NCBI GenBank assembly: GCA_043819555.1
Contig: JBDREQ010000039.1
Location: 37,828 to 101,827 of the forward strand
Origin: Candidatus Zixiibacteriota bacterium
GTDB taxonomy: Bacteria > Zixibacteria > MSB-5A5 > GN15 > JAAZOE01
Reading direction: 5' to 3'
Length of the DNA stretch: 64,000 bases
The notes under the pieces: generated by a model
The model's database searches: none
What the model saw: the letters and a program-made list of their open reading frames with translations, nothing else
Told to the model about the DNA's origin: nothing
Shown here: piece after piece, positions 1 to 64,000 of the stretch
Position numbering within the stretch: the stretch's first letter is position 1
How the letters are laid out: each line of letters starts with the position of its first letter
Position numbers and translations under genes: made by a program

Positions 1-168
1 GACCAGACGCATTGAATTGATGGTTCGGTCTGGAGATAGATCTTCCATTATCTTATCCGAAGACTGAATTGTCAAATCAAGAAGATAATACCCGGCCAAT
101 ACGATTATCAATGATGGAGCCAATGCGAATAAAATGAGATGACGGAATATTTTTGAGCGCAAATACAT
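1..168 (-). CDS. 5' part of a membrane protein running off the window; possibly a sensor kinase N-terminus
   Basis: Hand-translated from ATG at 168: MYLRSKIFRHLILFALAPSLIIVLAGYYLLDLTIQSSDKIMEDLSPDRTINSMRLV. Basic N-terminus plus one TM helix, open to base 1, starts 5 bp after the NUDIX stop. Not in the ORF track; product is a guess. Confidence 0.6.
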   Translation of the reverse strand, partial: MYLRSKIFRHLILFALAPSLIIVLAGYYLLDLTIQSSDKIMEDLSPDRTINSMRLV

Positions 169-173
169 ATGAT

Positions 174-737
174 TTATATATTATGCCGTTTGCGATACAG
201 AGTTAACGCATCTCGGTGAGCCTGAAAAGCGATATTCTCCGGAATATTTCCGAAATCAAAATAAACCGCCCGGGTGGCATCATCACCTGGAGAAAGTTTG
301 CCCCCAACGACATTGGCGTAATAGAGTACCAGGACGGCGTGAGTGCGGGGATCGTCCATGCCCATAAAGACATCGAACATCGACTGAATAGAAATATCAA
401 GACCCGTTTCTTCTTTTATTTCCCGAATGGCGGTTTGCTGCGGATGTTCATCCCATTCAACAAACCCGGCCGGGATACACCAATCACCCAGCCCGGGGTT
501 AATAGAGCGTTTGACCAAAAGGATGCTATCGTCTTTGACGATAATAGCCCCTGCGGCAGGGGCAGGGTTTTGATAATAGATAAAACCGCATGACCCGCAA
601 TGAGGCCGAATCGCCTCTTCAATCTTAGATATTTCCAGCTTATTTCCGCATCGCGGACAATATTGATAGCCATTGTAGTCGTTAAATTTCTGAAATTGTC
701 TGCCGCTGATAAGATATTTGAGATCATTGTCATTCAT
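174..737 (-). CDS. NUDIX hydrolase with N-terminal Zn-ribbon (ADP-ribose pyrophosphatase-like)
   Basis: CPRCG...CGSC Zn ribbon and Nudix box PAGFVEWDEHPQQTAIREIKEETG. Second ATG (737) chosen because it overlaps the upstream stop. Confidence 0.9.
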   Translation of the reverse strand: MNDNDLKYLISGRQFQKFNDYNGYQYCPRCGNKLEISKIEEAIRPHCGSCGFIYYQNPAPAAGAIIVKDDSILLVKRSINPGLGDWCIPAGFVEWDEHPQQTAIREIKEETGLDISIQSMFDVFMGMDDPRTHAVLVLYYANVVGGKLSPGDDATRAVYFDFGNIPENIAFQAHRDALTLYRKRHNI

Positions 738-2985
738 TGCCGTTCGCACCGTTCATTTTCAGGACAACGATAGTCGTGTCATCTTCGGCTGTTTGTGCCG
801 GGGAGAAATCCCGCACCTCATTTAATATTCCGGCCTGAATCTGTTCCGCGGTTTTATGCCGATTACTCACCAAATAATCAAGAATTCGATTTTCGCCGTA
901 TTCTTCTTCACTTGCATTCATGGCTTCAGAAAGCCCATCCGTATAAAGGAAAAGCAAATCATCCGGCTCAAGTTTTACCTTCACCGATTGGTATAAAACA
1001 TTTTCAAAAGCTCCAATCACGGTTCCGCCCGCTTCCAGATATTCATAATTTCCATTAGAACGAATTAATATGGGGTAATTGTGACCGGCATTCGAAAATT
1101 CAAATTCGCCGGAATTGGGTTTAAACTTTCCGAAAAATAGCGTCGCATATTTTTCAGATGATGATGACAGGCAGGAGACAATATTATTGACATTTGTCAG
1201 GGTTTCCGATACCTCTCGATTATTTCTAATTTCGCTTCTCAGAGTCGCCTGAATCTGGGCCGCCAAAAGAGCCGCCGGCATTCCCTTGCCGGAAATATCG
1301 GCAACAACCATTCCAACTCCACCATCATTGTCGGTTTTGACAAAATCATAAAAATCTCCGCCAACTGTTCGCGAAGGTTCACTATGTGCGCAAATTGTAA
1401 AATTCTTTCCCTGGGGCGGAGTATCCGGCAGTAGTTCGATTTGAATCTGGCGAGCCAGATTCATTTCTTCTTCAAGGCGCTGCTTTACGAGAGAATCGTG
1501 ATATAACCTCACGTTTGACAGGACGACAATCATTTGATTGGCCAACGTCGCCAGTACCGTAAAATCTTCATAGGCGAATTTGAAACCGGTACTTTTATCG
1601 GTCAGGGCCATAAAACCGACCAAATGCTCTCCTTCATTCAAAGGAACCACCAGATGTATGCCATCAGCCCCCATTATAGTCGCCAGCGGTGAACCCCTTT
1701 GCCAGCTTTCAATTCGGTCATAAAAAGTCGGGGCTTTCAATTGGCCAATCGCGCCCAACATTGGATCGGTATTGCTCAGTCGAGATTCAACCTTCCCCCC
1801 CACCGGAAAATAAAGATAGGTTTTACTGGCGTCGTCATAAATTGAAAATCCAACTCCTTCGACCAGCATATTAGATTTTAATGTATCTTCTACGACCTTA
1901 AAAAGTCGCCGCCGGTCGAGAATATTTATAATCTTTGACGATAAGCGATTCATGATGTTCCGATAGTCGGAACGATCGCGAATAAACAACCCCTTAATAA
2001 TATTGTCAACGTAGTTATTGATTGGCTGGAATAAAATCAGGGCAACAATAATAAAACCAATATTGATGAGCGGCAGCTGTTGATCGAAAAAGGATTGAAG
2101 AACCGCCGAAAACTGGGTGATTATAATAACATAAGCGCCTACCAAAAGCGCTGAAGAAACTGTATAAACCAGAGATTGCCTTAGGATTAACCTGATGTCT
2201 AAAAATTGATAGCGGATTATCGCCCAGGCGATAGAACTGACACCGATAACAAGGGCAAGAATCGTCAGAAGCGATGTCCATAGTTCTGATATTTCTATCA
2301 TAAACAGGTTGGGCAGGATAAATGCAAATATATATAAGCCCAGGGATGCATGAATCCCCATAATAATGATGCGAACCTGCTTTCTTAAACGGTCGGCCTT
2401 GACATGCCGCATTCCCCGATACAAATAGATTACGGCAAATATTACATAAGTGAGATTTATGAGCGCAAAAAACTTTTTATGCGACGCCAGGATTAGGCCG
2501 ATTGGTACCATTAACCACTGGAACACAGATAAAATCGGATCGAGCAGGCTCGTCAGCCAATTCTCCTGACCAGGCTTGACTGTAAACCAATTCAATAACT
2601 GATCCGTATCGGAAACAAAAAGAACCAAAATAACATGGAAGAAATGGGGAAGAAAAATTAAAAACCGCCAGCGGATTTTTTTGCCGGCCAGCCGGTCATA
2701 CGGAAATATCCAGGAGAAATAAAGCAAAACCGGGAAAAACAATTCCCAGATATAGAACATATTATAAAGATATGATTCTTTGAGGGGCGCACCGCTTTGA
2801 TACGGAGAAATAACCGTGCCCAGCGCGGCGAAAATCGGCCCCAGCCCCGCCAAAAACAGCATTATTGAGGTTATGCGATTAAGGCGTATCTTGAATGAAT
2901 CCCTTATGATCAGAATCGAAAGGAAAATCAGTCCAAAGCCGAACCCAAAATATATCAGCGCAAATATGAGAGCCTGTGTACCCAT
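730..2985 (-). CDS. Membrane-bound PP2C/SpoIIE-family (RsbU-like) phosphatase with multi-TM sensor and GAF-like region
   Basis: About 9 hydrophobic N-terminal segments; PP2C motifs VGGDFYD, VADISGKG, NAGH, LYTDGLSE, EDDTT. Confidence 0.92.
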   Translation of the reverse strand: MGTQALIFALIYFGFGFGLIFLSILIIRDSFKIRLNRITSIMLFLAGLGPIFAALGTVISPYQSGAPLKESYLYNMFYIWELFFPVLLYFSWIFPYDRLAGKKIRWRFLIFLPHFFHVILVLFVSDTDQLLNWFTVKPGQENWLTSLLDPILSVFQWLMVPIGLILASHKKFFALINLTYVIFAVIYLYRGMRHVKADRLRKQVRIIIMGIHASLGLYIFAFILPNLFMIEISELWTSLLTILALVIGVSSIAWAIIRYQFLDIRLILRQSLVYTVSSALLVGAYVIIITQFSAVLQSFFDQQLPLINIGFIIVALILFQPINNYVDNIIKGLFIRDRSDYRNIMNRLSSKIINILDRRRLFKVVEDTLKSNMLVEGVGFSIYDDASKTYLYFPVGGKVESRLSNTDPMLGAIGQLKAPTFYDRIESWQRGSPLATIMGADGIHLVVPLNEGEHLVGFMALTDKSTGFKFAYEDFTVLATLANQMIVVLSNVRLYHDSLVKQRLEEEMNLARQIQIELLPDTPPQGKNFTICAHSEPSRTVGGDFYDFVKTDNDGGVGMVVADISGKGMPAALLAAQIQATLRSEIRNNREVSETLTNVNNIVSCLSSSSEKYATLFFGKFKPNSGEFEFSNAGHNYPILIRSNGNYEYLEAGGTVIGAFENVLYQSVKVKLEPDDLLFLYTDGLSEAMNASEEEYGENRILDYLVSNRHKTAEQIQAGILNEVRDFSPAQTAEDDTTIVVLKMNGANGNE

Positions 2986-3003
2986 ATTACCAATTAAACG
3001 AAC

Positions 3004-3435
3004 CTATAGCTTTTTGACGATTTCCACCCGGGTTCCTCCACTCGAACCCCGTGAAACAATTAGATCGTCAACGAAATTCTTTACGATATATATCCCGCGC
3101 CCGACTTCTTTTAACAGATTAACATCATCGACCGGATTTTCAACTCGGTCAACATTAAATCCTTCACCTTGATCGGTAATTACCACGCGCAGTTCATTCG
3201 GGGTAATAGAAAACCTGACTTCAACCATTTTTGATATGTCCGATCCATTCCCATGCAAAATCGCGTTATTGACCAACTCGGAAACAGAAATGGCGATATC
3301 GGTAACAATGGAAGGATCAATGCCCGCCTGCAAAAATTTTTCCTCAAGATGCCGGTCAACTTCGGCCAAATAATCGGTGGAGGACGGGATTATTATGCCG
3401 TCAGGTAGTATTTCAGTTTTGCTCATATGATACAC
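3004..3435 (-). CDS. rsbW: Anti-sigma factor / Ser kinase (RsbW-like HATPase_c)
   Basis: SELVNNAILHGN (N box), DQGEGF (G1), GRGIYIV (G2); lies between STAS and PP2C genes. Confidence 0.85.
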   Translation of the reverse strand: MYHMSKTEILPDGIIIPSSTDYLAEVDRHLEEKFLQAGIDPSIVTDIAISVSELVNNAILHGNGSDISKMVEVRFSITPNELRVVITDQGEGFNVDRVENPVDDVNLLKEVGRGIYIVKNFVDDLIVSRGSSGGTRVEIVKKL

Positions 3436-3437
3436 TC

Positions 3438-3468
3438 AAAAAAAAGGCAGGCCATGTCACAACCTGCC
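3438..3468 (-). terminator. Intrinsic terminator between rsbV and rsbW
   Basis: Minus strand reads GGCAGG-loop-CCTGCC followed by T8. Confidence 0.6.
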
Positions 3469-3492
3469 GGATGTTTTTGGGGTTGTGGCAAA

Positions 3493-3828
3493 TTAAAATG
3501 AATCAACGGCCTCATCGACCGAATCGAATGACTTGAAAACGGTTATTAATTTCGTAATCGTTAAAAGCGATTGGATCTTTTCAGTGACATTTGCCAAACG
3601 CAACTCCCCATCAGATTTTCTTAGGGTCGTTAATCCCGAAATCATTAGACCCAAACCGGTTGAATTCATCCAGTCAACTTTGCCCAAATCTATTACGACA
3701 TTTGTCTTTTTTTGCTCGATCAAATCATGTAAAAGATCGTGCAAAGCCGTTGATTCCGGCCCCCCCATGATTTTGCCCTTGGGTTCAATAACAACTATGC
3801 CGTTTTTTTCGAAATGGTTCAGTTTCAT
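3493..3828 (-). CDS. rsbV: STAS anti-sigma-factor antagonist (RsbV-like)
   Basis: VIDLGKVDWMNSTGLG with the phosphorylatable Ser; 111 aa STAS length. Confidence 0.9.
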   Translation of the reverse strand: MKLNHFEKNGIVVIEPKGKIMGGPESTALHDLLHDLIEQKKTNVVIDLGKVDWMNSTGLGLMISGLTTLRKSDGELRLANVTEKIQSLLTITKLITVFKSFDSVDEAVDSF

Positions 3829-4119
3829 ATTTATCTCCTGAATTTGGTTATCTGTGCCTCGGTATCATGAATTTTTGAAATATGTAATACCCTCTATTGC
3901 CAAAAATCTCCCGAGTAACAATACCCATATTAAAGTGTGAAAGTCAAGGTTTTTCTGGACAGCAAACGCGCCACTATTCAAATTTACTATACTCTCTTAA
4001 ATTCTATTTACCGTCATACAATCTCAATTAGGGAACAATAATGTTTAAAACCGTCTCTTTAATGCACCGTCAGATTTGAAAATTAAGTTTTTTACCACAT
4101 TAGAAGTAATTTACGCCAA

Positions 4120-5316
4120 TTAAGTTGCATCCCCGGATGCGGGATCCGAAACGGATGGCGGGGGTGGCGGCGGAACTGGCGGCGGAACCGTTTCATCAAT
4201 TGGTGGAGGAGGAGTAACTTCCGGCTGTTCGGAAATATCCAGCTTTTTTGGTTTCATTCCAAATCGTGAACTGATGACAGCCCCCATACCAATTGATACG
4301 ACTATAAAGCCAAAAACTCCATGACCAATATATGTTAAAATCGCGAGGACATCTAAATCGACAATTTCAAACATCATCGCGAGATATCGCCCCAATTCCA
4401 GAAAAATCACACCCAGTGCACCTGTTAAATACATTGATTCGCTCTTAACCCGAAGGATGCGGCGGATTAATCCTCCGATATAGATGGCGCCACCGACATA
4501 ACCCAGCAGAATTAAAACTGGAAACAAGATTACAACTACCGGCAAAAGAGGTATTCCAATAACCGTAATGGTCAGTATTAAAATGAGAGGGATAAATGAA
4601 ATCCATATCAATAGTCCCCAGAAAAACGAAGATAAAATTGCCGATTTAATCTTTCTGACAATGCGCCGCAAATTATTGGGCATTAGGGCCAAAAATATCA
4701 TACATATAAAAAGCCAAAAAGCGGTAATAATATACTTTACATAATCCAGCAGAAAATCCGATAGTCCAATAATTCGAGGCGACAAATTCTTAAATATCGG
4801 TATTTCCTCTCGAGCTCCCCCGATTTTTCCGCCGCGACGCCGTACAATTTCTCCCGCTATTACGTCTCCCCGTATCTCTCCGCTGCTTTCAACCACTACC
4901 CTTTTAAGACTGATTACGTCATTAGTAACCAGACCCTTAACAACGACGTCATTGAATCCAAAAACAGTTCCCTCGATTCTTTCGTTAATATCTATAAAAA
5001 CATCATCGAATAGTTCCACTAAATCGCCATCGTAAATTTCGGTGCAACGAATCTCTGGCGGTAATAAGATTTCGTCATCTATGGCTTCTTCACCATACTC
5101 GGATTCAGGTCGGGAGTATTTTTGATATTTGACAAATTTCTCCTCGTCGGTATCATAATACCAGGTCTGGCCGGTCGAATCGATGGCAATCGTTTTTTCG
5201 TTGGAATGAGTAATTCGTATAAACTTCTGTCCCGTATCCTCCTGTGCGGAGGCTATTCCGACAGAAAATAAAAAAAATAAAGCAAATGCTAATTTAAAAC
5301 GTAACCTGGTAATCAT
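4120..5316 (-). CDS. Membrane protein with bactofilin/polymer-forming-like beta repeats, multi-TM domain and Pro-rich tail
   Basis: Signal-like N-terminus; V/I-x-G-x-V repeats (IEGTV, VKGLV, IRGDV); 5-6 TM helices; poly-Pro C-terminus. Confidence 0.65.
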   Translation of the reverse strand: MITRLRFKLAFALFFLFSVGIASAQEDTGQKFIRITHSNEKTIAIDSTGQTWYYDTDEEKFVKYQKYSRPESEYGEEAIDDEILLPPEIRCTEIYDGDLVELFDDVFIDINERIEGTVFGFNDVVVKGLVTNDVISLKRVVVESSGEIRGDVIAGEIVRRRGGKIGGAREEIPIFKNLSPRIIGLSDFLLDYVKYIITAFWLFICMIFLALMPNNLRRIVRKIKSAILSSFFWGLLIWISFIPLILILTITVIGIPLLPVVVILFPVLILLGYVGGAIYIGGLIRRILRVKSESMYLTGALGVIFLELGRYLAMMFEIVDLDVLAILTYIGHGVFGFIVVSIGMGAVISSRFGMKPKKLDISEQPEVTPPPPIDETVPPPVPPPPPPSVSDPASGDAT

Positions 5317-5317
5317 C

Positions 5318-6388
5318 TTAAAATTCCGAAAGAATTATCTCTCCCGATTTTGTCATCAGCGATACCTTCGGTCCCCCATGACCAAAAATGCCGGTTATCC
5401 TCGTCTTTGAAAAAGAATCAATTGAAATCGGGATCCGGGTATCGATATCGCCCGATTCCGCCTCGATTTTTATCTCCCCTCCGGAGGCAACCGGAACTAA
5501 AAACTCAATTGAGCCCGAAACGGTTTCTATAAAATAATCTTTGATCGAATTCAGCCCGGTCTTAATATTGATGTTACCCGACTCGGTAGAAACATCAAGC
5601 GCTCCAAAATCCTGCGAAATATTAATCTTCCCTGAAGTTGATTTGAGCCTGATATCGCCCTCGATATGCTTCAAATCCATATTACCTGTAGTCTGGATCA
5701 GTATTAAATCACCGACAAGGTATTCTCCAGTTATCTGTCCGGAACTGTTTCGAATCTCAACGTCACCATTAATGGAATAAAAATTGACATCAGAACCGCT
5801 GGCATTGATACTTATTTTACCCTCAATATCATTCAATTCCACCAAGCCGGAGGTAGTAGTAATTTCCAGAGCACCCTGATTATCTCTTATAGTGATGTTA
5901 CCAGCCGTTCCGGAGATAAACAGCTTACCTCGAATTCCTGCCGTTTCAACATCCCCGGATGAGCTGTAAATATCTGCATTGCAATCAGTTGGAACGGAAA
6001 TAACAAAATCAATCGAACCATAAGAAGATTCGCCCGATTTACCAAGAATTTTTTTCCAGAAGGAAGGCGAACGATCCTGAATTTTCAAAAATTGTGGTTC
6101 TATTGAAAAATGGCCGTCAACCTGGGCAACGCTAATCTGTACATGGTCGGCAACCAAATCGGCTTCATCTTTACTGTCGGCGTTAATTTTTTTGACGGCT
6201 TCAATTTTCAATATATTTTCATTGTTGGTCGTCAGAATAATATTACCATTGGCGCCTTTAATGGTCAGCTCCAGACCGGGTTCGACATCTATTATCTTTT
6301 GATATTCATACTGATAATCTTTTCCATAAGATGACCCTGCCTGAAGTATTAACATCAATAGAACTATGATAAACCGAGACAAAACCAA
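5318..6388 (-). CDS. DUF4097-like (putative adhesin) beta-strand repeat protein, exported
   Basis: Signal peptide; repeated T-x-S-G-x-I motifs (TTSGLV, NSSGQI, STSGKI, TESGNI, TVSGSI, TKSGEI). Confidence 0.8.
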   Translation of the reverse strand: MVLSRFIIVLLMLILQAGSSYGKDYQYEYQKIIDVEPGLELTIKGANGNIILTTNNENILKIEAVKKINADSKDEADLVADHVQISVAQVDGHFSIEPQFLKIQDRSPSFWKKILGKSGESSYGSIDFVISVPTDCNADIYSSSGDVETAGIRGKLFISGTAGNITIRDNQGALEITTTSGLVELNDIEGKISINASGSDVNFYSINGDVEIRNSSGQITGEYLVGDLILIQTTGNMDLKHIEGDIRLKSTSGKINISQDFGALDVSTESGNINIKTGLNSIKDYFIETVSGSIEFLVPVASGGEIKIEAESGDIDTRIPISIDSFSKTRITGIFGHGGPKVSLMTKSGEIILSEF

Positions 6389-6402
6389 TTGTCAGCCTCC
6401 CG

Positions 6403-6966
6403 TCAAATACCTCGCAATTTCTTTTTCAAAAGCTCTCGAGCGCGAAATATCCTGGCTTTTATCGTTCCGACCGGAACTCCCAGTTCGTCGGCAATCTCCT
6501 CGTAAGATTTCTCTTCCTGATGCCGCGCGATAATAACTTTGCGGTATTTGTTGGGCAAAGCGCTAATCGCTTCATCAATCGATGATGCTCTCTCCCGCCG
6601 AACCATTTCTTCTTCAGGATGATGCCGATTATCCGGAATATCGATTGTAACCTGGCCGTTTTCGGTGCTTATCGGATTATCAAGCGACAACGCATTTATC
6701 CTTTTTTTTCTAATGTAATCGATTGAAGCATTTGCCGCGATTTTATACAGCCAGGTAGAAAATCGAAATTCGGAACGATAGGTTTTCAAAGAGCTAAAAG
6801 CTTTCATAAACGTATCCTGGGCCAGATCGGATGCGATTTCTTTATCCCGCACAATCCGAAAAATAACATGAAGTACCGATCCCTGATGTTTCTCAACCAG
6901 GCCTCGATAAGCCTTTTGATCGCCTCTTAGGGCTTTTTCAATCAGTATATCGTCATCTAATGGCAA
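6403..6966 (-). CDS. ECF sigma-70 factor (SigW/RpoE-like)
   Basis: Region 2 DLAQDTFMKAF...FSTWLYKIAAN; region 4 SYEEIADELGVPVGTIKARIFRAR. Confidence 0.93.
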   Translation of the reverse strand: MPLDDDILIEKALRGDQKAYRGLVEKHQGSVLHVIFRIVRDKEIASDLAQDTFMKAFSSLKTYRSEFRFSTWLYKIAANASIDYIRKKRINALSLDNPISTENGQVTIDIPDNRHHPEEEMVRRERASSIDEAISALPNKYRKVIIARHQEEKSYEEIADELGVPVGTIKARIFRARELLKKKLRGI

Positions 6967-7099
6967 CTCTTTGCCCTCAATCTAAACTACGGCACAGAAC
7001 TTTGTTAGTTGCAGAGATTGCGCCCCAAAATACCCTGTAACCAATTAAAACACAATATAAATAACATCCGTCATGGAAATTCCGAAAATACGGACCATA

Positions 7100-7435
7100 T
7101 TACTTATCAGTCCATAATTCATAGGCCCGCCGCAAATGCGGTATAACGATTGACCCTCCGACAATCAAAGCGATAGACATCGTTTCATCGAATTCCTCGT
7201 CTGAAACTCCTTCTTCAATACACCGGTCGATGTGATAAGTAATACAATCATCACAGCGTAAAACCGTCGATGCGACCAAGCCCAATAGTTCTTTAGTTTT
7301 AACGTCGAGAGCTCCTTTTCGATAACAGGCGGAATCGATCCCGAAAAAGCGTTTTATATTAAGATTGTCCCGATCGAGGATCACTTTATTCATAGTTTCC
7401 CGACGCTCCCGAAAAGCCTTAATTTTCTCGTTCAT
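7100..7435 (-). CDS. Carboxymuconolactone decarboxylase / AhpD-like protein
   Basis: GALDVKTKELLGLVASTVLRCDDCITYH (CxxC-x-x-x-H). Confidence 0.88.
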   Translation of the reverse strand: MNEKIKAFRERRETMNKVILDRDNLNIKRFFGIDSACYRKGALDVKTKELLGLVASTVLRCDDCITYHIDRCIEEGVSDEEFDETMSIALIVGGSIVIPHLRRAYELWTDK

Positions 7436-7531
7436 AATTTCCTCTTATTTTTAAAACAGCAACGATGCATTCAATAAAATTAGGCAGGAACAAAATTACA
7501 AGAGAGAATTTTTGACAAATGTAAGGCAGTA

Positions 7532-8644
7532 TTATTTTTTGATCCCGCCCAGCAGACGCTTTAAATCTTCAATCGGCTTGACTGGTGTCGGGTCGACGCC
7601 ATTTAGAATCGCTAAATAAAAACTTGTAAAATCAGCTATTTGTACGAGTGAAAAGAGACGTTGGAGCTCATCGTCACCGCTGGATTCAATCTCAATGACT
7701 TCGACACCTTTGGCTTCAATCATTTCTTTAACAATATTCATTCGGGATTTGATCATGATACGGCTATTAATCAATTCATCGGAAGAAGTATAATCAGAAC
7801 GATCCCTTAGAAGTACTGCGATTATTTTGTCTTTGATTAATTCTATTCTTTCCCAGCCGACGATTTCGTTATGATTGCATTCTGGGAATTGATTGACAAA
7901 TGATAAGACCTTGGCATTTTCGCTCAATTGCCCTTTAAATCGAATCGCGGCAGCTGATGTAAAATTGGTATTTGAATAAATTACCGGGATTTTATTATAG
8001 AGCTTTTCAGCCCATTGTTTACAATTGTTATCTTTCAACAGCTTATCTATTAGATAGGATTTGGCCTGAATACCAAGAAATGAGGCAAGATTTTCTAAAT
8101 CCGAGGGTTGAAGGCGGGAGACAATCAAGTTATACAAAAGCATCACCAGAAGCCCGAATGAGTACCCAAGGGCGGCACGAGGTTGAATATCTTCTTTAGG
8201 TGATAGAATCGGGATATTTTTCCTCTTTGCGAACTCACCTATAGCTCCCCCAGTTGTAATAGCAAAAACTTTACACTTGCGGGAAACAGCCTGATACATG
8301 GCTGTCAGTGTTTCTTCAGTATTCCCTGAGTAAGACGAAACAATAACAACCGTTTTATCACGAGCAAAATACGGGAGATTATAGTCTCTGGAGACGATAA
8401 TCGGAATTTTTGGATACTCACCCAATACGGCTATGGCCAGATCTCCCCCAATGGCCGACCCGCCCATGCCGCAAATGACTATATTATCGATTTTATCTAT
8501 ATCCGGAAAATCTTCAGGATCGATTTTAGCTTGCTCCCAGATTTTAATCGCATCGCGAATTTGATTGGGAAAATCAACGATAGCATCATACATCCCACTC
8601 GGATCAAGTTCTTTAATTTTTCCCAAATTATCAAGAATACTCAT
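7532..8644 (-). CDS. Bifunctional phosphoglucose/phosphomannose isomerase (SIS family)
   Basis: GMGGSAIGGD, SYSGNTEET, ENAK, PECNHNEIVGW, DPTPV. Confidence 0.92.
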   Translation of the reverse strand: MSILDNLGKIKELDPSGMYDAIVDFPNQIRDAIKIWEQAKIDPEDFPDIDKIDNIVICGMGGSAIGGDLAIAVLGEYPKIPIIVSRDYNLPYFARDKTVVIVSSYSGNTEETLTAMYQAVSRKCKVFAITTGGAIGEFAKRKNIPILSPKEDIQPRAALGYSFGLLVMLLYNLIVSRLQPSDLENLASFLGIQAKSYLIDKLLKDNNCKQWAEKLYNKIPVIYSNTNFTSAAAIRFKGQLSENAKVLSFVNQFPECNHNEIVGWERIELIKDKIIAVLLRDRSDYTSSDELINSRIMIKSRMNIVKEMIEAKGVEVIEIESSGDDELQRLFSLVQIADFTSFYLAILNGVDPTPVKPIEDLKRLLGGIKK

Positions 8645-10410
8645 TGCAGCCAGCCGCCTTTCTTTTGCTGCCGTGTATATTCGTAAGCCTCGCGCAAAGC
8701 CCGTGATATCTTTTTAACGGTTGTCAGCCTCATCAGACGCGATACAAACCGTTTGGACTGGAGATAATCTAATCGCGAAATCCAGTCGGCGATTCCCGGT
8801 ATCAAGGCCGGGTTCATTGACAGTTCATCGACGCCAAGTCCGACGAAAAAAGGAGTCAAATTTTTATCGCCAGCCATTTCTCCGCACACCGCCACCGGAA
8901 TGCCATTGTCATGGGCGGCCAGGACCGTCATCTGGATCAGCTTTAAAACCGACGGATGATAAGGAATATAATATTTGGCGACGCGATGATTAGCGCGATC
9001 AGCCGCCATTGTGTATTGTACCAGATCATTGGTTCCAATCGAAAAGAAATCAACCAATTCGGCCAGGTAATCCGCCTGCATTGCGGCCGAGGGAACTTCA
9101 ATCATAGCGCCAATCCGAATATTGTCATCATATGGTATCCGGGATCTCTTCAATTCGTTTTTTACCGTTTTTATCAAATCGCGCGTAGCGATAATCTCTG
9201 GCGCATCTGAAACCATTGGCAGGAGAATTCGGATATTACCGCAAACCGAAGCCCTGAGAATAGCTCTTATTTGGGTTTTCAATTGTTGGATTGAATCCAG
9301 AGAAACACGAATCCCCCTCCAGCCAAGGGCGGGATTTTCCTCATGAAGATTCTCCATTCCTTCGGCATATTTATCTCCTCCAAGATCAAAAGTCCTCAAG
9401 GTTACGGGAAGAGGACGAAATTTATCAGCGATCTGAAAATAATTTTGAAACTGCTCTTCTTCAGATGGAAATGACTGGTCATTGAAATACAGAAATTCTG
9501 TGCGATAAAGCCCGACTCCGATCCCAAGACGAATCAGATGTTTGTCAAGCGGGCCGGGAATTTCGAGATTGGCCGCTATGCCATAGCGATGACCGTCCCG
9601 CGTTAGGGGGTTAATCGTTTTAGCCCGACCGAGAACCGCAAACGGCTGCGATTGTTTGCGGGTCCGGATACGATGGTAATTGTCGAGAATTTCTGAATCG
9701 GGATTGATAATAACTTCGCCTATATTTCCGTCAATTATCATTTTCATACCGGTTGTCAATGAATCGGCAATGCTGATTTCCGTCATTACAGCAGGTATTC
9801 CGAGGGAACGCACGATTAATCCCATGTGGGATGTCGGCCCGCCTTCTTCAGTCAAAAATCCAACGACTTTCTTTTTGGAATAAGACATTATCTGGCCGGG
9901 ACTGAAAATCCGTCCTACCAGAATTGTCGGCTTTTTAAAATCGTTTTGAATGCTCGCACCGACACCGAGGAGCAGCGATAAAACCCTCTCGGAAACTGAT
10001 TTTATATCATTTATCATTTGCCGCAAATACGGATCACGAGATTTTTGCAGAGCGGACAGGGTCTCGGCCAGAATTTCCTGAAAAGCGTATTCGGCATTTA
10101 CTCGCCCATCCCTAATAGCATCAATTACGCTCTCCTGAAATTTCTTGTCCGAAGCAATCATAACCTGCGCGTCAAATACATTTGCCCCCTGTTCCCCAAT
10201 GGCAAGTACAGCCTTATTGCGCGCCATTTCCAGTTCGGAAACCGTTTTATTAAGCGCTGTTTCCAGACGGATAATTTCTGATTTAATTTTCTGCTGTGGA
10301 ATCGCTCTTCTGACAACCTGCAGGGTCGGATCCCGAACGACTTGCACTTCGCCAATCGCCAAACCGCCCGATACCGGAACACATTTTATTTTGAAATTTT
10401 CACTTTTCAT
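8641..10410 (-). CDS. ptsI: PEP-protein phosphotransferase (PTS enzyme I)
   Basis: GGPTSH phospho-His motif, GLYRTEFL, EENPALGWRG, SIGTNDL, CGEMAG. Confidence 0.96.
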   Translation of the reverse strand: MKSENFKIKCVPVSGGLAIGEVQVVRDPTLQVVRRAIPQQKIKSEIIRLETALNKTVSELEMARNKAVLAIGEQGANVFDAQVMIASDKKFQESVIDAIRDGRVNAEYAFQEILAETLSALQKSRDPYLRQMINDIKSVSERVLSLLLGVGASIQNDFKKPTILVGRIFSPGQIMSYSKKKVVGFLTEEGGPTSHMGLIVRSLGIPAVMTEISIADSLTTGMKMIIDGNIGEVIINPDSEILDNYHRIRTRKQSQPFAVLGRAKTINPLTRDGHRYGIAANLEIPGPLDKHLIRLGIGVGLYRTEFLYFNDQSFPSEEEQFQNYFQIADKFRPLPVTLRTFDLGGDKYAEGMENLHEENPALGWRGIRVSLDSIQQLKTQIRAILRASVCGNIRILLPMVSDAPEIIATRDLIKTVKNELKRSRIPYDDNIRIGAMIEVPSAAMQADYLAELVDFFSIGTNDLVQYTMAADRANHRVAKYYIPYHPSVLKLIQMTVLAAHDNGIPVAVCGEMAGDKNLTPFFVGLGVDELSMNPALIPGIADWISRLDYLQSKRFVSRLMRLTTVKKISRALREAYEYTRQQKKGGWLQ

Positions 10411-10468
10411 TATACATCCCCACCATATGATAATTTCCCCTTCGCTATCTTATCATTCCGAAATGCAA

Positions 10469-10738
10469 TTAATAAGTGTCACTGAATTTTCGCTTAAAAA
10501 GTTTCACCAATGCCTGGGAAGCTTCCTTTTCATCGCTCCCTTCAACCCGCAGAATGAGCTTGGTTCCATGCTCTGCCGCCAGAGCCATAACACCCAACAT
10601 TGATTTGGCGTTTATTGTCATGTCCCCCTTTACCAGAAATATCTCGGATTCAAACTGCGCCGCTACTTGCACTACCCGGGCGGATGGACGGGCATGAAGG
10701 CCTAATTTATTTGTTACCGTAACCGTTTTCTCTATCAT
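10469..10738 (-). CDS. ptsH: Phosphocarrier protein HPr
   Basis: GLHARP (His15) and NAKSMLGVM (Ser46). Confidence 0.96.
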   Translation of the reverse strand: MIEKTVTVTNKLGLHARPSARVVQVAAQFESEIFLVKGDMTINAKSMLGVMALAAEHGTKLILRVEGSDEKEASQALVKLFKRKFSDTY

Positions 10739-10739
10739 G

Positions 10740-11840
10740 CTAGACCGCGATGAACCGTTTCCCCGATAATTGTTTGATCAAACCGCGCAATTCCAAACTA
10801 AGCAAAAACCCCGAAACATTATTGGCCGTCATGCCTGTCTTGCGAACCAAAAAATCGATCTGTTTGGGTGAATCCGAAAGAATATCAATAATCAGATTTT
10901 CACCGTCGGACAATTCTTCAACCATCTTCTTACCCGGGGCAATATAGTCATTTTTTAATTCCGGCAGTACTGAAAATATATCATCGGAAGAGATTAATAT
11001 CCGCGCGCCGGTTTTGATCAGATCATTGGCGCCCAGTGATTGCTTTGATGATAATTGTCCCGGAACCGCAAACAACGCCCTTCCCTGCGATAAGGCCAAA
11101 TCAGCCGTCAACAACGCTCCTGATTTTTCACCGGCTTCCACTACGATTACAGCCTTTGATAGCCCGGAGATTACCCGATTGCGCCGAGGAAAATGCCCTG
11201 GGCTGGGTCCGGTTCCGGGGAAAAATTCTGATATCACGGCGCCGTTTTCGCTAATTTCCCGATATAGTTTTTTATTTTCTCGCGGATAGATGACATCGAT
11301 GCCCGAACCCAAAACAGCCAGCGTTCTTCCTCCCGCCTGCAGCGCTCCCCGATGCGATGCCGAATCGACCCCAATTGCCATGCCGGATACGATTGTAACA
11401 TTTTTGGCAGCCAATTCGCCGGCCATTTTACAAGCAGTCATCCTTCCATATTCCGAGGCATTACGAGACCCAACCACGGCAACGGCATTAATATCCGACG
11501 GTCCAATATTACCCTTTACAAAAAGAAACGGAGGCGGATCATAAATCTCAGATAAGGAAAGGGGATATTCCTCATCAAGAAGCGTTATTATATTTATCCC
11601 GTTTTTTCCTGCCCATTCCTCCAACCTTCGGCCATAATTCAAATCCAGCCTTGTTTTTATTCGGACGGCTAATTCATCACTTATTCCTGGAATCTGTTTA
11701 AACTTATAACTATCCCAATCAAGTATATCCGAAGCCCGTTCGATTCGTGACAAAATCGCCCTGATTTTTACCGGTCCTATATTTCCGACTGCGGCCAAAC
11801 TCAAAATAATCGCGTGTGGGCTGACAGTACCTTTACTCAT
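10740..11840 (-). CDS. dprA: DNA-processing protein DprA
   Basis: VVGSR, IVSGMAIGVD, FPRRNRVISGLS, VVEAGEKSGAL; C-terminal winged helix. Confidence 0.95.
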   Translation of the reverse strand: MSKGTVSPHAIILSLAAVGNIGPVKIRAILSRIERASDILDWDSYKFKQIPGISDELAVRIKTRLDLNYGRRLEEWAGKNGINIITLLDEEYPLSLSEIYDPPPFLFVKGNIGPSDINAVAVVGSRNASEYGRMTACKMAGELAAKNVTIVSGMAIGVDSASHRGALQAGGRTLAVLGSGIDVIYPRENKKLYREISENGAVISEFFPGTGPSPGHFPRRNRVISGLSKAVIVVEAGEKSGALLTADLALSQGRALFAVPGQLSSKQSLGANDLIKTGARILISSDDIFSVLPELKNDYIAPGKKMVEELSDGENLIIDILSDSPKQIDFLVRKTGMTANNVSGFLLSLELRGLIKQLSGKRFIAV

Positions 11841-12813
11841 CGCCGGATTCTACACCTGCCAGTAATTGATTAAGCAATTGTTCAATACCCTCCCCTGAGA
11901 CGGCTGAAATAAAACGATAATCGGAATATTTCTTTCTCATTTCAGCAAGTTTTTCCGAATCAATTATATCCGTTTTGTTTATTGCTTTCACTATCGTGCG
12001 CCGAGTTAATTCGGGATCATATTTCCTGAGTTCTGAGAATAAATTCTCATATGTAATTTCGATATCCGATTCATACCCATCTATAATAAAAAGCAAAACG
12101 GCCGTTCGCTGAATATGTCGCAGGAATTGGTGGCCCAAACCTTTACCCGTGCTGGCCCCCTCGATAATACCCGGAATATCAGCCATCACCATTGTCTTAT
12201 AATCATGCATTTTGACAATGCCCAAATTGGGAACCAAAGTTGTGAAGGGATAATCGGCTATTTTTGGTTTGGCGGAGGTCACTCTTGATAGTAGAGTCGA
12301 TTTACCGGCATTGGGATAACCGACCAATCCAATATCAGCCAGAAGTTTCAACTCAAGGGCTAATTTAATTTTTTTCCCCGGCTGCCCGGGCGTAGCCTGC
12401 CGCGGGGTTTGATTGGTGGATGATTTGAAACTGTCATTCCCTTTGCCGCCCTTACCTCCAGGGGCGACGACGAATTGCATTTCATTTTCATCGAGATCAA
12501 TAATTATATCTCCGGTATCCATTTCTTTTAATAAAGTACCTACGGGAACTTTCAAGACTACATCCTCACCATTATGGCCGGTTTTCAGGCTCCCCATTCC
12601 CGGATAGCCTTTTTGGGCTTTGTAATGGCGTTTATATCTAAAATCCAACAATGTCCGCAAATTCTCATCGGCCTGAAATATAATATTACCACCGCGTCCC
12701 CCATTGCCGCCGTCGGGGCCTCCTTTGGCAATATACTTCTCTCGCCTGAATGAGACGCACCCGTCTCCGCCTCGGCCGCTTTCAATTTCTATTTCAACAT
12801 AATCGATAAACAC
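11833..12813 (-). CDS. obgE: GTPase ObgE/CgtA
   Basis: Gly-rich Obg domain, GYPNAGKS, YPFTT, DIPG, NKTD. Start moved to GTG at 12813 (MFIDYVEI), which has a GGAGG RBS upstream. Confidence 0.96.
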   Translation of the reverse strand: MFIDYVEIEIESGRGGDGCVSFRREKYIAKGGPDGGNGGRGGNIIFQADENLRTLLDFRYKRHYKAQKGYPGMGSLKTGHNGEDVVLKVPVGTLLKEMDTGDIIIDLDENEMQFVVAPGGKGGKGNDSFKSSTNQTPRQATPGQPGKKIKLALELKLLADIGLVGYPNAGKSTLLSRVTSAKPKIADYPFTTLVPNLGIVKMHDYKTMVMADIPGIIEGASTGKGLGHQFLRHIQRTAVLLFIIDGYESDIEITYENLFSELRKYDPELTRRTIVKAINKTDIIDSEKLAEMRKKYSDYRFISAVSGEGIEQLLNQLLAGVESGDE

Positions 12814-12963
12814 TAGAAGCCCCTCCAAAAGCCTGATGTGATTCTTAGTTATTATCCCGTTGCTCAATATATATTTAAACCTCGCTCAAAATCCATCACT
12901 TTTTTATACCATTAATCGTCCTGAATGATTAAATTGTAAAGTTCTAAGGAGGAGAACAATAAT

Positions 12964-13317
12964 ATGAAATGGCATAAAATCATTATGGGATTATTGGTTT
13001 TTGTTTTGGGAATAACAATCTCATGCGATAAGGCCGGCGATGATCATAAAGCGATGGATTTCGCCGGAAGAGTGACCGAGACGGATACTGCGGTTTACCT
13101 TGAAGGCGTAATCGTCACCGACAGCCAAAAAGATGCCGTCGATACAACCGATGAAAACGGATACTTTACCCTCCGCGAAATTAATTTTGAGAAGCACATG
13201 GTGTCATTTGAAAAAGAGGGATATATAAAACTTGAAATGGAAATCGATTACCCTGGAAGTTTGTCCCACCCACTAGTTAGCAAACATGTGATCCTGGAAA
13301 AGGCGGAGGATGAATAG
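12964..13317 (+). CDS. Lipoprotein with carboxypeptidase-regulatory-like (transthyretin-fold) domain
   Basis: Strong AGGAGG RBS; lipobox-like ITISC; GRVT...LEGV...TTDENGYF...KEGY pattern. Confidence 0.7.
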   Translation: MKWHKIIMGLLVFVLGITISCDKAGDDHKAMDFAGRVTETDTAVYLEGVIVTDSQKDAVDTTDENGYFTLREINFEKHMVSFEKEGYIKLEMEIDYPGSLSHPLVSKHVILEKAEDE

Positions 13318-13354
13318 TCGGCAATTATTATAGAATTTATTTTATATATACGTA

Positions 13355-14086
13355 TTATTTCCAAGATTCTGGACGGGTTAGATATTTCCCATTAGGTAAA
13401 GGTACACGATCTGGTAATTGGCTACTTTCTAAATGCCACTTTAAAATTTGTTTACAATTGGCTTTCCCGACTAAGAATCGTAATGATCCAGCGGTTTTTC
13501 TATTTGGCACCGCTAAAATAATTTTCTTTTGAGGGTATATCATGTTAATTAGTTTTATTATAGGCTCAAAATCGGTATCTCCAGACATTAATAATGCTGT
13601 GTCATATTCATCAGCATTAGCGCCATGCAACATTTGAATAGCAATATTAACATCAGTCTTCTTCTCTTCAAATGTATAGCCGATCGTATATCTTCCGTTT
13701 ATCCAACCTTTGAGAACCTTAAACCTCTTCTTGCTTGCATTGTCCTCAACAATAAATGTTCTTTCAATAGACTTAAACTTACCAAGTACCGTTTTAACAT
13801 TTCGTGTATTCAACGCGCGAATGAATACTTGATGTCGCTCAATTTTCTCGGGCGCCCACTTAGCTAATGCCGTAAAATAATAAATAGATTTTATTTCAGA
13901 ATTTTCAGGTAAAAAATATTTCCCCAAAATTGAATAATCCAACCACTTATATTTATTAAATCCAGGTGTTCTATCTAAGAAATGATATACATTGAAACCA
14001 TCAATATATACTGAAACTCTATTCGGAGATAATTTGATCTTTTCATATTTCTTAAGATAGCGTTTGGATATCTTTTCCATACGCAA
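13355..14086 (-). CDS. NYN-domain (PIN-like) putative ribonuclease
   Basis: VYIDGFN, EEKKTDVNIA and LMSGDTDF acidic motifs; visibly more AT-rich than neighbours; ATG at 14080 is a likely start. Confidence 0.88.
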   Translation of the reverse strand: MRMEKISKRYLKKYEKIKLSPNRVSVYIDGFNVYHFLDRTPGFNKYKWLDYSILGKYFLPENSEIKSIYYFTALAKWAPEKIERHQVFIRALNTRNVKTVLGKFKSIERTFIVEDNASKKRFKVLKGWINGRYTIGYTFEEKKTDVNIAIQMLHGANADEYDTALLMSGDTDFEPIIKLINMIYPQKKIILAVPNRKTAGSLRFLVGKANCKQILKWHLESSQLPDRVPLPNGKYLTRPESWK

Positions 14087-14108
14087 TCAAATTCAAAAGA
14101 CATATAAT

Positions 14109-14175
14109 AAAAAAAGCCCAAGGTCATGCCTTGGGCACCAAAGGGCTCGAAGACCCAAAGGATGTATACTTTTCA
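14109..14175 (-). ncRNA. Candidate short structured RNA / leader with intrinsic terminator upstream of the NYN gene
   Basis: Follows a sigma70 promoter and ends in GCCCAAGG-CATGA-CCTTGGGC-T7; contains repeated CCTTTGG. Confidence 0.5.
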
Positions 14176-14180
14176 TTATT

Positions 14181-14209
14181 ATTATCGTCACAGATTTAAT
14201 AATTGTCAA
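14181..14209 (-). promoter_or_regulatory. Sigma70-type promoter for the RNA/NYN unit
   Basis: TTGACA-17 nt-GATAAT on the minus strand. Confidence 0.7.
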
Positions 14210-14353
14210 GTCAATTATTAGACAAAAATATAGGATGAATTGTTCCCTAAAACTATTTTACCTTAATTATCAATAACTTACAGGCCTGCTCTTACTATTT
14301 ATAAGATAACATAAATTCGTTTTTAACAACAATTTTCAATTGATTTTGAGCCT

Positions 14354-15115
14354 TCATTTCTTAAAATACTCCGCCAGCGTATCGCGTAAATCGGAGCGGT
14401 CAATGTTTCGATACAATACACCCTGGTGAGCCAGTGAAATCTCGCCGGTTTCTTCAGATATTACAACCACAATCGCATCTGATTCTTCCGTTACGCCGAT
14501 GGCCGCTTTATGGCGCATACCATATAGTTTCCTGTACCGTGGATTTTTCGTCAGAGGAAGGGTACAGGCGGCAGCGGAAATATATTCACTCGAAATAATT
14601 ACGGCTCCATCATGTAGCGGAGTATAAGGCGTAAACAAAGTTGTAATGACTTCAGCCGATAATTGAGCGTTCAGTATCTTTCCAGTTTCAATAAAATTCT
14701 TCAGGCCGACTGACAGTTCAATAACAAGAAGTCCTCCGTATTTCAATTCCGACAGTCGTATCGCCGCCCGGGCGACTTCGTCGATAATCTTCGTACCCTC
14801 ATATTTAAAAATCATTCGAAATACGCCACTATGCCCCATCTGAGCCAGCATCCCGCGCAGTTCCGGCTGAAATATAATCACAAGAACGATAATACCAACC
14901 GTCGCGAAGCGTGTAAACAGCCACATCAAACCTTCGAGACGAAACCAAAAAGCAATAAAAGCCAAAGATAAGACCAAAATCAAGCCTGTAATCATTTGGG
15001 CTGACCGAGTGCCCTTCATCAATGTCAGGAGCTTATAAATGATATAGGCCACGATAAGAATATCGAGTAAATCAATTAATCGAAATTTGATAAAACCAAG
15101 TGAAAATAGTTCCAT
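14354..15115 (-). CDS. cdaA: Diadenylate cyclase CdaA/DacA
   Basis: Three N-terminal TMs, IFQPELR, PLHDGA, GMRHKAA, ISEETG. Confidence 0.92.
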   Translation of the reverse strand: MELFSLGFIKFRLIDLLDILIVAYIIYKLLTLMKGTRSAQMITGLILVLSLAFIAFWFRLEGLMWLFTRFATVGIIVLVIIFQPELRGMLAQMGHSGVFRMIFKYEGTKIIDEVARAAIRLSELKYGGLLVIELSVGLKNFIETGKILNAQLSAEVITTLFTPYTPLHDGAVIISSEYISAAACTLPLTKNPRYRKLYGMRHKAAIGVTEESDAIVVVISEETGEISLAHQGVLYRNIDRSDLRDTLAEYFKK

Positions 15116-15970
15116 CTAAACCTCTCGCATCGCAAACGCCATATCCAGCGCCTGCCGAGTTTGTGGCACGTCATGAGTCCTTATAATATCGGCTCCATTA
15201 TTGACCGCAATCGCTGCGACGGCAAGCGAACCGGAAATCCGATTATCCGTATCGGCTCCTGTAATCCTGCCAATAAATGTTTTTCGCGAAGCGCCAACTA
15301 ACAACGGCAATCCGAATGATTTAAAACTTTTTAAGTGTTTAATAAGCTTCAAATTATCTTCCACACGTTTGCCAAATCCAATACCAACGTCAAGAATCAA
15401 TTTTTCACGCTTAATACCATTAGCGACGGCCAGGGCAATCCTCTCAGAAAAATATACGGAGACCTCATCAATAACATCGTCATAATATGGGGCGTCCTGC
15501 ATCGATTTTGGTATTCCTTTAATATGCATCATAATTACAGGGCAATTAAATCGTTTTGCGACTCTGGCCATATCGGTGTCAAAAGCCAAGGCCGATATAT
15601 CATTAATTATATTTGCCCCCGCTGTCAACGCTTTTTCCGCGACGGACGCTTTGGTGGTATCGATTGAAATGGGAATTTCGGTAAACTCACGCAGGGATTC
15701 AATCACGGGAATGACTCTATTAATTTCTTCCTCGGCAGAAACAGGCTCCGAACCCGGGCGGCTGGACTCACCACCGATATCAATGATATCGGCACCTTCC
15801 TCAATCATGAGCCGGGCATTAGCGACGGCTTCGTCGTGGGACGAAAAATTGACAGCAAAGGAATCGGGCGTACAATTGACAATTCCCATTACTGCCGGGC
15901 GGATTAAATTTACTTGGTTGTTATCAGACAGTGCAATGGCCAGTTTTTTGTTCGGCATTAAAACATTCAA
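15116..15970 (-). CDS. folP: Dihydropteroate synthase
   Basis: MGIVNCTPDSF, DIGGESSRPG, SIDT, DVGIGFGK, SRK, RTHDV. Confidence 0.96.
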   Translation of the reverse strand: MNVLMPNKKLAIALSDNNQVNLIRPAVMGIVNCTPDSFAVNFSSHDEAVANARLMIEEGADIIDIGGESSRPGSEPVSAEEEINRVIPVIESLREFTEIPISIDTTKASVAEKALTAGANIINDISALAFDTDMARVAKRFNCPVIMMHIKGIPKSMQDAPYYDDVIDEVSVYFSERIALAVANGIKREKLILDVGIGFGKRVEDNLKLIKHLKSFKSFGLPLLVGASRKTFIGRITGADTDNRISGSLAVAAIAVNNGADIIRTHDVPQTRQALDMAFAMREV

Positions 15971-15993
15971 TATCTATCAAGAATTCTTTATTT

Positions 15994-16590
15994 TTATCCC
16001 TTTATAAGCGCAAAAGCTTCGGCTCGCGTCGCATCCTTGCGCATACATCCTCGGATGGCCGACGTTATCGTCATTGTACCCGGTTTTTTTATTCCGCGCA
16101 TCGTTAAACACAAATGTTCAGCCTCAGTAACAACCAAAACCCCTTTGGGATTTATTGTCCTGCGAATGATATTAGCCGCCTTGGACGTCATAACTTCCTG
16201 AGTAGTCGGTCGGCGCGCCAGAATCTCAATAACCCGCGCCAAATGTGAAAACCCGGTGATTTTATTGTCGTTAGGAATATAGGCGACATGAGCTTTCCCA
16301 AAAAACGGCAATAAATGATGTTCGCAAATCGAGTAAAATGGGATATCACGGACAATTACCATTTCATCCCGATTTTCGGCGGTATATAATGAGACTTTTT
16401 CGCTGGCTTTAATCCCTAATCCGGAAAACGCCTCAAGATAAAACTCAGCGACTCGTTCCGGAGTGCGCTGCAATCCCTCTCGATTGATATTTTCCCCGAT
16501 ACCCTCCAGAATCAGCCTTACGCCTTCGACAATTTTATCTCGATCAATCTGTTTGCGGCGCTTTTTCTGTGGCTTTTTCTGATTTTCCAT
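15994..16590 (-). CDS. folE: GTP cyclohydrolase I
   Basis: [33 protein letters not shown]. Start uncertain: ATG at 16590 inside the ftsH tail, or a codon near 16548. Confidence 0.93.
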
Positions 16591-18511
16591 CGGGGGGATT
16601 GATAATATTGTCGATTTCATTCCCATCGATTATTTCTTTTTCCAGTAATGCTTCGGCAAGCCTGTGAAGCTTTTCAACATTATCGCTCAATAATCTCGTC
16701 GCTGTCTCTTCGGCTTCCTCAACAAATCGTTTGATCTCGCTATCAATCAGCTGAGCCGTCGCCTCAGAGAAATCTCTTTGGTTCTGAATTTCCCGTCCCA
16801 GGAAGATATGCTCCTTTTGGGAACCGAAATCCACCGGGCCAAGCTTTTCGGACATACCCCAATTGCAGACCATTTTCCTTGCCAATACGGTTGCTTGCTG
16901 TATGTCCATTCCGGCGCCGGTATTGTATTCCTCAAAAATTAATTTTTCCGCCACGCGGCCGCCCATGGAATAAACCAGGCGGGTTTCCATATACCTTTTG
17001 TTATAGGTATGCTTATCATCGATTGGTAAATAATGTGTAACACCGAGAGCCCGGCCTCTGGGAATTATAGTGACCTTGTGCACCGGATCGGCCCCGGGAA
17101 GAAGCTTTGCGAGTATAGCATGACCCGCTTCGTGATAAGCAGTCGTTTTCTTTTCCGCGTCGGTAATCACCATTGATTTGCGCTCGGCGCCCATCATGAC
17201 TTTATCTTTGGCGTTTTCAAAATCAGACATTTCGACTGAATCTTTGTCTTTACGCGCCGCCAAAAGAGCCGCTTCGTTTACCAGATTCGCAATATCGGCT
17301 CCCGACAGGCCGGGCGTTCCTCGGGCAAGAACTTTCAAATCTACGTCATTTTTCAGTTTTACTTTACGGGTATGGACCTTAAAGATTCCCTCCCGTCCCC
17401 TGACATCCGGTATATCAACCACAATCTGGCGATCAAAACGGCCGGGACGCAAAAGAGCAGGATCCAAAACATCAGGTCGGTTGGTCGCGGCAATCAGGAT
17501 TACGCCTTCGTTTGATTCAAAACCATCCATCTCGACCAGAAGCTGATTCAGAGTCTGTTCCCGCTCGTCATGCCCGCCGCCCAATCCGGCCCCGCGATGG
17601 CGTCCAACAGCATCAATCTCATCAATAAATATTATGCACGGAGCGTTTTTCTTACCCTGTTCGAATAAATCGCGAACGCGAGAAGCTCCGACACCGACAA
17701 ACATCTCCACAAAATCTGAACCTGACATCGAGAAAAAAGGTACGCCGGCTTCCCCTGCGATTGCCCGCGCCAGAAGAGTTTTTCCTGTTCCCGGGGCGCC
17801 TAATAGAAGAGCGCCTTTGGGGATTTTGCCGCCAAGCTTTTGAAATTTGCCTGGGTCTTTCAGAAAATCTATAATTTCTGATAATTCTTCCTTGGCTTCT
17901 TCGGCTCCCGCAACATCGGCAAAAGTGACTTTGGGCCGTTCATCAGTCAATAGTTTGGCACGGCTCTTACCGAAGGAAAATATCCCCCGCGGACCGCCTC
18001 CGCCCCCGCCCTGCATCTGACGAATCATGAATAACCAGAAAAATATTAAAAGCAGCCATGGTGCTGTTGAGATTAGTATTGTCCCCCAGCTAAAACCCTC
18101 TTCACTGGCTTTGATTGCGATTCCCGCTTCTGACAGCTTTTCGACAAGTTTGGGATCTTCAAAAGGAATACGAAGGGCAAATTTCCGAAAACGTCCGCCT
18201 CCTGCCGATGTCGCGACCGTCATCTCTTCGGTAAAGCGTCCGGATAGTTTGCGATTAGTAAACTCGACCGAAGCAATATTACCCTGATCCAAATATCTCA
18301 AAAACTCTGAATAAGAAATCTGAGCGATGTCGGTATCGGCATCGCCAAAAAGACTGTAAATGACAAGGGCCGACAGAATCAACATTATCCAAAAAAAGGT
18401 CGTCCGACCGGCCCCTTTCCAGGAAGAGCCCTCTTTCTTATTATCAACTGGAGGTTTTTTGCCTCCCCCATGGGGCGGATTGGATTTATTTAAATTATCG
18501 TCAAACTTCAT
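16544..18511 (-). CDS. ftsH: ATP-dependent zinc metalloprotease FtsH
   Basis: Two TMs, Walker [26 protein letters not shown] zinc motif. Confidence 0.98.
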
Positions 18512-18529
18512 TAAGATTTTTCTCCGTGA

Positions 18530-19081
18530 CTATTTCCCAAAATCGACTACCTTACCAATAAATGGTAAATTTCGATATAATTGATTGTGATCGAGTCCGT
18601 ATCCAATTACGAAATCCTTCTCAATCGTAAAACCGGAATATTTTATATTAATATCCAGTTCGCGGCGTCCGGTTTTATTTAATAGTGTAACGATTTCCAC
18701 ACTGGCAGGTTCCAAACTATTTATCGACTTCAGGATCGAAACCGCTGTTCGGCCAGTATCAACGACACCTTCCACCATCAGGATATGTCGGCCAGCAAGT
18801 GACACCTGAGGCCCGCCGGATAAAGTCAGTTCTCCGGGCATATCGCCCGATCCGTAACTGTGAGCGGAAATAAACTCAACTTCTGAAGGAACGGAAATAG
18901 CCCTTACAAGATCAGCGATGAATATAAAACAACCTTTCAAGACGCCAAGAATAATCGGGTTTTTGTTCTCATAATCTTCAGATATTTTCTTTCCCAGATC
19001 GCCAATCACGCGTGTAATTTCATTTTGAGGGAAAAGAAGCTCAAATGGCTTCGCTTTTAATTTAACGCCTTCCGATTTCAA
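18530..19081 (-). CDS. hpt: Hypoxanthine phosphoribosyltransferase (variant PRPP motif)
   Basis: GVLKG, SY loop, VEGVVDTG, FVIGYGLD...YRNLP; conserved tilS-hpt-ftsH synteny. Confidence 0.9.
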   Translation of the reverse strand: MKSEGVKLKAKPFELLFPQNEITRVIGDLGKKISEDYENKNPIILGVLKGCFIFIADLVRAISVPSEVEFISAHSYGSGDMPGELTLSGGPQVSLAGRHILMVEGVVDTGRTAVSILKSINSLEPASVEIVTLLNKTGRRELDINIKYSGFTIEKDFVIGYGLDHNQLYRNLPFIGKVVDFGK

Positions 19082-20483
19082 TTTTCAAAATTTTCCTTGT
19101 TTGTTTAGTTATCGCAAACCTTTGGTCAATTTCTATCCCTGCCAGCCACACTACCCCCTCATTATCATATAAAACCGGCAACTCATCACGTAAAGGACGA
19201 GAGTATTTTATATCCGTCAAAAAATCCCGCGCCTTTTTTCTCCCAGGCCGTCCGTAAGGATGAAATCTGAGACCCCGTTTCAATCCCTCAATATTGAGGG
19301 GTAATCTAATGTTCTCCGCATCAATACAAGCCACTGACTTATCGCTCTGGTATCTCTCTATATCCTCACCCTCGCCTGTATATTCAAATTTAATCCATAT
19401 CCCGGGATAATCCAAATCATATCTGCCCGGAATATCAATATTAAGGCTCTTTATCTCCCGTTCCGGCCCAAAAATAAAAAATTTTTCATTCAAATAATCA
19501 GCATACAGCTCAGCGCTGATTTGAATCTTCCCGCTTTTACCGGTTTTAATTTTTTTGATCAGCCTTTCAACAAGGGCATAATCAATTTCTTCAATGCCGC
19601 AATGTTTCAATAAATGCACGACCAAACGACGTTGAAGCCATACATCATAGTCTAATTTATTTTTCAAATCAAGAGTATTCTTCCCACCCGGCGTAACAGC
19701 GTGAAGTTTTCCAAATAATTTCGAAGTATATTTGTCGAGGAACCTTTCCTCTTCCCGCAGAATTTCCGAAAAGCGAATTATATTATCCCCGGCCGAAGAG
19801 GAAATATCTTTTTCGATTAATTTCATCAGCCGATTACGTATCCGATTACGAGTGTAACGCGAACTGGCATTGGATCTATCAATCAAAAAACCAATCTTTT
19901 TGCTATCCAGGTATTCTATTATTTCCTCGCGGCTAACATCATAGAGAGGCCGAATAATATTATCCCGAAAAGATTGGAAACCGATCATCCCGTTACGGCT
20001 TGTCCCCCGTGCCAGATTAAATAGAATTGTCTCGACTCTATCATCTCGATGATGCCCGGTCGCGATTTTATTATATCCATTCTCTTTTGCTATTTGCTGT
20101 AAGGCCTGATAACGATACTTCCGCCCCGTTTCTTCAGTAGCGGTTTTTTCCTGAAGCGACAGTTTGGGAATATTGATTTCGTCTTGAAAGAACGGCGCCT
20201 CTAACTTATGGCAAATCTGGCTGCAAAAAAAAATCTCCTTTTTGGCCGCACGCGGTCGAATTTTATGATTAATATATGCCGCGGCAAGAGAGATTTTGCA
20301 TTGTTCTTTCAAACTGTAAAGAATATTCAATAATGCGACTGAATCCGGCCCTCCTGATAAAGCCACCAAAATCCTGTCACCGGGAGCAATAAGGGAAAAT
20401 CTATCTATTGTATCTTTGATTTTTCCGAGTGTTTCCAATATAAATACTGCCCTTTCAAGCCTCAGCCTATAGAATATAACCAT
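19062..20483 (-). CDS. tilS: tRNA(Ile)-lysidine synthetase
   Basis: VALSGGPDS PP-loop, ATGHH, IIRPL, RNRIR, C-terminal substrate-binding domain; true start probably slightly downstream. Confidence 0.95.
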   Translation of the reverse strand: MVIFYRLRLERAVFILETLGKIKDTIDRFSLIAPGDRILVALSGGPDSVALLNILYSLKEQCKISLAAAYINHKIRPRAAKKEIFFCSQICHKLEAPFFQDEINIPKLSLQEKTATEETGRKYRYQALQQIAKENGYNKIATGHHRDDRVETILFNLARGTSRNGMIGFQSFRDNIIRPLYDVSREEIIEYLDSKKIGFLIDRSNASSRYTRNRIRNRLMKLIEKDISSSAGDNIIRFSEILREEERFLDKYTSKLFGKLHAVTPGGKNTLDLKNKLDYDVWLQRRLVVHLLKHCGIEEIDYALVERLIKKIKTGKSGKIQISAELYADYLNEKFFIFGPEREIKSLNIDIPGRYDLDYPGIWIKFEYTGEGEDIERYQSDKSVACIDAENIRLPLNIEGLKRGLRFHPYGRPGRKKARDFLTDIKYSRPLRDELPVLYDNEGVVWLAGIEIDQRFAITKQTRKILKIEIGRR

Positions 20484-20675
20484 TCAAACGCTCAATTGAA
20501 GAAATATTTTGACAATTATTTTGCGAACCCGGAACTCACCAGTGATAACATCGTTTTTATCTTTAGAATATCAAAAACTAATGAGGCGTTTTTTATTTTG
20601 CAATTATTGGGCGGGGATTTAAATAGACTGCCCTTGACAAGATTGGCCTTTTATATATTTTAGCGCGAGGCAGAT

Positions 20676-21716
20676 ATGAGTGACAATAAAACAAATTTCA
20701 AAATAAACGGACAGGTCAGAATGTCGGTCTCCGGAGTAAAATCAAGAAAAGTAAACAATCTCCTTGAAGCGGTCGGCAACACCCCTTTGGTCAAACTCAA
20801 TCGACTCACCGTGGGATTGAAAACAACGATTTATGTCAAACCTGAATTTATGAATCCCGGCGGTTCTATCAAAGACCGCATGGCTGTTTACATCTTAAAT
20901 AAAGCCTTGACCGAAGGCAAAATCGGCCCCAGGACTACAATTGTGGAAGCTACCTCCGGCAATACCGGAGTCGCTGTGGCCATGTTCGGAGCGGTGCATG
21001 ATTATCGGGTCATCCTCACTATTCCCGATAAAATGTCTGACGAAAAAGTCAATACCTTGCGCTCTTACGGGGCCGAGGTTCATGTCTGTCCCACTGCCGT
21101 TCCGGCCGATTCGCCGGAATCGTATTACAGCTCCGCTGTCAGGCTGGCCGAGGAAACCGGCGATTATTTTTTATTGAATCAATACGAAAACCTGACCAAT
21201 CCGGAGGCTCATTATCATCTGACCGCGCCGGAAATCTGGGAACAGACCGGAGGCGATATTGATATTCTCGTCGGCGGTGTCGGAACCGGCGGCACAATGT
21301 CGGGATGTTCAAAATATTTGAAAGAAAAAAATCCCAAACTGATTTCAGTAGCAATTGACCCGATCGGATCGGTCTTTGCCGATTATGCCGCAACCAAAAA
21401 ATTAATTGAACCTCATCCCTATTTTGTCGAAGGAATCGGGGAAGATAAAAACTGCCCGACGCTGCAATACGAATATATCGATCATTTTATCAAAGTATCT
21501 GATAAAGACAGCTTTCTCACTGCACGCGAATTAACCGCCAAAGAAGGAATTCTTGCCGGTGGTTCTTCGGGGTCGGCAGTCTGGGGCGCCCTCAAATATG
21601 CTCGAGAACATGACGCCAAACAGACTATGGTCGTCATCCTGCCCGATTCGGGGATTAAATATCTGTCTCGCGTTTTCAACGACGACTGGATGCGCCAACA
21701 CGGCTTTTTAGATTGA
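20676..21716 (+). CDS. PLP-dependent cystathionine beta-synthase / cysteine synthase family protein (no CBS regulatory domains)
   Basis: NPGGSIKDR (PLP Lys), TSGNTG, GTGGT, YFVEGIG, PDSGIKYLS. Confidence 0.9.
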   Translation: MSDNKTNFKINGQVRMSVSGVKSRKVNNLLEAVGNTPLVKLNRLTVGLKTTIYVKPEFMNPGGSIKDRMAVYILNKALTEGKIGPRTTIVEATSGNTGVAVAMFGAVHDYRVILTIPDKMSDEKVNTLRSYGAEVHVCPTAVPADSPESYYSSAVRLAEETGDYFLLNQYENLTNPEAHYHLTAPEIWEQTGGDIDILVGGVGTGGTMSGCSKYLKEKNPKLISVAIDPIGSVFADYAATKKLIEPHPYFVEGIGEDKNCPTLQYEYIDHFIKVSDKDSFLTARELTAKEGILAGGSSGSAVWGALKYAREHDAKQTMVVILPDSGIKYLSRVFNDDWMRQHGFLD

Positions 21717-21775
21717 AATCTTTATAAATTTGTATGGATGGTGCCCAACGGGCTCCAGCCAAATTAATATTTCTG

Positions 21776-21853
21776 TGTCATTCCCGAGAGCGAAGCGAGT
21801 CGGGAATCCAGAAATGCGTCAGTTATTTTCTGCCCGCGCGCGCGGGTATGACA
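21776..21853. repeat. REP-like palindromic element (GTCATTCCCG...CGGGAATCC...CCCG..CGGG.ATGAC type)
   Basis: Near-perfect terminal inverted repeat TGTCATTCCCG / CGGGTATGACA with internal hairpins. Confidence 0.65.
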
Positions 21854-21887
21854 TCGTATAGAAATTTGATTTAAGAATCACCACCGA

Positions 21888-21949
21888 TTTGTCAGGGTTG
21901 TCATTCCGTCAGTTCCTGCCCTGACAAAGGAGGAGTGTGAACTGACGGA
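21888..21949. repeat. Interlocked inverted repeats (10-bp and 11-bp perfect stems)
   Basis: TTTGTCAGGG 21888-97 pairs with CCCTGACAAA 21919-28; TCCGTCAGTTC 21905-15 pairs with GAACTGACGGA 21939-49. Confidence 0.75.
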
Positions 21950-21970
21950 TAAAACCAATTCATCTTTCGT

Positions 21971-21997
21971 TTGACTCAAAGACGTTTTTGTTATAAT
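21971..21997 (+). promoter_or_regulatory. Probable sigma70 promoter (extended -10) for the MFS gene
   Basis: TTGACT, then TG-N-TATAAT; spacer is short (15 nt). Confidence 0.5.
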
Positions 21998-22039
21998 TTG
22001 GGGCAATTATTTATCTAATCACATCGAAGGGAGTTGTGC

Positions 22040-23518
22040 ATGTCCCAGACAACGATGACACAGCCGGCGCAAAAGACAGGTATGTTTGAGCAGTTGGCCG
22101 GATTTGGCCTGCCGTTCTGGATGGTCAATGTTATGGAAATGTTCGAACGTCTCGCCTACTATGGCGTGCGGGTCGTTATCCCCATCTATATCGCTCAGGC
22201 AGATCAAATCGGGGGCTTACATTTTTCGCAGTCTGATAAAGGCTGGATATTTTTCTGGTGGGCTCTGGTGCAATCATTGGTACCTGTTTTCTCAGGCGGG
22301 TTTGCCGACCGTTACGGCTACAAAAAGTCAATAGCTGTCTCCATCGTGATAAAAATAATCGGATATTTAATGATGGCAACGATGACTTCTTATTATCCAT
22401 TCCTATTCGGATGCTGTGTTCTCGCAGCCGGCACAGCGATATTCAAACCGGGCGTGCAGGGCACAATGGCTCGATGCCTGAATAAAGACAATTCTTCAGT
22501 CGGCTGGGGCACGTTTTATATGCTGGTCAATATTGGGGGATTTTTGGGACCGCCTCTGGCCCATTTTCTCTATGGCATCTCATGGCCTACCGTATTTTAC
22601 GGATGTGCTGTAATCGTCTCGCTCAATTTCCTGATGCTTCTTACTTACAAAGAAGTCTCAGCAGGCGGTGAACAAACCGGAAGCGTCATGAAAGTCATCA
22701 AGATTACTCTTAACAATATCATTAAACCCCGTCTGGCCGCGTTCGTCCTGATTATGTCCGGCTTTTGGCTGATGTTCATGCAATTGTTTGATATGCTCCC
22801 CAATTTTATAGTTGACTGGGTTGATACTACCAGAATCTCAGCGTTGCTCGGCAATCCATCCTGGATGACGGTCGAAACACCACGTGGGACGATGATTACC
22901 CAGGAGTGGCTGATTAATTCAAACGGAGGATTGATTATAATTGCAGTCGTTCTCCTGTCGTGGATGGTCTCTAAGATGAGGCGAATTCATTCCATATTTT
23001 TGGGTATTGTAATCGCTTCAATTGGATTAATTCTCGCCGGATATTCGATGTCCGGGTACTTTTGCATCATTGGCATTCTGGTCTTTACCGTCGGTGAAAT
23101 GCTGGCGTCGCCCAAAATGCAGGATTATCTCGGAATTATTGCGCCCGAAGGCGAGAAAGCGTTGTACATGGGATATTCCAATATTCCCCTCGCGATAGGC
23201 TGGGCCCTCGGCAGCCTTATGGGAGGTAAAATATATGGAGCCATGGGAGACAAGGCCAATCTTGCTATTAAATATCTTACGGAACAGGGATATTTCGCCG
23301 AACCGCTAACCGGTCAGGCTTTCCTCGATTTCAGACCCGAGGCGATGCTAAAACTCCAGGAGCATCTCGGCATTGATGCCATCGAAGCAACCAATCTCCT
23401 TTGGAAAACTTATGACCCATACTGGCTGTGGACGCCTTTTGCCGCAATCGGAATTATTTCTGCAATTGGAATTTTCTTCTATGCTCGCTGGGTTAAAGAC
23501 GTTGAGAAAGGCGTATAA
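22040..23518 (+). CDS. MFS transporter, POT/PTR peptide-transporter-like
   Basis: EMFERLAYYG (ExxER motif), GGFADRYG, FKP, FYMLVNIGG, GEMLASP. Confidence 0.88.
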   Translation: MSQTTMTQPAQKTGMFEQLAGFGLPFWMVNVMEMFERLAYYGVRVVIPIYIAQADQIGGLHFSQSDKGWIFFWWALVQSLVPVFSGGFADRYGYKKSIAVSIVIKIIGYLMMATMTSYYPFLFGCCVLAAGTAIFKPGVQGTMARCLNKDNSSVGWGTFYMLVNIGGFLGPPLAHFLYGISWPTVFYGCAVIVSLNFLMLLTYKEVSAGGEQTGSVMKVIKITLNNIIKPRLAAFVLIMSGFWLMFMQLFDMLPNFIVDWVDTTRISALLGNPSWMTVETPRGTMITQEWLINSNGGLIIIAVVLLSWMVSKMRRIHSIFLGIVIASIGLILAGYSMSGYFCIIGILVFTVGEMLASPKMQDYLGIIAPEGEKALYMGYSNIPLAIGWALGSLMGGKIYGAMGDKANLAIKYLTEQGYFAEPLTGQAFLDFRPEAMLKLQEHLGIDAIEATNLLWKTYDPYWLWTPFAAIGIISAIGIFFYARWVKDVEKGV

Positions 23519-23540
23519 ATACGCAAACTGCTGGAAAATC

Positions 23541-23568
23541 AGAAGGGGTCGTTTCCGACCCCTTCTTT
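23541..23568 (+). terminator. Intrinsic terminator between the convergent MFS and nitroreductase genes
   Basis: AGAAGGGGTCG-TTTC-CGACCCCTTCT followed by T residues. Confidence 0.7.
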
Positions 23569-23591
23569 CCTAGCCCCCTCCGGTGACAGTG

Positions 23592-24242
23592 TCACCTGAG
23601 AGCACTATTAAATATCCCTTGAGAAACCAATCTTGTCAAATCTTTTCTTGAGGACGGCTTTTCAACCGTACGCATTTTTTCTGGCAGAGTTTCGGGATCA
23701 CCCCTATGACCGATCGCGGCCATTGCCTGAACCTCAAAGCCGTCAGGTATACTCAAGTCTTTTTTGGCTTTTTCATAATCAAATCCGGCCATACCATGAA
23801 CAACCAAACCTCTCCGGGCGCCTTCCAGAGCCATCATCCCCCAGGCCGAACCGGTATCGAAGGCATGGGTATTCATCGGTTTACCGTTGTGATCAAAAGT
23901 CGTTTTGGAAATTATAACCATCAGAATTGAGGCGTCTTTGCACCACGCCTGATTGGCTTCAACCAGTAAATTAAAATATGTATCCCATTCCGGAGTGCCC
24001 TTTCTTGCGTAAAGAAACCGCCACGGCTGATTATTAAATGATGACGGCGCCCAGTGAGCCGCCTCAAACATGGCCAGCAAGTCATTTTCTTCCACCGCCG
24101 TTTCGCTCATCGCCCGCGGCGACCAGCGATTTCTGAAAATATCATGACTGCCATATTTATTCGACCGGTACTGGTCAATTTCAGGCCTATTATCGCTTAT
24201 CTTGTTATCCGAATCCTGCTTTATTTCACCATTGACTAACAT
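23592..24242 (-). CDS. Nitroreductase family protein
   Basis: RWSPRAM, WAPSSFNNQPWRF, FDTGSAW, HGMAGFD. Confidence 0.92.
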   Translation of the reverse strand: MLVNGEIKQDSDNKISDNRPEIDQYRSNKYGSHDIFRNRWSPRAMSETAVEENDLLAMFEAAHWAPSSFNNQPWRFLYARKGTPEWDTYFNLLVEANQAWCKDASILMVIISKTTFDHNGKPMNTHAFDTGSAWGMMALEGARRGLVVHGMAGFDYEKAKKDLSIPDGFEVQAMAAIGHRGDPETLPEKMRTVEKPSSRKDLTRLVSQGIFNSALR

Positions 24243-24275
24243 ATCTTCACCTTGTTAAAATAATTGTTGACCGGC

Positions 24276-24755
24276 CTATTGAGAAATAAGTCCGCGGGAA
24301 ACCATTTCCTGCTTTTCAGGAGGGCGTCGATGCTGTTGTTCCGCCGGATAGAATTTTTCAGCCGGTAGTATCTCTGTCGCGATAGGATATTTGTAAATTT
24401 TCAAATCCGATATCTCCATGGCCGATTCAAGAGCCTGATTCCTCTGCTCGAGATTATTGTAAAAAATGGCCGATCGGTATTGTGAGAAAAGGCCACAGTC
24501 CTGATAATTCATCATCGTTGGATCATGATTAATCCAGAAGATATCCAAAAGGTCCTGGTATGTGATGACATTGGGATTGAAAGTAATTTTTACCGCTTCG
24601 GCATGGCCAGATTGCCCGCAGCAAACTTCCTGATATGTGGGATTAGGAGTATTCCCGCCGGTATATCCAACGGTGGTCGAAACCACACCATCAAATTTAT
24701 TGAATACATTTTCAACTTCCCAAAAACATCCCGCCGCAAAAATCGCTGTTTCCAT
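24276..24755 (-). CDS. msrA: Peptide-methionine (S)-S-oxide reductase (divergent C-terminus)
   Basis: AAGCFW, GYTGG, PTY, GHAEAV, HDPT, QYRSAIF. Confidence 0.85.
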   Translation of the reverse strand: METAIFAAGCFWEVENVFNKFDGVVSTTVGYTGGNTPNPTYQEVCCGQSGHAEAVKITFNPNVITYQDLLDIFWINHDPTMMNYQDCGLFSQYRSAIFYNNLEQRNQALESAMEISDLKIYKYPIATEILPAEKFYPAEQQHRRPPEKQEMVSRGLISQ

Positions 24756-24951
24756 TTTTTATTACTCCGTTTACTTTTTGCCCCTGAATTTTTCATTGAA
24801 GTTCAAATCCGGGCAGGTTTACATACTATTAATGATGTAACCGAAAATTAGTCCGGTTCGTTCCAACAAAATGGATTATATTAGGCAAATTTTACAAAGC
24901 CGCGATGAGATGAGAAAACGCGAAGCTAATGTAAATTTAAACGAATGTAGA

Positions 24952-26235
24952 TTACGACCAGAACTCAAAAAGATCATTAAGTTCTTCACGTTTTTTTAGA
25001 ATTTCGAATTCACCGGAGCTATAATTGTAACCGATCACTTTGGGCATTTGTCGGCTGTTATAGCGCGACCACATGCTCAATGTATAAGCTCCGGTGTCGT
25101 GAATTATTATTATATCTCCGGGATCGATTTTGGGAAGTTCTACTTCACAGGCAAGCATATCACCGGAAAAACAGAGCGGCCCGGCAATATTGTATTTCTG
25201 TTTATTATTTCCCGCCTTTAATTTTCCCCCCCCATCAAGGACCGAGATTTCATGGTACCAATCATCGGGACAATAGCATCTGCGCAGCATTAAGTCGGCG
25301 CCGACATGAATAATCGCGGTTTTGATTCCGGATGAAGGTTTTACATATTCGACCCGGGAGGCAACAAACCCTGAATTGGCAAATAAATATCTGCCGAATT
25401 CGGTGATAAGCCTGAACTTAGAATTATCGACATGCCCAAAAACTTCACTTACTCCTGCCGCATAGTCATAAGCTGAAATTAAAATATCATCGGGTCTATA
25501 TTTTACCGGCAAACCGCCTCCAATATTGATAGTTGAGATATGCCGCCCAGTGCCTTTATTTACTAATTCAACATTTGCTTCATTGACAAAATCCTTGAGT
25601 ATTTTGGCGCCATTTATCAACATTTCGAGCGGGAAGCCCTGAGAACCAATATGTATGTGAACCCCTGACAGCCACTCATATTTAATAAAGCTCTCAATTA
25701 TTTGACCGCGAAATTCATTGATAGGAATACCAAACTTGGAATATTCCCCAGCGGTGCTGCTCGACGCAATATCACCGAATCCAATCTGGGGGTTCAGTCT
25801 GATCCCTATTCTACTTTTGGAATCAATTCTTTTGAGTAGTTCCTCAATGCGTCTTAATTCTTCAAATGAATCGGCATTAATATGGACTCCTTCGCGCAGG
25901 GCATACTCCAAATCATTAATGGTTTTTGCGGGTGAGTCAAAGATAATTTTATTTGGAGAAAATCCCGCCTTTTGTGCCAGGTATAACTCGGGCAATGACG
26001 CGGCTTCCGCGCCCAATCCCAGGTTTTTTGTCCGACTAAGAATCTTTGAAAGCGGATTGGCCTTGATCGCGACGGTATGCAGAGAATTCGGAGGAAAGGC
26101 ATGCGTAACGTCATTTATTTTTGCGCCCAAAATCTCAAAATCATAAAAGATAACAGAGTCATCATTTGTCGAAAAAAGGTTTTCTGTAATGGCGCTGGAA
26201 ACAGCTTTGCTTATTTTTTCCAGTGATAAGTTCAT
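24952..26235 (-). CDS. Diaminopimelate-decarboxylase-like PLP fold-III decarboxylase
   Basis: AIKANP, HIHIGSQ, NIGGG, EFGR, GPLCFSGD, TGAY. Substrate uncertain, so lysA symbol withheld. Confidence 0.85.
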   Translation of the reverse strand: MNLSLEKISKAVSSAITENLFSTNDDSVIFYDFEILGAKINDVTHAFPPNSLHTVAIKANPLSKILSRTKNLGLGAEAASLPELYLAQKAGFSPNKIIFDSPAKTINDLEYALREGVHINADSFEELRRIEELLKRIDSKSRIGIRLNPQIGFGDIASSSTAGEYSKFGIPINEFRGQIIESFIKYEWLSGVHIHIGSQGFPLEMLINGAKILKDFVNEANVELVNKGTGRHISTINIGGGLPVKYRPDDILISAYDYAAGVSEVFGHVDNSKFRLITEFGRYLFANSGFVASRVEYVKPSSGIKTAIIHVGADLMLRRCYCPDDWYHEISVLDGGGKLKAGNNKQKYNIAGPLCFSGDMLACEVELPKIDPGDIIIIHDTGAYTLSMWSRYNSRQMPKVIGYNYSSGEFEILKKREELNDLFEFWS

Positions 26236-26311
26236 AATATCTCGCCTTTATTTATGATTAAGATATGGAGCGGGAGGTTTCAAATCAAGGCAGGCAATAT
26301 GAAAATCAATT

Positions 26312-26385
26312 AAAAAAAATGAGGAGGCCGTGGCCCGAAGAACGAGGGGAAAAGACACTCCAGGCGCACAAAACCTCCTCAAAAA
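26312..26385 (-). ncRNA. Candidate small RNA / leader hairpin upstream of the decarboxylase
   Basis: GAGGAGG...CCTCCTC closing stem followed by a T-run on the minus strand; TTGCAT-16 nt-TATAAA promoter immediately upstream (about 26387-26414). Confidence 0.4.
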
Positions 26386-26558
26386 ATTTATACGAATATA
26401 AAATGATTATGCAAAGAAAAAAGAAAAATATTTAAGCCTCCTTTTCAATCACTATAAATACTTTTTTGTCACGCCAAATTACCAATACTAAAAATACTTT
26501 TTCGAAGTCCCCGTTCGAAATCTGCCATGAACTAATATATGGAATTATTTTAAAAAAA

Positions 26559-27302
26559 TCAAATAAACTTTTCACGATTTTGGAGTTTTAAAAGCCCCAT
26601 CAGTGTCATCAATATTGAGCCTGCCACCAAATAAATGCGGTTATAGAGGGTAAGATCGGACTGTAAAATCCCCGCAAAGTCCTCAGTAGATTCGAATGGA
26701 TTATAAAAGATATCCCATTTATTGGCGCTCTGATCTTCTGTTATGATATTGTAGATTAACAGAAAAATCACAAGGATAGCCGCTGTACCATTTCCGTTTC
26801 GTACAAAAGTCGACACCATAAACCCAAAACTGCCAACAAAAAGAAGAGGAAACATAATATGATAAATCATTGACCATAGACTAAAATCTGCCAAGGCCAA
26901 TTGACAGAAAATTGCGTAAAGCAATAATATACTTGCGGTTACGATATATTGAGTAACGCATCTGGCCAGCCAAACCTTATATCGATAATCCGGAATTCCA
27001 AAAAGTGTTTCAATCATACGAGAATCGGTATCCCGCTGAATGGTGTACGTGGCCGGATAAAAAATCAGGAGAAGTCCCGGAGAATATAAGAAATAGTAAA
27101 TATCCTGTGCTGTTGGAGGAGTGTTTTCCTCAATCGTGTAGATGATGACTATGGTCAGGAACAAGGCCAGCGACAGGAATAAAAAATATTTGAATTTGCC
27201 GGCAAAGACATGATTGGCGTTATATCTGAAAAGGGAAATAATAAGCCTTAGTGTATCCAAAATTCTGGTACCGGTCAGATGTCTTTCTCGAGCATTCGTC
27301 AT
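26559..27302 (-). CDS. ABC-2-type permease-like membrane protein (last gene of the RND-ABC operon)
   Basis: About 6 TMs; IQRDTDSRMIETLFGIP resembles the ABC-2 coupling helix; ATG overlaps the upstream TAA. Confidence 0.7.
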   Translation of the reverse strand: MTNARERHLTGTRILDTLRLIISLFRYNANHVFAGKFKYFLFLSLALFLTIVIIYTIEENTPPTAQDIYYFLYSPGLLLIFYPATYTIQRDTDSRMIETLFGIPDYRYKVWLARCVTQYIVTASILLLYAIFCQLALADFSLWSMIYHIMFPLLFVGSFGFMVSTFVRNGNGTAAILVIFLLIYNIITEDQSANKWDIFYNPFESTEDFAGILQSDLTLYNRIYLVAGSILMTLMGLLKLQNREKFI

Positions 27303-30300
27303 TAATTCTCCTTGCCTCCGAGAAGCCATAAATATGAATCTTCCAGCGTCGGCGTCACTTGAACAGCGTTGGGGGTCGGCATAGTTTCCGCCAAAACGCG
27401 AATCCTAATATTATCACCCTCACGTGTATGATGAACAATACGTGCAGCGTTTCGCATTTTTTCAAATTCCGCGTCAGTAACATGCGCCTGCCAGACAAAT
27501 CCCTCAGTAAGAGCGACCATATCCCGGGGAGTTCCAATAAATTTGACTTTGCCGTCTCCCAAAACCGCTAATTTGTTGCAGGAACTTGAAACATCTTCGA
27601 TTATATGGGTTGAGAATATTACAATCCGATCCCGTGACAATTCCGACAAGAGATTTCTAAACCGGATTCGCTCACGCGGATCGAGGCCGGCCGTAGGTTC
27701 ATCGACAACCAATATTCGGGGCAAATGCAACAGAGTTTGAGCAATCCCGACGCGTTGTTTCATGCCACCGGAAAAGGCCTGGATTTTGGTGTTTTTGCTA
27801 TCTCCCAAATGCACTGAGTTAATCGCTCGTTCGACTATTTCGCGGCGTTCCTCATTATCCAGTAATCCTTTTAGAATGGCCTGGTAATCAAGGAATTGAT
27901 AAGCCGTCATAGTTTCATAGGTACCAAATTCCTGGGGCAAATATCCTATCAAGGCCTGCAATTCTTCCCGTTTTTCGTCGATATCGATATCGTTTATAGT
28001 CACTTTCCCAAAGCTATTTGAGAGTATGCCGCATACAATTCGCATCAAAGTTGTTTTTCCGGCTCCGTTGGGTCCGACCAAACCAAACATGCCGCTGCCA
28101 ATTTCCATGGAAACCTGATTGAGGGCCAAAAATGGAGTTTTCTTCTTGCCGATAATTGGAATTAATTTGACAAAACGATAAAATATTTTTCTGGTTTTTT
28201 TAAAACGACCCGTTATCCGATTTATGTTAATTCTATCCCGATAGAGTCTTCGCGAAGTGTGATAAATTAAAATGCCCAAATACCACAATACACCGATAAT
28301 TATTGCAGTAGCATTTTCGTTCGTTTCGATAAAAAGCCAAAGAGTATTAATCAAAGGCCCAAACCAGAATATAACAATAAAACCCAATTTCCGCAGAAGT
28401 CTCATTCTAATTTTGGAATTATCATCCGGAATCAACAAAGGCCGCGTCAGATAAACTGCATAAGCATAAAAAACGATCGAAAAAATAGTTTCCCAAAAAC
28501 CGCTTTCGAGATATAAATAAGTAAAATAAAAAAGAAAAATTACGAATGGCATTTGCCAGATTAGACTAATAATGCCGGCCGGTTCGGGCAATTCGCCGCG
28601 AAACCGTTTTCTTTCCCGAAAGCGTTTACCACCCCGCCATTCCTGCATAAAACGCGAGTAATTGCCGTATAATTTGACGACATTCCTGATTGAGATTTTT
28701 ATCGGCACATCGCCGGGAATCAATTTTGCGCTGCTTCGACGGAGCGACGTTTTGATAAAATAGGTCATACCCGGGACAACAATAATGATGACGCAAAGAT
28801 CAATCGCCCGCCATAGGAAGGAATCTATATAAGTGTATATTGCCACAAATCCAGCTATCGCTGCCGCAACCTGAGCTACCTGCAAATACCATTTTAAACC
28901 GCGTAACCATCTGACCACGTTTTCGAGACCAAATGCGACCGTAGGGATAAAAATTAATGTAAACAGCGTGCCAGCGACAAGACCCCCGATAACGGTAATT
29001 GCAAATGGCGCGCCAATCTTGGCGACATATTCCGCCTTGCCCATCGCCAGCGGAAACATGGCCAGAATGGTCGTAATGGCGGTGATCAAAATTGGGCGAA
29101 CTCTGGCCTGACCAGCCATTAATAACGCCCGGCTGGGAGTATATTCACGGCGCCTTAACAGGCGATAATAATCCATTAAAATAATGCCGTTATTAACCAC
29201 TACTCCCAGCAGGATTAAAAACCCGGTTAAAACATTGGCGTCATACACTGAGTTATTGGTCAGGATCAAACCCCAAAAGGCACCGATTGTCGCCAGAGGC
29301 AAAGTAAACATCATAACCAGAGGAGTTAAAAGCGATTCGAAAATTGATGCCAGAATCATATAGATCAAAATTATGCCGGTAAATATAAGAAAATAAAAAT
29401 CGGACAGATCCGTCTCTTCGTGAACCGCTTCGACCGCGACGCCAGGAGGAAGATTTATGGCCGCGACTATCTGATCAATTTCCGCGCGGGCGCCGTCTAA
29501 TAACTGTTTTGAGTCTTCAATTTCTTCTTCAAAACGGTAAATGACTTCAACTATTTTTTCCTGGTTAGTGCGATTGATACTTGAATATCCATTATTATAA
29601 ACGATACCGGCAAGCTGAGTCAGGGGGATGTTCCCTCCCGAATTACTCGGTACAACCACTTGACGTAAATCATCCGAGGTTTTATCAATCTCCTCTTCAT
29701 CTGAGCTTTTGAGGATTATACTGACCTCTTCGGTTCCCTGCCGTAACGTCGCGCCGGAAGAAAATTCCCCTTGGAAACCGGCCAGTTCAGACATAATAGA
29801 AGTCGTTCTAACATCAAAATGGCTTAGAGCGGATTTATCAAACATTAGGTCAATACCAGGCTGGCCTTGAGATACTGACAAATTCGCTCGCTGAACGGTG
29901 GAAAGGTTTTCAATATTAAACAAAATATCGTCGGCAATGCTTGTCAATAGGGCCATATCCTGGCCCTTTACGACCACTCGCTCTTCGCTTGAGCCAATTC
30001 CCAGCAACCGCTCAAAGGCTCGTCCGGCTCCTCCCATACCGCCGGCTCCGCCGCCTCCGCGATAGCGAGCGTTAGATACGGGCTGCTCATATGAGAAATT
30101 AATGCGGCCATAAGCCCCTCCAAGCTTCTCCAATATATCAGCCTTGATCGCACTCAAATCACGATCACCAATATCTTTGTAATCTTCGACTAATTGAAAA
30201 GTAATGGTCGAAACCTCTTCTTCAATATTGGCTCGCCGCTCCTCCACTTCCGGAATCTCTGACAAGCGCGCATCCATATCCAGTATTTGTTCATCCGACG

Positions 30301-32014
30301 ATTCCAAAGTTGTTCCAGCCGGCATCGATGCATAGAGGGTAAATTCATCAAGTTCGACCTCGGAAGGAATATTAATGCTCAGGGCGAGACATATAATAAC
30401 GCTTAGAAAAAATACCGTCGTTCCGATTAAGATAGTCCGAGCTGGAAAACGCAAACATGATTTTAATAACAGAGTGTAGATTTGCATCTGCCGATTAGCC
30501 AGCGACATTCTTGTGAATATGGATTTTTGTGTTTCCCTTTTATTTTTCAGGATACGATAAGTAAATGACGGAATAAGCAAAAAGGCGACCGCCAGGGACA
30601 CTAAAAGAGTCGAAATAATCGACACCCCGACATGCTTCCCGATCGTACGAATCAGGAAATTATCAGAAAATATAAATGGCAGAAAAATGCAAACCGTAGT
30701 CAATGTCGCGGCAGTCACCGCACGCAAAACCTCCTTGGTTCCGATTAACACCGAATCAAATGCTGATTTACCATGAGCGGCATGACGATAGATATTTTCC
30801 ATGACAACGATGCTATTGTCAAGAAGCATTCCAAGGGCGATAGCCAGACCGACCAGAGTTAGAGTATTTATGGATATGTTGAAAGCATAGAAAAAATTCA
30901 TCGCGATCATTACCGAAATGGGAATGGCAAGTGCCACTACTAATACCAGGGGAACATTTCGAAGAAATATCCATAATACGACAATGGCCAGGATGCCGCC
31001 AACGAGGGCCAGCAATTTAATTATCTCGATGTTTTGTTCTATAGGTTCGGCCGCATCGATCTGAATCGCCAATATAATTCCGTCAGATTTCAGGCGGTCA
31101 TTTAATAGTTCGATAACATCGCGGGTTTCTCGTGAAAGACTAAGCAGATTGGTCTGCTGGTCACGAACGAGAGTGATGGAAATCGCTTCCATTCCATTAA
31201 TGCGCGAGATTGATTCTTCTTCCGCGCCGCCATCAATAATCGTACCCAGATGTTTTAGTAAAACAGGGCCCTGTTCTTTGATAATCAGGTTTTCGAGATT
31301 ATTAATCGAATTATAATCGGCATCAAGATTTACATAGAATTCTCGATTGCCTTCAACTACCTGCCCCAAATATTGACGCCCGGATGAGCCCTCCGAAATT
31401 TTTGATGAAATTTGAGAAGCGGTAAGATTATGAGAGCGCAACGCGTTTTCATCGAGGCGTATCTCGATTGAACGTTTTCTTCCGCCATAGACTTCTATAT
31501 TGGCAATGCCGTCAATCTGCTCAAATTCAGTGATAACTTTACTATCAACAATTTCCCGGATTTGATCAAGACTGCCTTCCCCCCGTGCCTGAAGGGTCAT
31601 GAACATATTAGCCAATTGCTCGGTATCGACTTTCCAAACCCGGGCAAAGAAACCGGCCGGCAGTGCGCCTGAAGCGGATTCAACTCTCTCCTGCAATTTC
31701 AGATAGGCGTATTTGTAATTGGTATCTTCGGTATAATAGACAATAATCGTCGCCCGTGAACGATCTATGTACGATTCAATTTTCTCAATATCCGCCAGTC
31801 CGGCAATGGCGTTTTCAAGAGGAATAACGGCTTGCTGCTCGAGATAATGCGGATCGGCATCTCGGGCGCCGCCAACCTGGACGATTAGCATGGGAAGTTC
31901 GGCAAAAGGAATAAGTTCAACCGGCAGGCGATTATATGAGATAACGCCTAAGAGGCAAAACCCGATTATTAACATTGCCGTGAAGACCGGCCGCTTTATA
32001 ATAAATGCGATCAT
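27302..32014 (-). CDS. AcrB-family RND permease fused to a C-terminal ABC ATPase
   Basis: About 1030 aa RND (GMLLDNSIVVMEN, RVRPILIT), extra TMs, then NBD with GPNGAGKTT, YLPQ, FSGGMKQR, LVVDEPT, STH; one uninterrupted 1570-aa ORF. Confidence 0.93.
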   Translation of the reverse strand: MIAFIIKRPVFTAMLIIGFCLLGVISYNRLPVELIPFAELPMLIVQVGGARDADPHYLEQQAVIPLENAIAGLADIEKIESYIDRSRATIIVYYTEDTNYKYAYLKLQERVESASGALPAGFFARVWKVDTEQLANMFMTLQARGEGSLDQIREIVDSKVITEFEQIDGIANIEVYGGRKRSIEIRLDENALRSHNLTASQISSKISEGSSGRQYLGQVVEGNREFYVNLDADYNSINNLENLIIKEQGPVLLKHLGTIIDGGAEEESISRINGMEAISITLVRDQQTNLLSLSRETRDVIELLNDRLKSDGIILAIQIDAAEPIEQNIEIIKLLALVGGILAIVVLWIFLRNVPLVLVVALAIPISVMIAMNFFYAFNISINTLTLVGLAIALGMLLDNSIVVMENIYRHAAHGKSAFDSVLIGTKEVLRAVTAATLTTVCIFLPFIFSDNFLIRTIGKHVGVSIISTLLVSLAVAFLLIPSFTYRILKNKRETQKSIFTRMSLANRQMQIYTLLLKSCLRFPARTILIGTTVFFLSVIICLALSINIPSEVELDEFTLYASMPAGTTLESSDEQILDMDARLSEIPEVEERRANIEEEVSTITFQLVEDYKDIGDRDLSAIKADILEKLGGAYGRINFSYEQPVSNARYRGGGGAGGMGGAGRAFERLLGIGSSEERVVVKGQDMALLTSIADDILFNIENLSTVQRANLSVSQGQPGIDLMFDKSALSHFDVRTTSIMSELAGFQGEFSSGATLRQGTEEVSIILKSSDEEEIDKTSDDLRQVVVPSNSGGNIPLTQLAGIVYNNGYSSINRTNQEKIVEVIYRFEEEIEDSKQLLDGARAEIDQIVAAINLPPGVAVEAVHEETDLSDFYFLIFTGIILIYMILASIFESLLTPLVMMFTLPLATIGAFWGLILTNNSVYDANVLTGFLILLGVVVNNGIILMDYYRLLRRREYTPSRALLMAGQARVRPILITAITTILAMFPLAMGKAEYVAKIGAPFAITVIGGLVAGTLFTLIFIPTVAFGLENVVRWLRGLKWYLQVAQVAAAIAGFVAIYTYIDSFLWRAIDLCVIIIVVPGMTYFIKTSLRRSSAKLIPGDVPIKISIRNVVKLYGNYSRFMQEWRGGKRFRERKRFRGELPEPAGIISLIWQMPFVIFLFYFTYLYLESGFWETIFSIVFYAYAVYLTRPLLIPDDNSKIRMRLLRKLGFIVIFWFGPLINTLWLFIETNENATAIIIGVLWYLGILIYHTSRRLYRDRININRITGRFKKTRKIFYRFVKLIPIIGKKKTPFLALNQVSMEIGSGMFGLVGPNGAGKTTLMRIVCGILSNSFGKVTINDIDIDEKREELQALIGYLPQEFGTYETMTAYQFLDYQAILKGLLDNEERREIVERAINSVHLGDSKNTKIQAFSGGMKQRVGIAQTLLHLPRILVVDEPTAGLDPRERIRFRNLLSELSRDRIVIFSTHIIEDVSSSCNKLAVLGDGKVKFIGTPRDMVALTEGFVWQAHVTDAEFEKMRNAARIVHHTREGDNIRIRVLAETMPTPNAVQVTPTLEDSYLWLLGGKEN

Positions 32015-35000
32015 GTTGCCTTGTGCTCGGACTTCAGGTCTATGGTCGAAACTTTTCCGGCCAGCATATAATAGACCGCAGGTATTACGATCAGGGTCAA
32101 AGCGGTCGAAGTGAACAGTCCGCCAATAACGGCGATGGCCATCGGCGCCCGGAGCGATGCCCCTTCGCCAATACCGATCGTCAATGGCAATAGAGCAAGA
32201 ATTGTAGTAATACTGGTCATTATAATCGGCCGAATTCGAGTCTGCCCGGCGTTTGTAATGGCGGGAATGAGTTCCAATCCGCTGCGGCGGTTTTGATTGA
32301 TGCGATCTATTAAAATGATTGAGTCGTTGACGGCGATTCCGGCCAGCATGATTATCCCGATAAATGACATGACATTAAACGGCATATTAAGAATAAATAG
32401 AATGAATACCGCCCCGACTCCGGCCAGAGGAATCGTCAACAGTATAACAAAGGGATGAAGAAGCGATTCGAATTGAGATGCCATCACCATATAAACCAAA
32501 ATAATCGCAAGAAGAAGCGCAAATTTCAAATTTCCAAAAGCTTCCTGGCGCAATTGCTCTTCACCGGTCACAGCAATCGAATATTCCGGCGGGAGCGCAA
32601 TCGTGTTGAGCGATTCTTTTACTTTGACCGCGATTCTATCGAATGATATATCATTGGTGATATGCGCCGTTATACGGGCGATTCTGATTTGATTATTCCT
32701 GATAATTTCACGCGGGGAATAAGTCTGCTCAATATAGGCAATTTCATCAACGCGAACCCGGCGTCCTGAAGAAGTCTCCAAAAGCAAACCCTCAAGTTCT
32801 GAAAGGGTAATATCCGCGCGCAAAAGCTTAATATCCGTATATTCGCCCTGGTGATTTATCTGTCCGGCATCCCGCCCGCTGAGAGCGTCCTTCAGTTGCG
32901 AACCAATCGACTGGGGAGTAAGTCCAAATTCTGATGCCATTGTTCTATTTATCCGAAGATTTATCTCAGGGCGGCCTTCCTGAAAACTGGTTTCAACATT
33001 TTTAAGCTCAGAGATGGCCATAACTCTTTGCTGAACCGTGTCGGCCAGTTGTTCCAAAAGATCCAAATCCTGCCCCTTAATCTCAATGACAATCGGCTCC
33101 GATTCTGTACCGAGTGTTGAACGCAGAGCGGTTTGTTCTACAATTAAACGGGCCTCAATATCCGGCAATCCAGCCAAAATTTGATTAATACCCTCGATAA
33201 TTTTCTCTGATGAATTGGCTGCCTCCGGATTCAGAAGAATATGTATTATGGCATTATTTTCATCGGCCAAAGCATCAATTTCGAGATTGCCCGCTCCCCC
33301 GGGACCGACTCGGGAATAGATGTGGTTGATATTGTTTTTAAATTGTTCCTTCAGAATATTCTCAATATTTCTAACGGCGCCTTCGGTCCTCTCCAAGCTG
33401 GTTCCTTCAGGCAGGGCGAGATTAATCGAAAGTTCACCCTGGTTGGCATGAGGCATAAACTCACTGCCTGTGATAGGAATCAAAATGACAGCAATAATAA
33501 CCAGAACAAATCCGCCAGCAATGATTCGCACCCGCCGGGCAATAATTTTTTCCAGTAATCTGCCGTATCCCGGAAAAGTAATTGTATGTTTTACTGTATA
33601 AGTCTGCCGTTTTTTCAGAAGCCGCGAGCATAACATCGGAATAACCGCCAGAGCAACAAACAAAGACGATATAAGAGAATAGGCCACCGTCCAGGCCTGC
33701 TCCCGGAATAACTCTCCGGCAGCTCCATGCAAATATACAATCGGCAAAAAGACAATAATGGTTGTCAACGTCGAGCTTGTTATGGCGCCGCCAACTTCTC
33801 CAGCCCCATATATAGCCGCATCCTTTAACGATTTGCCATCCTCAAGATGCCTGAAAATATTTTCAACGACAACGATGGCGTTATCGACCAACATCCCCGC
33901 CCCAAGCGCAAGCCCTCCCAAGGTCATGATATTCAGCGAGAGATCATTGAAGTACATCAAATTGAAAGTCGCCACGATCGAAATGGGAATCGCAAAGCTG
34001 ATAACGGCGGTGATACCGATTCTTCTCAGGAAAACATAAAGAATAATGATGGCCAGTATAATTCCAATAATTCCGGTCTGCTCAACTTCGGTAACAGCCG
34101 CGCGAATAAAATGAGCCTGGTCCTGAATGATGGTTAATTCGTACCCCGGCAAAGCTGTACTGAGTTCCGCCAGTCGATCCAAAGCTGCCGCCGCGGCATC
34201 AATCGTGTTATAACGAGCCTCTTTGTAAACTTCAAGCGCCAGACATTTTTGCCCATTCAATCGCACAATGTTTTCAGGCTCATCAAGGCCAAATTCAATC
34301 GATGCCACCTCGCGCAAATAAATCGGTACCCGGTCGGCAGTATTTGCGGCTTGAGTACCCTCGGGAGATTTATAGGCGACAATTAAATTCTCAATATCGT
34401 CCTTATCATAGAACTCGCCGACGCCTCGGATAATATATCTTTTGCCCATTTCGACAATCGATCCCCCGGTCATATTGCGATTGGATGACATGATTTGCCC
34501 GGCCAGAAGATCAAGCGTAATTCCGTAGGCCTCAAGTGTGTAGGCATCAGTTTTGATTTCGACCGCGCGGCGTCTGCCGCCGATGATGTCAACTTCGGCC
34601 ACACCGGGAAGACGAATCAACTCGTTGGAAATATTATTTTCCGCCGTTTGCCTTAGTTTGTCCAAGTCTTTGAATTCGGGATGAGAAAAGATGGCCGTGA
34701 CAATCGGAACGGCATTGGGGTCATGCTGACTGACCGAAATTTCATCAACGTCCGAGGCTTGAGAATAATCGGCAACGGCCTTCTGTAAATCCAGAAAAGC
34801 CTCATCCATATCGGCATCCCAGGCGTATTCGATAGTAATTAACGCCCGTCCGACGCGGGATATTGAGGATACGTTTTGAACTTTGCGTCCGCGGGCGGCG
34901 ACCGCCTCAAGCTGAGATACGAATTGATCCTCAATTTCCTCGGGGGGCCTCTCCCCGGCGCTGATTTCCATGAATAGGCGGGGGCTGTTCAAATCGGGTA

Positions 35001-35112
35001 GTAAATCGACCCCGAGCCGGGTAAAAGAAATATACCCCAAAAGCAGGACAGCCAGAACCACCATCAAAATGGTCGTCGGATATTGAACTGAAAAACGTGC
35101 AAGTTTATACAT
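32011..35112 (-). CDS. AcrB/AcrD/AcrF-family RND permease
   Basis: GMLVDNAIVVVEN, RIRPIIMT, 12-TM layout, 1033 aa. Confidence 0.95.
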   Translation of the reverse strand: MYKLARFSVQYPTTILMVVLAVLLLGYISFTRLGVDLLPDLNSPRLFMEISAGERPPEEIEDQFVSQLEAVAARGRKVQNVSSISRVGRALITIEYAWDADMDEAFLDLQKAVADYSQASDVDEISVSQHDPNAVPIVTAIFSHPEFKDLDKLRQTAENNISNELIRLPGVAEVDIIGGRRRAVEIKTDAYTLEAYGITLDLLAGQIMSSNRNMTGGSIVEMGKRYIIRGVGEFYDKDDIENLIVAYKSPEGTQAANTADRVPIYLREVASIEFGLDEPENIVRLNGQKCLALEVYKEARYNTIDAAAAALDRLAELSTALPGYELTIIQDQAHFIRAAVTEVEQTGIIGIILAIIILYVFLRRIGITAVISFAIPISIVATFNLMYFNDLSLNIMTLGGLALGAGMLVDNAIVVVENIFRHLEDGKSLKDAAIYGAGEVGGAITSSTLTTIIVFLPIVYLHGAAGELFREQAWTVAYSLISSLFVALAVIPMLCSRLLKKRQTYTVKHTITFPGYGRLLEKIIARRVRIIAGGFVLVIIAVILIPITGSEFMPHANQGELSINLALPEGTSLERTEGAVRNIENILKEQFKNNINHIYSRVGPGGAGNLEIDALADENNAIIHILLNPEAANSSEKIIEGINQILAGLPDIEARLIVEQTALRSTLGTESEPIVIEIKGQDLDLLEQLADTVQQRVMAISELKNVETSFQEGRPEINLRINRTMASEFGLTPQSIGSQLKDALSGRDAGQINHQGEYTDIKLLRADITLSELEGLLLETSSGRRVRVDEIAYIEQTYSPREIIRNNQIRIARITAHITNDISFDRIAVKVKESLNTIALPPEYSIAVTGEEQLRQEAFGNLKFALLLAIILVYMVMASQFESLLHPFVILLTIPLAGVGAVFILFILNMPFNVMSFIGIIMLAGIAVNDSIILIDRINQNRRSGLELIPAITNAGQTRIRPIIMTSITTILALLPLTIGIGEGASLRAPMAIAVIGGLFTSTALTLIVIPAVYYMLAGKVSTIDLKSEHKAT

Positions 35113-35130
35113 TATTTGTGCGCCTGCAAT

Positions 35131-36189
35131 TTATTTAGTGATTTTTACCCGAGAACGATTACGCAAGGTTTCAAATCCCTCAACGACTAATCGATCTTTT
35201 TCTTTTAATCCATTTAATACTTCTATCTCTTCCCGATTGGACAGTCCCGTTTCCAAACGGCGTTCATTAGCAATTGATTTTTCGATAACATAAACAGTTT
35301 TGGATCCTCGCCGTTCAATGATAACATTTTTGGGTATAACCAGCGTCGAATCTCGTTCTCTAACTATTATATTGGCCTGAACGAACATCCCCGGCCGCAA
35401 AGTCAAATTCTTATTATCAATCTCAAGCAGGGCCTTAAACATTCTGCTGGTCGGATCCAGAACCGGTGAAACCTGCGTTACAACGCCGTAAGCGGTGTCT
35501 TCATCGCTGGCATAACTCGTTACTATGACTTTTTGATCTGGCATTACCGCACTCAATTCCTTGCTGGGTAATGTCACGTCCGCATAGAGTTTTGAATAAT
35601 CCATAATCTTCCCAAGAACGTTACCGGCGGTAACTAATGTGAACGGGCTGTAATAAGGCAAATCGACAATTAGTCCATCAAAAGCAGCCATTACATTCAT
35701 TTTTTGCAATTGAATTTTCGCGTTTTCGTAAGAGTATTCCGCATTAATATAGTTGCGTTCGGCGTTGGTTAATTCGGTTAAGGTTACACCGCCTTTATCA
35801 TATAAACTCTTTTGCTTATCGAAATCGCGTTTGGAAATCTCAAAATTTAGTTTCTGACCCTCAATTGCGATTTGGTTCTCCAATTCAGGATTGATCAATC
35901 TTATAATGGTATCGTACTGCTCAACATGATCGCCCATTGCAAATAACTTGCCCGTGCGAAGATTCTTTTGCAGGACATAGGCTCCTTGCTGAAGAGTCGT
36001 CAACTCTGCTTCGCTGACGGCCTTGACGGTTCCGGTCGCATAGGCGAATTCCTGAATCTTCCCGAATTTCACATCCTCAACCCTGACAGGAACCTGAGAT
36101 TCCACATCGATTTCCGGGCCCTCCGGTTCGCATCCGATAATCATGAGTATTAAAGCCGGGGCCAATGAGTATTTTAATATTCGTTTCAC
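35131..36189 (-). CDS. RND periplasmic adaptor (membrane fusion protein), lipoprotein
   Basis: Lipobox LMIIGC, alpha-hairpin, AAFDG, LRPGMFV, GLKEKDRLV. Confidence 0.92.
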   Translation of the reverse strand: MKRILKYSLAPALILMIIGCEPEGPEIDVESQVPVRVEDVKFGKIQEFAYATGTVKAVSEAELTTLQQGAYVLQKNLRTGKLFAMGDHVEQYDTIIRLINPELENQIAIEGQKLNFEISKRDFDKQKSLYDKGGVTLTELTNAERNYINAEYSYENAKIQLQKMNVMAAFDGLIVDLPYYSPFTLVTAGNVLGKIMDYSKLYADVTLPSKELSAVMPDQKVIVTSYASDEDTAYGVVTQVSPVLDPTSRMFKALLEIDNKNLTLRPGMFVQANIIVRERDSTLVIPKNVIIERRGSKTVYVIEKSIANERRLETGLSNREEIEVLNGLKEKDRLVVEGFETLRNRSRVKITK

Positions 36190-36199
36190 ATCTATTCTC

Positions 36200-37702
36200 C
36201 TATTGCAAAGCTATAACTGCCTGATTCCTGGAAAAATCCCACAGCGACCTGATTTTTAAATCCAATAAGGCTACTTGATAATTTATCAGGGCCGAGATTT
36301 CATTGAGCTGTTCTCGTGATAATTGGGTTTGATAGAATTCTATATCTTTGGAAGATAAATCTCCGTTACGATACCTTTCGAGATTTATCTCGTATGTCCG
36401 CCGCGCGTTTATCACATTCTTTTCGGCGATTTCGATTTGCGTTTTTTGGTTTAAGAGATTGCGGCAGGCCTGGCGGATCTGATATTTAACCTGCTTTTGT
36501 TCCTCATCGGCCGATATCCGCTCCTGTTCAACCCGTTTCCGGGACGATTCAATCTGATGCTTCTTCTTGCCCCAGTCAAATAAAGGAATATTAAGCTTTA
36601 TCTCTACCATTTGATTGCGAGTCGGCGATCGATAAATATCTCCGAATAGACTATCAGTGCCGACGATGCCATAGGTCAAATCCACACTGGCCAAAAATTC
36701 ATTTTCCGAACCGGCTCGAATCAAATCATCCAAAGCATATTGAATATCAATATCCCTCTGGCGCAATTCCATACGATTCTGGAGGCCATGGTTCATAGCC
36801 TGCATTAGATTAATATCAACCACGTTCTTTTCCACATTGGTCACAACCTGCAAATCGTCATCAAGAGACAACCCCAGAAGAATCTTGAAATTATCGAGAG
36901 AATTCTCAAATTGTATTTGGCTGTTTTCGAGCGAAGCCCGGCTATTAGCCTGAGTCAAATCAGCCTGAAATAATTCTTCCTCAGCCGATATACCCGCTTC
37001 TACTTTGCTTCTGATTATTTCATAGCTTTCGGTCGCATTGGCCAATTCTTCTTTAGATATTTCAACGCTTCTCTGCCTGAAATAAAGACTTAGAAATTCC
37101 TGCGTGACCTGGCGCTCAATCTGCAGACGTTGGATAGCGAAGTTCAATTGCGCGTTTTCCAGCGCCAACTCGAGTTCTTTAATCCGCATTTGTGTGCGAT
37201 TGTAGGTAAATAAAGGCTGGTTAAGACTTAAATAAAGCGAATTCCTATACGATTTGTCTTTTTCTGTGCCGACTAATGAACTTGACGATTCCCGCCAGTC
37301 GAAATCCTCTACGATTCGCAAAGTACCATCGGTCCATTTGATTGGTTGCAGGATTGAAAGGCTGGCCGCAGAACTGGTCTGTTCTATGGTATAGTATTCT
37401 GAAAAGCGATCATCAAAAACTCTGTCTTTTGAAAATCTAAAAGGAGTCACAGTTAAATTAAACTGGGATTTCAATGAAGCCTGCTGCGCCCATAGATTTC
37501 TCTCGCTCATCTCCAGATTCAAACGGGTATTTCGAATCGTGGGGCTGTTGGTCATAGCCATATCCAGAGCCTGCTCCAAAGTCATATCAATCGCCGCCAC
37601 CGGGCTGGATAATCCCAATTGAGATAAGATTGCTATCAGGAGAATAACCGTAATTTGATTAATCTTTTTGACAGAAATCCATGTTATCACTCTTTTCATC
37701 AT
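36200..37702 (-). CDS. TolC-family outer membrane efflux protein
   Basis: MTLEQALDMAM..NSP, LNQPLF, LNIPLFDWG, ERYRNG repeats. Confidence 0.92.
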   Translation of the reverse strand: MMKRVITWISVKKINQITVILLIAILSQLGLSSPVAAIDMTLEQALDMAMTNSPTIRNTRLNLEMSERNLWAQQASLKSQFNLTVTPFRFSKDRVFDDRFSEYYTIEQTSSAASLSILQPIKWTDGTLRIVEDFDWRESSSSLVGTEKDKSYRNSLYLSLNQPLFTYNRTQMRIKELELALENAQLNFAIQRLQIERQVTQEFLSLYFRQRSVEISKEELANATESYEIIRSKVEAGISAEEELFQADLTQANSRASLENSQIQFENSLDNFKILLGLSLDDDLQVVTNVEKNVVDINLMQAMNHGLQNRMELRQRDIDIQYALDDLIRAGSENEFLASVDLTYGIVGTDSLFGDIYRSPTRNQMVEIKLNIPLFDWGKKKHQIESSRKRVEQERISADEEQKQVKYQIRQACRNLLNQKTQIEIAEKNVINARRTYEINLERYRNGDLSSKDIEFYQTQLSREQLNEISALINYQVALLDLKIRSLWDFSRNQAVIALQ

Positions 37703-37740
37703 TTATTCTCCCATAACCTTCTTAAGGCGATATACTCAAA

Positions 37741-40700
37741 TTAGCGCTTGACCCATTTGATCGCGTCGGCGGTAACAACCTGAGTCCGGTTTTTATCGGT
37801 CATCTCAATTTTATTGGAACCGCTTGGCAGGCGAAATGTCCCCAAATAATTCCAGCCTTCTTCGGCGTCATCAAGGTCAAGAAGGATTTCCTCGACACCA
37901 TCCTCATGATATACAAAAAACTGCTTCTCGCCCATGTCCTGATTTCTATTCCCGCCCCGGTGTCTCCACCAGTTCTCATAGCTTTCATCCTCAAAATAAA
38001 AATAGACATCAAAATCACCGGATGCTTCCAGATTAATTTCCCAGGCAATTTTATTTTCTCCGGTGCCGGATTTCTTGTGCATGGCTGACTTAATGAATTT
38101 GCCGTGAAATTTCTGTCCTGTCGTCGGGAGCCAGACACCCGGCGCATCCCAGGAACGTATCCCGACATAGGGATCTTCAATCTCGCCAATGTCAAAATAT
38201 TCGCGTAGATTTCGCCTCAGCCAGTTTTCTGGAATAATACCTATAATAGTAAAGCCGGGGTCCTCGTTATCAACAAGATATTCTCCAGACGAATCATTTT
38301 TATTATCCGCGAAAGCCGCTAAGGAATCCATTTCAACCGGAGTTTCTTTGCGTCGCATCTGTTGATCTCGAAATTGATGGTTTAAAATTGCCGGAATATT
38401 CTGGGAAACATAAGTATCAATAGTCATTGAAGACGGGGGCTGGTCGATAATAAATCCAATCTCGCGCCGCTTTTGAGCTGGGACATAGTACATTTTTGAA
38501 TAATCGTATTGTTGCTGCATTCTCTCCCACCGGGGACCAAAATTCGCTTCCTGGCGCTGATAGCGCAGACTAATCTTTATCAGACCATCAACATCAGTAG
38601 GATTTGTAACCTTAAATTTCACCTGTGTTTTGGTTCGTTCATCATGAATGATATTATAGCTTTCTATATCTTCAAAAATATAACCGGCTAGAGCCGTATC
38701 TCCGTACCAGACATCTATATCGGATGCAAATTCCGGGCTTCCAACTCTCGAAGCGAAGGCCAATATTGTCGAATCTGTGATATTTTGAAAGCTGTTGGTC
38801 TTAATGAAATCGTTTATCTCGCCTGTAAATTCTTCGTTTCCCGATCTGGCTTCAAGAATAGAAATAAGGCTTAATCCTTTCGATTTTACAGCGGCCTGCA
38901 CCGTTTCGTCCTTTACCGCTGAAGTATTAATAATTTCCTTTAAGGGAAATTGCTTCAACGCCAGATTGGCTCGTTCCTGTTCCGTGAGGCCAGCGTCAAA
39001 CCACATCGAAATTTGTGGAGGAGGTTTTATGCGGCTTTCAAAATAAGACTCGAAGGCATAATTTAAAAACGGCCAATTTTCAGAATTAATATTCGTGACA
39101 TATGAAACAAAATTGGGCAGAATCTTGAAACGTATTTCGACATTCTCATGCCGAGTCAAACCCCGCATATCTTCATTGAACCCCATAAGATCAATTTTGG
39201 CAAAATAGCCTAAATAGGTGGCTTGAAGAACTTTGGGATCCTCCAATTGATTAGCCCGTTCCTGCGACCAGTTAGAGCTTCTCTCAAATCTCCTGAAATC
39301 ACATCCGGAATTGGCGGTACCCATTTCAGTTAAATACACAATTTGAGGTTGAACCGTTTCCTGAGCTATTGTCCAGTAGCGGTTATATGCATAAAATTGA
39401 ATCGGAGCTTCGACTAAACTGAATTTGTCATAGGGATATTCCAGTCCAAGGTTTACTTCATACTCATTTTTTAAATCAATTATGACCGTCCCAATAGTGT
39501 CACCCAACTCATTAAAATATTCTAAATAATAATCGTGGCCGGGGAATGTATATAAAGAATATTCTACATCCTCCGCGGTGAGGAAATGACGTTCATATTC
39601 TCCGATCGTTAACGACATTTGGGGAAGAAATTTCTCAGGAGCAAACGAGTATTCGATTTGACCGTTTTTCTCTATAGTTGAGACTTTCCCCTGAGAGATG
39701 GCTGTCAATCCGGGAGGAGCCGAGACGGTTAGACTAAATTTAGTAAATTCTCGGGCGGGCGAGTCAGGAAAGGCCGTTCCCGGCTGTAGCCCAGCATTGG
39801 GATACCATCCGCTTTCCGGAGTCAAATGCAGATACCTATCGGCCACGAAGGAATAGATTTTGGGAATTCGAAATATCCACAGGCTGTATTCGGATTCAAG
39901 TTTGTCATTGGGCAAATCGAGATAACAATAACGATCATCAATCGACCCCGAATACTCTATTATCATTGAAAGAGTATCGTTCATGGCGACAGGATTTTGA
40001 GGTTTAATCCAGATTAAAAACCTGTTCTGTGAAAACTCAATCACTTCTCCGGAAATTGATATTGAAGAAACTTTCAATCCCGGGTTTAGCGAAAATAACA
40101 ATGAATCAAGGCTGGATTCATTATTATTGACAACGCTCAAAGTTGAACGTCCCGATAAAACGCCGCCCTGCCAATCAATTTCAAGAGAATTTTCCAGAAT
40201 ATTAACGGTCGGTGTATTGGGAGCGCTTTGGGCCAGTGATTTCAGGTCTTGTCGGTAATCCCTATCCTGATAATTTGAATTCAGGTATGTCATCCCAAGT
40301 AAAACAGATGAGACTAAACAGACAATCGAAATCACGGAAGCGGCAACATTGGCAACTCTCGATTGTTTTAATCTTTTGGTCGTAAATACTGAAATGAAAA
40401 ACATCCCCAAACCGAGAATGAAATAGGCCCCTCTCAGCAGAAAAACATCGGACCAGTTGCCCAGGCCGACAAAGCCCGAGAATATAAGAGGCTGATATAA
40501 CATATAGGCATCAAAAATGAAATAAAAATGCCGTCCCAGATAAATCAGTGATAATAAAGAAAATCCAAGCATGGCAACAAAGACAACGGCCTGGCTGCGA
40601 AACAGCGTTACCAGTAAAACCGATCCCCCGATTACAAACGTCAGAGTCGGCAAACTTACCAAAAGAGGAAACCATAAATAAGGTTCCCATGCAAATGCTG

Positions 40701-41115
40701 AGGGCGATAAAAAGGCATCGAATATCAAAGTCATAAGAATCAGAACCGCATTCAGAGCGAGGAAAACGCCCAGTATACCCAGAAACTTCCCAAGGAGATA
40801 ATCGATATTTGAAAACGAGCGGGTAAAAATGACTTGCGACGTATCATGATTTTTGTCGCGCTTTAAAAACTCGGTTGCCATAAAGGCCGCGATTATACCC
40901 TGATATATATTGAGCATTTTCAGATTGGCCAATAAAAGAGAACCGCCCAGGGCACGCATGTAGTGAGGCGCCCCGCCGATTTTGGTGCCCATTCCCATGC
41001 ACATCCCAAATAATATGGCAATGCCCAAAATGGAAAAGATTCGGAATGCCCATGACCGTAACAGGAGCTTGGCTTCATACCAGGCGACACTTTTTATGGC
41101 ATAGAGATTCAGCAT
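37741..41115 (-). CDS. ABC-2 permease fused to an M1-aminopeptidase-like periplasmic region (no HExxH) and a golvesin/CBM-like C-terminal domain
   Basis: About 7 TMs with EFLKRDK...YLLGK; M1-like LFSLNPGLKV, ESGWYP, GLEYPY..FSLVEAP; C-terminal VDNEDPGF...GWNYLGTF...ADAIKW. Confidence 0.75.
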   Translation of the reverse strand: MLNLYAIKSVAWYEAKLLLRSWAFRIFSILGIAILFGMCMGMGTKIGGAPHYMRALGGSLLLANLKMLNIYQGIIAAFMATEFLKRDKNHDTSQVIFTRSFSNIDYLLGKFLGILGVFLALNAVLILMTLIFDAFLSPSAFAWEPYLWFPLLVSLPTLTFVIGGSVLLVTLFRSQAVVFVAMLGFSLLSLIYLGRHFYFIFDAYMLYQPLIFSGFVGLGNWSDVFLLRGAYFILGLGMFFISVFTTKRLKQSRVANVAASVISIVCLVSSVLLGMTYLNSNYQDRDYRQDLKSLAQSAPNTPTVNILENSLEIDWQGGVLSGRSTLSVVNNNESSLDSLLFSLNPGLKVSSISISGEVIEFSQNRFLIWIKPQNPVAMNDTLSMIIEYSGSIDDRYCYLDLPNDKLESEYSLWIFRIPKIYSFVADRYLHLTPESGWYPNAGLQPGTAFPDSPAREFTKFSLTVSAPPGLTAISQGKVSTIEKNGQIEYSFAPEKFLPQMSLTIGEYERHFLTAEDVEYSLYTFPGHDYYLEYFNELGDTIGTVIIDLKNEYEVNLGLEYPYDKFSLVEAPIQFYAYNRYWTIAQETVQPQIVYLTEMGTANSGCDFRRFERSSNWSQERANQLEDPKVLQATYLGYFAKIDLMGFNEDMRGLTRHENVEIRFKILPNFVSYVTNINSENWPFLNYAFESYFESRIKPPPQISMWFDAGLTEQERANLALKQFPLKEIINTSAVKDETVQAAVKSKGLSLISILEARSGNEEFTGEINDFIKTNSFQNITDSTILAFASRVGSPEFASDIDVWYGDTALAGYIFEDIESYNIIHDERTKTQVKFKVTNPTDVDGLIKISLRYQRQEANFGPRWERMQQQYDYSKMYYVPAQKRREIGFIIDQPPSSMTIDTYVSQNIPAILNHQFRDQQMRRKETPVEMDSLAAFADNKNDSSGEYLVDNEDPGFTIIGIIPENWLRRNLREYFDIGEIEDPYVGIRSWDAPGVWLPTTGQKFHGKFIKSAMHKKSGTGENKIAWEINLEASGDFDVYFYFEDESYENWWRHRGGNRNQDMGEKQFFVYHEDGVEEILLDLDDAEEGWNYLGTFRLPSGSNKIEMTDKNRTQVVTADAIKWVKR

Positions 41116-41130
41116 GCAATTGTTCTCCGA

Positions 41131-42042
41131 TTACCAGCCATTATCCGAAGCTTCCAGATCCATTTCAAATCCGCTGGTTTGCATGAAATAAATATAAGCA
41201 TCTTCAAGATTGGGCTCAAGTGGCTCGGCATCTTTCCCCGTTACTTCTTCCGCAACCAAACGAAGCTCATAACCGTGCTCAGCCGGCATAGCAGAAATGA
41301 CGGGGTATTTTTCCTTAAACCTGTCAATTTCCCCGCCATCGACATACACCCGCCAGACTTTTCCTTTAGTCTTATTTATCAATCCATCCGGAGAGCCATT
41401 ATAGATTATTCTCCCCGAGCTAAGAAGAGCCATATCATGGCATGTGGATGATATATCCCCGACTATATGAGTTGATAAGACAATAATTATATCCCGGGTG
41501 GCCAAATCAGCCATCAAATTTCGAAATCTCAGCCGTTCCTGAGGGTCAAGGCCGACGGTCGGTTCATCGACGATTAAAATCTGCGGATCGCCAATAAGGG
41601 TTTGGGCAATTCCCAATCGTCTTTTCATCCCGCCTGACAACTTGTTTGCGTTGCGGTCGCGGACATCAAAGAGGCCGACCTCATCCAGCAGTTTATCGAC
41701 TTTTTCAAGGCGTTTTTTCTTATCTTTCACGCCGCTCATTTGGGCGGCATAATCAAGAAATTCCCATACTGCAGTTTTGGCAAAGGTACTGAAGCCCTGA
41801 GGCAAATAGCCAATCAAACGGCGAATTTCACGGCGTTGTTTCTGTAAATCCATATCATTTATTTTAATCTGGCCCTGAGTCGGTTTTAGAAGCGTAACCA
41901 GGATACTCATTAAAGTCGTTTTGCCGGCTCCATTGGGGCCCAGAAGTCCGAATAAACCATTCTCAATTGTCAAGCCAACGTCGCGAAGAGCCAATTTGCC
42001 GCCGGGGTATTGTTTGGTAAGGTTATTTATTCGTATTTCCAT
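41131..42042 (-). CDS. ABC transporter ATP-binding protein (DrrA/CcmA-like), first gene of the RND-ABC operon
   Basis: GPNGAGKTT, LSGGMKRR, IVDEPT, STH. Confidence 0.95.
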   Translation of the reverse strand: MEIRINNLTKQYPGGKLALRDVGLTIENGLFGLLGPNGAGKTTLMSILVTLLKPTQGQIKINDMDLQKQRREIRRLIGYLPQGFSTFAKTAVWEFLDYAAQMSGVKDKKKRLEKVDKLLDEVGLFDVRDRNANKLSGGMKRRLGIAQTLIGDPQILIVDEPTVGLDPQERLRFRNLMADLATRDIIIVLSTHIVGDISSTCHDMALLSSGRIIYNGSPDGLINKTKGKVWRVYVDGGEIDRFKEKYPVISAMPAEHGYELRLVAEEVTGKDAEPLEPNLEDAYIYFMQTSGFEMDLEASDNGW

Positions 42043-42341
42043 ACCGCCTCGAATAGTTCGTCCGGATGAAAAGCCCTGTGCACATTACTAACTTATAAGA
42101 CCGGAATTTAACCTAATAGCTCCATTTGGCAAGCCGCGTTAACCGATAATTATATTTTTGTTCATTTTAAGTCAGCCTTTTAGCTAAGACAACCAATTGG
42201 CAATAAAGACCAAATATTTTGTCGTGCGATAATATGAAACACAAAAACTCTTTATCAGTTTTTTTAATCGTTTGGATAATTTACGCAAAACTCTTAATTA
42301 AGTTGCGTTTGGATAGTCATTTGGGGCGCGGATTACTAATC

Positions 42342-43040
42342 TTAATCACTCACAATTAAGCGAAATCCTTTACCGTGAATTCCCCTTATTTCAATCCTGG
42401 GATCACCTTTGAGGTATTTTCGTAATTTTGATATAAACACGTCCATACTGCGACCGCTGAAGTAATTTTCGCTGCCCCAGATTTTCTTCAAAGCTTCATT
42501 TCGATCAAGGGTTTTATTGAGATTAATGCAGAGCAGTCGTAATAAATCGGCTTCCTTGGGCGTTAGTTTTCTTTCATTATTATCATTGACTAACAAGCTC
42601 CGATTATAATCGAATGTAAAAATGCCGATTTTAAAATTAACTTGTAAATTGTCACTTTCGTTCTGTGCGTTAACTCGTTTTAAAATCGCTCGAATTCGTA
42701 AGAGCAATTCTTCAATACTGAACGGTTTTGTTATATAATCGTCGCATCCTATTCCAAATCCCCTTATTTTATCCTCGGTCAGCGATTTGGCTGTTAGAAA
42801 AATAAGGGGGATGTCTTGATCCATGTCGCGAACTTTGCGAGCGAATGTAAACCCATCCATTTTGGGCATCATTACGTCAACCAAACATAGATCATAAGAG
42901 TTATTTGAAAAAAGGTCCCAGCCTTCCGAGCCATTTACGCATAGGATAACTCCAAAACCCTGCATTTGCAGATGTTCCCTGAGTATTAACCCAAAATTGG
43001 CATCATCTTCCAGAAGAAGAATTTCAGTTTTCTGATTCAT
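42342..43040 (-). CDS. OmpR/PhoB-family response regulator (RprY-like)
   Basis: LLEDD, DVMMP, DDYITKPF, winged helix RSMDVFISKLRK...HGKGF. Confidence 0.95.
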   Translation of the reverse strand: MNQKTEILLLEDDANFGLILREHLQMQGFGVILCVNGSEGWDLFSNNSYDLCLVDVMMPKMDGFTFARKVRDMDQDIPLIFLTAKSLTEDKIRGFGIGCDDYITKPFSIEELLLRIRAILKRVNAQNESDNLQVNFKIGIFTFDYNRSLLVNDNNERKLTPKEADLLRLLCINLNKTLDRNEALKKIWGSENYFSGRSMDVFISKLRKYLKGDPRIEIRGIHGKGFRLIVSD

Positions 43041-43043
43041 GGT

Positions 43044-44759
43044 TTACGCCTCTGTGTCAATCGTTGGAAATACCAGATAGACCTCCGTACCTTTATTGAG
43101 TTCGCTTTTTATTTCAACTGTACCGTTCATCGCCTCGGTCATTAATTTAACATAACTCAATCCAAGGCCAAACCCTTTGACGTCATGCACGTCCCCGGAC
43201 GGAACCCGGAAATACTTGTCAAAAACCAGATCAATATCGGACTTTCCGATTCCCTGACCCTTGTCTGAAACGATAATTACAATATAGTTTTTTCTATTGT
43301 GGGTCGAAATGCATATTTCAGGGGCGGCTTTGGAATACTTGCAGGAATTATCCAATAAATTTCTGATGATGCCTGTAAGATGAATTGGATCGGCGGCGAC
43401 AAAAAATTTATTAGCCGCGAGTGAAGTTTCGATTATCCCGTTCTTGTGCTCAATGCGCAATACTTCCCGATTTACTTCGGACTTAATAATCTCATGGACG
43501 CTCACATCCTCTGAATTGAGTTCAACTTCACTCTCTTCCAATACCGCCATTTGCAAAATCTTCTCGGTCTGGCTGCTCATCCGTTGGTTTTCGCTTTGAA
43601 TCATCCGGCTGTATTGCAGTACTTTTTCCTTTTGGTCAATTATATCCGGTCTGATAATGGCTTCGCAGGCCAATTTCACAGTTGAAATTGGCGTTTTGAA
43701 TTCGTGGGTCATATTATTAATAAAATCCACCATCAGCGTTGAAAATCTTTTCTGGTGAATAATCGTTCGAATTGTGTACGCAAAACAGCCGATTATGATT
43801 AGCATAAAGGCAAAGGTCAGGAAAAAGATGGGACCGGTTTGCCACCATAAAAAGGCTCTTTGACCGGGGAAATATAATCGCAATTCGTTTCCGGACCTAA
43901 GAGGCGCTATTGGAAAAAGTTGCGACCGGAAATTGGTATTCAGTATACCGTTCTCATGTTCTTCGGATTTCAGCATGACCAACGAATCGCCCCGAGGATC
44001 AAAAATCCCAAAAGAGTATTCTAGATCAATATCGTATTCCCTCAAACTCTGAGAAATCAGAGAATCCAAAAGTCTGGGATTGGGCAAATCCAATTTACCG
44101 CTTCCGTCACCGGCCATAAATTCCCGAATAATATTTATAAAAATTGGATCCTGATCCGAATCGGCAACATCATCCCGGGATATTCCACCCATGACTCCAT
44201 CAGACCACTGTAGTGTAGCCGAACCGCTATCGGTTGTGATCTTAACCAGGAACCGCCCCGGGTCAAGGAGATGGTCTTCTAAATTTAATCTATGTTCGCC
44301 CTCCTGCAAAAACGTATCGACGACTATCTGATCTATGCCTTCATCAAGATTATAACTATATATTGTCATGCGCTGAGGGAAACGAGCGGGATAACTTAAC
44401 ACTCCATCTTCGATTCGATATAGATCAAGATCATTTACTGAATCGGTATTGTATCTTTCGGCCCTGACAAATGTTTTTTGGGCTATCCGATCTTCATTTA
44501 AACTGTCAGTTATTATAGACTCAACCTGAATGCATAATGAATCATCTTTGGGTATGCTAAAAAAGGTAAAATCAATTAATTCGTTGGTGATTAATTTTTG
44601 TGTCGTCAGAGCCATCGAAGCATTAACGTTGCGTCGAAAAGCCTGCTCTTTGAGATCAATGGCATAGTTGAGCAGCATTATTTGCAGGATTACCAATCCT
44701 GACAATGCGAACACAATCAACCCAATGATTAAGCCGACAGTTTTATTGGACAGCCTCAT
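43044..44759 (-). CDS. Sensor histidine kinase (two TMs, periplasmic sensor)
   Basis: NNMTHEFKTP, NLLDNSCKY, DKGQG, FDKYFR, GFGLGL. Confidence 0.95.
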   Translation of the reverse strand: MRLSNKTVGLIIGLIVFALSGLVILQIMLLNYAIDLKEQAFRRNVNASMALTTQKLITNELIDFTFFSIPKDDSLCIQVESIITDSLNEDRIAQKTFVRAERYNTDSVNDLDLYRIEDGVLSYPARFPQRMTIYSYNLDEGIDQIVVDTFLQEGEHRLNLEDHLLDPGRFLVKITTDSGSATLQWSDGVMGGISRDDVADSDQDPIFINIIREFMAGDGSGKLDLPNPRLLDSLISQSLREYDIDLEYSFGIFDPRGDSLVMLKSEEHENGILNTNFRSQLFPIAPLRSGNELRLYFPGQRAFLWWQTGPIFFLTFAFMLIIIGCFAYTIRTIIHQKRFSTLMVDFINNMTHEFKTPISTVKLACEAIIRPDIIDQKEKVLQYSRMIQSENQRMSSQTEKILQMAVLEESEVELNSEDVSVHEIIKSEVNREVLRIEHKNGIIETSLAANKFFVAADPIHLTGIIRNLLDNSCKYSKAAPEICISTHNRKNYIVIIVSDKGQGIGKSDIDLVFDKYFRVPSGDVHDVKGFGLGLSYVKLMTEAMNGTVEIKSELNKGTEVYLVFPTIDTEA

Positions 44760-44798
44760 AATTCTATTATACGGTAAAATAATGCAAATTCTACCCCA

Positions 44799-44862
44799 TT
44801 AACATATATTAACAAAATCTAACATATCTTAACTAAACATTTTTTTATATTTGGTGTATGCT
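44799..44862 (+). promoter_or_regulatory. Four phased (T/C)TAAC direct repeats (putative OmpR-family boxes) plus a -10 element
   Basis: TTAAC/TTAAC/CTAAC/TTAAC at 44799, 44809, 44819 and 44829 (exact 10-bp period); TATGCT at 44857. Confidence 0.65.
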
Positions 44863-44896
44863 AAATTATAACAATTTATCGAATGGAGGTAGATAG

Positions 44897-45646
44897 ATGC
44901 GACAGACTAAAGTATTTTTCACAATGTTAATGATACTGGGAGCGACAATATTAATGCATGGAATGACTCCCGCCCAGCAAATGATGAAAATTGACTTAGG
45001 CGATGGGGAAGTATTTTTTCTACAGGATATTGGCTGTCTGATAAAAATGGATGGTGAACAACTGGTCGTTGATTTTGTGATGCCGGCCGATACCCGCTCA
45101 AAGGAATATCGGGAACTTGACTTCCAAAAAGGCGATGTAGTCGCCATGATGAACGGCAAAGGCTTAAAAAGTATAAAAGATATTGAAGAAAAATACGCCA
45201 GCATTGCCGAAGGGGAACCGGTCAAAATGGGAATCAAACGGGGTCGGGACATGATGATGATGGCATTTGATAAGCCGGCCGCCGGATCCGTTCAGCCGGG
45301 GCAAAAAATTATAATAGCGACTCCGGGTGATGCTACTGAAGGGAGTTCAGGATTTCCCCTAATGGGGCTGGGAATTTTCATAGATGAGGCAAAAGACAAG
45401 GTGGTCGTATCCGATGTTATGTACGAAGTTCCGGCGTTAGAAGAGGGATTGAATTTTGAAAAGGACGATATCATCACGGAAATGAACGGGGCTCCCGTTA
45501 CTTCGGCAAAAAACTTATTTGAAGAATATCAAAACCTTAAGCCCGGAGATAAAACTGCTTTCGAGGGCGTGCGGGCAGATAAACCATTTTCAATTACTTT
45601 TGAAAAGCCGGAGATTAAAGCTCGATCAGTGATTAAAGAAAATTAA
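44897..45646 (+). CDS. Exported tandem-PDZ-domain protein
   Basis: Signal peptide; two PDZ-like units (FQKGDVVAMMNGK and FEKDDIITEMNGAPV, GLGI); GGAGG RBS. Confidence 0.8.
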   Translation: MRQTKVFFTMLMILGATILMHGMTPAQQMMKIDLGDGEVFFLQDIGCLIKMDGEQLVVDFVMPADTRSKEYRELDFQKGDVVAMMNGKGLKSIKDIEEKYASIAEGEPVKMGIKRGRDMMMMAFDKPAAGSVQPGQKIIIATPGDATEGSSGFPLMGLGIFIDEAKDKVVVSDVMYEVPALEEGLNFEKDDIITEMNGAPVTSAKNLFEEYQNLKPGDKTAFEGVRADKPFSITFEKPEIKARSVIKEN

Positions 45647-45657
45647 AAGGACATTTT

Positions 45658-47160
45658 ATGATAATTACCACTCGCTATTTATTTTTTGGCATTATCTGCT
45701 TGTTATTGATGAGTTCAATTGTATCGGGGCAGGCTTATAATCCATTTAATCAACGCGATGACAGGTACCGTCTTTTGGGGCTCAAACGAGCCAAAGAAGC
45801 CCATGATGCCGCCCGCGCTGAGTTTAACCGACAACAGGAATTGTTTAATCGTGACTTGATTTCAAATCAGGAGCTGGAACGCGCCCGATCGTTTTATTCC
45901 GATGCCGAAGTCAACTATCATCAATCGCTTCTCGCGGTGCTTTTTGAGGAACAATATGTGACCGTCTCAAAGGCGATTAAATACCAGAACGCGAACGATG
46001 AAAAAAGAGCGCGTTTGACACTCACTAATCCCTCGGGAGGAAGCGCCGAATTTCAGAAATTGCTCGAAATCGAAGATGAATTATTCCGTTCGCTGCAACC
46101 CGATGTGATTAATAACGTATACGTCTCTCTTCTCAACGATGAAAACGCAATCATCAGCCAGCCGTATGAGATAAAAATTCCCGTTTTGCGATACGGCGAA
46201 CCTGTCGAAATTGATTTTGAATTATTGCAGGACCTTGACGCCGTCAAAGTCTTCATCATTTACAGCAACGGTTCACAGCGCGAGATGAAAATCTTTTTGC
46301 AAAAGGATGTTACAGTAAACAGAGTCGCGGTTCAGTCGGAGCAGTTTTCACAGGAGGTTGAACTTGGCAGCTCCGCCGCCTTTGATTTGAATCTGGAGCT
46401 ATACAGTAGTTCTGAAAACACATTCAGCCTTGAAGTAGTCAATCTCCCCCGCCAAATCGGACGCGTATTCAAAGATAGATCCGGCCAGGCGAGATTGAGC
46501 CAGGTGAAATTCACGCAGTCATCACGCAGTAAACAAGCTTCTTTGGAGATTACTTTGCCGGATCGACCCACGGATGAAGTGAAAATGGATGAACCGATCA
46601 GTTTTTTTGTCCTTGTCCTCCCCCGCGATAAAATGAGTGAAATACCCGACTTATCCACTCGGCAATGGACACTGGAAGCGATCAATAATCTTGATATCGG
46701 ATTCGTTCGACTGGAATTAGTACCCCGTGGTAAAGGTAGACTTTTAGTCAGGGCTCCGCAACTTTACCATGCCATTATGCCCGATGAGTCGGTAGATATG
46801 TACATCGACGTAATCAATGAAGGCAGCCGTCATTTGGATAATATCCGCATCGAAACCGATATGCCGCTCAATTGGACAAAGAATATTCAGCCGCCTTTAA
46901 TTGAATCATTAGAAATAGATGAAGAAAGACGCATTCGTTTGATATTCACCCCATCGCCCGACGCGTCATCCGGAAAATATGAGGTGCGGGTAAAAACCAG
47001 CGGCATGTCTGACAATCAGCCGGTAACAAGCGACGATAAAACCGTTTCCGTCGAGATTAAATCTGAAACAAATATCATCGGTATCGCCATACTAATGATT
47101 CTTGTCGTTGGCTTGGTGGGCGGAATAGTGTTTTATGGGGTCCGTCTGTCTCGCAAATAA
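45658..47160 (+). CDS. Exported, C-terminally anchored protein with MFP-like alpha-hairpin and NEW3/NPCBM-associated Ig-like domain
   Basis: Signal peptide; EFNRQQELFNRDLISNQELERA; NEGS..LDNI..PLNW...SGKYEV; C-terminal TM followed by RLSRK. Confidence 0.7.
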   Translation: MIITTRYLFFGIICLLLMSSIVSGQAYNPFNQRDDRYRLLGLKRAKEAHDAARAEFNRQQELFNRDLISNQELERARSFYSDAEVNYHQSLLAVLFEEQYVTVSKAIKYQNANDEKRARLTLTNPSGGSAEFQKLLEIEDELFRSLQPDVINNVYVSLLNDENAIISQPYEIKIPVLRYGEPVEIDFELLQDLDAVKVFIIYSNGSQREMKIFLQKDVTVNRVAVQSEQFSQEVELGSSAAFDLNLELYSSSENTFSLEVVNLPRQIGRVFKDRSGQARLSQVKFTQSSRSKQASLEITLPDRPTDEVKMDEPISFFVLVLPRDKMSEIPDLSTRQWTLEAINNLDIGFVRLELVPRGKGRLLVRAPQLYHAIMPDESVDMYIDVINEGSRHLDNIRIETDMPLNWTKNIQPPLIESLEIDEERRIRLIFTPSPDASSGKYEVRVKTSGMSDNQPVTSDDKTVSVEIKSETNIIGIAILMILVVGLVGGIVFYGVRLSRK

Positions 47161-47183
47161 TAAATAATGCTTAGGAGAATAAG

Positions 47184-47945
47184 ATGAGTGAAATTGGCGC
47201 CGCGAAACAGAAGCCGCGACTGCAAGCGGTTAATTTGACTAAACGATACGAAGATGGAGTGCTGGCTCTGGATCATATAAATTTCTCGGTTTATCCCGGA
47301 CAAATCTTTGTTATGCTCGGAGGCAATGGAGCAGGCAAAACGACAGCAATAAATTTATTTTTTAATTTCATAGAACCGACCGAGGGGGAAGCTTTGGTTG
47401 ATGGAATTGCGTCGCATAAGAATCCTCTTGAGGTTAAGAATTTAATGTCCTTCGTTTCTGAAAACGTCATGCTGTACAGCAATTTTACGGCTCTGCAAAA
47501 CCTTGATTTCTTTGCCAAACTGGGTGGCAAAAACAAATATACCAGCGATGATTACTCAAAAGTTTTACTCCGGGTCGGCCTGGAAGAAGAGGTTCATACC
47601 AAGCGATTGCGCGGATATTCAAAAGGGATGAGACAAAAGTGCGGCATTGCCATCGCAATTCTCAAAGGCGCCCCGATTATTCTTTTGGATGAGCCAACTT
47701 CGGGTTTGGATCCCAAAGCCGGATTCGATTTTATCCGCCTGCTCTGTGAACTCCGCGACGAGGGCAAATCAATTCTGATGTCCACTCATGATATATTTCG
47801 CGCCCGGGAAGTAGCCGATACTATCGCCATAATGAAAGACGGACAGATTATCATGCAAAAGCCTGCGGCTGAATTGGCCGGGCAGGATTTAGAAAATGTC
47901 TATATGCGGTACATGGCCGGACATGAAAACTCGGTGACGACCTGA
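47184..47945 (+). CDS. ABC transporter ATP-binding protein
   Basis: GGNGAGKTT, YSKGMRQK signature, LLDEPTSGLDP, STHD. Confidence 0.95.
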   Translation: MSEIGAAKQKPRLQAVNLTKRYEDGVLALDHINFSVYPGQIFVMLGGNGAGKTTAINLFFNFIEPTEGEALVDGIASHKNPLEVKNLMSFVSENVMLYSNFTALQNLDFFAKLGGKNKYTSDDYSKVLLRVGLEEEVHTKRLRGYSKGMRQKCGIAIAILKGAPIILLDEPTSGLDPKAGFDFIRLLCELRDEGKSILMSTHDIFRAREVADTIAIMKDGQIIMQKPAAELAGQDLENVYMRYMAGHENSVTT

Positions 47946-47959
47946 TTGGAGTAATTGAT

Positions 47960-49375
47960 ATGCTAAAAGTAATTATTGAAAAAGAGATTCGCGACATTAC
48001 CGGGTCGTTAAAGTTCGTCATTTCTTTCACCGTCTGCGCCGTTTTAATTCTGCTTTCATTCTATGTCGGGGCAAGCAACTATAAAATCAGCATGGGACAG
48101 TACGAGGCGGCCAAAGCGGAAAACATTCGGCAAATGGAGGGCCTCACCGAATGGTATTCGATTCAACAGCATCGCGCTTTTCTCCCCCCTAATCCCCTGG
48201 CATCGCTGGTCAGCGGTGTATCCAATGATATCGGGCGCACAATCGAAGTAAATCATCGCGGCGAATTAATCGCCCAGGATAGCAAATTCAATGAGGAACC
48301 GATTTACGCTGTCTTTCAATTTGTTGATTTGAGTTTTATCTTTGGCGTTGTGATTTCATTGTTCGCTATTCTGCTGGGATATGATTCGATCTGCGGCGAA
48401 AAAGAACACGGCACTCTCCGCCTTTCATTCGCTAACGCTGTCCCGCGAGCGACTTATATTCTGGGGAAATTGATCGGCTCGTTTCTGACACTGACAATTT
48501 CACTGATTCTGGCCATCTTGATAGGCTGTCTCCTGTTACCGGCTTTGAATATTTCTTTAACGGGAGGTGAATGGATTCGATTAATGCTAATTATAGGTAC
48601 GGGTCTCCTTTATTTTGGCGTGTTTCTGACTTTATCGGTATTTATATCATCCTGTTGTCGGAGAACTTCATCATCATTTCTAATGCTGCTGGTCATTTGG
48701 GTTTTTAGCGTTCTCATTATACCGCGAGCCTCCGTTCTTATGGCCGGGAGAGCCGCCGATGTCCCTTCGGTTGATGAGTTGGCGGCCCAAAAGGCGAGCT
48801 TCGCCCGGCAAACCTGGAAGGAATTTAATTCGCAGCTTAGCGGATTCGCGACTGGCCCAACCGACGATATTGAACAGACAATGGATATTTTCCATCGCTA
48901 TATGGATTCGTTGACTGCAGAGAGAGACCGCAAAATTGATGAATTGGTCGATCGCCTCAATGAAACCCGCAGAAATAAACAAATCGAGCGGGAAAAGATT
49001 GCCTTCGCCATGGCAAAAATTTCTCCTTCGGCATCACTCTCTTTAGCCCTGTCCAATCTGGCCGGAACCTCATCGGAATTAAAGAACCGGTTTACGCAAA
49101 CAGCTCTGGATTACAGAAAAATATACAACGATTTTGTAAATAAAAAAACCGGCATGGTCGTCGGGGGACGGATGGTTATGATAAAAATTGGCGATGAAGA
49201 AGAGGAGGAACCCGAACCGATCAATCCCGCCGAACTTCCGGAATACAGATTTGATCCGATTCCGCTAAAAGAATCCATATCTGCGGCAATTGTCGATATC
49301 GGAATTTTATCACTATTTAATATTATTTTCTTTGTCGGCGCGTTTGTGTCATTTATTCGATATGACGTTCGTTAA
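47960..49375 (+). CDS. ABC-2-type permease with large periplasmic helical loops
   Basis: KEIRD, YDSICGEKEHGTLRL...GK; ends in RYDVR. Confidence 0.88.
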   Translation: MLKVIIEKEIRDITGSLKFVISFTVCAVLILLSFYVGASNYKISMGQYEAAKAENIRQMEGLTEWYSIQQHRAFLPPNPLASLVSGVSNDIGRTIEVNHRGELIAQDSKFNEEPIYAVFQFVDLSFIFGVVISLFAILLGYDSICGEKEHGTLRLSFANAVPRATYILGKLIGSFLTLTISLILAILIGCLLLPALNISLTGGEWIRLMLIIGTGLLYFGVFLTLSVFISSCCRRTSSSFLMLLVIWVFSVLIIPRASVLMAGRAADVPSVDELAAQKASFARQTWKEFNSQLSGFATGPTDDIEQTMDIFHRYMDSLTAERDRKIDELVDRLNETRRNKQIEREKIAFAMAKISPSASLSLALSNLAGTSSELKNRFTQTALDYRKIYNDFVNKKTGMVVGGRMVMIKIGDEEEEEPEPINPAELPEYRFDPIPLKESISAAIVDIGILSLFNIIFFVGAFVSFIRYDVR

Positions 49376-49395
49376 GGTTTAAGGAGAATATTATT

Positions 49396-50841
49396 GTGCT
49401 GAAGCATTTGATACATAAAGAACTGAAGGCCATACTTTTAAGTCCCAAGTTTTTCACGACCTTTGGGATCTGTTCCCTGCTCCTTCTTATCAGCGTATTC
49501 ATCGGCATTAAAGAATATCAAACCCAGCTTAAGCAATACGAGACGAGTATTAATCTGGCCAATCAGGAAATTTCCGAAGAAACCAGCTGGTCCAATTTGG
49601 AACATAAGGTTCTGCGTAAGCCTGATCCTTTGCAGATTTTTGTCTCCGGATTAAGCAACGATATCGGACGGTGGTCTTTGATTTCTCCGGAAGTCTCCGT
49701 CAAATTAAAACACTCCATATATTCTGATGATCCCATCTTTGCCGTTTTTCGTTTTGTTGATTTCGCGTTTATCGTTCAGGTTATTTTGACTCTGTTTGCG
49801 ATTCTTTTTACATATGATGCCATATGCGGAGAACGCGAACAAGGCATGCTGCGATTGCTCTTTGCCAACGCGGTGAACCGATCACATTATATTGTTGCCA
49901 AGATAATCGGAGCCTGGTTGGGATTAGTCATACCACTTTTAATACCGACAATACTATGCCTACTCATTGTTATAATATTCCAGGTTCCGCTCACACCCGA
50001 ACATTGGACAAGACTTCTGGTGTTTCTGGGACTCTCCGGCCTGTTCTTTACTTTCTTCATCGTTTTTGGAGTCTTTATATCTTCATTGACTCGCCGTTCG
50101 AGTATTTCTTTTTTAATTTCTCTCATGCTCTGGGTTTTATTTGTTCTAATTATACCTCGAGCCGGCATCATTACGGCAGGCCAAATAGTGGAAGTGCCTC
50201 GCCTGGCGGAAATAGATGGTCAGCGTGATGCTTATGCCAGGGACAAATGGGACGAATTTTATAAAGGCATGGTACAGCGAACTCGCGATCTATACGCCGA
50301 AAATGGAGAACGGGATGAAATGGCCGAATGGCGCCATATGGAAGAAGAAGATTCACTGAGGAAAGAGGTGATAAAAGACATCGAAAATCACTACATCCGC
50401 CTAATGGATGAACTCAACCGACGCCAAACCATCCGTGAAAAACTGGCTCTCAATTTATCCCGTCTATCTCCGGTCTCGGCTTATCAACTGGCCGCTTCGG
50501 ATTTGGCGGGAACTGATATTGGCTTGAAAAATAGATATAATGAGTCCATGTCGCGGTATCGAGAATCATTTATTGAATATGTTAATAAAAAACAGAAGGA
50601 AAACGGCGGCGGCGTGGCGGGAATAAATATTATGATGTCCAGCGAAACAGGATTAAGCATTCAGGTACCTCAAGCCGACGACGTCCTTGATATCAGCGAT
50701 ATGCCAAAGTATTTTCCGGAAGAAGCCATTTATCGCGGCGGGCTGGAGAATATCGTCATCAATGCCGGAATAATCAGTCTTTACACAATTCTGGCTTTTG
50801 CCGGGGCATTTATCCGCATGCTGAAATATGATGTCAGGTAA
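49396..50841 (+). CDS. ABC-2-type permease, paralog of the preceding gene
   Basis: YDAICGEREQGMLRL; ends in KYDVR; collinear with 47960-49375. Confidence 0.88.
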   Translation: MLKHLIHKELKAILLSPKFFTTFGICSLLLLISVFIGIKEYQTQLKQYETSINLANQEISEETSWSNLEHKVLRKPDPLQIFVSGLSNDIGRWSLISPEVSVKLKHSIYSDDPIFAVFRFVDFAFIVQVILTLFAILFTYDAICGEREQGMLRLLFANAVNRSHYIVAKIIGAWLGLVIPLLIPTILCLLIVIIFQVPLTPEHWTRLLVFLGLSGLFFTFFIVFGVFISSLTRRSSISFLISLMLWVLFVLIIPRAGIITAGQIVEVPRLAEIDGQRDAYARDKWDEFYKGMVQRTRDLYAENGERDEMAEWRHMEEEDSLRKEVIKDIENHYIRLMDELNRRQTIREKLALNLSRLSPVSAYQLAASDLAGTDIGLKNRYNESMSRYRESFIEYVNKKQKENGGGVAGINIMMSSETGLSIQVPQADDVLDISDMPKYFPEEAIYRGGLENIVINAGIISLYTILAFAGAFIRMLKYDVR

Positions 50842-50846
50842 AATAG

Positions 50847-52205
50847 TTATGAAAATCTCAGTATGAAACGGGTCATTTGATTGGGAGTTGACTGAACCGA
50901 AATACTGCCTTGATGTAAACGCATGATTTGCCGGGATAGGCTAAGGCCAATACCGGAACCTTCCTTCTTTGTCGTAAAGAAAGGAGTGAACAATCGCTCC
51001 TTTATATCATCATCAAATCCGGGGCCATTATCCTCCACCGTGATAAGAACGCGCCCGCGATCATTCAATTTGACCTCTATCAGGATTATAGGATTATCCG
51101 TCCCCGAAAGCGCTTCAATCGCATTCAATAGCAAATTAATTATGACCTGTTCGATTAATTCATTGTCTGCAAATAATCGCAGATTATCGGGTTCAACGTT
51201 TAATTGAATTTCAATCCCTCCATGATCCAACTGACTCCTCATGAATTTAATGATTCCTTCAAGAAAAGATACCACTCTGAAGTTTACAAAATCCGGTTTG
51301 GGGATACGGGTCAGATTTCGATAGGCATCAACAAAATGCAATAATCCTCTGCTTCTTTTTTCGATCGTCGCGGCGGCCTGCCGAATATCTTTTCTGATAT
51401 CGAATGGTAATGCGGCGTTTTCTCCATCGTCCAATTCGGTTTCTTCTATTAATTCATGGACCGTGGAAGCCAATGACGCAATGGGTGTGATTGAATTCAT
51501 AATCTCATGCGTCAAGACTCTTATGAGTTTCTGCCAGGCCGCCATTTCCTGCTCAGCCAATTCACTTTCAATATTTTGCATTGAGATCAATTTAAGAAGT
51601 TTATCGCGCATTCTAAACTCGGTGCAATGAATTGCCAGAGTGATATTCTCCTCACCATCGTCAATCTTTATCAGAGCTTTTTCGCCTGTCCTGGAGTCAT
51701 TTAAAGCGCGTACCAATTCAGGCGAGAAATCATGCAATTTGTTAATGTTGCTTAAGTGATTTACGCGCAAAAGACTTTTGGCGGCCCTATTGATCAGATC
51801 TATACTGCCCTGCGCGTCGAAAGATAATATCCCCAATCCTATATGTTGTACCAAAGTCTGAAGATAGCGATATTGCTGTTCCTTTTCTGAGCGGTCTTCG
51901 CGAAATTGAGCTATGACCTCCGAAAAGGCTTTAGCCAGATTGTCATGAGACGGTCCGCGGCCACCGCCAGAAAAAGAACTCGAAAAATCGGAATATTTAA
52001 TTGATTCCAGAAAGCGGGTTAAATCCCGATTTGTTTTTTCCGCATAATAAATTAATGACACAATTTGACCAACGAGCAAACCGCTGACCATCACAATCAC
52101 CGCACCGGATTGTGACATGGTCAACAGGAAAATTAATAAGGAGATCGTGGCGGCCAGGAATATGACGCGAACAATTAACTGAATTCGAAATGATTTAAAT
52201 ATCAT
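50847..52205 (-). CDS. PAS-containing sensor histidine kinase (NtrY-like)
   Basis: RVLTHEIMNS, NLLLNAIEA, DNGPG, PFFTTK, GSGIGL. Confidence 0.93.
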   Translation of the reverse strand: MIFKSFRIQLIVRVIFLAATISLLIFLLTMSQSGAVIVMVSGLLVGQIVSLIYYAEKTNRDLTRFLESIKYSDFSSSFSGGGRGPSHDNLAKAFSEVIAQFREDRSEKEQQYRYLQTLVQHIGLGILSFDAQGSIDLINRAAKSLLRVNHLSNINKLHDFSPELVRALNDSRTGEKALIKIDDGEENITLAIHCTEFRMRDKLLKLISMQNIESELAEQEMAAWQKLIRVLTHEIMNSITPIASLASTVHELIEETELDDGENAALPFDIRKDIRQAAATIEKRSRGLLHFVDAYRNLTRIPKPDFVNFRVVSFLEGIIKFMRSQLDHGGIEIQLNVEPDNLRLFADNELIEQVIINLLLNAIEALSGTDNPIILIEVKLNDRGRVLITVEDNGPGFDDDIKERLFTPFFTTKKEGSGIGLSLSRQIMRLHQGSISVQSTPNQMTRFILRFS

Positions 52206-53570
52206 GCTTTTGCATTCTACGGTATAACGACGCCCGGGTCAATCCCAATTCTCTGGCCGCTTTTGACACATTGCCGCCATGTTTGGATAGAGCCATCTTG
52301 ATTACCTTTTGCTCAACATTATCCAGATTGTAGCTATCCAATGACAACCCGTTGCGACTTGTCTTTGATCCCGCAATCATAAAATCACCCGGCTTCAGAA
52401 CCGTGGAATCGCTCATTATAATAGCTCTTTCAATTATATGATCCAATTCGCGGATATTTCCCGGCCAATTGTGATGCTCCAGTTTTTTCAATGCTGTCGA
52501 AGAAATTTGAGTAATATCCTTCATGTATTTGCGGCTATAAATTCCCCAAAAGTGGTCGGCCAAAATCGGCAAATCGCCGGTACGCTCTCTCAAGGGAGGC
52601 AGCTTGATCTCCACTGTATTGATACGATATAATAAATCCTGCCGGAATTTATTTTCAGCGACCATGTCATAGATTGGAAGATTAGTAGCGCAAATCAGTC
52701 GAATGTCAATATCTATGGTCTTATTCGAGCCCACGCGATAAAGGGTCTATTATTCAGAGCTGTCAGAAGCTTTGGCTGAAGAGATAGCGGCAGATTCCCG
52801 ATCTCATCAAGGAATAGGGTCCCTCCCGAGGCGGTTTCGAACCGGCCAGCCCGATTGTCTCGAGCATCGGTAAAAGCGCCCCTGACATGCCCGAATAATT
52901 CGCTTTCGAATAAAGATTCCGGAATCGCTCCCATATCAGCCGAAATAAAAACAACATCGGAACGAGACGACCGGCGATGAATTTCACGGGCGACCAATTC
53001 TTTTCCGGTTCCGTTTTCGCCCAGTATTAATACATTGGCATCCGTGGCCGAAACCTTTTCGATGGCGTTAAATACTTCCTGCATCGCCTCCGACTCACCC
53101 AATATTCCTTTATACCGAAGGTCGAGCTGTCCCGAAAGCTGTCTTTCTCGATCTTTGAGAGTTTGGATTTCTTCATGCGAGCGATTCAAACGCATACCAG
53201 CCGATATCGTTGCCAGCAGTTTTTCATTTTGCCACGGCTTCAAAACAAAATCGGCGGCCCCTGCCTTTATCCCCTGAACGGCCATTTCAACGTCACCATA
53301 GGCGGTAATAAGAATAACAACAACCGATGGATCAATCTCCATTATTTTTTCCAGCCAGTAAAAACCCTCTTTTCCACTCGATACATCCTGATTAAAATTC
53401 ATATCAAGAAGAATTACATTGAAATCATTCTCGCTCATTAGATAAGGGATATTTTGGGGATTAGATTCAATTGTCACAGACGAGACATATTTCTTCAAAA
53501 GCAGCATAGCCGCCTGCAAAACATCTTCATCATCATCAACAATTAATATTCGCCCGATCTCTTGCGTCAT
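52195..53570 (-). pseudogene. Sigma54-dependent response regulator (REC-AAA-HTH) split by a 1-nt frameshift near 52745
   Basis: ORF 52713-53591 holds REC, GENGTGKE, GAFTDA and LFLDEIG; ORF 52195-52734 resumes at RVGSNK..IDIRLICATN..WPGNIREL..HTH. May be a sequencing error. Confidence 0.85.
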
Positions 53571-53765
53571 AAAACTATTCTTCCGTTTCATTTATAATAT
53601 TCCCATAATTTATACTTTGTTTTAGGAAACTGAAAGTTTAAATCACTTCAAAAAGGCCAAAAAATAAAATAAGTGTACGTTTTTGAACGTATTTAATCTC
53701 ATAAACGAACACATTGTCATTCTTGCAGTATATTTAAAATATTGTCATTTAATGTCTTAACTTCA

Positions 53766-53782
53766 TTGGCACTATCTTTGCT
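53766..53782 (+). promoter_or_regulatory. Sigma54 (-24/-12) promoter
   Basis: TTGGCACTATCTTTGCT matches TGGCAC-N5-TTGC(A/T); divergent from a sigma54 activator gene. Confidence 0.85.
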
Positions 53783-53850
53783 ACACATTTGCCAAATATA
53801 TTAGCAAATTTAGACCTATCAATTGGTTAAAAACAAAATGAGAAACTGAT

Positions 53851-55113
53851 ATGTCAATGGATCGGGAAATAAAAAAGAAGAAAATAACTCCAAAGCGGAT
53901 ATTTTACGGAGTTGGTTCAATAACGCTTTTAGTGATTATAATTTATAGTTACCTGTCGGCCAGCGACGGCGCAACGCTCAGGGTGGAAGCTGAAAAACTA
54001 ACAATATCCGATGTCATTAAAGGTGAGTTTCTGGAGTATATATCAAGTAGCGCCGAAGTCATACCCCTTAAAACCGTATATCTTGATGCTACTCAGGGCG
54101 GGCAAATTACACAAATATTCCTTGAAGAGGGAAGCATTGTCAGGAAGGGTGATAAAATATTACAACTGGATAATACTGATTTGCATCTTGATATTATGTA
54201 CCGCGAGGCTCAATTATTCGAGCAAATAAATAATTTGAGAAATACCAGATTGGCTATGGAGCAAAACCGTCTTCGACTGAGGGCCGATCTTTTGGACATC
54301 GATAGGCAAATTGGGAACACGGAACGACTATATAACCAAAACCGGGATCTCAAAGAAAAGAAACTGATCTCGGATTTTGAATTCAAAAGAGCCAGAGATG
54401 AATATAATTACTGGGTACAAAAGCGCGATTTAACATTGGAAACTCAACGCCAGGATTCGATTTTGAGATCAATCCAGGTAAATCAGCTTGAAGAATCAGT
54501 CGAGCGCATGCAAAACAATCTGGGGGTCGTCAAACAAAAACTTGAAAACCTAATTTTACGGGCGCCAATTGATGGCCAATTATCGTCACTAGACGCTGAG
54601 ATAGGTGTCTCAAAACCAACCGGCAGCCGCCTGGGAAAGATTGATGTACTGGACGGTTTTAAGCTCAGGGTTTATATTGACGAGTATTATATCGCTCGAA
54701 TAAACAGTGGTCAGTCCGGAACGGTAAAAATAATTGATTTGACCCATAGTTTAAGAATCAGCAAAGTATATCCTGAAGTCCGCGATGGACGCTTTCAGAT
54801 CAACTTGGTATTTGTTGACGGCGAGCCGGACGGTATAAGGCAGGGCCAAAGTTTACAAATACGAATAGCCTTGGGGGATTCTGCTTTGGCGACAATGATC
54901 CCCAGCGGCGGTTTTTATCAGACAACCGGGGGGAACTGGATTTTCGTTTTAGATGAATCTCGCGAGTTCGCAATACGTAGAGAAATAAAGATAGGTATGC
55001 GAAATCCTCAAATGTATGAGGTTCTTGATGGGCTTTTGCCTGGAGAAAAGGTGATTACTTCTTCTTATACGAATTATGGAAATTTTGATCGCTTGGTATT
55101 TAAGGATAGGTAA
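53851..55113 (+). CDS. MacA/HlyD-like periplasmic adaptor
   Basis: N-terminal TM, long coiled coil, RAPIDGQL, GLLPGEKVITS. Confidence 0.9.
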   Translation: MSMDREIKKKKITPKRIFYGVGSITLLVIIIYSYLSASDGATLRVEAEKLTISDVIKGEFLEYISSSAEVIPLKTVYLDATQGGQITQIFLEEGSIVRKGDKILQLDNTDLHLDIMYREAQLFEQINNLRNTRLAMEQNRLRLRADLLDIDRQIGNTERLYNQNRDLKEKKLISDFEFKRARDEYNYWVQKRDLTLETQRQDSILRSIQVNQLEESVERMQNNLGVVKQKLENLILRAPIDGQLSSLDAEIGVSKPTGSRLGKIDVLDGFKLRVYIDEYYIARINSGQSGTVKIIDLTHSLRISKVYPEVRDGRFQINLVFVDGEPDGIRQGQSLQIRIALGDSALATMIPSGGFYQTTGGNWIFVLDESREFAIRREIKIGMRNPQMYEVLDGLLPGEKVITSSYTNYGNFDRLVFKDR

Positions 55114-55158
55114 CATAGATATAGAGCTGTCAAACCACAAATTTGACGACATTGGAAA

Positions 55159-55860
55159 TTGGAGAATAAAATGATTCGAACCAACAATTTAATGAAGGTC
55201 TATCGAACCGAAGAAATTGAGACAACAGCCCTCAATTCAATTAATATGGAGATCAAAGAAGGCGAATTTGTATCTATCATGGGGCCGTCAGGATGCGGCA
55301 AATCAACTCTATTAAATCTGCTGGGATTGCTCGACAATCCATCCGGCGGTGAATACTATTTTCTCGATGAAAAAGTATCACATTATAGCGAGCGTCAACG
55401 AGCCAGCCTGAGAAAAAAAAATATCGGATTTGTTTTCCAGAGTTTTAACCTCATTGATGAGTTAACCGTTTTTGAAAATGTGGAACTACCTCTTCTTTAC
55501 CTCGGAGTTTCTTCCGCAGAACGAAAAATGAGAGTTGAGGAGACTCTGGATCATATGCAAATTATCGCTCGAAAAAAGCATTTTCCTCAACAATTATCAG
55601 GCGGGCAGCAACAGCGTGTCGCCGTCGCTCGAGCTTTAGTGGCCAAACCAAAAATGATATTGGCGGATGAGCCAACCGGCAATCTCGATTCCGCGCATGG
55701 CGATGAAGTCATGGGACTTTTATCAGAACTCAATTCCAATGGCACAACGATAGTCATGGTGACTCATTCGCCAGCTTATGCCGAGTATGGTAATCGCATA
55801 ATTCACCTTTTTGACGGGCAGATTGTGACGGAAAATGTTCAGGAAAAATTCCGTGTATAG
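55159..55860 (+). CDS. MacB/LolD-family ABC ATPase
   Basis: [40 protein letters not shown]; start may be ATG at 55171. Confidence 0.95.
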
Positions 55861-56125
55861 CTTTGGCTCAAAAGATTCAAACTTTGACAGGAAAGCACAA
55901 AGCAACCTATGTTTGTAACATATCGTCTTTTAAGACTTGCTCCCCACATAATAGCTGGAGTATGTCTATTATGGGAGACTATTAGATTGCTGTTTTAATT
56001 TTTATCAAAAAAATTGAACGGATATTGCCCCAATATCGATCATCCTTACCGTCATTTTTCAGGCGATAAAAGCAGGCAATCAGAATCCGGTTGAAACTAT
56101 CAGGGATGAATGATTTCTAAGCAGA

Positions 56126-56575
56126 CTATAATTTGAGAAGACCTCTGATTATTTCATTTAATTCCTGAATTCGGAAAGGCTTGGGAAGACAGACGTCCGC
56201 GCCCATCTGAAGCATCGAATCAAGAACGTGAGGAACTCCCGAAATAGCAATAATGCTTGCGCTTTTATTTTTTGCCTGGGTTCTGATAAATCTTAGGATA
56301 TCGCCCCCGTCCAAATCAGGAAGATTAACGTCAAGAATTATCAAATCAAAAACATTGAATTCCAATAATTTGAGTGCGCCGCCACCCGTCAGGGATGATT
56401 TTATTTCGGTCGCTGCGTCTATTACTTCGAGAACTTTTGAAAGAGTTTCAATCACTTCTTTATCATCATCGACAATAAGAATCCGCAGAGGCGTTTGTCT
56501 GGTTTTAATCACCTGATCAAGACCACCATTTGGTTCTGGCGCCAAATATTTTATATTTTTATCTTCAGACATCAT
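56126..56575 (-). CDS. Single-domain response regulator (CheY-like)
   Basis: ILIVDDD, LDVNLPDLDG, ISG, KPF; no output domain. Confidence 0.88.
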   Translation of the reverse strand: MMSEDKNIKYLAPEPNGGLDQVIKTRQTPLRILIVDDDKEVIETLSKVLEVIDAATEIKSSLTGGGALKLLEFNVFDLIILDVNLPDLDGGDILRFIRTQAKNKSASIIAISGVPHVLDSMLQMGADVCLPKPFRIQELNEIIRGLLKL

Positions 56576-56736
56576 TCAATTTTAATTTATCGCCCCCAGG
56601 AACAGTACCAAAATCTCTGAACAAATTGATCCCTATAATTTTATCGGCAATAATTGAAAGAGCCTTAGACAAATAAATCCGGAGACGTCATCGGAAAAGT
56701 GAATCGCTTATTCGCTATTATGGTACCTGTAAGTAC

Positions 56737-59562
56737 TTACCGGTACCCAAAGATAATCGCATATATAATCAGTATAACCAAAGCTATTCCAGTGAAAAGG
56801 GCAAAACCCCCAAATACTCTGGCGGCTTTTACCAGCACCGGCGGTAATGGCTGAGTCAGTTTTTTCTTGAATTTGCGCGAGCCCAGGAGTTCCCGATACT
56901 CACGCGGCCGCTCCAACCGAAGTTCCTCGACAGTCATCCGTCCGGTAAATATAACCGTATCCATTGGAAATTTATCGGGGCGGAAATGAGTATTAAAGAA
57001 GTGAATGGTAAAGATAAATGCCGTCGCCAGAAGAGCCTCATCGGAATGAATTATCGTTGCGACATTTATCATCCAGCCGGGCATAAAATGCGTAAATAGT
57101 TCCGGAAACCACAAGATAAGCCCGGTTGAACCGATGATTACAACGCCCCAAAAAACGGCAAAATAATCGAATTTTTCCCAGTATGTCCAGCGCCCATAAT
57201 CGGGTCTGGGACCTTTACCCAAAAACCATTTAAATGTCGCGATTAAATCCTTGATATCATCTTTGTTGGGAATCATCGAATTGGCGCTAAACAGGACTTC
57301 TTTCCATGATTTTCCACTTTTGATTTTTCCGTGGATTACGTCAAAAATGTGAATTCCAAAATAGGAAAAAGTTATAATAGCACATAAACGATGGACGACA
57401 CTGGTGGCATCAAATCCACCCAGCATATTTGAAAGCCATTGCGCCCAGGCCAAATATGAAAACTTGAGAACCATGCCGGTTATTGCCAAACCGAGAAAAC
57501 TAACGATAACCATAATGTGTAAAACGCTATGCAGTCTCCTGAATCGACGGTAATGCAATCGACCACGCGCCCGAGCCATCATTTCCTTATGCTCCTTCAT
57601 CGCCTTGATTGACCGGGGTAGCCACATCAATGTATGAGTTCCGGCCAGCATCAGCGTTCCTACCAGTAGAAATGTCATGAACCAGAAAGTATAAAACAGA
57701 ATAGGATATTTATCCCGATCGTGATGGGTTGCATGCGTGAGATATCCGGCAAAATTCCGGTGAGAACCGGCGTGACATTTACCGCATGTCGCCACGATAT
57801 TCTGGCGGGATAATTTAGAATTGATATTGCTCGGCGGGAGAATATCGTGAGAGCCGTGGCAATCGTGGCAACGGGCGGCGCCATTATAGCCAAGACGTGA
57901 GACTTTACCGTGGTGGGTATCGAAATATGATTCCGTTACCTCGGCATGACATTTGCCGCACTGGCCGGTAATCTGTTCCATAAATCCATTGGAATCGGTT
58001 CGGGATATGCTGTGCGATTGGTGGCATTGACTGCAGTTGGGCAAAGGCAAATCGGTTTTGGTGATACTGGGTGAATGAACGCTATTAACGAATTTTTCAA
58101 AAATGCCGTTATGGCATTTGGCGCAGGTCTTGGCCACATTATCATGATGAACGCTCGACCGAGGATCATCCTTGGGCAATTCAAAATGATTGGTATGGCA
58201 ATCAGTACACATGGCCGTCACGACCAGACCGCTTTCCAAAAGTCCTTTGCCGTGAATGCTCATTGTGTAACTGTCAGCCATAATAGGTTCCCCGCGTTGC
58301 TTGCGCCGCATCGCCGCCGCTCCTTTGGCCACATGGCACTCGCCGCATAATTTCGGGACATTGGTGGGGTAAGTAGGAGAATTTGGTTCCTGACGTTTTT
58401 TTATGCCATGAATCCCATGGCAATCGACGCATATGGGAGCGGCCTGATCGCCCCGCGCGGCAAGGGTTCCATGAATGCTCATATTATAATTATCAACCGC
58501 TTCGGTATGACAGATAGAACAATCAACCCTCGTGATGACGGTCTCGCAGGAACGCTTCAAACTCGGACTAACCCCGGTATGGCACTGTGCGCAGGTAATT
58601 GAGCGATGGGTGGAGCCATGCACTTCATCAGAATCCACAAATAAAGAAAAGTCTTCACCGTCGCGAATAATCTTGAGGTTCGGATTTGAGTGGCATCCCA
58701 TACACTCCTCGCTTGAAACCTCTCCGTAGAAAACCTTTCTGATCTCATGAGGTTGATGGCAATCAACACATACGGGAACTTTATTGGGCTCTTTTTCCCA
58801 CAACTCACCTTGAATGAATTTTTTGTGTACCAGCTTGATTCGGCCGTGACATTGCATACACGTATTTGCAATATTGTCGCGATGAATGGAGGAACGCGAA
58901 TCGGTATGGGGCAGAACGTTATGAGCCGTATGGCAGTTGGAACAAACCGCCGTAACGGTTAATCCCTGCTGCAAAAGGCCTATGCCGTGAATCGACAAGG
59001 AATAATGTGACAGGATGCTGTCCTGTGGTATATCATAGGTTTGCGTAACCTTTGAGCCTTCCTTATGGCATCGCCCGCACATAAAGGGAATATTAAATTT
59101 ATCCACCTGGGAACCGGGTTCATCCTTGGGAATAACATAGTGAGCGCTGTGGCAGTCCTGGCACTTCGGCGCAAATTCCCGTCCCGCCATAGCCATTTGG
59201 CCATGAAGGCTGCCGTTATATATCTCAGCTATATCATCGTGGCAATCGCCGCAATTGACCTTTTTTAGATTCTCAGCATGGGGAAAGTCATCAAAACCAT
59301 CAAGATCGGTATGGCACCCGATACACTCCAGATCAGCATGTATTGAACTATTAAATCTGGCGGCATCTATAAAGAGTGAAACTTCACTCGCATCACGAAC
59401 TTTGGTCAAATCGGGATCTTCGTGGCACATTAAACAATCGTCAATTGATTGAGCCTTGACGTTGTTTTGAACCAGGCCTGAAATTAACAGAAGGGTTAGT
59501 AATACGATTACGCTTCGTCTGGACCCAAATGGAAAGAATCTAACCGTTGATTCTTTTATCAT
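56737..59562 (-). CDS. 19-heme cytochrome c fused to a cytochrome b (FdnI-type) membrane domain, CbcL-like
   Basis: Signal peptide; 19 CxxCH counted by hand; TM domain with H..LH, VHR, GRWTYWEKFDY, IHSDEA, IHFF. Confidence 0.92.
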   Translation of the reverse strand: MIKESTVRFFPFGSRRSVIVLLTLLLISGLVQNNVKAQSIDDCLMCHEDPDLTKVRDASEVSLFIDAARFNSSIHADLECIGCHTDLDGFDDFPHAENLKKVNCGDCHDDIAEIYNGSLHGQMAMAGREFAPKCQDCHSAHYVIPKDEPGSQVDKFNIPFMCGRCHKEGSKVTQTYDIPQDSILSHYSLSIHGIGLLQQGLTVTAVCSNCHTAHNVLPHTDSRSSIHRDNIANTCMQCHGRIKLVHKKFIQGELWEKEPNKVPVCVDCHQPHEIRKVFYGEVSSEECMGCHSNPNLKIIRDGEDFSLFVDSDEVHGSTHRSITCAQCHTGVSPSLKRSCETVITRVDCSICHTEAVDNYNMSIHGTLAARGDQAAPICVDCHGIHGIKKRQEPNSPTYPTNVPKLCGECHVAKGAAAMRRKQRGEPIMADSYTMSIHGKGLLESGLVVTAMCTDCHTNHFELPKDDPRSSVHHDNVAKTCAKCHNGIFEKFVNSVHSPSITKTDLPLPNCSQCHQSHSISRTDSNGFMEQITGQCGKCHAEVTESYFDTHHGKVSRLGYNGAARCHDCHGSHDILPPSNINSKLSRQNIVATCGKCHAGSHRNFAGYLTHATHHDRDKYPILFYTFWFMTFLLVGTLMLAGTHTLMWLPRSIKAMKEHKEMMARARGRLHYRRFRRLHSVLHIMVIVSFLGLAITGMVLKFSYLAWAQWLSNMLGGFDATSVVHRLCAIITFSYFGIHIFDVIHGKIKSGKSWKEVLFSANSMIPNKDDIKDLIATFKWFLGKGPRPDYGRWTYWEKFDYFAVFWGVVIIGSTGLILWFPELFTHFMPGWMINVATIIHSDEALLATAFIFTIHFFNTHFRPDKFPMDTVIFTGRMTVEELRLERPREYRELLGSRKFKKKLTQPLPPVLVKAARVFGGFALFTGIALVILIIYAIIFGYR

Positions 59563-59576
59563 TTTAATGAGATCCC

Positions 59577-61523
59577 TTACTCCCCAATATCTTTATCTGC
59601 CGCATGTTCATGGCGATAGACATCCTCGGGCATCTTCCCCGTAAACCATGCCGGGTTCATGGGATATACGCCCGGACTGAAAATGGTTGAGTACATATGC
59701 CATACAATAATTGCGAGCATTGCCAGCCAAGCTTCATAATAATGTACAACAAGCAATATATCAAGCAGTCCTTTGGGAAACAGTTGCATGGCAAAATTAT
59801 CAAACCAAAGGAAAAGCCCGCTAACGATCATCACAAATGTTCCCCAAACCAGAGCCCAGTATTCGGCCTTCTCCATATAGCTAAAGCGACCATAAGCCGG
59901 CTTGTGCTTCTTAATGCCGAGATTATAAAATACCATTGCGAACCCTTCTCGGACATCATTCATCCTTGGCCAAATATCCCGCAGGAACTGTCTGCCGCGA
60001 GGAGTTGTCAAATATATAAGGTGCCAAATCACGGTAATGACAAAAATAACCGCGGACGTCCGGTGAATGATGCCGCGCAGAGGAAAACCACCTTCCCAGC
60101 CAAAAAGCCACTCAACCCAGAACGATTCGGAGTATCGTAAAGCAAAGCCCGTAATCACCAGAACAATAAAACTCATCATCAAAAACGTATGTTGCCAAAC
60201 TTCATTAAAACTCATTCGTCTGATCTGCTTTCTTTGAAGCATGAGATAAATCTGCTTGCGTAAATCAATTGCCCAATGGATAAGCATAATTCCAATTGTC
60301 ACAATAATAAGGATTACATAAATATCCGCGATTAAACTGGCTAAAGGTGTCCGGGATTCACCGGGAGTGGAATGAATTGGAGTTGAGGCCATTTCTACTG
60401 AAATCCCGGGATGACAATTGCCACAAGTCTCCTGTAAATTTGCCGAATAAATCGATGAGGTAGAATCTGTATGAGGCAGGATCCGATGCGCCCCATGACA
60501 AGACGCGCAATTGGCAACGGTCAAATCGCCCGCTTTACTCTTAAGACCATGATAACTATCGTACCAAGTGCGTAATCGCCCGGCCGGAATGTCATATTTC
60601 TCGTTAATGAAAGCCGACTCGTGGCAAGGCGAACAGGTTGCTTCAGCTAAACGGGATGAACTCACATTCGAAGCCTGGTCCTGGGGATCAATGATTCCAT
60701 GTTCGCCATGACAATTAGTACATACGGGTGAATCCGTCTCACCGCGGGCCGCAAGTTGGCCATGAATGCCTTCCCAATAATCATATTCGACACTTCGGTG
60801 GCATTGGCCACAGGTTTTGGGAATGTTAAAATGATTGATAGGCGATTCTTGGTTTCCCGGCGATAATATCCGATGCGACGATCCCCCGGCTGAATGGCAG
60901 TCATTACAGGTGGCCGCCAGATATACGCCACGCGAGGTTGCCTTTCCGTGCACGCTGTTCTTGTACCTTGCAATCGCTTTTCCGGCGACCAGGTCATGTT
61001 TTTTTACAAGATCCAGATTTTCATGACATCGCCCGCACGTTTCCGGAAGATGAAGGGGATTGGTTCGAGATTCTTTTTCAATTGAGGGTAGGATATCATG
61101 ATTGCCGTGACAGTCTTTGCATTCGGGTATATCATGCTCACCTTCATGTTTTTGGCGCCCATGCCACTTGTAAAGCTCAGCTTCCTCGGCATGGCACTCG
61201 CCGCAATTTACCTCTTCAAGATTTTCATCATGGGGAAAATCATCCAACCCATCCAAATCAGTGTGACAACCGACACACTCCAAATCGGCATGAATCGAAT
61301 TTGTGAATTTCTTCACATTGACATATAAAGAGATGTTTTCTCCACCAATATCTTTTGTCAAATTAGGATCTTCATGGCAAGCCATGCAATCATCAACGGA
61401 TTGAGCAAACCCTGACGCACCGGAGAAAACAATCAGTAAAAAAGTCGTCAAATAGACGAGAGATATTAACGCTCCCTCTTCTTGATGCCTGCAGACTTTT
61501 TCAATAAAATTCCAGATTTTCAT
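59577..61523 (-). CDS. 11-heme cytochrome c fused to a cytochrome b membrane domain, CbcL-like
   Basis: 11 CxxCH counted by hand; WQH, IHR, WH, GRFSYMEKAEYW, VHYYEA, WHMY. Confidence 0.92.
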   Translation of the reverse strand: MKIWNFIEKVCRHQEEGALISLVYLTTFLLIVFSGASGFAQSVDDCMACHEDPNLTKDIGGENISLYVNVKKFTNSIHADLECVGCHTDLDGLDDFPHDENLEEVNCGECHAEEAELYKWHGRQKHEGEHDIPECKDCHGNHDILPSIEKESRTNPLHLPETCGRCHENLDLVKKHDLVAGKAIARYKNSVHGKATSRGVYLAATCNDCHSAGGSSHRILSPGNQESPINHFNIPKTCGQCHRSVEYDYWEGIHGQLAARGETDSPVCTNCHGEHGIIDPQDQASNVSSSRLAEATCSPCHESAFINEKYDIPAGRLRTWYDSYHGLKSKAGDLTVANCASCHGAHRILPHTDSTSSIYSANLQETCGNCHPGISVEMASTPIHSTPGESRTPLASLIADIYVILIIVTIGIMLIHWAIDLRKQIYLMLQRKQIRRMSFNEVWQHTFLMMSFIVLVITGFALRYSESFWVEWLFGWEGGFPLRGIIHRTSAVIFVITVIWHLIYLTTPRGRQFLRDIWPRMNDVREGFAMVFYNLGIKKHKPAYGRFSYMEKAEYWALVWGTFVMIVSGLFLWFDNFAMQLFPKGLLDILLVVHYYEAWLAMLAIIVWHMYSTIFSPGVYPMNPAWFTGKMPEDVYRHEHAADKDIGE

Positions 61524-61846
61524 AATGACATATTGGCCTTATCTACCCAAATAACCAAGACCATTCTCCCAGATAATTGATGCTTTCCACAATTACAATC
61601 CTATATATAAGGATTTATTATCATCCCTCAAATCATATTCATTCACGAAAAAAGGGCAAATCTAATCCTGATTTCAACATGCAAAATACATTGAAATTCT
61701 AAAAAATCAAGACATAATTGGGTTTGATAAGTCAAATATCGGCAATTTATAGAAAATGACTATCTGGCGGCAACCCAAGAGGGTGTCATAGACATCTGAT
61801 TAGGAAATATACCGCTGATTTACTTACTCATTGGTTGTTTCTTAAA

Positions 61847-62929
61847 TTATTCATAATAGTCAAAATAATTTTTTAGAGTATTTTGCCAAAGTTTCAGTTG
61901 CCCGAGGTATTCGTTGTACTCTTCATCTGATGCAATATAACATTTATCCACCTTATAACATTCTTTTGTACCGCTTAATTTCACCAAGACATTTACCGTA
62001 TTGTTGTCTTCTCCCAGTCGGTATTTTCCACCCAACATCGTTTTTTGCCAGAGTTTCCGACTTATGGGATTATCCCATTTTTTATTACCCATCGGAAGGG
62101 CAAATTCAGCAGTCTGAACCAGATCGACAAATGCGGCAAGAGCTTCCGGATTTTCAATATATCGAGGCAAATAGTCATATGCCTTCAAATCACTGTAATT
62201 AAATCTTATATAATAAGGTAAGGCCGGACATGCAAAAGTCGATTGCCTGCAAATAACCGAAAAATAGTTATATGCCAAATCGACTTTAACTTTCGGAACA
62301 TTGGCAATACTCGATTCTTTGGAGGGCAGATTACTAAAAAGGAGTTGAAGCACCGGTACAATTTCGTCCAAAATATTCAATTGCGATGTTTCCCATTGGG
62401 CCTCGCCTTGCCATATAACATCGCCTTTGGCATTTAATGCTTCGATTGATAATGTGTGAGTACAAACTGATACATCTTCAACAATTTGTTTTTTCTTTGA
62501 TGAAGACATACCAATTCCGATTAATCGCGATAGCATGATACCATATCCAGACGATAACTGCGATGACGAATTTATTGACAAGTTAGAGCTATAATCCGAC
62601 ATTTCAACCCGCGATTTAGTTATTTGTTCGGTCTTATATTTAACTGCAATGGAGTACTCATAATTTTCACTGGTAATATTAAATCCACGCCTTCTCAATA
62701 AATATTCGGATTTTTCATAAATATCCTTTTTCAATAATTTCTCATCCCCAATTAAAGGCGATGTCATTCCATCAACATTTATTTTTATATTTGCCAAAGG
62801 ACTTATTTCGGTCCCCGCATTTAGTCTACGCATCCATGGTTTCCAAACCTTTACTCGCGGGATTTGAGTACATCCTGTAAAAAGTAGACCAATAATAATG
62901 CATGCCATAATTTTATATTTGATTCTCAT
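61847..62929 (-). CDS. Hypothetical lipoprotein, AT-rich
   Basis: GGAGG RBS, lipobox LLFTGC, 360 aa; no confident family assignment. Confidence 0.7.
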   Translation of the reverse strand: MRIKYKIMACIIIGLLFTGCTQIPRVKVWKPWMRRLNAGTEISPLANIKINVDGMTSPLIGDEKLLKKDIYEKSEYLLRRRGFNITSENYEYSIAVKYKTEQITKSRVEMSDYSSNLSINSSSQLSSGYGIMLSRLIGIGMSSSKKKQIVEDVSVCTHTLSIEALNAKGDVIWQGEAQWETSQLNILDEIVPVLQLLFSNLPSKESSIANVPKVKVDLAYNYFSVICRQSTFACPALPYYIRFNYSDLKAYDYLPRYIENPEALAAFVDLVQTAEFALPMGNKKWDNPISRKLWQKTMLGGKYRLGEDNNTVNVLVKLSGTKECYKVDKCYIASDEEYNEYLGQLKLWQNTLKNYFDYYE

Positions 62930-63115
62930 TCTGATAATCCTCCAGATTTTTATCTATTTTTTGGGGATTCCCCCCAGCAAGATTTATAAAATAATAATAA
63001 ATAAATATATTGTCAAGTCAATCACATTTCATATACCAACGTTAGACCATTAATGCCTCTCCCCTATCTACCGATAATATAATGAAGTACCCTTATTGGG
63101 GTTGACAGGAGAAGT

Positions 63116-64000
63116 ATGTCTATTTTATGCCAACAAAATGGATATTCGCTGATAGAACTGGTTGTAGTTATTGTCATTATCGGGATTTTGACTGCAGTTG
63201 CTGTAAATACCCTTGACGGCGTTGAAGATATATCTCGCTTTGAGGAGACTCGGGCTGAAATGGAACTTCTCGCCTTTGCCATTGCCGGAAATCCTGAATT
63301 GGTTTCCGGAGGCGTCAGGATAGATTATGGCTATCTCGGCGACATCGGCGCCTTGCCTCCAAACTGGGACGCACTGGTATCCAACCCCGGATATTCTACC
63401 TGGAATGGTCCTTATATTACTGACGAATTTTCAACCGGAGTTAGCAATACTTATTTCAAACTTGATGCCTGGGGAATGACATATTCCTCTCCGAATAACA
63501 TTCAATTCGCTTCAACCGGCAGTGCTCAGACCATTACCCGACAATTGGCGAATTCTAATGGAGATATACTTTATAATCGGACATACCTGACTCTGACCGA
63601 TTATGATTTAACTCCGCCGGGATCCGATAATGTCGATTCGGCCAAAATGCTTCTCACCTTCCCTGACGGAGTTGGCGGTCTTGTTACGAAAAGCAAAAAT
63701 CCTACGGCAAACGGGCTTGTTGTTTTCGATTCGGTGCCGATCGGCATTCACCAATTGAGAACCATAATAATTCCCAATAACGATACACTGATTAGAATGG
63801 TCAATATCAATCCGGGACAGGATTATTATGCCGATATTCAGTATTATGATGATATTTGGGGCGGCGGGGGAAGCGGCGGAACCGATACTCTCCGGCCCGA
63901 TGGAGCGGGCTCTCTGACAAATCTCACGAATTCAGGTTGCTCAAGTAATTATCAGTGTGTTGATGAGGTTAGCTCCGACGATGACGCTACAATTGTAATC
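63116..64000 (+). CDS. Prepilin-type N-methylation protein, GspG-like pseudopilin with long C-terminal extension (partial)
   Basis: Hand-translated, open to the window end: MSILCQQNG|YSLIELVVVIVIIGIL, TWNGPYI, DAWG; AGGAG RBS at 63107. Not in the ORF track. Confidence 0.88.
   Translation, partial: MSILCQQNGYSLIELVVVIVIIGILTAVAVNTLDGVEDISRFEETRAEMELLAFAIAGNPELVSGGVRIDYGYLGDIGALPPNWDALVSNPGYSTWNGPYITDEFSTGVSNTYFKLDAWGMTYSSPNNIQFASTGSAQTITRQLANSNGDILYNRTYLTLTDYDLTPPGSDNVDSAKMLLTFPDGVGGLVTKSKNPTANGLVVFDSVPIGIHQLRTIIIPNNDTLIRMVNINPGQDYYADIQYYDDIWGGGGSGGTDTLRPDGAGSLTNLTNSGCSSNYQCVDEVSSDDDATIVI

Follow-up and report, generated by a model that had tools for sequence, protein, structure and literature searches.

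A conserved gene cassette in which an RND permease is fused to an ABC ATPase

RND pumps draw their energy from protons and ABC transporters from ATP, and the two normally operate apart. MacB, the ABC component of MacAB-TolC, is a four-TM type VII transporter that contacts its adaptor itself, and to our knowledge free-standing pairs of an ABC ATPase with an ABC-2 permease/M1 aminopeptidase are uncharacterised. For RND pumps with two paralogous permeases, the MdtB2C1 stoichiometry provides a published precedent (PMC7015380), and in mycobacteria both MmpL7 (RND) and DrrABC (ABC) are implicated in the export of one lipid (PMC11539658). The present cassette consists of RND pump genes, the other components of an ABC transporter and one gene that covalently joins both types. 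No characterised example or published description of such an RND-ABC fusion was found in the literature searched, in keeping with the earlier note on this DNA, whose author knew of none.

Layout and conservation of the cassette

In the window (the whole 64,000-nucleotide stretch analysed), seven ORFs on the (-) strand, running from 42042 to 26559, encode ABC1, PermBig, TolC, MFP, RND1, the RND2-ABC fusion and PermSmall in that order (Table 1). Intergenic gaps are 10–38 bp, the RND1 stop and RND2 start overlap as ATGA, and the RND2 stop and PermSmall start overlap as TAATG with AAGGAG immediately 5', confirming the co-oriented, tightly coupled operon that had been described from the sequence.

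Table 1 Features of the cassette and the adjoining regulatory genes.
Feature	Coordinates	Strand	Basis
ABC1, free ABC ATPase, 303 aa	41131..42042	-	ABC_tran, Pfam; DrrA/GldA-like; catalytic motifs intact
PermBig, 1124 aa	37741..41115	-	AF2 model, Foldseek, Pfam in family
TolC-family outer-membrane factor, 500 aa	36200..37702	-	Pfam OEP
MFP, periplasmic adaptor, 352 aa	35131..36189	-	NCBIfam RND_mfp, Pfam HlyD_D23
RND1, unfused complete RND permease, 1033 aa	32011..35112	-	Pfam ACR_tran
RND2 core, aa 1-1030 of 1570-aa fusion	28925..32014	-	Pfam ACR_tran
Two extra TM helices, aa ~1042-1095 of fusion	28730..28897	-	AF2 model
Detached NBD2 first beta-strand, aa 1105-1118 'IKISIRNVVKLYGN'	28661..28702	-	AF2, structure alignment, conservation
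~175-aa insertion within NBD2, aa ~1119-1294	28133..28660	-	AF2 helices
Remainder of NBD2, aa 1295-1570	27302..28132, stop codon included	-	ABC_tran; invariant motifs
PermSmall, six-TM ABC-2-like permease	26559..27329	-	Predicted NBD2 partner
Two-component system: HK 43044-44759, OmpR-type RR 42342-43040	42342..44759	-	Pfam

Gene order was counted at 28 loci whose flanks (10 kb) extend upstream of the fusion, and proved to be conserved. RND1 and MFP lie directly upstream of the fusion at 28/28 loci and TolC upstream at 26/28, PermBig and ABC1 are found wherever the flank extends to them, and PermSmall follows immediately downstream at every locus with downstream sequence. Among the fetched loci, no conserved biosynthetic or substrate-related gene adjoins the cassette, lipid-synthesis genes included, and no further downstream gene is common to more than three. 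The two-component system directly upstream in the window may regulate the cassette, to whose conserved genes it does not belong. Bce-type ABC transporters signal to such systems, and the ABC unit could likewise report flux or envelope damage to the adjoining kinase and regulator, with the RND part as effector. This sensing role draws on the position of the HK and OmpR-type RR in the window and on RR-HK pairs at L001 and L010; these are, however, the only two fetched loci with such a pair beside the cassette, no downstream gene is common to more than three loci, and both NBDs and both permeases resemble working transporter parts, so that we consider it highly improbable.

The fusion protein and its nucleotide-binding domains

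The fusion gene is a 1570-aa ORF without a stop, in which Pfam places ACR_tran (1–1025, E 6.5e-157) and ABC_tran (1298–1442, E 1.1e-27) on one chain. The source assembly comprises 79 contigs, and the long ORF might on that account be chimeric through misassembly, or join two genes by read-through. Nevertheless, both domains occur together in 120/120 database relatives (clusters from independent sources, among the matches listed), 113 of which are 1522–1621 aa in length, and the junction region is conserved among relatives. Full-length copies are also found in isolates and complete chromosomes, cultured Bacteroidota included; carriers among the isolates are Prolixibacter bellariivorans ATCC BAA-1284 and Marivirga sericea DSM 4125. 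Within the phylum, the fusion-bearing cassette is present in 12/151 genomes, and 10 of the 11 others besides the present one have open frames of 1572–1596 aa (the eleventh frame is 475 aa). Because the fusion is conserved, the artefact is refuted and its remaining probability is negligible; the joining of RND2 to an ABC ATPase, as claimed in the earlier note, is real, and the same architecture recurs in several phyla. The patchy occurrence within the phylum means that the role of the cassette is accessory.

RND1 (ACR_tran 5–1017, E 2.9e-224, Pfam) carries 'VDNAIVV' in TM4, 'AVNDSII' in TM10 and 'RIRP' in TM11, and RND2 'LDNSIVV', 'VVNNGII' and 'RVRP' at the same places. All RND1 (27/27) and RND2 (29/29) sequences retain the TM4 Asp and have the TM11 R-x-R-P motif, while TM4 D-N is present in 26/27 and 26/29, respectively. 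Both paralogues lack the second Asp and the Lys of AcrB (D408 and K940 equivalents), with a TM10 Lys in 0/56 sequences. The closest solved structure to RND1 is MdtB (9lyq, E 2.9e-105), which is also closest to RND2; NCBIfam scores for MdtB and MdtC lie far under the cut-offs and barely discriminate the paralogues. The tandem resembles the MdtBC arrangement, in agreement with the heteromeric pump envisaged earlier. MFP, the sole adaptor in the cassette, matches RND_mfp (NCBIfam TIGR01730, 173.4 bits, above the cut-off of 94.9) as well as HlyD_D23 and HlyD_3 (Pfam), and TolC matches OEP in two stretches (Pfam, E 1e-45) and type_I_sec_TolC under its cut-off (NCBIfam, E 4.7e-24).

At the Pfam edge, NBD2 would start at about residue 1298. 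We rejected this start, as the first strand lies at 1107–1116, before a four-helix membrane insertion. In the AF2 model (m05b3a7108386), this strand (model residues 78–87), with the adenine-stacking (A-loop) Tyr, stands ~175 aa and four TM helices ahead of Walker A. On structure comparison, residues 1–3 of solved NBDs align to model residues 74–78, and whole NBDs align over only 212–219 residues, spanning ~390 residues of the model. K1114 and Y1116 (model K85 and Y87) are invariant in alignments A2 and A5, and the strand segment 'IKISIRNVVKLYGN' parallels the ABC1 N-terminus 'IRINNLTKQYPG'. Structure modelling thereby shows the fused ATPase as a predicted split NBD with a TM insertion in its first hairpin. 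The modelled insertion has four TM helices bracketed by a pair of basic stalk helices (insertion-region helices at model residues 92–109, 117–139, 143–165, 173–201, 205–230 and 243–255). Upstream of the strand, two extra TM helices after RND TM12 (model 13–33 and 37–66) return the chain to the cytoplasm, and W1036, W1068, P1081 and S1090 are conserved in this region. The regulatory insertion of CFTR NBD1 likewise adds a segment to the first beta-hairpin of its NBD; it consists of ~30 disordered, soluble residues between the first strands, whereas that of the fusion has ~175 residues and four membrane helices.

NBD2 has Walker A, Q-loop, signature, Walker B with the catalytic Glu, H-loop and a C-terminal domain, its motif residues being invariant in 31/31 sequences. 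ABC1 (ABC_tran 20–162, E 2.9e-32, Pfam) keeps its motifs in every relative whose locus covers them; its best NCBIfam matches are drrA (190 bits against a cut-off of 312) and GldA (183 bits), both under cut-off. The two domains are 42% identical over 271 aa, and ABC1 is the closest paralogue of NBD2 genome-wide (E 2.3e-72; the next, 3.6e-38). The close kinship of the two NBDs that had been noticed at the outset is thus borne out, and the Walker A, signature and Walker B strings then quoted were all found; judged by these motifs, both NBDs appear catalytically intact.

The permeases and a proposed two-stage exporter

PermBig comprises an ABC-2-type membrane domain (aa 1–296, interface helix and seven TM helices), an M1-aminopeptidase-like domain (aa ~305–810), a beta-sandwich (aa 813–960) and a Golvesin_C/CBM-like domain (aa 990–1124). 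Since there are seven TM helices, the large M1-like domain is placed in the periplasm. The AF2 model (pLDDT 80.1, pTM 0.77) matches IRAP/ERAP1/PepN in Foldseek (E 4.5e-17, ~650 columns), and across the family Pfam detects Golvesin_C in 21/21 members, Peptidase_M1 in 17/21 and ABC2_membrane_2 in 14/21. The earlier labels 'M1-like' and 'ABC-2-like' are therefore solid at the level of family and fold, but the window's own proteins fall below the Pfam thresholds (Peptidase_M1 E 0.0067; ABC2_membrane_2 E 0.054 and 0.0012). The zinc-site motifs H[ED]xxH and GxMEN occur in 0/21 family members, which marks the M1-like domain as a pseudo-peptidase whose zinc site is lost in all 21. This zinc-less state had gone unseen in the first reading.

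PermSmall is 256 aa long from the first ATG or 247 aa from M10 (27302), the more likely start and the one at which its Atlas record begins. It reaches no threshold in the Pfam scan, an ABC2_membrane family being matched by 4/26 of the PermSmall family members; its structural neighbours in the Atlas are ABC-2 permeases (TM 0.67–0.72), and a profile-profile comparison with PermBig was not significant (probability 0.4%, E 0.16). Predicted as a complex, the fusion tail and PermSmall scored ipSAE 0.69 (best control 0.00), a mark reached by 116/157 solved complexes and 2/215 mismatched pairs, with at least 83% contact agreement between runs and partner pLDDT of at least 76; such a score could stem from resemblance to ABC-2 NBD-permease complexes of known structure instead of from specific pairing. 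As predicted, PermSmall would dock on the fused NBD2 through the canonical coupling interface, the Q-loop and helical subdomain (aa 1325–1387) facing its N-terminal helix and post-TM2 loop (aa 25–43 and 103–119), elements that carry the invariant residues of its family. The two NBDs and two TMDs counted in the earlier note are present: both NBDs are intact, and both membrane subunits are of the ABC-2 type.

This predicted occupation of the NBD2 coupling groove speaks against a direct drive of the RND part by the ATPase. Such an ATP-driven or ATP-gated pump, in which the six extra TM helices would relay the ATP cycle of the NBD1-NBD2 dimer to the membrane domain of RND2, replacing a weakened proton relay or opening and closing the pump while the two small ABC-2 subunits act mainly as stator, seems to us improbable. 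It would account for the covalent, conserved link, for a family-specific TM insertion inside an NBD that is found in no other protein, and for the missing D408 and K940 equivalents in a genome that encodes a canonical DD/K RND elsewhere. However, other RNDs of this genome deviate from DD/K too, the invariance of TM4 Asp and TM11 Arg is what one would expect of RNDs that still couple to ions, and every cassette retains a complete second transporter with two permeases.

We tentatively favour, as a plausible reading, a heterodimeric ABC-2 exporter tethered to an MdtB2C-like RND pump, the two working in two-stage export within one envelope-spanning assembly. The ABC part would be type V-like, pairing ABC1 with the PermBig membrane domain and NBD2 with PermSmall, and ATP at two intact sites would move a substrate from the cytoplasm or inner leaflet to the periplasmic side. 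There, the zinc-less M1-like cradle and the CBM-like domain of PermBig would hold it, and the MdtBC-like pump (RND1 and RND2 with one MFP and TolC) would expel it across the outer membrane, presumably powered by an ion gradient that acts via TM4 Asp and TM11 Arg, both conserved; ion coupling is assumed here, since the second TM4 Asp and the TM10 Lys are missing. The two TM helices and the four-TM insertion would anchor the ABC unit at the pump's flank. Were the trimer RND1(2)RND2(1), as in MdtB2C, it would carry exactly one fused NBD, which with one free ABC1 would reconcile the three-fold symmetry of the pump with the two-fold symmetry of an ABC transporter. We infer the ABC1–PermBig pairing, the 2:1 trimer, the hand-over step and the substrate type, probably an amphiphile that bears a glycan or peptide.

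Hand-over and allostery would both be dispensable if exporter and pump worked independently in the same pathway or stress, the fusion merely securing co-expression, co-localisation and stoichiometry. Each module is complete by itself, free-standing ABC1-PermBig relatives exist without an RND (L039, for example), and in the predicted complex PermSmall does not confidently touch any of the six extra TM helices. Set against this, the order is fixed across several phyla with tolC between the ABC and RND genes, and the conserved linker has W, P, K and Y residues that never vary. The linker profile has matches only in the RND-ABC fusion family among 1.84 billion representatives, and in full-length proteins the linker always follows an RND core. 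Together these suggest selection beyond co-expression, and we regard mere co-assembly as doubtful.

Comparison with known systems

The tethered exporter and pump that we favour has partial counterparts in several systems. Free-standing Flavobacteriia pairs (L039, Aquimarina algiphila) combine an ABC1-like ATPase (40–46% identity) with a following ~1200-aa Peptidase_M1 protein. Unlike PermBig, that of L039 keeps HEMAH and the downstream Glu and may, judging from these residues, be an active peptidase; unlike the cassette, the L039 pair has no adjoining RND, MFP, TolC or second NBD. MacAB-TolC and type 1 secretion likewise unite in one operon an ABC ATPase, an MFP, TolC and a membrane subunit whose periplasmic domain is large, and the MacB NBD (5lj6, Z 26.6) is among the structural matches of the fusion NBD. 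In contrast to MacB, the cassette's permeases are ABC-2-like with six and seven TM helices, its adaptor belongs to the RND_mfp family, and its ABC unit is separated from TolC by an RND pump.

MmpL7-DrrABC-LppX, implicated in PDIM export, resembles the cassette in combining an RND with a DrrA-type ABC transporter, drrA being the best NCBIfam match of ABC1, though under cut-off, and no lipid-synthesis genes lie near the cassette. The mycobacterial MmpL7 and DrrABC are separate proteins in an envelope without an MFP-TolC duct, whereas the two types are covalently joined here. MdtABC-TolC and MuxABC-OpmB share with the cassette the translationally coupled order MFP, RND-B, RND-C, a single adaptor and a channel of the TolC family, and MdtB as the nearest structure to both paralogues. 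The cassette differs from them in the TM4 D-N and Lys-less TM10 of its RNDs and their low MdtB/MdtC scores, in a second paralogue lengthened by six further TM helices plus an ABC ATPase, and in having tolC and a complete ABC-2 transporter within it.

Gene order of the cassette and conservation of the fusion

The seven open reading frames of the cassette follow one another in one orientation along the minus strand, separated by intergenic gaps of 10–38 bp, with an ATGA overlap joining RND1 and RND2. All motif strings quoted in the earlier note were found in the sequence, and the domain scan placed an RND permease and an ABC ATPase domain (NBD2) on one chain, hereafter the fusion (Table). The stop codon of RND2 and the likely start of the small permease PermSmall overlap as TAATG, with AAGGAG immediately upstream. 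The longest PermSmall frame begins 27 bp within RND2; the ESM Atlas record, together with the overlap and the upstream AAGGAG, points to Met10 (27302) as the true start. Upstream of the cassette, 300 bp from ABC1, are a histidine kinase and an OmpR-type response regulator, and downstream is an ornithine/DAP-decarboxylase-like gene. Among the fetched loci, the regulator–kinase pair adjoins the cassette only in the window, L001 and L010 (loci from two other genomes); as this pairing is not conserved, we regard a sensing device that works with these regulatory genes as very unlikely. Promoter and terminator scans were uninformative (18 terminator-like sites versus 17.9 expected).

Features of the cassette, its upstream regulatory genes and the other RND genes of the same genome (G000; C9, C20 and C31 are its contigs)
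Feature	Position	Strand	Length	Annotation
Whole cassette	42042-26559	minus		seven genes, ABC1 to PermSmall
ABC1		minus	303 aa	ABC ATPase; best NCBIfam matches drrA and GldA, both under cut-off
PermBig		minus	1124 aa	Golvesin_C the sole Pfam/NCBIfam match over threshold (window's copy)
TolC		minus	500 aa	TolC-family channel (Pfam/NCBIfam)
MFP		minus	352 aa	RND-type adaptor; passes TIGR01730 (173.4 bits, cut-off 94.9)
RND1		minus	1033 aa	complete RND permease
RND2-NBD2 fusion		minus	1570 aa	ACR_tran 1-1025 and ABC_tran 1298-1442 on a single chain
PermSmall	26559-27329	minus	256 aa	no Pfam/NCBIfam family match
Histidine kinase and OmpR-type response regulator	42342-44759	minus		two-component system
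Other RND gene	C9:117401-120430
Other RND gene	C20:131963-135013
Other RND gene	C20:1881-5444
Other RND gene	C31:85159-88206

When residues 1030–1570 of the fusion were searched against long proteins, PF00873 and PF00005 were both present in all 120 clusters listed. Of these, 113 were 1522–1621 aa long and the other seven 931–1188 aa, two of the latter being marked partial by the source and several lying on short contigs. The closest listed relative of the fusion tail came from Zixibacteria (88% identity), and other source names included KSB1, Gemmatimonadota and Gaoshiqia. A scan of one genome per species found the fused form at 32 loci, with carriers including Prolixibacter bellariivorans ATCC BAA-1284, Draconibacterium mangrovi, Marivirga sericea DSM 4125, M. 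tractuosa (complete genome), Parabacteroides massiliensis, Bacteroides sp. 224 and Latescibacterota. Within the phylum of the window, the linker region, i.e. the segment between the RND2 core and the main part of NBD2, occurred as a single copy per genome in 12 of 151 genomes (10 of 88 genera); the open frame was 1572–1596 aa long in ten of the 11 other linker genomes and 475 aa in the eleventh. A linker-only profile gave 153 matches among 1.84 billion representative proteins: the linker lay at positions ~1023–1294 in every match of ~1550–1590 aa, and the remaining matches were shorter, mostly small fragments. The matches from a search for split forms, made among proteins below 863 aa, were mostly short-contig fragments or partial records, with a few candidates on long contigs (e.g. 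P0145, P0159, P0187 and P0214). Because fusion and linker are conserved across the cluster, species, phylum and profile searches, the junction is under selection and the linker is confined to this protein family. An assembly chimera, an objection raised in the earlier note, is excluded by this conservation, which extends over all listed clusters and takes in isolates and complete genomes, and we give it practically no credence. Pipeline labels for the fusion proteins were generic ('efflux RND transporter permease subunit' or 'AcrB/ABC-type ... ATPase subunit').

Gene order also held outside the window. RND1 and MFP directly precede the fusion in 28/28 loci with a flank reaching upstream, TolC precedes MFP in 26 of these 28, and PermSmall stands directly 3' of the fusion in every locus having downstream sequence. 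PermBig and ABC1 were present wherever the 10-kb flank reaches (ABC1 at 21 loci), and a search for conserved genes beyond the cassette downstream found none common to more than three loci. In the two TolC exceptions, L029 (L029:3460-6966, Latescibacterota) and L010, no TolC match passed the thresholds in the stretch from PermBig to MFP; their channel gene may be diverged, located elsewhere or missing. In the complete genome of Marivirga tractuosa ac6, PermBig and RND1 each appeared as two tblastn pieces (L020:1855-5182 and 7915-11065), which may reflect frameshifts, pseudogenes or sequencing errors.

The ABC module

The close relation of the two ATPase domains suggested by the earlier note was borne out: NBD2 and ABC1 are 42% identical, and ABC1 is the closest paralogue of NBD2 in the 3.35-Mb genome (E = 2.3e-72; next, E = 3.6e-38). 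Walker A, the Q-loop, the signature, Walker B with its catalytic Glu and the H-loop were invariant in 31/31 NBD2 sequences, and ABC1 had the same catalytic motifs in every relative whose locus covers them. Neither domain passes the NCBIfam cut-offs of drrA (312) or GldA (403), with scores of 190 and 183 for ABC1 and 156 and 166 for NBD2.

The segment IKISIRNVVKLYGN (fusion residues 1105–1118) parallels the ABC1 N-terminus IRINNLTKQYPG, and K1114 and Y1116 within it are invariant. An AlphaFold2 model of residues 1030–1570, based on a 31-sequence alignment (pLDDT 79.6, pTM 0.63), places in order two helices (1042–1062 and 1066–1095), a strand (1107–1116), a basic helix, four long helices (1146–1259), a second basic helix and the NBD sheet from 1295. 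Solved NBDs aligned to this model from their own residue 1–3 (model residue 74–78), with 212–219 residues aligned over ~390; the matches included MJ0796 (1l2t; Z 26.8, rmsd 2.0, 219 aligned) and FtsE (8hd0; Z 26.9, rmsd 1.8, 212 aligned). Since they align from their own start and yet leave a large gap in the model, NBD2 is predicted to be split, with ~175 residues forming four membrane helices between the first strand, which bears the adenine-stacking tyrosine, and Walker A. Read from the sequence, the loops on the cytoplasmic side are rich in Lys and Arg, and the even helix counts (2 + 4) would keep all parts of the NBD in the cytoplasm. One Firmicute locus (L053), where a match seemed to reach into the linker, proved to hold an ordinary ATPase preceded by another open reading frame.

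Taken with its permeases, the ABC part has the look of a full heterodimeric ABC-2 transporter. In the PermBig model (pLDDT 80.1, pTM 0.77), an N-terminal interface helix is followed by seven TM helices, which would leave the remaining 830 residues in the periplasm. Across its family, ABC2_membrane_2 was matched in 14/21 members (best E = 2.1e-9; window's copy, E = 0.054) and Golvesin_C in 21/21. ABC2_membrane families were matched in 4/26 PermSmall relatives (best E = 4.9e-6; window's copy, E = 0.0012), profile–profile comparison of PermSmall with PermBig was not significant, and the ESM Atlas model of PermSmall had ABC-2 permease clusters as structural neighbours (TM 0.67–0.72 over ~220 residues).

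Complex prediction for the fusion tail with PermSmall gave an ipSAE of 0.69, a mark reached by 116/157 solved complexes and 2/215 mismatched pairs, while the best control scored 0.00. Contact agreement among three runs was at least 83%, and partner pLDDT was at least 76. In the predicted complex, the Q-loop and the helical subdomain of NBD2 (1325–1387, plus 1116–1117) contact PermSmall 25–43 and 103–119, segments that hold the invariant residues Y36, N37, E107, F110, G111, I112, P113, Y115, Y117 and K118. The modelled interface is of the canonical NBD–permease coupling type, formed by an N-terminal interface helix and a coupling helix after TM2; the pass may in part be due to resemblance to solved ABC-2 complexes. 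Between the extra TM helices and PermSmall, this prediction shows no confident contact.

In Foldseek searches, PermBig matched IRAP, ERAP1, PepN, tricorn factor F3 and the lanthipeptide peptidase EryP (E = 4.5e-17 to 1e-15; probability 1.00, ~650 columns, 11–14% identity). The M1 fold was recognised on this basis, and Peptidase_M1 (PF01433) was matched in 17/21 PermBig members. The motifs of active M1 enzymes, the zinc site HEXXH-(18)-E and the exopeptidase motif GXMEN, were sought as H[ED]xxH and GxMEN and found in 0/21 members, and the alignment contained no invariant or nearly invariant His. The periplasmic M1-like domain is accordingly a predicted pseudo-peptidase lacking the zinc site, and the Golvesin_C segment, to go by one published passage, is probably a glycan-binding (CBM-like) module. 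A locus in Aquimarina algiphila (L039:9950-16744) encodes an ABC1-like ATPase, a 1211-aa Peptidase_M1 protein (E = 8e-16) and an S9 prolyl oligopeptidase. Unlike PermBig of the cassette, this free-standing relative of the ABC1–PermBig pair keeps an intact HEMAH, which suggests that the pseudo-peptidase has its origin in an active membrane-anchored M1 enzyme.

The RND paralogues

Both RND proteins matched ACR_tran (PF00873) over their full length (RND1, 747 bits; RND2, 524 bits; cut-off 28), and for each, complete in both cases, MdtB (9lyq) was the closest solved structure. As in MdtBC and MuxBC, two tandem RND paralogues stand behind a single MFP gene; unlike those systems, RND1 and RND2 fall far below the NCBIfam equivalog cut-offs for MdtB (1584) and MdtC (1774), scoring 417 and 395 (RND1) and 256 and 271 (RND2). 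By these scores, RND1 leans weakly towards MdtB and RND2 towards MdtC. The periplasmic half of RND2 contains a conserved glycine-rich stretch, RYRGGGGAGGMGGAGRAFERLLGIGS (fusion residues ~648–676; window ~29987–30070, minus strand), near which 14 full-length relatives all keep R669, G672, G674 and G684; most solved RND structures cease aligning before this region.

Positions of the proton relay, in AcrB D407 and D408 (TM4), K940 (TM10) and R971 (TM11), were taken from the MdtB alignment. All 27 RND1 and all 29 RND2 sequences retain the first TM4 Asp, and all have R-x-R-P in TM11. The position of the second AcrB Asp is Asn in 26/27 RND1 and 26/29 RND2 sequences, and that of the TM10 Lys is never Lys, being Asn in 26/27 RND1 (Ser in the other) and 29/29 RND2 sequences; the TM10 pair is N-N in 29/29 RND2 sequences, and in RND1 N-D (11/27), N-N (15/27) or S-N (1/27). 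Judged by these residues, the relay is non-canonical, neither paralogue having the full set of the HAE-1 type (AcrB, MexB, MdtB). Relay residues are very variable even within one organism: the four other RND genes of G000 (Table) show four TM4/TM10 patterns (DD/KN, DA/QN, DM/DD and DD/ND), one of them the canonical DD/K.

The reduced relay, together with the TM insertion unique to NBD2, would fit an RND pump that is driven or gated by ATP. The invariant TM4 Asp and TM11 Arg argue that ion coupling is still used, and the coupling groove of NBD2 is predicted to be filled by PermSmall; both count against such a pump, which we therefore consider improbable. Taken singly, each module is complete, as would suit ABC and RND parts that merely co-assemble and are not functionally coupled, an arrangement that we place on the unlikely side.

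A candidate two-stage exporter and its relation to known systems

The reading we prefer, tentatively and with slightly less than an even chance of being right as a whole, is a tethered two-stage exporter in which an ABC-2 heterodimer hands substrate to an RND pump. The cassette architecture behind it has good support; the hand-over step, the ratio within the trimer and the class of substrate are inferred. The heterodimer (ABC1–PermBig plus NBD2–PermSmall) would shift the substrate out of the cytoplasm or the inner leaflet, the zinc-less M1-like cradle and CBM-like domain of PermBig would hold it in the periplasm, and the RND1/RND2–MFP–TolC pump would expel it, while the covalent link would anchor one ABC unit to the pump. 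By analogy, an RND1(2)RND2(1) trimer would carry exactly one fused NBD, with which one free ABC1 could pair, and this would explain why only one RND paralogue is fused; a published passage gives MdtB2C1 stoichiometry as a precedent (PMC7015380).

A stronger reading, possible and in our view rather doubtful, is a single dual-energy machine in which ATP turnover by the ABC-2 unit and ion flow through the RND heterotrimer would be mechanically linked via the six extra TM helices. Four of these six helices would be threaded through the first ATPase hairpin, and inner-membrane extraction and expulsion through TolC would form one cycle. If true, no earlier transporter is known in which a single polypeptide assembly unites primary with secondary energisation.

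The RND–ABC weld is retained in one protein with five fixed partner genes in carriers labelled by source as Zixibacteria, KSB1, Gemmatimonadota, Latescibacterota and Bacteroidota, among others. Tripartite efflux is taught as having two alternative engines, RND pumps, driven by ion gradients, and ABC transporters, driven by ATP, and a two-step route from an inner-membrane exporter to an RND pump has long been inferred for separate pumps. The system would be a natural test of direct substrate hand-over along that route, would show a way of fitting a two-fold ABC dimer onto a three-fold RND trimer, and, if the model is right, has an ABC ATPase fold that tolerates four membrane helices within its first hairpin. 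It is open to experiment through cultured carriers, among them Prolixibacter bellariivorans, Draconibacterium mangrovi and Marivirga species.

In line with the earlier note, which knew of no characterised example, the openly accessible full-text literature searched contained no paper describing an RND–ABC fusion. One 'fused to an RND' match, in a PSP preprint, concerned a Snf7–RND fusion instead, and the passages on 'fused', 'chimeric', 'heterotrimer' and 'MdtBC' that were examined in a tripartite-pump review mention no RND–ABC fusion (PMC8277102). The cassette merges two known kinds of machine, the tripartite RND pump and the ABC-2 exporter. Separate proteins provide a functional precedent in the export of mycobacterial PDIM, where a passage in PMC11539658 implicates both MmpL7, an RND transporter, and DrrABC, an ABC complex, in exporting one lipid.

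Follow-up and report, generated by a model that had tools for sequence, protein, structure and literature searches.

ABC NBDs are taught as compact, contiguous cytosolic cassettes, and RND and ABC pumps as alternative efflux engines. A gene on the minus strand of a 64,000-nucleotide stretch of DNA from a Candidatus Zixiibacteriota bacterium (contig JBDREQ010000039.1, positions 37,828 to 101,827; hereafter the window) raises the question of how an NBD can be assembled when its first strand and the rest of its sheet are encoded on either side of a membrane domain, and of what such an NBD may be doing at the end of an RND permease. The answer given here is drawn at the level of sequence layout, its conservation, fold assignment in a model and synteny. 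At that level, the protein is probably an RND permease joined to the ATPase subunit of a type V (ABC-2) exporter, with an NBD encoded in two pieces.

Layout of the fused protein and its relatives

The open reading frame (27302..32014, minus strand) translates without a stop into 1570 aa, residue n beginning at base 32014-3(n-1). The RND permease (residues 1-1035) is followed by two extra TM helices, the segment IKISIRNVVKLY (1105-1116), an insert of 180 residues and the NBD from residue 1297. The parts, with the evidence for each, are as follows.

28910..32014, minus strand: RND permease domain (residues 1-1035); Pfam ACR_tran, phmmer
28745..28891, minus strand: TM13 and TM14, after RND TM12 (residues 1042-1090); model helices H7-27 and H31-55, hydropathy peaks 1045-1067 and 1070-1088
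28667..28702, minus strand: predicted displaced beta1 with A-loop tyrosine, IKISIRNVVKLY (residues 1105-1116); model strand E72-81, beta1 profile
28601..28654, minus strand: basic, predicted cytoplasmic helix after beta1 (residues 1121-1138); model helix H86-103
28238..28573, minus strand: predicted four-TM-helix insert (residues 1148-1259); model helices H113-133, H137-159, H167-195 and H199-224, hydropathy
28202..28231, minus strand: second beta1-like motif, ININRITGRF (residues 1262-1271); MAFFT placement under beta1 of three other NBDs
28148..28201, minus strand: basic/aromatic helix before beta2, KKTRKIFYRFVKLIPIIG (residues 1272-1289); model helices H237-249 and H251-254
27305..28132, minus strand: NBD core, beta2 to the C-terminus (residues 1295-1570); Pfam ABC_tran, likeness to a free ATPase

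A sequence-only reading of the window had put the first strand at 28667-28702, separated from the NBD by 180 codons. Translation places the strand at residues 1105-1116 and leaves exactly 180 residues between Tyr1116 and Ala1297; LALNQVSMEIGSGMFG begins at residue 1296 (codon 28129..28127).

The RND part is a complete permease. Pfam ACR_tran (PF00873; cut-off 28) scores 524.5 bits over residues 1-1025 and is matched in full length (positions 1-1015 of 1021), 12 TM helices and both large periplasmic loops included; phmmer matches the domain to MdtB, CmeB, MexB and AcrB. The proton relay of AcrB comprises D407 and D408 in TM4 and K940 in TM10. This canonical relay is incomplete in the fusion, which has lldnsivv in TM4 where MdtB has vvddaivv, and vvvnngiil in TM10 where MdtB has ivkknaimm. 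Asn thus replaces both the second Asp and the Lys; the first Asp is retained, as is the Arg of TM11. Across the fused family, DNS and VVNNG hardly vary.

The NBD core carries all catalytic motifs. Pfam ABC_tran (PF00005) scores 97.7 bits against a cut-off of 25 over residues 1298-1442, and the sequence contains GPNGAGKTT, LPQE, FSGGMKQR, ILVVDEP and STH. Across 110 sequences there is no variation at K1320 (Walker A), Q1361 (Q-loop), S1415-G-G (signature), D1438 (Walker B), E1439 or H1470. The modelled core matches solved NBDs with Z of 23-28 (VIA-align).

A free ATPase encoded in the same window (41131..42042, minus strand) starts MEIRINNLTKQYPGGKLALRDVGLTIENGLFG and has the same best NCBIfam models, GldA and DrrA. 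Pairwise alignment with it had been proposed by the earlier reading as a check, and the contiguous match begins only at fusion residue 1296: BLASTP pairs fusion 1296-1565 with ATPase residues 17-287 at 42% identity, so the first 16 residues of the free ATPase have no contiguous counterpart in the fusion. The GldA match starts at profile position 1 in the free ATPase and only at position 13 in the fusion (position 5 for DrrA), which indicates that beta1 is missing directly upstream of beta2. Stand-alone DrrA/GldA-type ABC-2 ATPases resemble the fusion over the whole NBD core and C-terminal domain, in the motif GMFGL(L/V)GPNGAGKTT and in having a beta1 such as VKISIDHLTQIY, but they pass from beta1 to beta2 in 4-6 residues, with neither TM helices nor an RND domain. 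In the fusion the NBD is not one contiguous stretch, beta1 lying 180 residues upstream of beta2.

The joining of separate genes by an assembly or frame error might produce the same picture. Two database proteins of 483 aa each (P0148 and P0239) begin just before beta1, and a closer in-frame stop lies upstream in two of 80 related metagenome loci (L109 and L151, at 499 and 116 codons), as an artefact would have it. However, the frame is open for 1570 codons here. In 54 of the 80 loci it reaches at least 1088 codons upstream of beta1 and in 24 more it runs to the locus edge, as it does in the loci nearest to P0148 (87% identity). A stop within ~100 codons upstream, marking a free-standing beta1-4TM-NBD form, occurs in none of the 80. 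Eleven other genomes in the phylum sample match, and 10 of them have frames of 1572-1596 aa; about 110 relatives of ~1540-1620 aa come from many sources. With such frames recurring, an artefact is hardly credible.

Members of the fused family are named in Zixibacteria, KSB1, Gemmatimonadota, Bacteroidales, Aminicenantes, Latescibacterota and others. Region 1036-1570 shows 50-88% identity at 99-100% coverage in the best 120 fused relatives. Because this region is conserved and the length of the insert is steady (157-215 residues, median 183, in 224 sequences), the layout is not a matter of chance, and the insert proves to be conserved in homologues, a point that the earlier reading had left to be checked. 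A search for shorter proteins returned mostly fragments from short contigs.

The displaced strand and the A-loop tyrosine

All structural statements on the fusion derive from one AlphaFold2 model of its C-terminal region (110-sequence alignment, mean pLDDT 85.9, pTM 0.68), in which model residues 66-71 are protein residues 1101-1106. Residues 1107-1116 form a beta-strand in this model, the block of model residues 71-80 having a pLDDT of 92. When the model was compared with solved NBDs by VIA-align, all 50 alignments among the matches listed began within model residues 66-71, set against the first residues of the solved chain. Thus, MJ0796 (1l2t_A) aligns as model 71..462 with chain 1..230 (217 of 230 residues, rmsd 1.9, Z 23.6), 1vpl as 70..531 with 2..239 (234 of 238, Z 26.1) and LptB (4p33_A) as 70..532 with 2..236 (230 of 235). 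The starting points mean that 1105-1116 overlays beta1 of solved NBDs, and the A-loop aromatic, Y1116, stands at the end of beta1 within a complete NBD fold. The beta1-beta2 pairing itself is read from DSSP and the alignment ranges rather than from listed hydrogen bonds. The proposal that the distant strand completes the NBD sheet, for which the earlier reading had looked to structure prediction, holds in the model, where the strand takes the position of beta1.

The sequence of the strand agrees with this placement. The closest stand-alone NBDs start VKISIDHLTQIYRNGNK/AINDVSLEIEDGMFGLLGPN, and K1114-x-Y1116 is the canonical K-x-Y of beta1, with Y1116 invariant (224/224) and K1114 present in 217 of 224 sequences. 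A genome context search with alignment A1, which carries generic Walker patterns, gave two full matches among its best 80 (L001 and L002), the rest being ordinary NBDs, and from these ordinary NBDs 57 stand-alone N-termini were used to build a beta1 profile of 16 columns. Over 114 full-length relatives the profile finds a match in 111, and the best match falls at the displaced site in 108; shuffled sequences give any match at all in only 33 of 114 cases, none above 0.8 bits. Scored as an excised segment, the displaced site gives 11.2 bits in the fusion and a median of 10.85 in its relatives (224 of 224 scored).

A different assignment would keep the NBD contiguous: the true beta1 would be ININRITGRF (1262-1271), placed after the insert and followed by a gate helix (1272-1289) and beta2, with IKISIRNVVKLY as a relic or accessory strand. 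Such an order of strand-like motif, helix and beta2 is collinear with Wzt and with L003, a related RND-NBD fusion described below. A four-sequence MAFFT alignment places 1260-1273 (RDRININRITGRFK) under beta1 of the free ATPase, L013 and L003, and G1269 is invariant (224/224), with R1266, R1270 and F1271 well conserved. The model, however, shows 1262-1271 as coil and short helix with no strand (pLDDT 84-91), and the 50 alignments to solved NBDs among the matches listed all use 1105-1116 and not this motif. Against the beta1 profile it scores -3.6 bits in the fusion, with a family median of -0.9, and it falls below the displaced site in 206 of 206 sequences. It has G-R-F in place of K-x-Y, with F1271 in 187 of 224 sequences against Y1116 in all, and it starts only ~3-8 residues past the end of TM18. 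Even in L003, the context upstream of beta1 (P..EPLQIEI) resembles that of the displaced site (P..VPIKISI; family consensus EPIRITI). We regard a contiguous NBD of this kind as improbable.

The residues directly upstream of beta2 (KIFYRFVKLIPII) were tried as beta1 and rejected: they are helical in the model, and the beta1 profile has no match there in P0001. In a phmmer search against the PDB, fusion 1283-1296 (KLIPIIGKKKTPFL) aligned with the beta1 region of ABCA3 NBD2, which counts against a displaced beta1. Mutual information (APC-corrected, 224 C-terminal regions, Neff 137) was noisy and dominated by variable linker columns. Its only suggestive pair, N1118-F1335 (z 7.7), hints at proximity to the beta4 region; there is no covariation signal for beta1 because beta1 is too conserved.

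If 1105-1116 is beta1, it may still complete the sheet of another molecule. By such a strand swap beta1 would enter the NBD of the neighbouring subunit and hold two NBDs together. The distance of beta1 from its own NBD (180 residues and four TM helices, with long linkers) would allow it, NBDs must dimerise to hydrolyse ATP, and a monomer model is blind to cis versus trans. The monomer model nevertheless closes the sheet in cis with high confidence, no result of the analysis speaks for a swap in trans, and such a swap seems very improbable.

The membrane insert and the predicted partner P0003

The chain between the RND domain and the NBD core is rich in predicted membrane helices. Two follow RND TM12 (1042-1062 and 1066-1090) and four lie in the insert (1148-1168, 1172-1194, 1202-1230 and 1234-1259), according to both Kyte-Doolittle hydropathy and the AlphaFold2 model. 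The insertion point is directly behind the A-loop tyrosine. Hydrophobicity is kept in 224 relatives for the TM13/TM14 segments and for the insert, the latter together with its positive-inside charge pattern. The predicted cytoplasmic loops carry on average 13.5, 3.2 and 12.7 Lys+Arg, the first value being that of loop 1090-1145, and the predicted periplasmic turns 0-0.3 (means of 224 relatives). By the positive-inside rule both sides of beta1 are cytoplasmic, and with TM helices of such consistent topology in the insert, the NBD would be fastened to the membrane both before and after beta1. Hydropathy, model and charge counts therefore bear out what had been read from the sequence, namely about four hydrophobic helices with Arg/Lys-rich flanks and two more TMs between RND TM12 and the NBD. 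The structural part of the view that a domain inserted at the A-loop anchors the NBD to the membrane also holds, in model and predicted topology.

Between the insert and beta2 lies the basic/aromatic helix 1272-1289, in which R1275, F1278, Y1279, V1282, P1286 and G1289 are conserved; it is a candidate equivalent of the gate helix of Wzt-type ATPases. A genome context search with the insert alone gave no match, and a protein atlas search with residues 1036-1300 reached a best score of 0.75, below the meaningful level.

The fusion is one of a string of genes on the minus strand.

26559..27329, minus strand: P0003, 256 aa, predicted six-helix membrane protein whose start overlaps the end of the fusion; AF2 fold, complex score, synteny
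32011..35112, minus strand: plain RND paralogue, 1033 aa, directly upstream of the fusion and overlapping its start; Pfam ACR_tran, 747.4 bits
35131..36189, minus strand: membrane-fusion protein in the same gene string; Pfam HlyD_D23, HlyD_3
36200..37702, minus strand: outer-membrane factor in the same gene string; Pfam OEP

Two adjacent RND paralogue genes thus stand beside an adaptor and an outer-membrane factor. The plain paralogue shares 29% identity with the RND domain of the fusion, and such an ORF lies just upstream of the fusion in 46 of 46 eligible related loci. A P0003-like ORF follows the fusion in 70 of 71 eligible loci, and both neighbours are also present in L001 and L002.

The AF2 model of P0003 (pLDDT 89.2, pTM 0.86) has the fold of a type V ABC membrane domain. 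Its best structural matches are PmtCD, CcmB, NosY, ABCG2/25, Wzm, KpsM and TarG (TM-score 0.54-0.60, best E 2.5e-4). Among ABC-2 sequence families it gave 18.6 bits with ABC2_membrane_2, below the cut-off of 27.2, and no NCBIfam match; its own family has 149 representatives at E<=1e-3 among 1.84 billion. Prediction of a complex with the NBD scored 0.71 against 0.00 for the best of three controls. The mark that it passes is reached by most solved complexes (116 of 157) and by few mismatched pairs (2 of 215), although the pass may reflect likeness to known structures, since NBD-TMD complexes have been solved. At least 82% of contacts were common to the runs, and the pLDDT of the partner was at least 77. 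The predicted interface joins P0003 residues 25-43 and 103-119 to the Q-loop/helical region of the NBD (1350-1387) and to Y1116, in keeping with a TMD coupling helix that docks in the Q-loop groove. The confident contacts are those of the classical NBD-TMD interface only; none was named for the insert, TM13 or TM14, an absence that carries no weight either way. Fold, predicted complex and synteny make P0003 the likely type V (ABC-2) TMD partner of the fusion NBD.

Known systems and a possible mode of action

The nearest precedent for the position of the insert is the gate helix of Wzt, reported also for teichoic-acid transporters. It is described as lying in the beta1-beta2 connection of the NBD, right after the A-loop aromatic and at the membrane interface beside an ABC-2-type TMD (PMC6379404). 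The insert of the fused family sits at this same site, and the family also has a conserved Tyr-containing basic helix just before beta2. The Wzt element is one short amphipathic, cytosolic helix of ~15-20 residues; the connection in the fusions has 157-215 residues and four predicted membrane crossings. Unlike Wzt, the fusion NBD is joined to an RND domain, and by its best NCBIfam models it is of the DrrA/GldA type, not Wzt/TagH.

The regulatory insertion of CFTR NBD1 sits between the first two strands of the domain. This insertion (405-436) is described as removable without destroying the fold (PMC3776845). It resembles the present case as an insertion within an ABC NBD, but it is ~32 residues long, disordered, cytosolic and a phosphorylation site, has no membrane domain and belongs to a eukaryotic type IV ABC protein.

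For the gene string, MdtABC and MuxABC offer the closest comparison, since their RND paralogues are likewise encoded side by side, next to genes for an adaptor and an outer-membrane factor. MdtBC is described as a B2C1 heterotrimer (PMC7015380). Neither MdtB nor MdtC has an ABC domain; the fusion carries one, and the two RND paralogues here share only 29% identity. A functional pairing of the two pump classes is reported for mycobacteria, where export of PDIM needs MmpL7, an RND protein, and DrrABC, a DrrA-type type V ABC exporter (PMC11539658). It is the nearest known pairing of the kind, although the proteins are separate, the RND subfamily is different and no split NBD is described there. 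A literature search on RND/ABC fusions and on beta1-beta2 insertions found no paper describing a split-NBD RND fusion.

The probable arrangement of the fusion is as follows. Along the chain, beta1 with the A-loop tyrosine (1105-1116) comes first, after which the membrane would be crossed four times (1148-1259). Back in the cytoplasm, the basic/aromatic helix (1272-1289) leads into beta2 and Walker A, with the remaining NBD behind them, and on folding beta1 would take up its usual position in the sheet. The insert occupies the beta1-beta2 connection, the gate-helix site of Wzt/TarH-type ATPases, and six helices (TM13, TM14 and the four of the insert) would anchor the NBD beneath the membrane, next to the transmembrane part of the RND permease, with P0003, encoded downstream, as the presumed membrane partner of the NBD. 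The RND part would probably work with three proteins encoded upstream, namely the plain paralogue, the outer-membrane factor and the adaptor. We propose that ATP binding at Tyr1116 may move the insert and in this way link the ABC cycle to the RND domain or to the hand-over of substrate. ATP might first drive a substrate through or out of the inner membrane, which would then leave by the RND-adaptor-outer-membrane-factor route.

A stronger version, in which the operon encodes one hybrid ABC-RND machine that couples an ATP-driven pump mechanically and directly to a pump of the proton type, is rather unlikely. In it, two fusions and one plain RND would form a heterotrimer like MdtB2C1, which would bring exactly two NBDs together under the membrane. 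These would clamp two copies of P0003 into a type V exporter, and six tether helices per fusion would hold this exporter against the RND transmembrane domain. As the four helices of the insert grow from the gate-helix position directly behind the ATP-stacking tyrosine, ATP binding and hydrolysis would move them. Their motion might then drive or gate an RND domain lacking two of the three canonical proton-relay residues; alternatively, an amphiphilic substrate could be passed from a lateral gate of the ABC exporter into the RND entry groove.

The fused family appears to thread four membrane helices through an ABC cassette behind its ATP-stacking residue and joins that cassette to an RND pump. 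If the model of the split NBD is right, it would offer a natural test case for the passing of A-loop and beta1-edge movements of an NBD into the membrane, and the concept of the gate helix, one helix at the interface, would be widened to include a membrane domain. It would also bring within reach of a direct test, with a defined set of five genes (adaptor, outer-membrane factor, plain RND, fusion and P0003), the question whether ATP- and proton-driven pumps can act as one machine.

That the same loop is the variable site is shown by L003, a 1437-aa protein from an uncultured bacterium MAG in which an RND domain is fused to an NBD of the same subfamily (45% core identity). It too has an extended beta1-beta2 connection bearing a helix, HYYRSIFK, similar to FYRFVK of the fusion, but the connection has ~45 residues and no TM helix, only one short hydrophobic segment follows RND TM12, and the neighbouring gene encodes a 922-aa permease that is not P0003-like.

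Position of the first strand in the fused NBD

The RND-NBD fusion (P0001) is encoded by an ORF on the minus strand, 27302..32014, whose translation gives 1570 codons without a stop. Judged by its motifs and by its predicted structure, its ABC nucleotide-binding domain (NBD) is catalytically complete, with the first strand, beta1, displaced by an insert of four transmembrane (TM) helices. A sequence-only reading had described this split layout, and it proved correct in every detail.

Parts of the fusion, in order (protein numbering = model numbering + 1035)
Residues 1-1025: full-length AcrB-type RND permease (Pfam, 524.5 bits; cut-off 28)
Model 7-27 and 31-55: extra helices after the RND (AlphaFold2)
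Residues 1105-1116, 28702..28667, minus strand: IKISIRNVVKLY
Model 72-81 (protein 1107-1116): strand (AlphaFold2; pLDDT 92 in block 71-80)
Model 86-103: helix after the strand (AlphaFold2)
Model 113-133, 137-159, 167-195 and 199-224: four long insert helices (AlphaFold2)
Model 237-249 and 251-254: pre-beta2 helices (AlphaFold2)
Model 260-270: beta2, then a normal NBD (AlphaFold2)
Residues 1298-1442: ABC_tran domain (Pfam, 97.7 bits; cut-off 25)

Exactly 180 residues separate Tyr1116 from Ala1297. Hydropathy places two extra helices (~1045-1088) after the 12 of the RND and four more within 1146-1253, and the AlphaFold2 model agrees, so that both the insert of about four helices and the two TMs following RND TM12 are borne out. 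The free ABC ATPase in the window (41131..42042) has the N-terminus MEIRINNLTKQYPGGKLALRDV. Its pairwise alignment with fusion residues 1296-1565 (42% identity) begins only at free-ATPase residue 17, and hence nothing immediately preceding the fused NBD corresponds to its first strand. Against the NCBIfam GldA model, the alignment of the free ATPase begins at profile position 1, that of the fusion only at position 13.

The closest stand-alone NBDs have the GMFGLLGPN motif in common, and their N-termini, such as VKISIDHLTQIYRNGNK joined to AINDVSLEIEDGMFGLLGPN, closely resemble IKISIRNVVKLYGN ... ALNQVSMEIGSGMFGLVGPN of the fusion. A 16-column beta1 profile, built from 57 stand-alone NBD N-termini, found a match in 111 of 114 full-length relatives, the best being at 1105-1116 in 108; shuffled sequences gave any match in 33/114, with a maximum of 0.8 bits. 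Lys1114 (217/224 relatives) and Tyr1116 (invariant in 224/224) form the canonical K-x-Y of beta1. Mutual-information analysis of the fused relatives was uninformative for beta1 placement.

Residues 1036-1570 were modelled from a 110-sequence alignment (mean pLDDT 85.9, pTM 0.68), and the placement of beta1 was judged from VIA-align structural alignment ranges, not from model coordinates. All 50 rows shown start at model residues 66-71 and the first residues of the solved chain. MJ0796 pairs model 71..462 with chain 1..230 (217/230 aligned, rmsd 1.9, Z 23.6), 1vpl pairs 70..531 with 2..239 (234/238, Z 26.1) and LptB pairs 70..532 with 2..236 (230/235). Solved stand-alone NBDs can thus be matched nearly residue for residue only with 1105-1116 as their beta1; in the model the distant strand overlays the beta1 position of solved NBDs, as the earlier reading had supposed.

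It is improbable that the true beta1 is instead 1260-1273 (RDRININRITGRFK), a segment downstream of the insert that leads into a helix and then beta2. A four-sequence alignment did match this stretch to beta1 in both the free ATPase and a TM-less fusion. Although conserved (G1269 in 224/224), it does not form a strand in the model, nor does it show the K-x-Y pattern. The beta1 profile gives it -3.6 bits in the fusion and a family median of -0.9, against 11.2 and 10.85 for 1105-1116, and it falls below the latter in 206/206 comparisons. The stretch immediately before beta2 was also considered and rejected as beta1, being a helix in the model with no profile match in P0001; phmmer aligned it to the beta1 region of ABCA3.

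The conserved motif [IV]-[ND]-[IV]-x-R-[LI]-x-G-[RK]-F occupies 1262-1271 (window 28202-28231), separating the last helix of the insert from the pre-beta2 helix. It has the look of a second beta1, with a poor beta1 score, and may be left over from the origin of the insert.

Distribution of the insert and its site in the NBD

With residues 1036-1570 as query, 5077 of 7999 scored candidates were found at E<=0.001. Each of the best 120 listed has an RND as well as an ABC Pfam domain; they are mostly 1538-1621 aa long, are 50-88% identical over 99-100% of the region, and have names that include Zixibacteria, KSB1 and Gemmatimonadota. Shorter database entries, mostly fragments, add the names Bacteroidales, Aminicenantes, Latescibacterota, Krumholzibacteria and Spirochaetales. 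Two database proteins, P0148 and P0239 (483 aa), candidates for a free-standing form, begin just before beta1 and comprise beta1, insert and NBD without the RND part; in the DNA loci nearest to them the frame is open further upstream. Among genomes sampled from the same phylum as the window, 12/151 (10/88 genera) have the insert region. Of the 11 matches outside the window's own genome, 10 fall within open frames of 1572-1596 aa and the remaining one within a frame of 475 aa. Public annotations call the fused proteins RND permease subunits or ABC-domain proteins.

The insert is kept in homologues: in 224 aligned relatives all six extra hydrophobic segments are conserved, with the Tyr and the Ala 157-215 residues apart (median 183). 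The Arg/Lys-rich flanks noticed in the single sequence recur, with Lys+Arg of 13.5, 3.2 and 12.7 in the three predicted cytoplasmic stretches and 0-0.3 in the predicted periplasmic turns. This charge pattern obeys the positive-inside rule and places beta1 and the NBD core both on the cytoplasmic side, where each has to be.

The insertion point is the beta1-beta2 connection, directly behind the A-loop tyrosine. The CFTR regulatory insertion presumably also lies between the first two NBD strands. It is disordered, spans 405-436 and is tolerated by CFTR NBD1 (PMC3776845). The gate helix of Wzt, which occupies this same beta1-beta2 connection, lies at the cytosolic membrane interface against the membrane domain (TMD), bears a conserved Tyr that sits in an electropositive pocket, and shifts by about 8 A on ATP binding (PMC6379404). 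The fused family keeps a conserved basic Tyr-bearing helix just before beta2 (R1275, F1278, Y1279, R1280, then IP.IGKK), but, unlike Wzt, has four TM helices between beta1 and that helix. A 1437-aa fusion from an uncultured bacterium (L003:3518-7831, plus strand) is without the insert: its beta1, LQIEIDHLTRIY, leads through a connection of ~45 residues with an HYYRSIFK helix to beta2. The beta1-beta2 loop is thus the variable site in this NBD subfamily. Upstream of it is a 922-aa permease (L003:725-3493) resembling the window's 1124-aa protein described below.

The gate-helix or regulatory-insertion site is known; new is that the NBD insertion there forms a membrane domain and belongs to a fusion of RND and ABC parts. 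Literature searches on RND/ABC fusions and on insertions between NBD strands 1 and 2 yielded no paper on this architecture.

The membrane partner and the gene neighbourhood

26559..27329, minus strand: P0003, 256-aa membrane protein, just downstream of the fusion gene and overlapping its end

P0003 is likely, on model evidence, a type V TMD partner of the fused NBD. Its sequence match to ABC-2 is weak (18.6 bits; cut-off 27.2) and its family small (149 representatives among 1.84 billion). The AlphaFold2 model has six long helices (pLDDT 89.2, pTM 0.86), and its best structural matches are the type V TMDs PmtCD, CcmB, NosY and ABCG2/25 (TM-score 0.54-0.60, best E 2.5e-4), with lower TM-scores (0.36-0.49) for Wzm, KpsM and TarG. 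Complex prediction with 1036-1570 gave a score of 0.71, while none of three controls exceeded 0.00, and passed a mark reached by 116/157 solved complexes and 2/215 mismatched pairs, although the pass may reflect likeness to known structures, since NBD-TMD complexes are solved. At least 82% of contacts were common to the runs, and partner pLDDT was at least 77. The predicted interface is of the textbook type: the N-terminal helix 25-43 and coupling helix 103-119 (invariant Glu107) of P0003 meet the Q-loop and helical region 1350-1387 of the NBD, plus Tyr1116. The insert was not among the parts for which confident contacts were predicted.

Gene order is strictly kept across all 80 metagenome loci related to the 1036-1570 region. 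Reading upstream from beta1, 54/80 have no stop for at least 1088 codons, 24 stay open as far as the locus edge and 2 meet a stop sooner. Among eligible loci, the fusion stop is followed by a P0003-like ORF in 70/71, and the fusion is immediately preceded by a plain RND ORF in 46/46; two Bacteroidales genomes have the same gene order as related loci. In the window the genes upstream of the fusion encode a plain RND of 1033 aa, which has 29% identity to the RND domain of the fusion, as well as a membrane-fusion protein and an outer-membrane factor (OMF), and the pairing with a second RND, adaptor and OMF is conserved.

At the head of the gene string (37741-42042, minus strand) is a second ABC system. 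It comprises the free DrrA/GldA-type ATPase together with a multi-TM protein of 1124 aa, which has a large portion outside the cytoplasm, ends in a Golvesin_C domain (48.2 bits) and gave no NCBIfam match and no other Pfam match. Directly upstream of the transporter genes (42342-44759, minus strand) are genes for a membrane protein of 571 aa and a second protein of 232 aa, which from their sequences look like a sensor histidine kinase and response regulator and may control the operon.

Possible working of the fusion

The six extra helices would tether the NBD below the membrane, next to the transmembrane domain of the RND. The insert starts just after the ATP-stacking tyrosine, at the gate-helix position, so that movements there which depend on nucleotide would be transmitted to the helices. 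Substrate would be moved by the ABC part across the inner membrane or out of it, and then carried outward by RND, adaptor and OMF. Such a two-pump route resembles PDIM export, for which both MmpL7 and the type V exporter DrrABC are required (PMC11539658). The two adjacent RND paralogues recall MdtB2C1 (PMC7015380); by analogy, and purely hypothetically, two fused subunits and a plain one could form a trimer, which would yield a pair of NBDs, as an ABC engine requires.

In TM4 of the fused RND (near 396-405) only the first Asp of the canonical Asp-Asp is kept (LLDNS), and in TM10 (near 938-946) Asn occupies the canonical Lys position (VVNNG, against VKKNA in MdtB). Both motifs (window 29200-30830) are nearly invariant across the fused family. 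The plain RND (32011..35112) has VDNA in TM4 and VNDS in TM10, and given these residues the proton relay may be altered or split between the paralogues. The RND periplasmic region also contains a glycine-rich stretch, RYRGGGGAGGMGGAGRAFERLLGIG (residues 649-675, window 29990-30070), whose GGG..G..F.RLLGIG core is conserved in the family consensus and is unusual for AcrB-type porter domains.

Follow-up and report, generated by a model that had tools for sequence, protein, structure and literature searches.

An Ig/NEW3 protein with an MFP-type hairpin encoded in an ABC-2 operon of Zixibacteria: a candidate adaptor of unusual architecture

Gene organisation of the locus

The DNA analysed here, hereafter the window, is a stretch of 64,000 nucleotides from a Candidatus Zixiibacteriota bacterium. 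It carries a forward-strand operon of five closely spaced genes (gaps of 11–23 bp), in which a PDZ protein gene comes first and that of P1 second, ahead of the genes of an ABC ATPase and of a pair of long NosY-like ABC-2 permeases. P1, the subject of this study, is a bitopic protein of 500 aa translated from an open ORF at 45658..47160. The first gene of the operon (44897..45646) encodes a secreted tandem-PDZ protein (Pfam PDZ_2 in two stretches, E 7.4e-17) and is found ahead of P1 in most related loci. Downstream of P1 lie the genes of an ABC ATPase (47184..47945; Pfam ABC_tran, E 1.3e-25; DrrA/GldA-like by NCBIfam), of the ABC-2 permease A (47960..49375), in which Pfam, AF2 and Foldseek identify a NosY-like core, a periplasmic helical insertion and DUF3526, and of its paralogue permease B (49396..50841; Pfam ABC2_membrane_2 and DUF3526), whose place as second permease is conserved among related loci. 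A sensor histidine kinase (43044..44759; Pfam HisKA and HATPase_c) is encoded divergently from the operon on the reverse strand, as is an OmpR-type response regulator (42342..43040; Pfam Response_reg and Trans_reg_C).

The module was found in 80 loci from Zixibacteria, Ignavibacteria, Bacteroidota, KSB1 and Calditrichota, with P1 identities of 57–67% across these phyla. All five genes keep the same order in 55 of the 80 loci, and many of the remaining ones end at contig edges. This conservation bears out the original prediction in placing P1 in an ABC-2 operon. The sensor kinase is located upstream on the opposite strand in 69/80 loci, and the response regulator is 45–70% identical across related loci. 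At the genome level, the module is present in 46 of the 151 genomes sampled from the phylum of the window, in 31 of 121 from the phylum of the genome holding locus L057 and in 49 of 401 from that of the genome holding L026. The search for relatives of P1 yielded 1167 proteins at E ≤ 1e-3, the best 120 of which are 483–525 aa long; at E ≤ 1e-30, the family amounts to ~238 clusters.

Domain architecture of P1

From the N- to the C-terminus, P1 consists of a signal peptide, an MFP-type hairpin, three β-sandwich domains and a transmembrane (TM) helix, as modelled by AF2 from a 27-sequence alignment (mean pLDDT 81.9). Residues 1–24 (45658..45729) read as a cleavable signal peptide, with a basic n-region, a hydrophobic core and small residues ahead of Q25; cleavage would probably occur after VSG, a lipobox cysteine is absent from the N-terminus, and the same stretch terminates in A-x-A/AQ in the relatives. 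The hairpin (residues 35–97; 45760..45948) is followed by a β-rich remainder whose strands span residues 102 to 467. They form domain 1 (residues 102–213; 45961..46296), which is repeated in long-stalk relatives, domain 2 (residues 222–322; 46321..46623) and domain 3 (residues 348–467; 46699..47058; pLDDT ~90). Domain 3 contains NEW3 (PF10633; residues 375–447, E 8.9e-10; score 39.1 bits, cut-off 24.4), the sole domain that Pfam found in P1. The TM helix (residues 473–499; 47074..47154) is followed by the sequence RLSRK and shows, in the relatives, a conserved G/T/G small-residue pattern and a basic tail. Both the β-rich, NEW3-like nature of most of the protein and its C-terminal anchor, first proposed from the sequence, are recovered by the AF2 strands, the PF10633 match and the modelled helix. 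Adaptors are anchored by an N-terminal helix or a lipid, unlike P1, and the modelled position of its anchor supports a topology inverted relative to theirs.

A search for the other adaptor domains, namely lipoyl (barrel-sandwich hybrid), β-barrel and membrane-proximal, gave no match in P1 with NCBIfam, Pfam, hhalign or AF2. Adaptor matches cover residues 41–117 only, in agreement with the reported absence of lipoyl and β-barrel MFP motifs, and three Ig-like domains stand in the place of the missing ones. Foldseek with the whole model returned generic tandem-Ig matches only (integrins, ciliary proteins and pilin-like arrays), which are uninformative. P1 has all the features of the NEW3/COG1470 type: a signal peptide, Ig-like domains, NEW3, a C-terminal TM helix and a neighbouring ABC-2 transporter.

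The hairpin and its RLS tip

The AF2 model of P1 alone shows two helices, residues 35–64 and 70–97, joined by a turn at 65–69, with pLDDT values of 82–91 for the blocks of ten residues that span 41–90. The helical hairpin that had been anticipated is thus modelled confidently; the peptide in which it was recognised corresponds to residues 42–87 (45781..45918), and the end coordinate given for it, 45930, lies 12 nt too far. The pattern R-x3-L-x5-IS read in that peptide is present as R58, L62, I68 and S69, that is, as R-x3-L-x6-S (45829..45864). In PMC3391258, the RLS motif of MFP hairpins is defined in this same form, with a role in TolC binding. The likeness to the adaptor of the window had been drawn from the peptide NQNRDLKEKKLISDFEFKRA, which does occur in that protein (residues 161–180; gene 53851–55113), and hhalign aligned P1 with it at a probability of 70.7 and E 3.8e-5 (E 5.3e-5 in a second run), the alignment being limited to residues 39–94 of P1.

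Profile comparisons beyond the window gave a consistent picture. The five NCBIfam models that matched P1 are all of adaptor families (CzcB, MdtN, RND_mfp, HlyD and EmrA; E 2.8e-4 to 9.6e-3), but the matches are sub-threshold, with 15–20 bits against cut-offs of 95–391, which sets P1 apart from those families; the best score was that of TIGR00999 (20.1 bits, cut-off 319.3), and TIGR01730 reached 17.1 (cut-off 94.9). PF25893, which is probably an adaptor-hairpin family, is precomputed on 10 of the best 120 homologues. A profile built from 112 diverse relatives matched both hairpins of TriAB in the PDB (6vej, E 3.3e-6), as well as the structures of MexJ, MacA, ZneB, MexA and AcrA, and the RLS columns of P1 coincide with the R..L......S of TriA in 6vej. 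When an HMM of the hairpin alone was run against the ORFs of at least 80 aa of the genome, it retrieved P1 and nine adaptor genes and nothing else (9/9 non-self matches). Together, these results support that residues 35–97 are a genuine MFP-type α-hairpin with an RLS tip.

The bare motif would by itself carry little weight as evidence, and R-x3-L-x6-S occurs 205 times in the 777,975 residues of the ORFs of at least 300 aa of the genome (0.13 per 500 aa). In P1 it rises above chance because it lies at the tip of a modelled hairpin, is conserved and is accompanied by a profile similarity specific to adaptor hairpins. The concern that these residues might be unconserved is answered by the close relatives, in which R is found in 27/27, L or M in 27/27 and S or T in 25/27. 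Among the diverse relatives, L or M is kept in 103/112, S or T in 92/112 and R in 59/112; the full motif is retained in 45/112, which counts against a role in docking to TolC. So does the location of the invariant hairpin residues of the close relatives, which cluster at the base (37–46 and 82–99) and not at the tip. Conservation of L62, G66, S69 and E72 could simply reflect the building of the turn.

Association with TolC-family genes

The TolC-family gene that had been considered as a possible partner is located at 36200..37702 on the reverse strand (Pfam OEP, E 1e-45), in an OEP-MFP-RND operon, and is one candidate among the seven OEP genes of the genome. Its orthologue is present in 12 of the 151 genomes of the phylum sample. 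Of the 46 P1-positive genomes of that sample, 39 yielded no orthologue at E ≤ 1e-60, and adjacency in that arrangement is seen in 2/80 loci. Given these distributions and its membership of an RND operon, the idea that this gene is a conserved partner of P1 is not supported. A TolC-family gene of any kind was found near the module in 4/80 loci and was absent from the available flanks of the other 76.

The co-occurrence expected between P1 homologues and tolC therefore fails in the immediate surroundings of most modules, but it is found in the loci L081 and L082, which belong to one lineage and carry a distant long-stalk relative. These loci encode an ATPase, a P1-like protein of 718 aa, a TolC-family protein and two ABC-2 permeases, and the ATG of the TolC-family gene overlaps the TGA of the P1-like gene (ATGA overlap), indicative of translational coupling. 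A search of L081/L082 found no canonical adaptor within 10 kb. This single lineage provides the independent evidence, indirect and read from gene order, that P1 may dock to a TolC-family channel. As for the genome studied here, channel sharing among pumps is usual, with ~12 adaptor genes and seven TolC-family genes.

Other candidate associations were followed up. The idea of an orphan TolC-family gene was rejected for this genome, where all complete OEP genes lie within ~3.5 kb of an adaptor gene. The search for divergent P1 paralogues beside TolC genes returned the standard form only in the phylum of G001, and the standard form and hairpin-less relatives only in that of G003, while the second copy in G123 (L083) has no TolC-family gene within ~9 kb. 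A single-protein metagenome scan with the long-stalk relative P0141 yielded two loci of one lineage.

The permeases and alternative explanations for the hairpin

In the AF2 model of permease A (pLDDT 80, pTM 0.74), a 49-residue periplasmic helix and three further helices (residues 271–397) are inserted between TM5 and TM6, forming a helical insertion of ~130 residues, to which a disordered linker is added. The best Foldseek match of this protein is NosY (7znq_y and 7o0y_D; E 1e-4, TM-score by target 0.62–0.70). Hairpin-bearing P1-type proteins occur with two permeases, both equipped with long periplasmic helices. In contrast, the hairpin-less NEW3 relatives, which share the layout of signal peptide, Ig-like domains, C-terminal TM helix and adjoining ABC-2 transporter, were paired in 4/4 cases examined with one compact permease, matched contiguously by the ABC2_membrane_2 model (1–282 of 283). 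The pairing of the hairpin with long-helix permeases fits an elaboration that spans the periplasm; as the hairpin and the permease insertion occur together, the target of the hairpin might instead be the insertion.

The latter arrangement would make P1 a mechanotransducer, with the hairpin docking on, or being gripped by, the periplasmic helices of the permeases and the ABC motor driving P1 and/or the PDZ protein in the manner of NosFY-NosD, without any TolC. The closeness of the permease core to NosY of NosDFY, the helices inserted between TM5 and TM6, their co-occurrence with the hairpin, the invariance of the hairpin base and the 76/80 loci devoid of a TolC-family gene would all suit such a device. 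We consider it unlikely nonetheless: the three-domain stalk lying between anchor and hairpin would need to fold back, the hairpin profile is specifically adaptor-like down to the tip motif, and the overlap in L081/L082 couples translation of the P1-like gene with that of a TolC-family gene.

A still less probable explanation is that P1 is a generic ABC-2 accessory of the NEW3/COG1470 type, in which the hairpin would serve self-association or stability and its likeness to adaptors would reflect common descent without shared function. Hairpin-bearing adaptors are also known in bacteria without TolC. The hairpin-less relatives occupy the same kind of operon, some Atlas NEW3 clusters align with P1 only from residue ~82–115 onwards and are in part commonest in Bacillota or Archaea, and conservation at the tip may serve the formation of the turn. 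Against such a passive role, diverse relatives retain the hairpin at the N-terminus, and so do both long-stalk forms examined (P0141 and P0147), in which domain 1 is present in extra copies. Moreover, the hairpin-bearing members belong, according to record titles, source names and Atlas taxa, to Zixibacteria, Ignavibacteria, Bacteroidota, KSB1, Calditrichota, Aminicenantota and Handelsmanbacteria, which are outer-membrane-bearing phyla, and the gene coupling in L081/L082 is again at odds with it.

That P1 is displayed on the surface or in the cell envelope, as an adhesin- or S-layer-like Ig array merely exported or anchored by the ABC transporter, is suggested by its tandem Ig-like and NEW3 domains and their integrin- and pilin-like Foldseek matches, but is very improbable, since the C-terminal TM helix and basic tail place it in the inner membrane, there is a single copy per operon, its identity across phyla is unlike that of fast-evolving surface proteins, and we know of no ABC-2 permease of NosY-like fold that acts as a protein exporter.

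Proposed role of P1

The explanation that we favour, with about even confidence, is that P1 is an adaptor-like accessory subunit of an ABC-2 exporter under two-component control, and that its hairpin docks a TolC-family channel. The C-terminal helix would be anchored in the inner membrane beside a heterodimer of the two NosY-like permeases, and the three Ig-like domains would constitute a stalk. At the far end of this stalk, the hairpin would reach the periplasmic tip of the channel through its RLS motif, the channel being borrowed, in this genome, from another pump. Hydrolysis of ATP would move the long periplasmic helices of the permeases, and a periplasmic or membrane-derived substrate would leave through the channel; the tandem-PDZ protein may act in substrate capture or as a scaffold. 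What we infer in this scheme is that P1 binds the permeases and a TolC-family protein, together with the stoichiometry, the direction of transport and the substrate. Against the docking of P1 to TolC stands its lack of the lipoyl, β-barrel and membrane-proximal domains, by which the conduit is sealed in known pumps. The extra Ig repeats of the 718- and 797-aa relatives also count against it, as they show that stalk length is variable, which agrees poorly with a fixed bridging distance.

Comparison with known systems and implications

The hairpin with its R-x3-L-x6-S tip, and the cross-matching of profiles, are shared by P1 with MacA of MacA-MacB-TolC and with the AcrA, MexA, TriAB and HlyD adaptors. 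As in MacA-MacB-TolC, the P1 gene adjoins an ABC transporter and, in one distant lineage, a TolC-family gene is found beside the P1-like gene; the permeases, in contrast, are of the ABC2_membrane_2 type with a NosY-like fold and not of the MacB/FtsX type. YbhGFSR of E. coli, as described in abstracts, is similar in combining two paralogous ABC-2 permeases, an ATPase and an adaptor-type protein. YbhS and YbhR are the ABC-2 permeases of that system, and YbhG is a canonical adaptor, unlike P1. The operon resembles NosDFY(L) in the core fold of the permease, for which it is the best structural match (7znq, 7o0y), and in the presence of a periplasmic accessory protein. It differs from it in the insertion and disordered linker of the permease and in the addition of a PDZ protein and a two-component system, and Pfam found no NosD-like β-helix partner or copper-chaperone context among the five proteins of the operon. 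A similar layout is that of the hairpin-less NEW3/COG1470 operons, which likewise combine signal peptide, Ig-like domains, NEW3, C-terminal anchor and adjoining ABC-2 transporter. They differ in lacking the hairpin and in encoding a single compact permease where the P1 operon has two long ones.

To our knowledge, all described tripartite pumps draw their adaptors from a single family, whose members share a four-domain plan. More tentatively than the role proposed above, P1 can be regarded as a second, unrelated architecture of trans-envelope adaptor, with the hairpin only, a variable modular Ig stalk and a C-terminal anchor, in which a NosY-like ABC-2 motor with a periplasmic helical tower is coupled to a TolC-family channel. 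P1 would probably provide a connection, of a kind not described before, between an ATP-driven transporter and an exit channel in the outer membrane. Literature searches found nothing on the P1 family, including on DUF3526; at the level of titles and abstracts, those on the NEW3 domain with ABC transporters or COG1470, and on periplasmic adaptors with Ig-like domains and ABC-2, returned nothing on P1-type proteins, and the terms Ig-like, ABC-2, YbhG and atypical are all absent from a 2026 review of adaptors. If the proposal is correct, envelope-spanning pumps would have been assembled on at least two occasions from different components, with the hairpin as a portable TolC-docking module, and a hairpin-only adaptor would reveal the part that is sufficient for channel recruitment. 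It would also add the NosY-like ABC-2 motor to the list of pump engines and assign a function to a module found widely among uncultivated members of the five phyla in which the 80 loci were found.

Finally, two kinds of gene fusion came into consideration among the relatives. An apparent PDZ-P1 fusion, P0158 (741 aa), was rejected, as its middle part reads as an out-of-frame translation. A fusion between permease and P1 was found in one cluster, which has two members.

An adaptor-type hairpin on a stalk of beta-sandwiches

P1 is the product of a 500-codon open frame at 45658-47160 (+ strand), which stands second in a tightly packed operon. The AlphaFold2 model of the protein (27 relatives in the alignment; mean pLDDT 81.9) comprises an N-terminal signal-peptide helix, a poorly modelled stretch at residues 24-36, a helical hairpin (helix 35-64, turn 65-69, helix 70-97; pLDDT 82-91 across 41-90), three beta-sandwich domains (about 102-213, 222-322 and 348-467) and a last helix at residues 473-499. 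NEW3 is the sole Pfam match (residues 375-447), and a structure search matched the beta-sandwiches only with generic tandem-Ig arrays. Read from the sequence, the N-terminus looks like a cleavable signal peptide, and the sole anchor is C-terminal. The model thus agrees with the original prediction, which had described a hairpin on a beta-rich, NEW3-like protein with a C-terminal transmembrane anchor and had seen no lipoyl or beta-barrel motifs of adaptors (membrane fusion proteins, MFPs); no adaptor domain besides the hairpin was detectable with Pfam, NCBIfam or hhalign. P1 therefore lacks four of the features by which the adaptor family is defined, and is not to be classed within it.

Residues 24-36 (45727-45765), just before the hairpin, carry an NPFNQRDD motif that is near-invariant among close relatives (N31, R33 and D34 are invariant) and is not conserved in the diverse family. 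The stretch has a pLDDT below 50, suggestive of a docking peptide for some partner.

The hairpin peptide cited in the original prediction corresponds to residues 42-87, where R58, L62 and S69 form the pattern R-x3-L-x6-S. PMC3391258 describes this pattern as the 'RLS motif', which MacA, AcrA and MexA carry at the tips of their hairpins and in which single changes impair TolC binding. The layout of the AlphaFold2 model places R58 and L62 on helix 1 just ahead of the turn and S69 where helix 2 begins, an arrangement shared with adaptors. The bare pattern occurs 0.13 times per 500 aa in the long ORFs of this genome; alone it is no proof of adaptor resemblance and, at the level of sequence, the specific evidence is that of the profiles. 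All five NCBIfam matches of P1 were adaptor families (residues 41-117), with scores far under the family cut-offs. Comparison of the P1 family with the window's own adaptor by hhalign aligned P1 45-90 with adaptor 112-157 (probability 70.7, E 3.8e-5; E 5.3e-5 with a diverse alignment). When a profile of 112 diverse relatives (23-59% identity to P1) was searched against all PDB sequences, the top match was the fused adaptor TriAB (6vej_P, E 3.3e-6), through both hairpins, followed by MexJ, two MacA, ZneB, 4l8j, MexA, AcrA and EmrA, always at profile positions of about 22-99; the remaining significant matches were NEW3-like domains of sialidases. In the alignment with TriA, the R, L and S columns coincide. 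A hairpin-only HMM searched against every ORF of at least 80 aa in the window's genome (E <= 0.01) retrieved ten matches, namely P1 and nine adaptor genes, and no other protein. One of the nine, at C9:120445-121353, had been automatically labelled as a TolC-family outer-membrane gene (OEP), the reason being an overlap of a few bases between its open frame and the gene next to it. Conversely, an HMM of this genome's 11 adaptors matched the P1 ORF in 40 of 80 related loci, the best of 205 relatives (E <= 1e-5). Judged from these profiles, the P1 hairpin is a true MFP-type hairpin, as had been proposed, and the adaptor peptide with which it had been compared was traced to the second adaptor gene (53851-55113).

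Conservation of the tip motif was near-complete in close relatives and partial in diverse ones. Among 27 close relatives, R58 was kept in 27, L/M62 in 27, S/T69 in 25 and the whole motif in 25; the counts were 25, 26, 26 and 25 among 26 operon-matched relatives, and 59, 103, 92 and 45 among 112 diverse relatives. Of the three motif residues, the arginine varies most.

The P1 operon and its range

The operon opens with a secreted tandem-PDZ protein (44897-45646, +) and continues after P1 with an ABC ATPase (47184-47945, +) and two paralogous ABC-2 permeases, A (47960-49375, +) and B (49396-50841, +), both with ABC2_membrane_2 and DUF3526 matches; the intergenic gaps are 11, 23, 14 and 20 bp. 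A histidine kinase (43044-44759, -) and an OmpR-type regulator (42342-43040, -) diverge from the same intergenic region. The secreted tandem-PDZ protein and the dedicated kinase and regulator may point to an inducible response to a peptide or envelope-derived ligand. The usual ABC signature is an LSGGQ-type motif; in the translated operon ATPase it reads YSKGM, and Walker A, Walker B and the H-loop seem intact.

Related loci were collected by a pattern scan with one genome per species, and the best 80 of 205 relatives were kept. The taxa given in their record titles are Zixibacteria, Ignavibacteria, Bacteroidota, KSB1 and Calditrichota; some of these titles, a few in all, evidently belong to mislabelled bins. 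P1 identity in the loci is 57-67%. The full order PDZ, P1, ATPase, permease A, permease B was found in 55 of these 80 loci, many of the incomplete ones being cut by contig ends, and a kinase homologue lies upstream on the opposite strand in 69 (manual count). The module is patchy in the window's phylum (46/151 sampled genomes, 27/88 genera). It occurs in 31 of 121 genomes of the phylum to which the L057 genome belongs, where one positive (G242) is flagged as unpublished, and full-length P1 in 49 of 401 genomes of the phylum of the L026 genome. In an exhaustive representative search, 1032 clusters passed E <= 1e-3 and 238 passed E <= 1e-30; one cluster member is named Handelsmanbacteria, and a look-alike cluster in the Atlas is commonest in Aminicenantota. 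One genome (G004) contains two full-length copies, at C135:18348-19805 and C106:57593-59071. The second copy of another, G123, is ordered permease, permease, P1-like, ATPase, without PDZ protein or regulators. Permease-P1 fusions exist (892 and 924 aa), as do long-stalk forms (718 and 797 aa), which keep the N-terminal hairpin and have additional copies of the first Ig domain after it.

A possible link to TolC-family channels

The original prediction had named the TolC at 36200-37702 as a possible partner. This gene belongs to an OEP-MFP-RND operon that runs from 37702 down to 32011 (- strand), upstream of the P1 operon. In a search of locus flanks with HMMs from this genome's OEPs, a TolC-family gene appeared in only 4 of the 80 loci (best of 205 relatives): in the window's arrangement in two (L001 and L002), in a separate RND operon in L079 and 8.6 kb away in L063. 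Orthologues of the window's OEP (E <= 1e-60) were present in 12 of the 151 genomes of the phylum sample, seven with P1 and five without, and were not found in 39 of the 46 P1-positive genomes. Only in the window's own family (G000, G073, G104 and G114) are the OEP and P1 operons adjacent. The proposed channel is not supported as a conserved partner. Seven OEP genes and about twelve adaptor genes were counted in the window's genome; since each complete OEP lies no more than about 3.5 kb from an adaptor gene, the genome has no orphan channel.

The expected co-occurrence of P1 and tolC, scarce around the module itself, was found in one long-stalk lineage. The long-stalk relative P0141 was located in two metagenome loci of this lineage, ordered ATPase, P1-like, OEP, LuxR-type gene, small ORF and two ABC-2 permeases, one with a DUF3526 match. 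The OEP (Pfam E 1.2e-40, two repeats) has a signal peptide followed by the N-terminus typical of TolC, and its ATG overlaps the TGA of the P1-like gene (ATGA). The adaptor HMM (E <= 1e-4) had as its sole match the hairpin of the P1-like protein itself (E about 4e-7), and a canonical adaptor was absent within 10 kb in both loci. This lineage is the sole independent P1-TolC link verified in this analysis.

Possible modes of action

No publication on the P1 family or its architecture was found in the literature searched. The chances seem about even that it acts as a non-canonical adaptor: anchored next to a heterodimer of the two permeases, it would use its three Ig domains as a stalk and its hairpin to recruit a TolC-family channel that other pumps share. 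Against this stand a stalk that varies in length, the lack of sealing domains, a hairpin base that is more invariant than the tip in close relatives, and the modest conservation of R58 in diverse ones.

The AlphaFold2 model of permease A (pLDDT 80, pTM 0.74) has six membrane helices and, inserted on the periplasmic side between TM5 and TM6, four further helices (271-397), one of which spans 49 residues. Its best Foldseek matches were NosY chains of NosDFY (E 1e-4, TM-score by target 0.62-0.70), with ABCG and ABCA transporters next. Shorter NEW3 proteins in eight genomes of the L026 phylum sample match only the last domain and anchor of P1. In the four examined, the signal peptide leads straight into the beta domain and the hairpin is absent; their operons consist of the NEW3 protein, an ATPase and one compact permease with contiguous ABC2_membrane_2 (1-282 of 283). 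Because these hairpin-less operons have a single compact permease, hairpin, helical insertion and permease duplication appear together. This fits a periplasm-spanning elaboration, and it fits direct contact between hairpin and insertion equally well. The latter would suit a NosFY-like mechanotransducer, its hairpin held by the permeases' periplasmic helices and with no outer-membrane partner, which we regard as the main alternative, possible but rather unlikely. That the P1 hairpin should be purely structural or oligomerising is improbable, and that P1 should be a displayed surface protein is very improbable.

Other genes in the window

The OEP-MFP-RND operon is immediately preceded, on its own strand, by an ABC ATPase (41131-42042, -) and, 38 bp from the OEP gene, a multi-pass membrane protein of 1124 aa (37741-41115, -). 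This membrane protein has a Golvesin_C domain (E 1.5e-12) and a stretch that weakly resembles M1 peptidases. L001 and L002 show the arrangement as well. A 233-aa ABC ATPase comes after the second adaptor gene (420 aa, HlyD_3), and with this pair (53851-55860, +) a MacAB-like pump probably begins. Multihaem cytochrome c7/c3 motifs are combined with a cytochrome b561-like membrane domain in two large proteins (941 and 648 aa; 56737-61523, -). A sigma-54-type response regulator (52195-53591, -) is split by a frameshift or sequencing error across two overlapping ORFs, one with the receiver and Sigma54_activat positions 1-122 (52713-53591, -), the other with positions 125-167, the lid and HTH_8 (52195-52734, -); next on this strand comes a histidine kinase (50847-52205, -). 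The TolC-coupled long-stalk cluster of L082 likewise has a sigma-54 response regulator and a kinase-like ORF (20090-21928, -) behind it, a likeness that may be coincidence.
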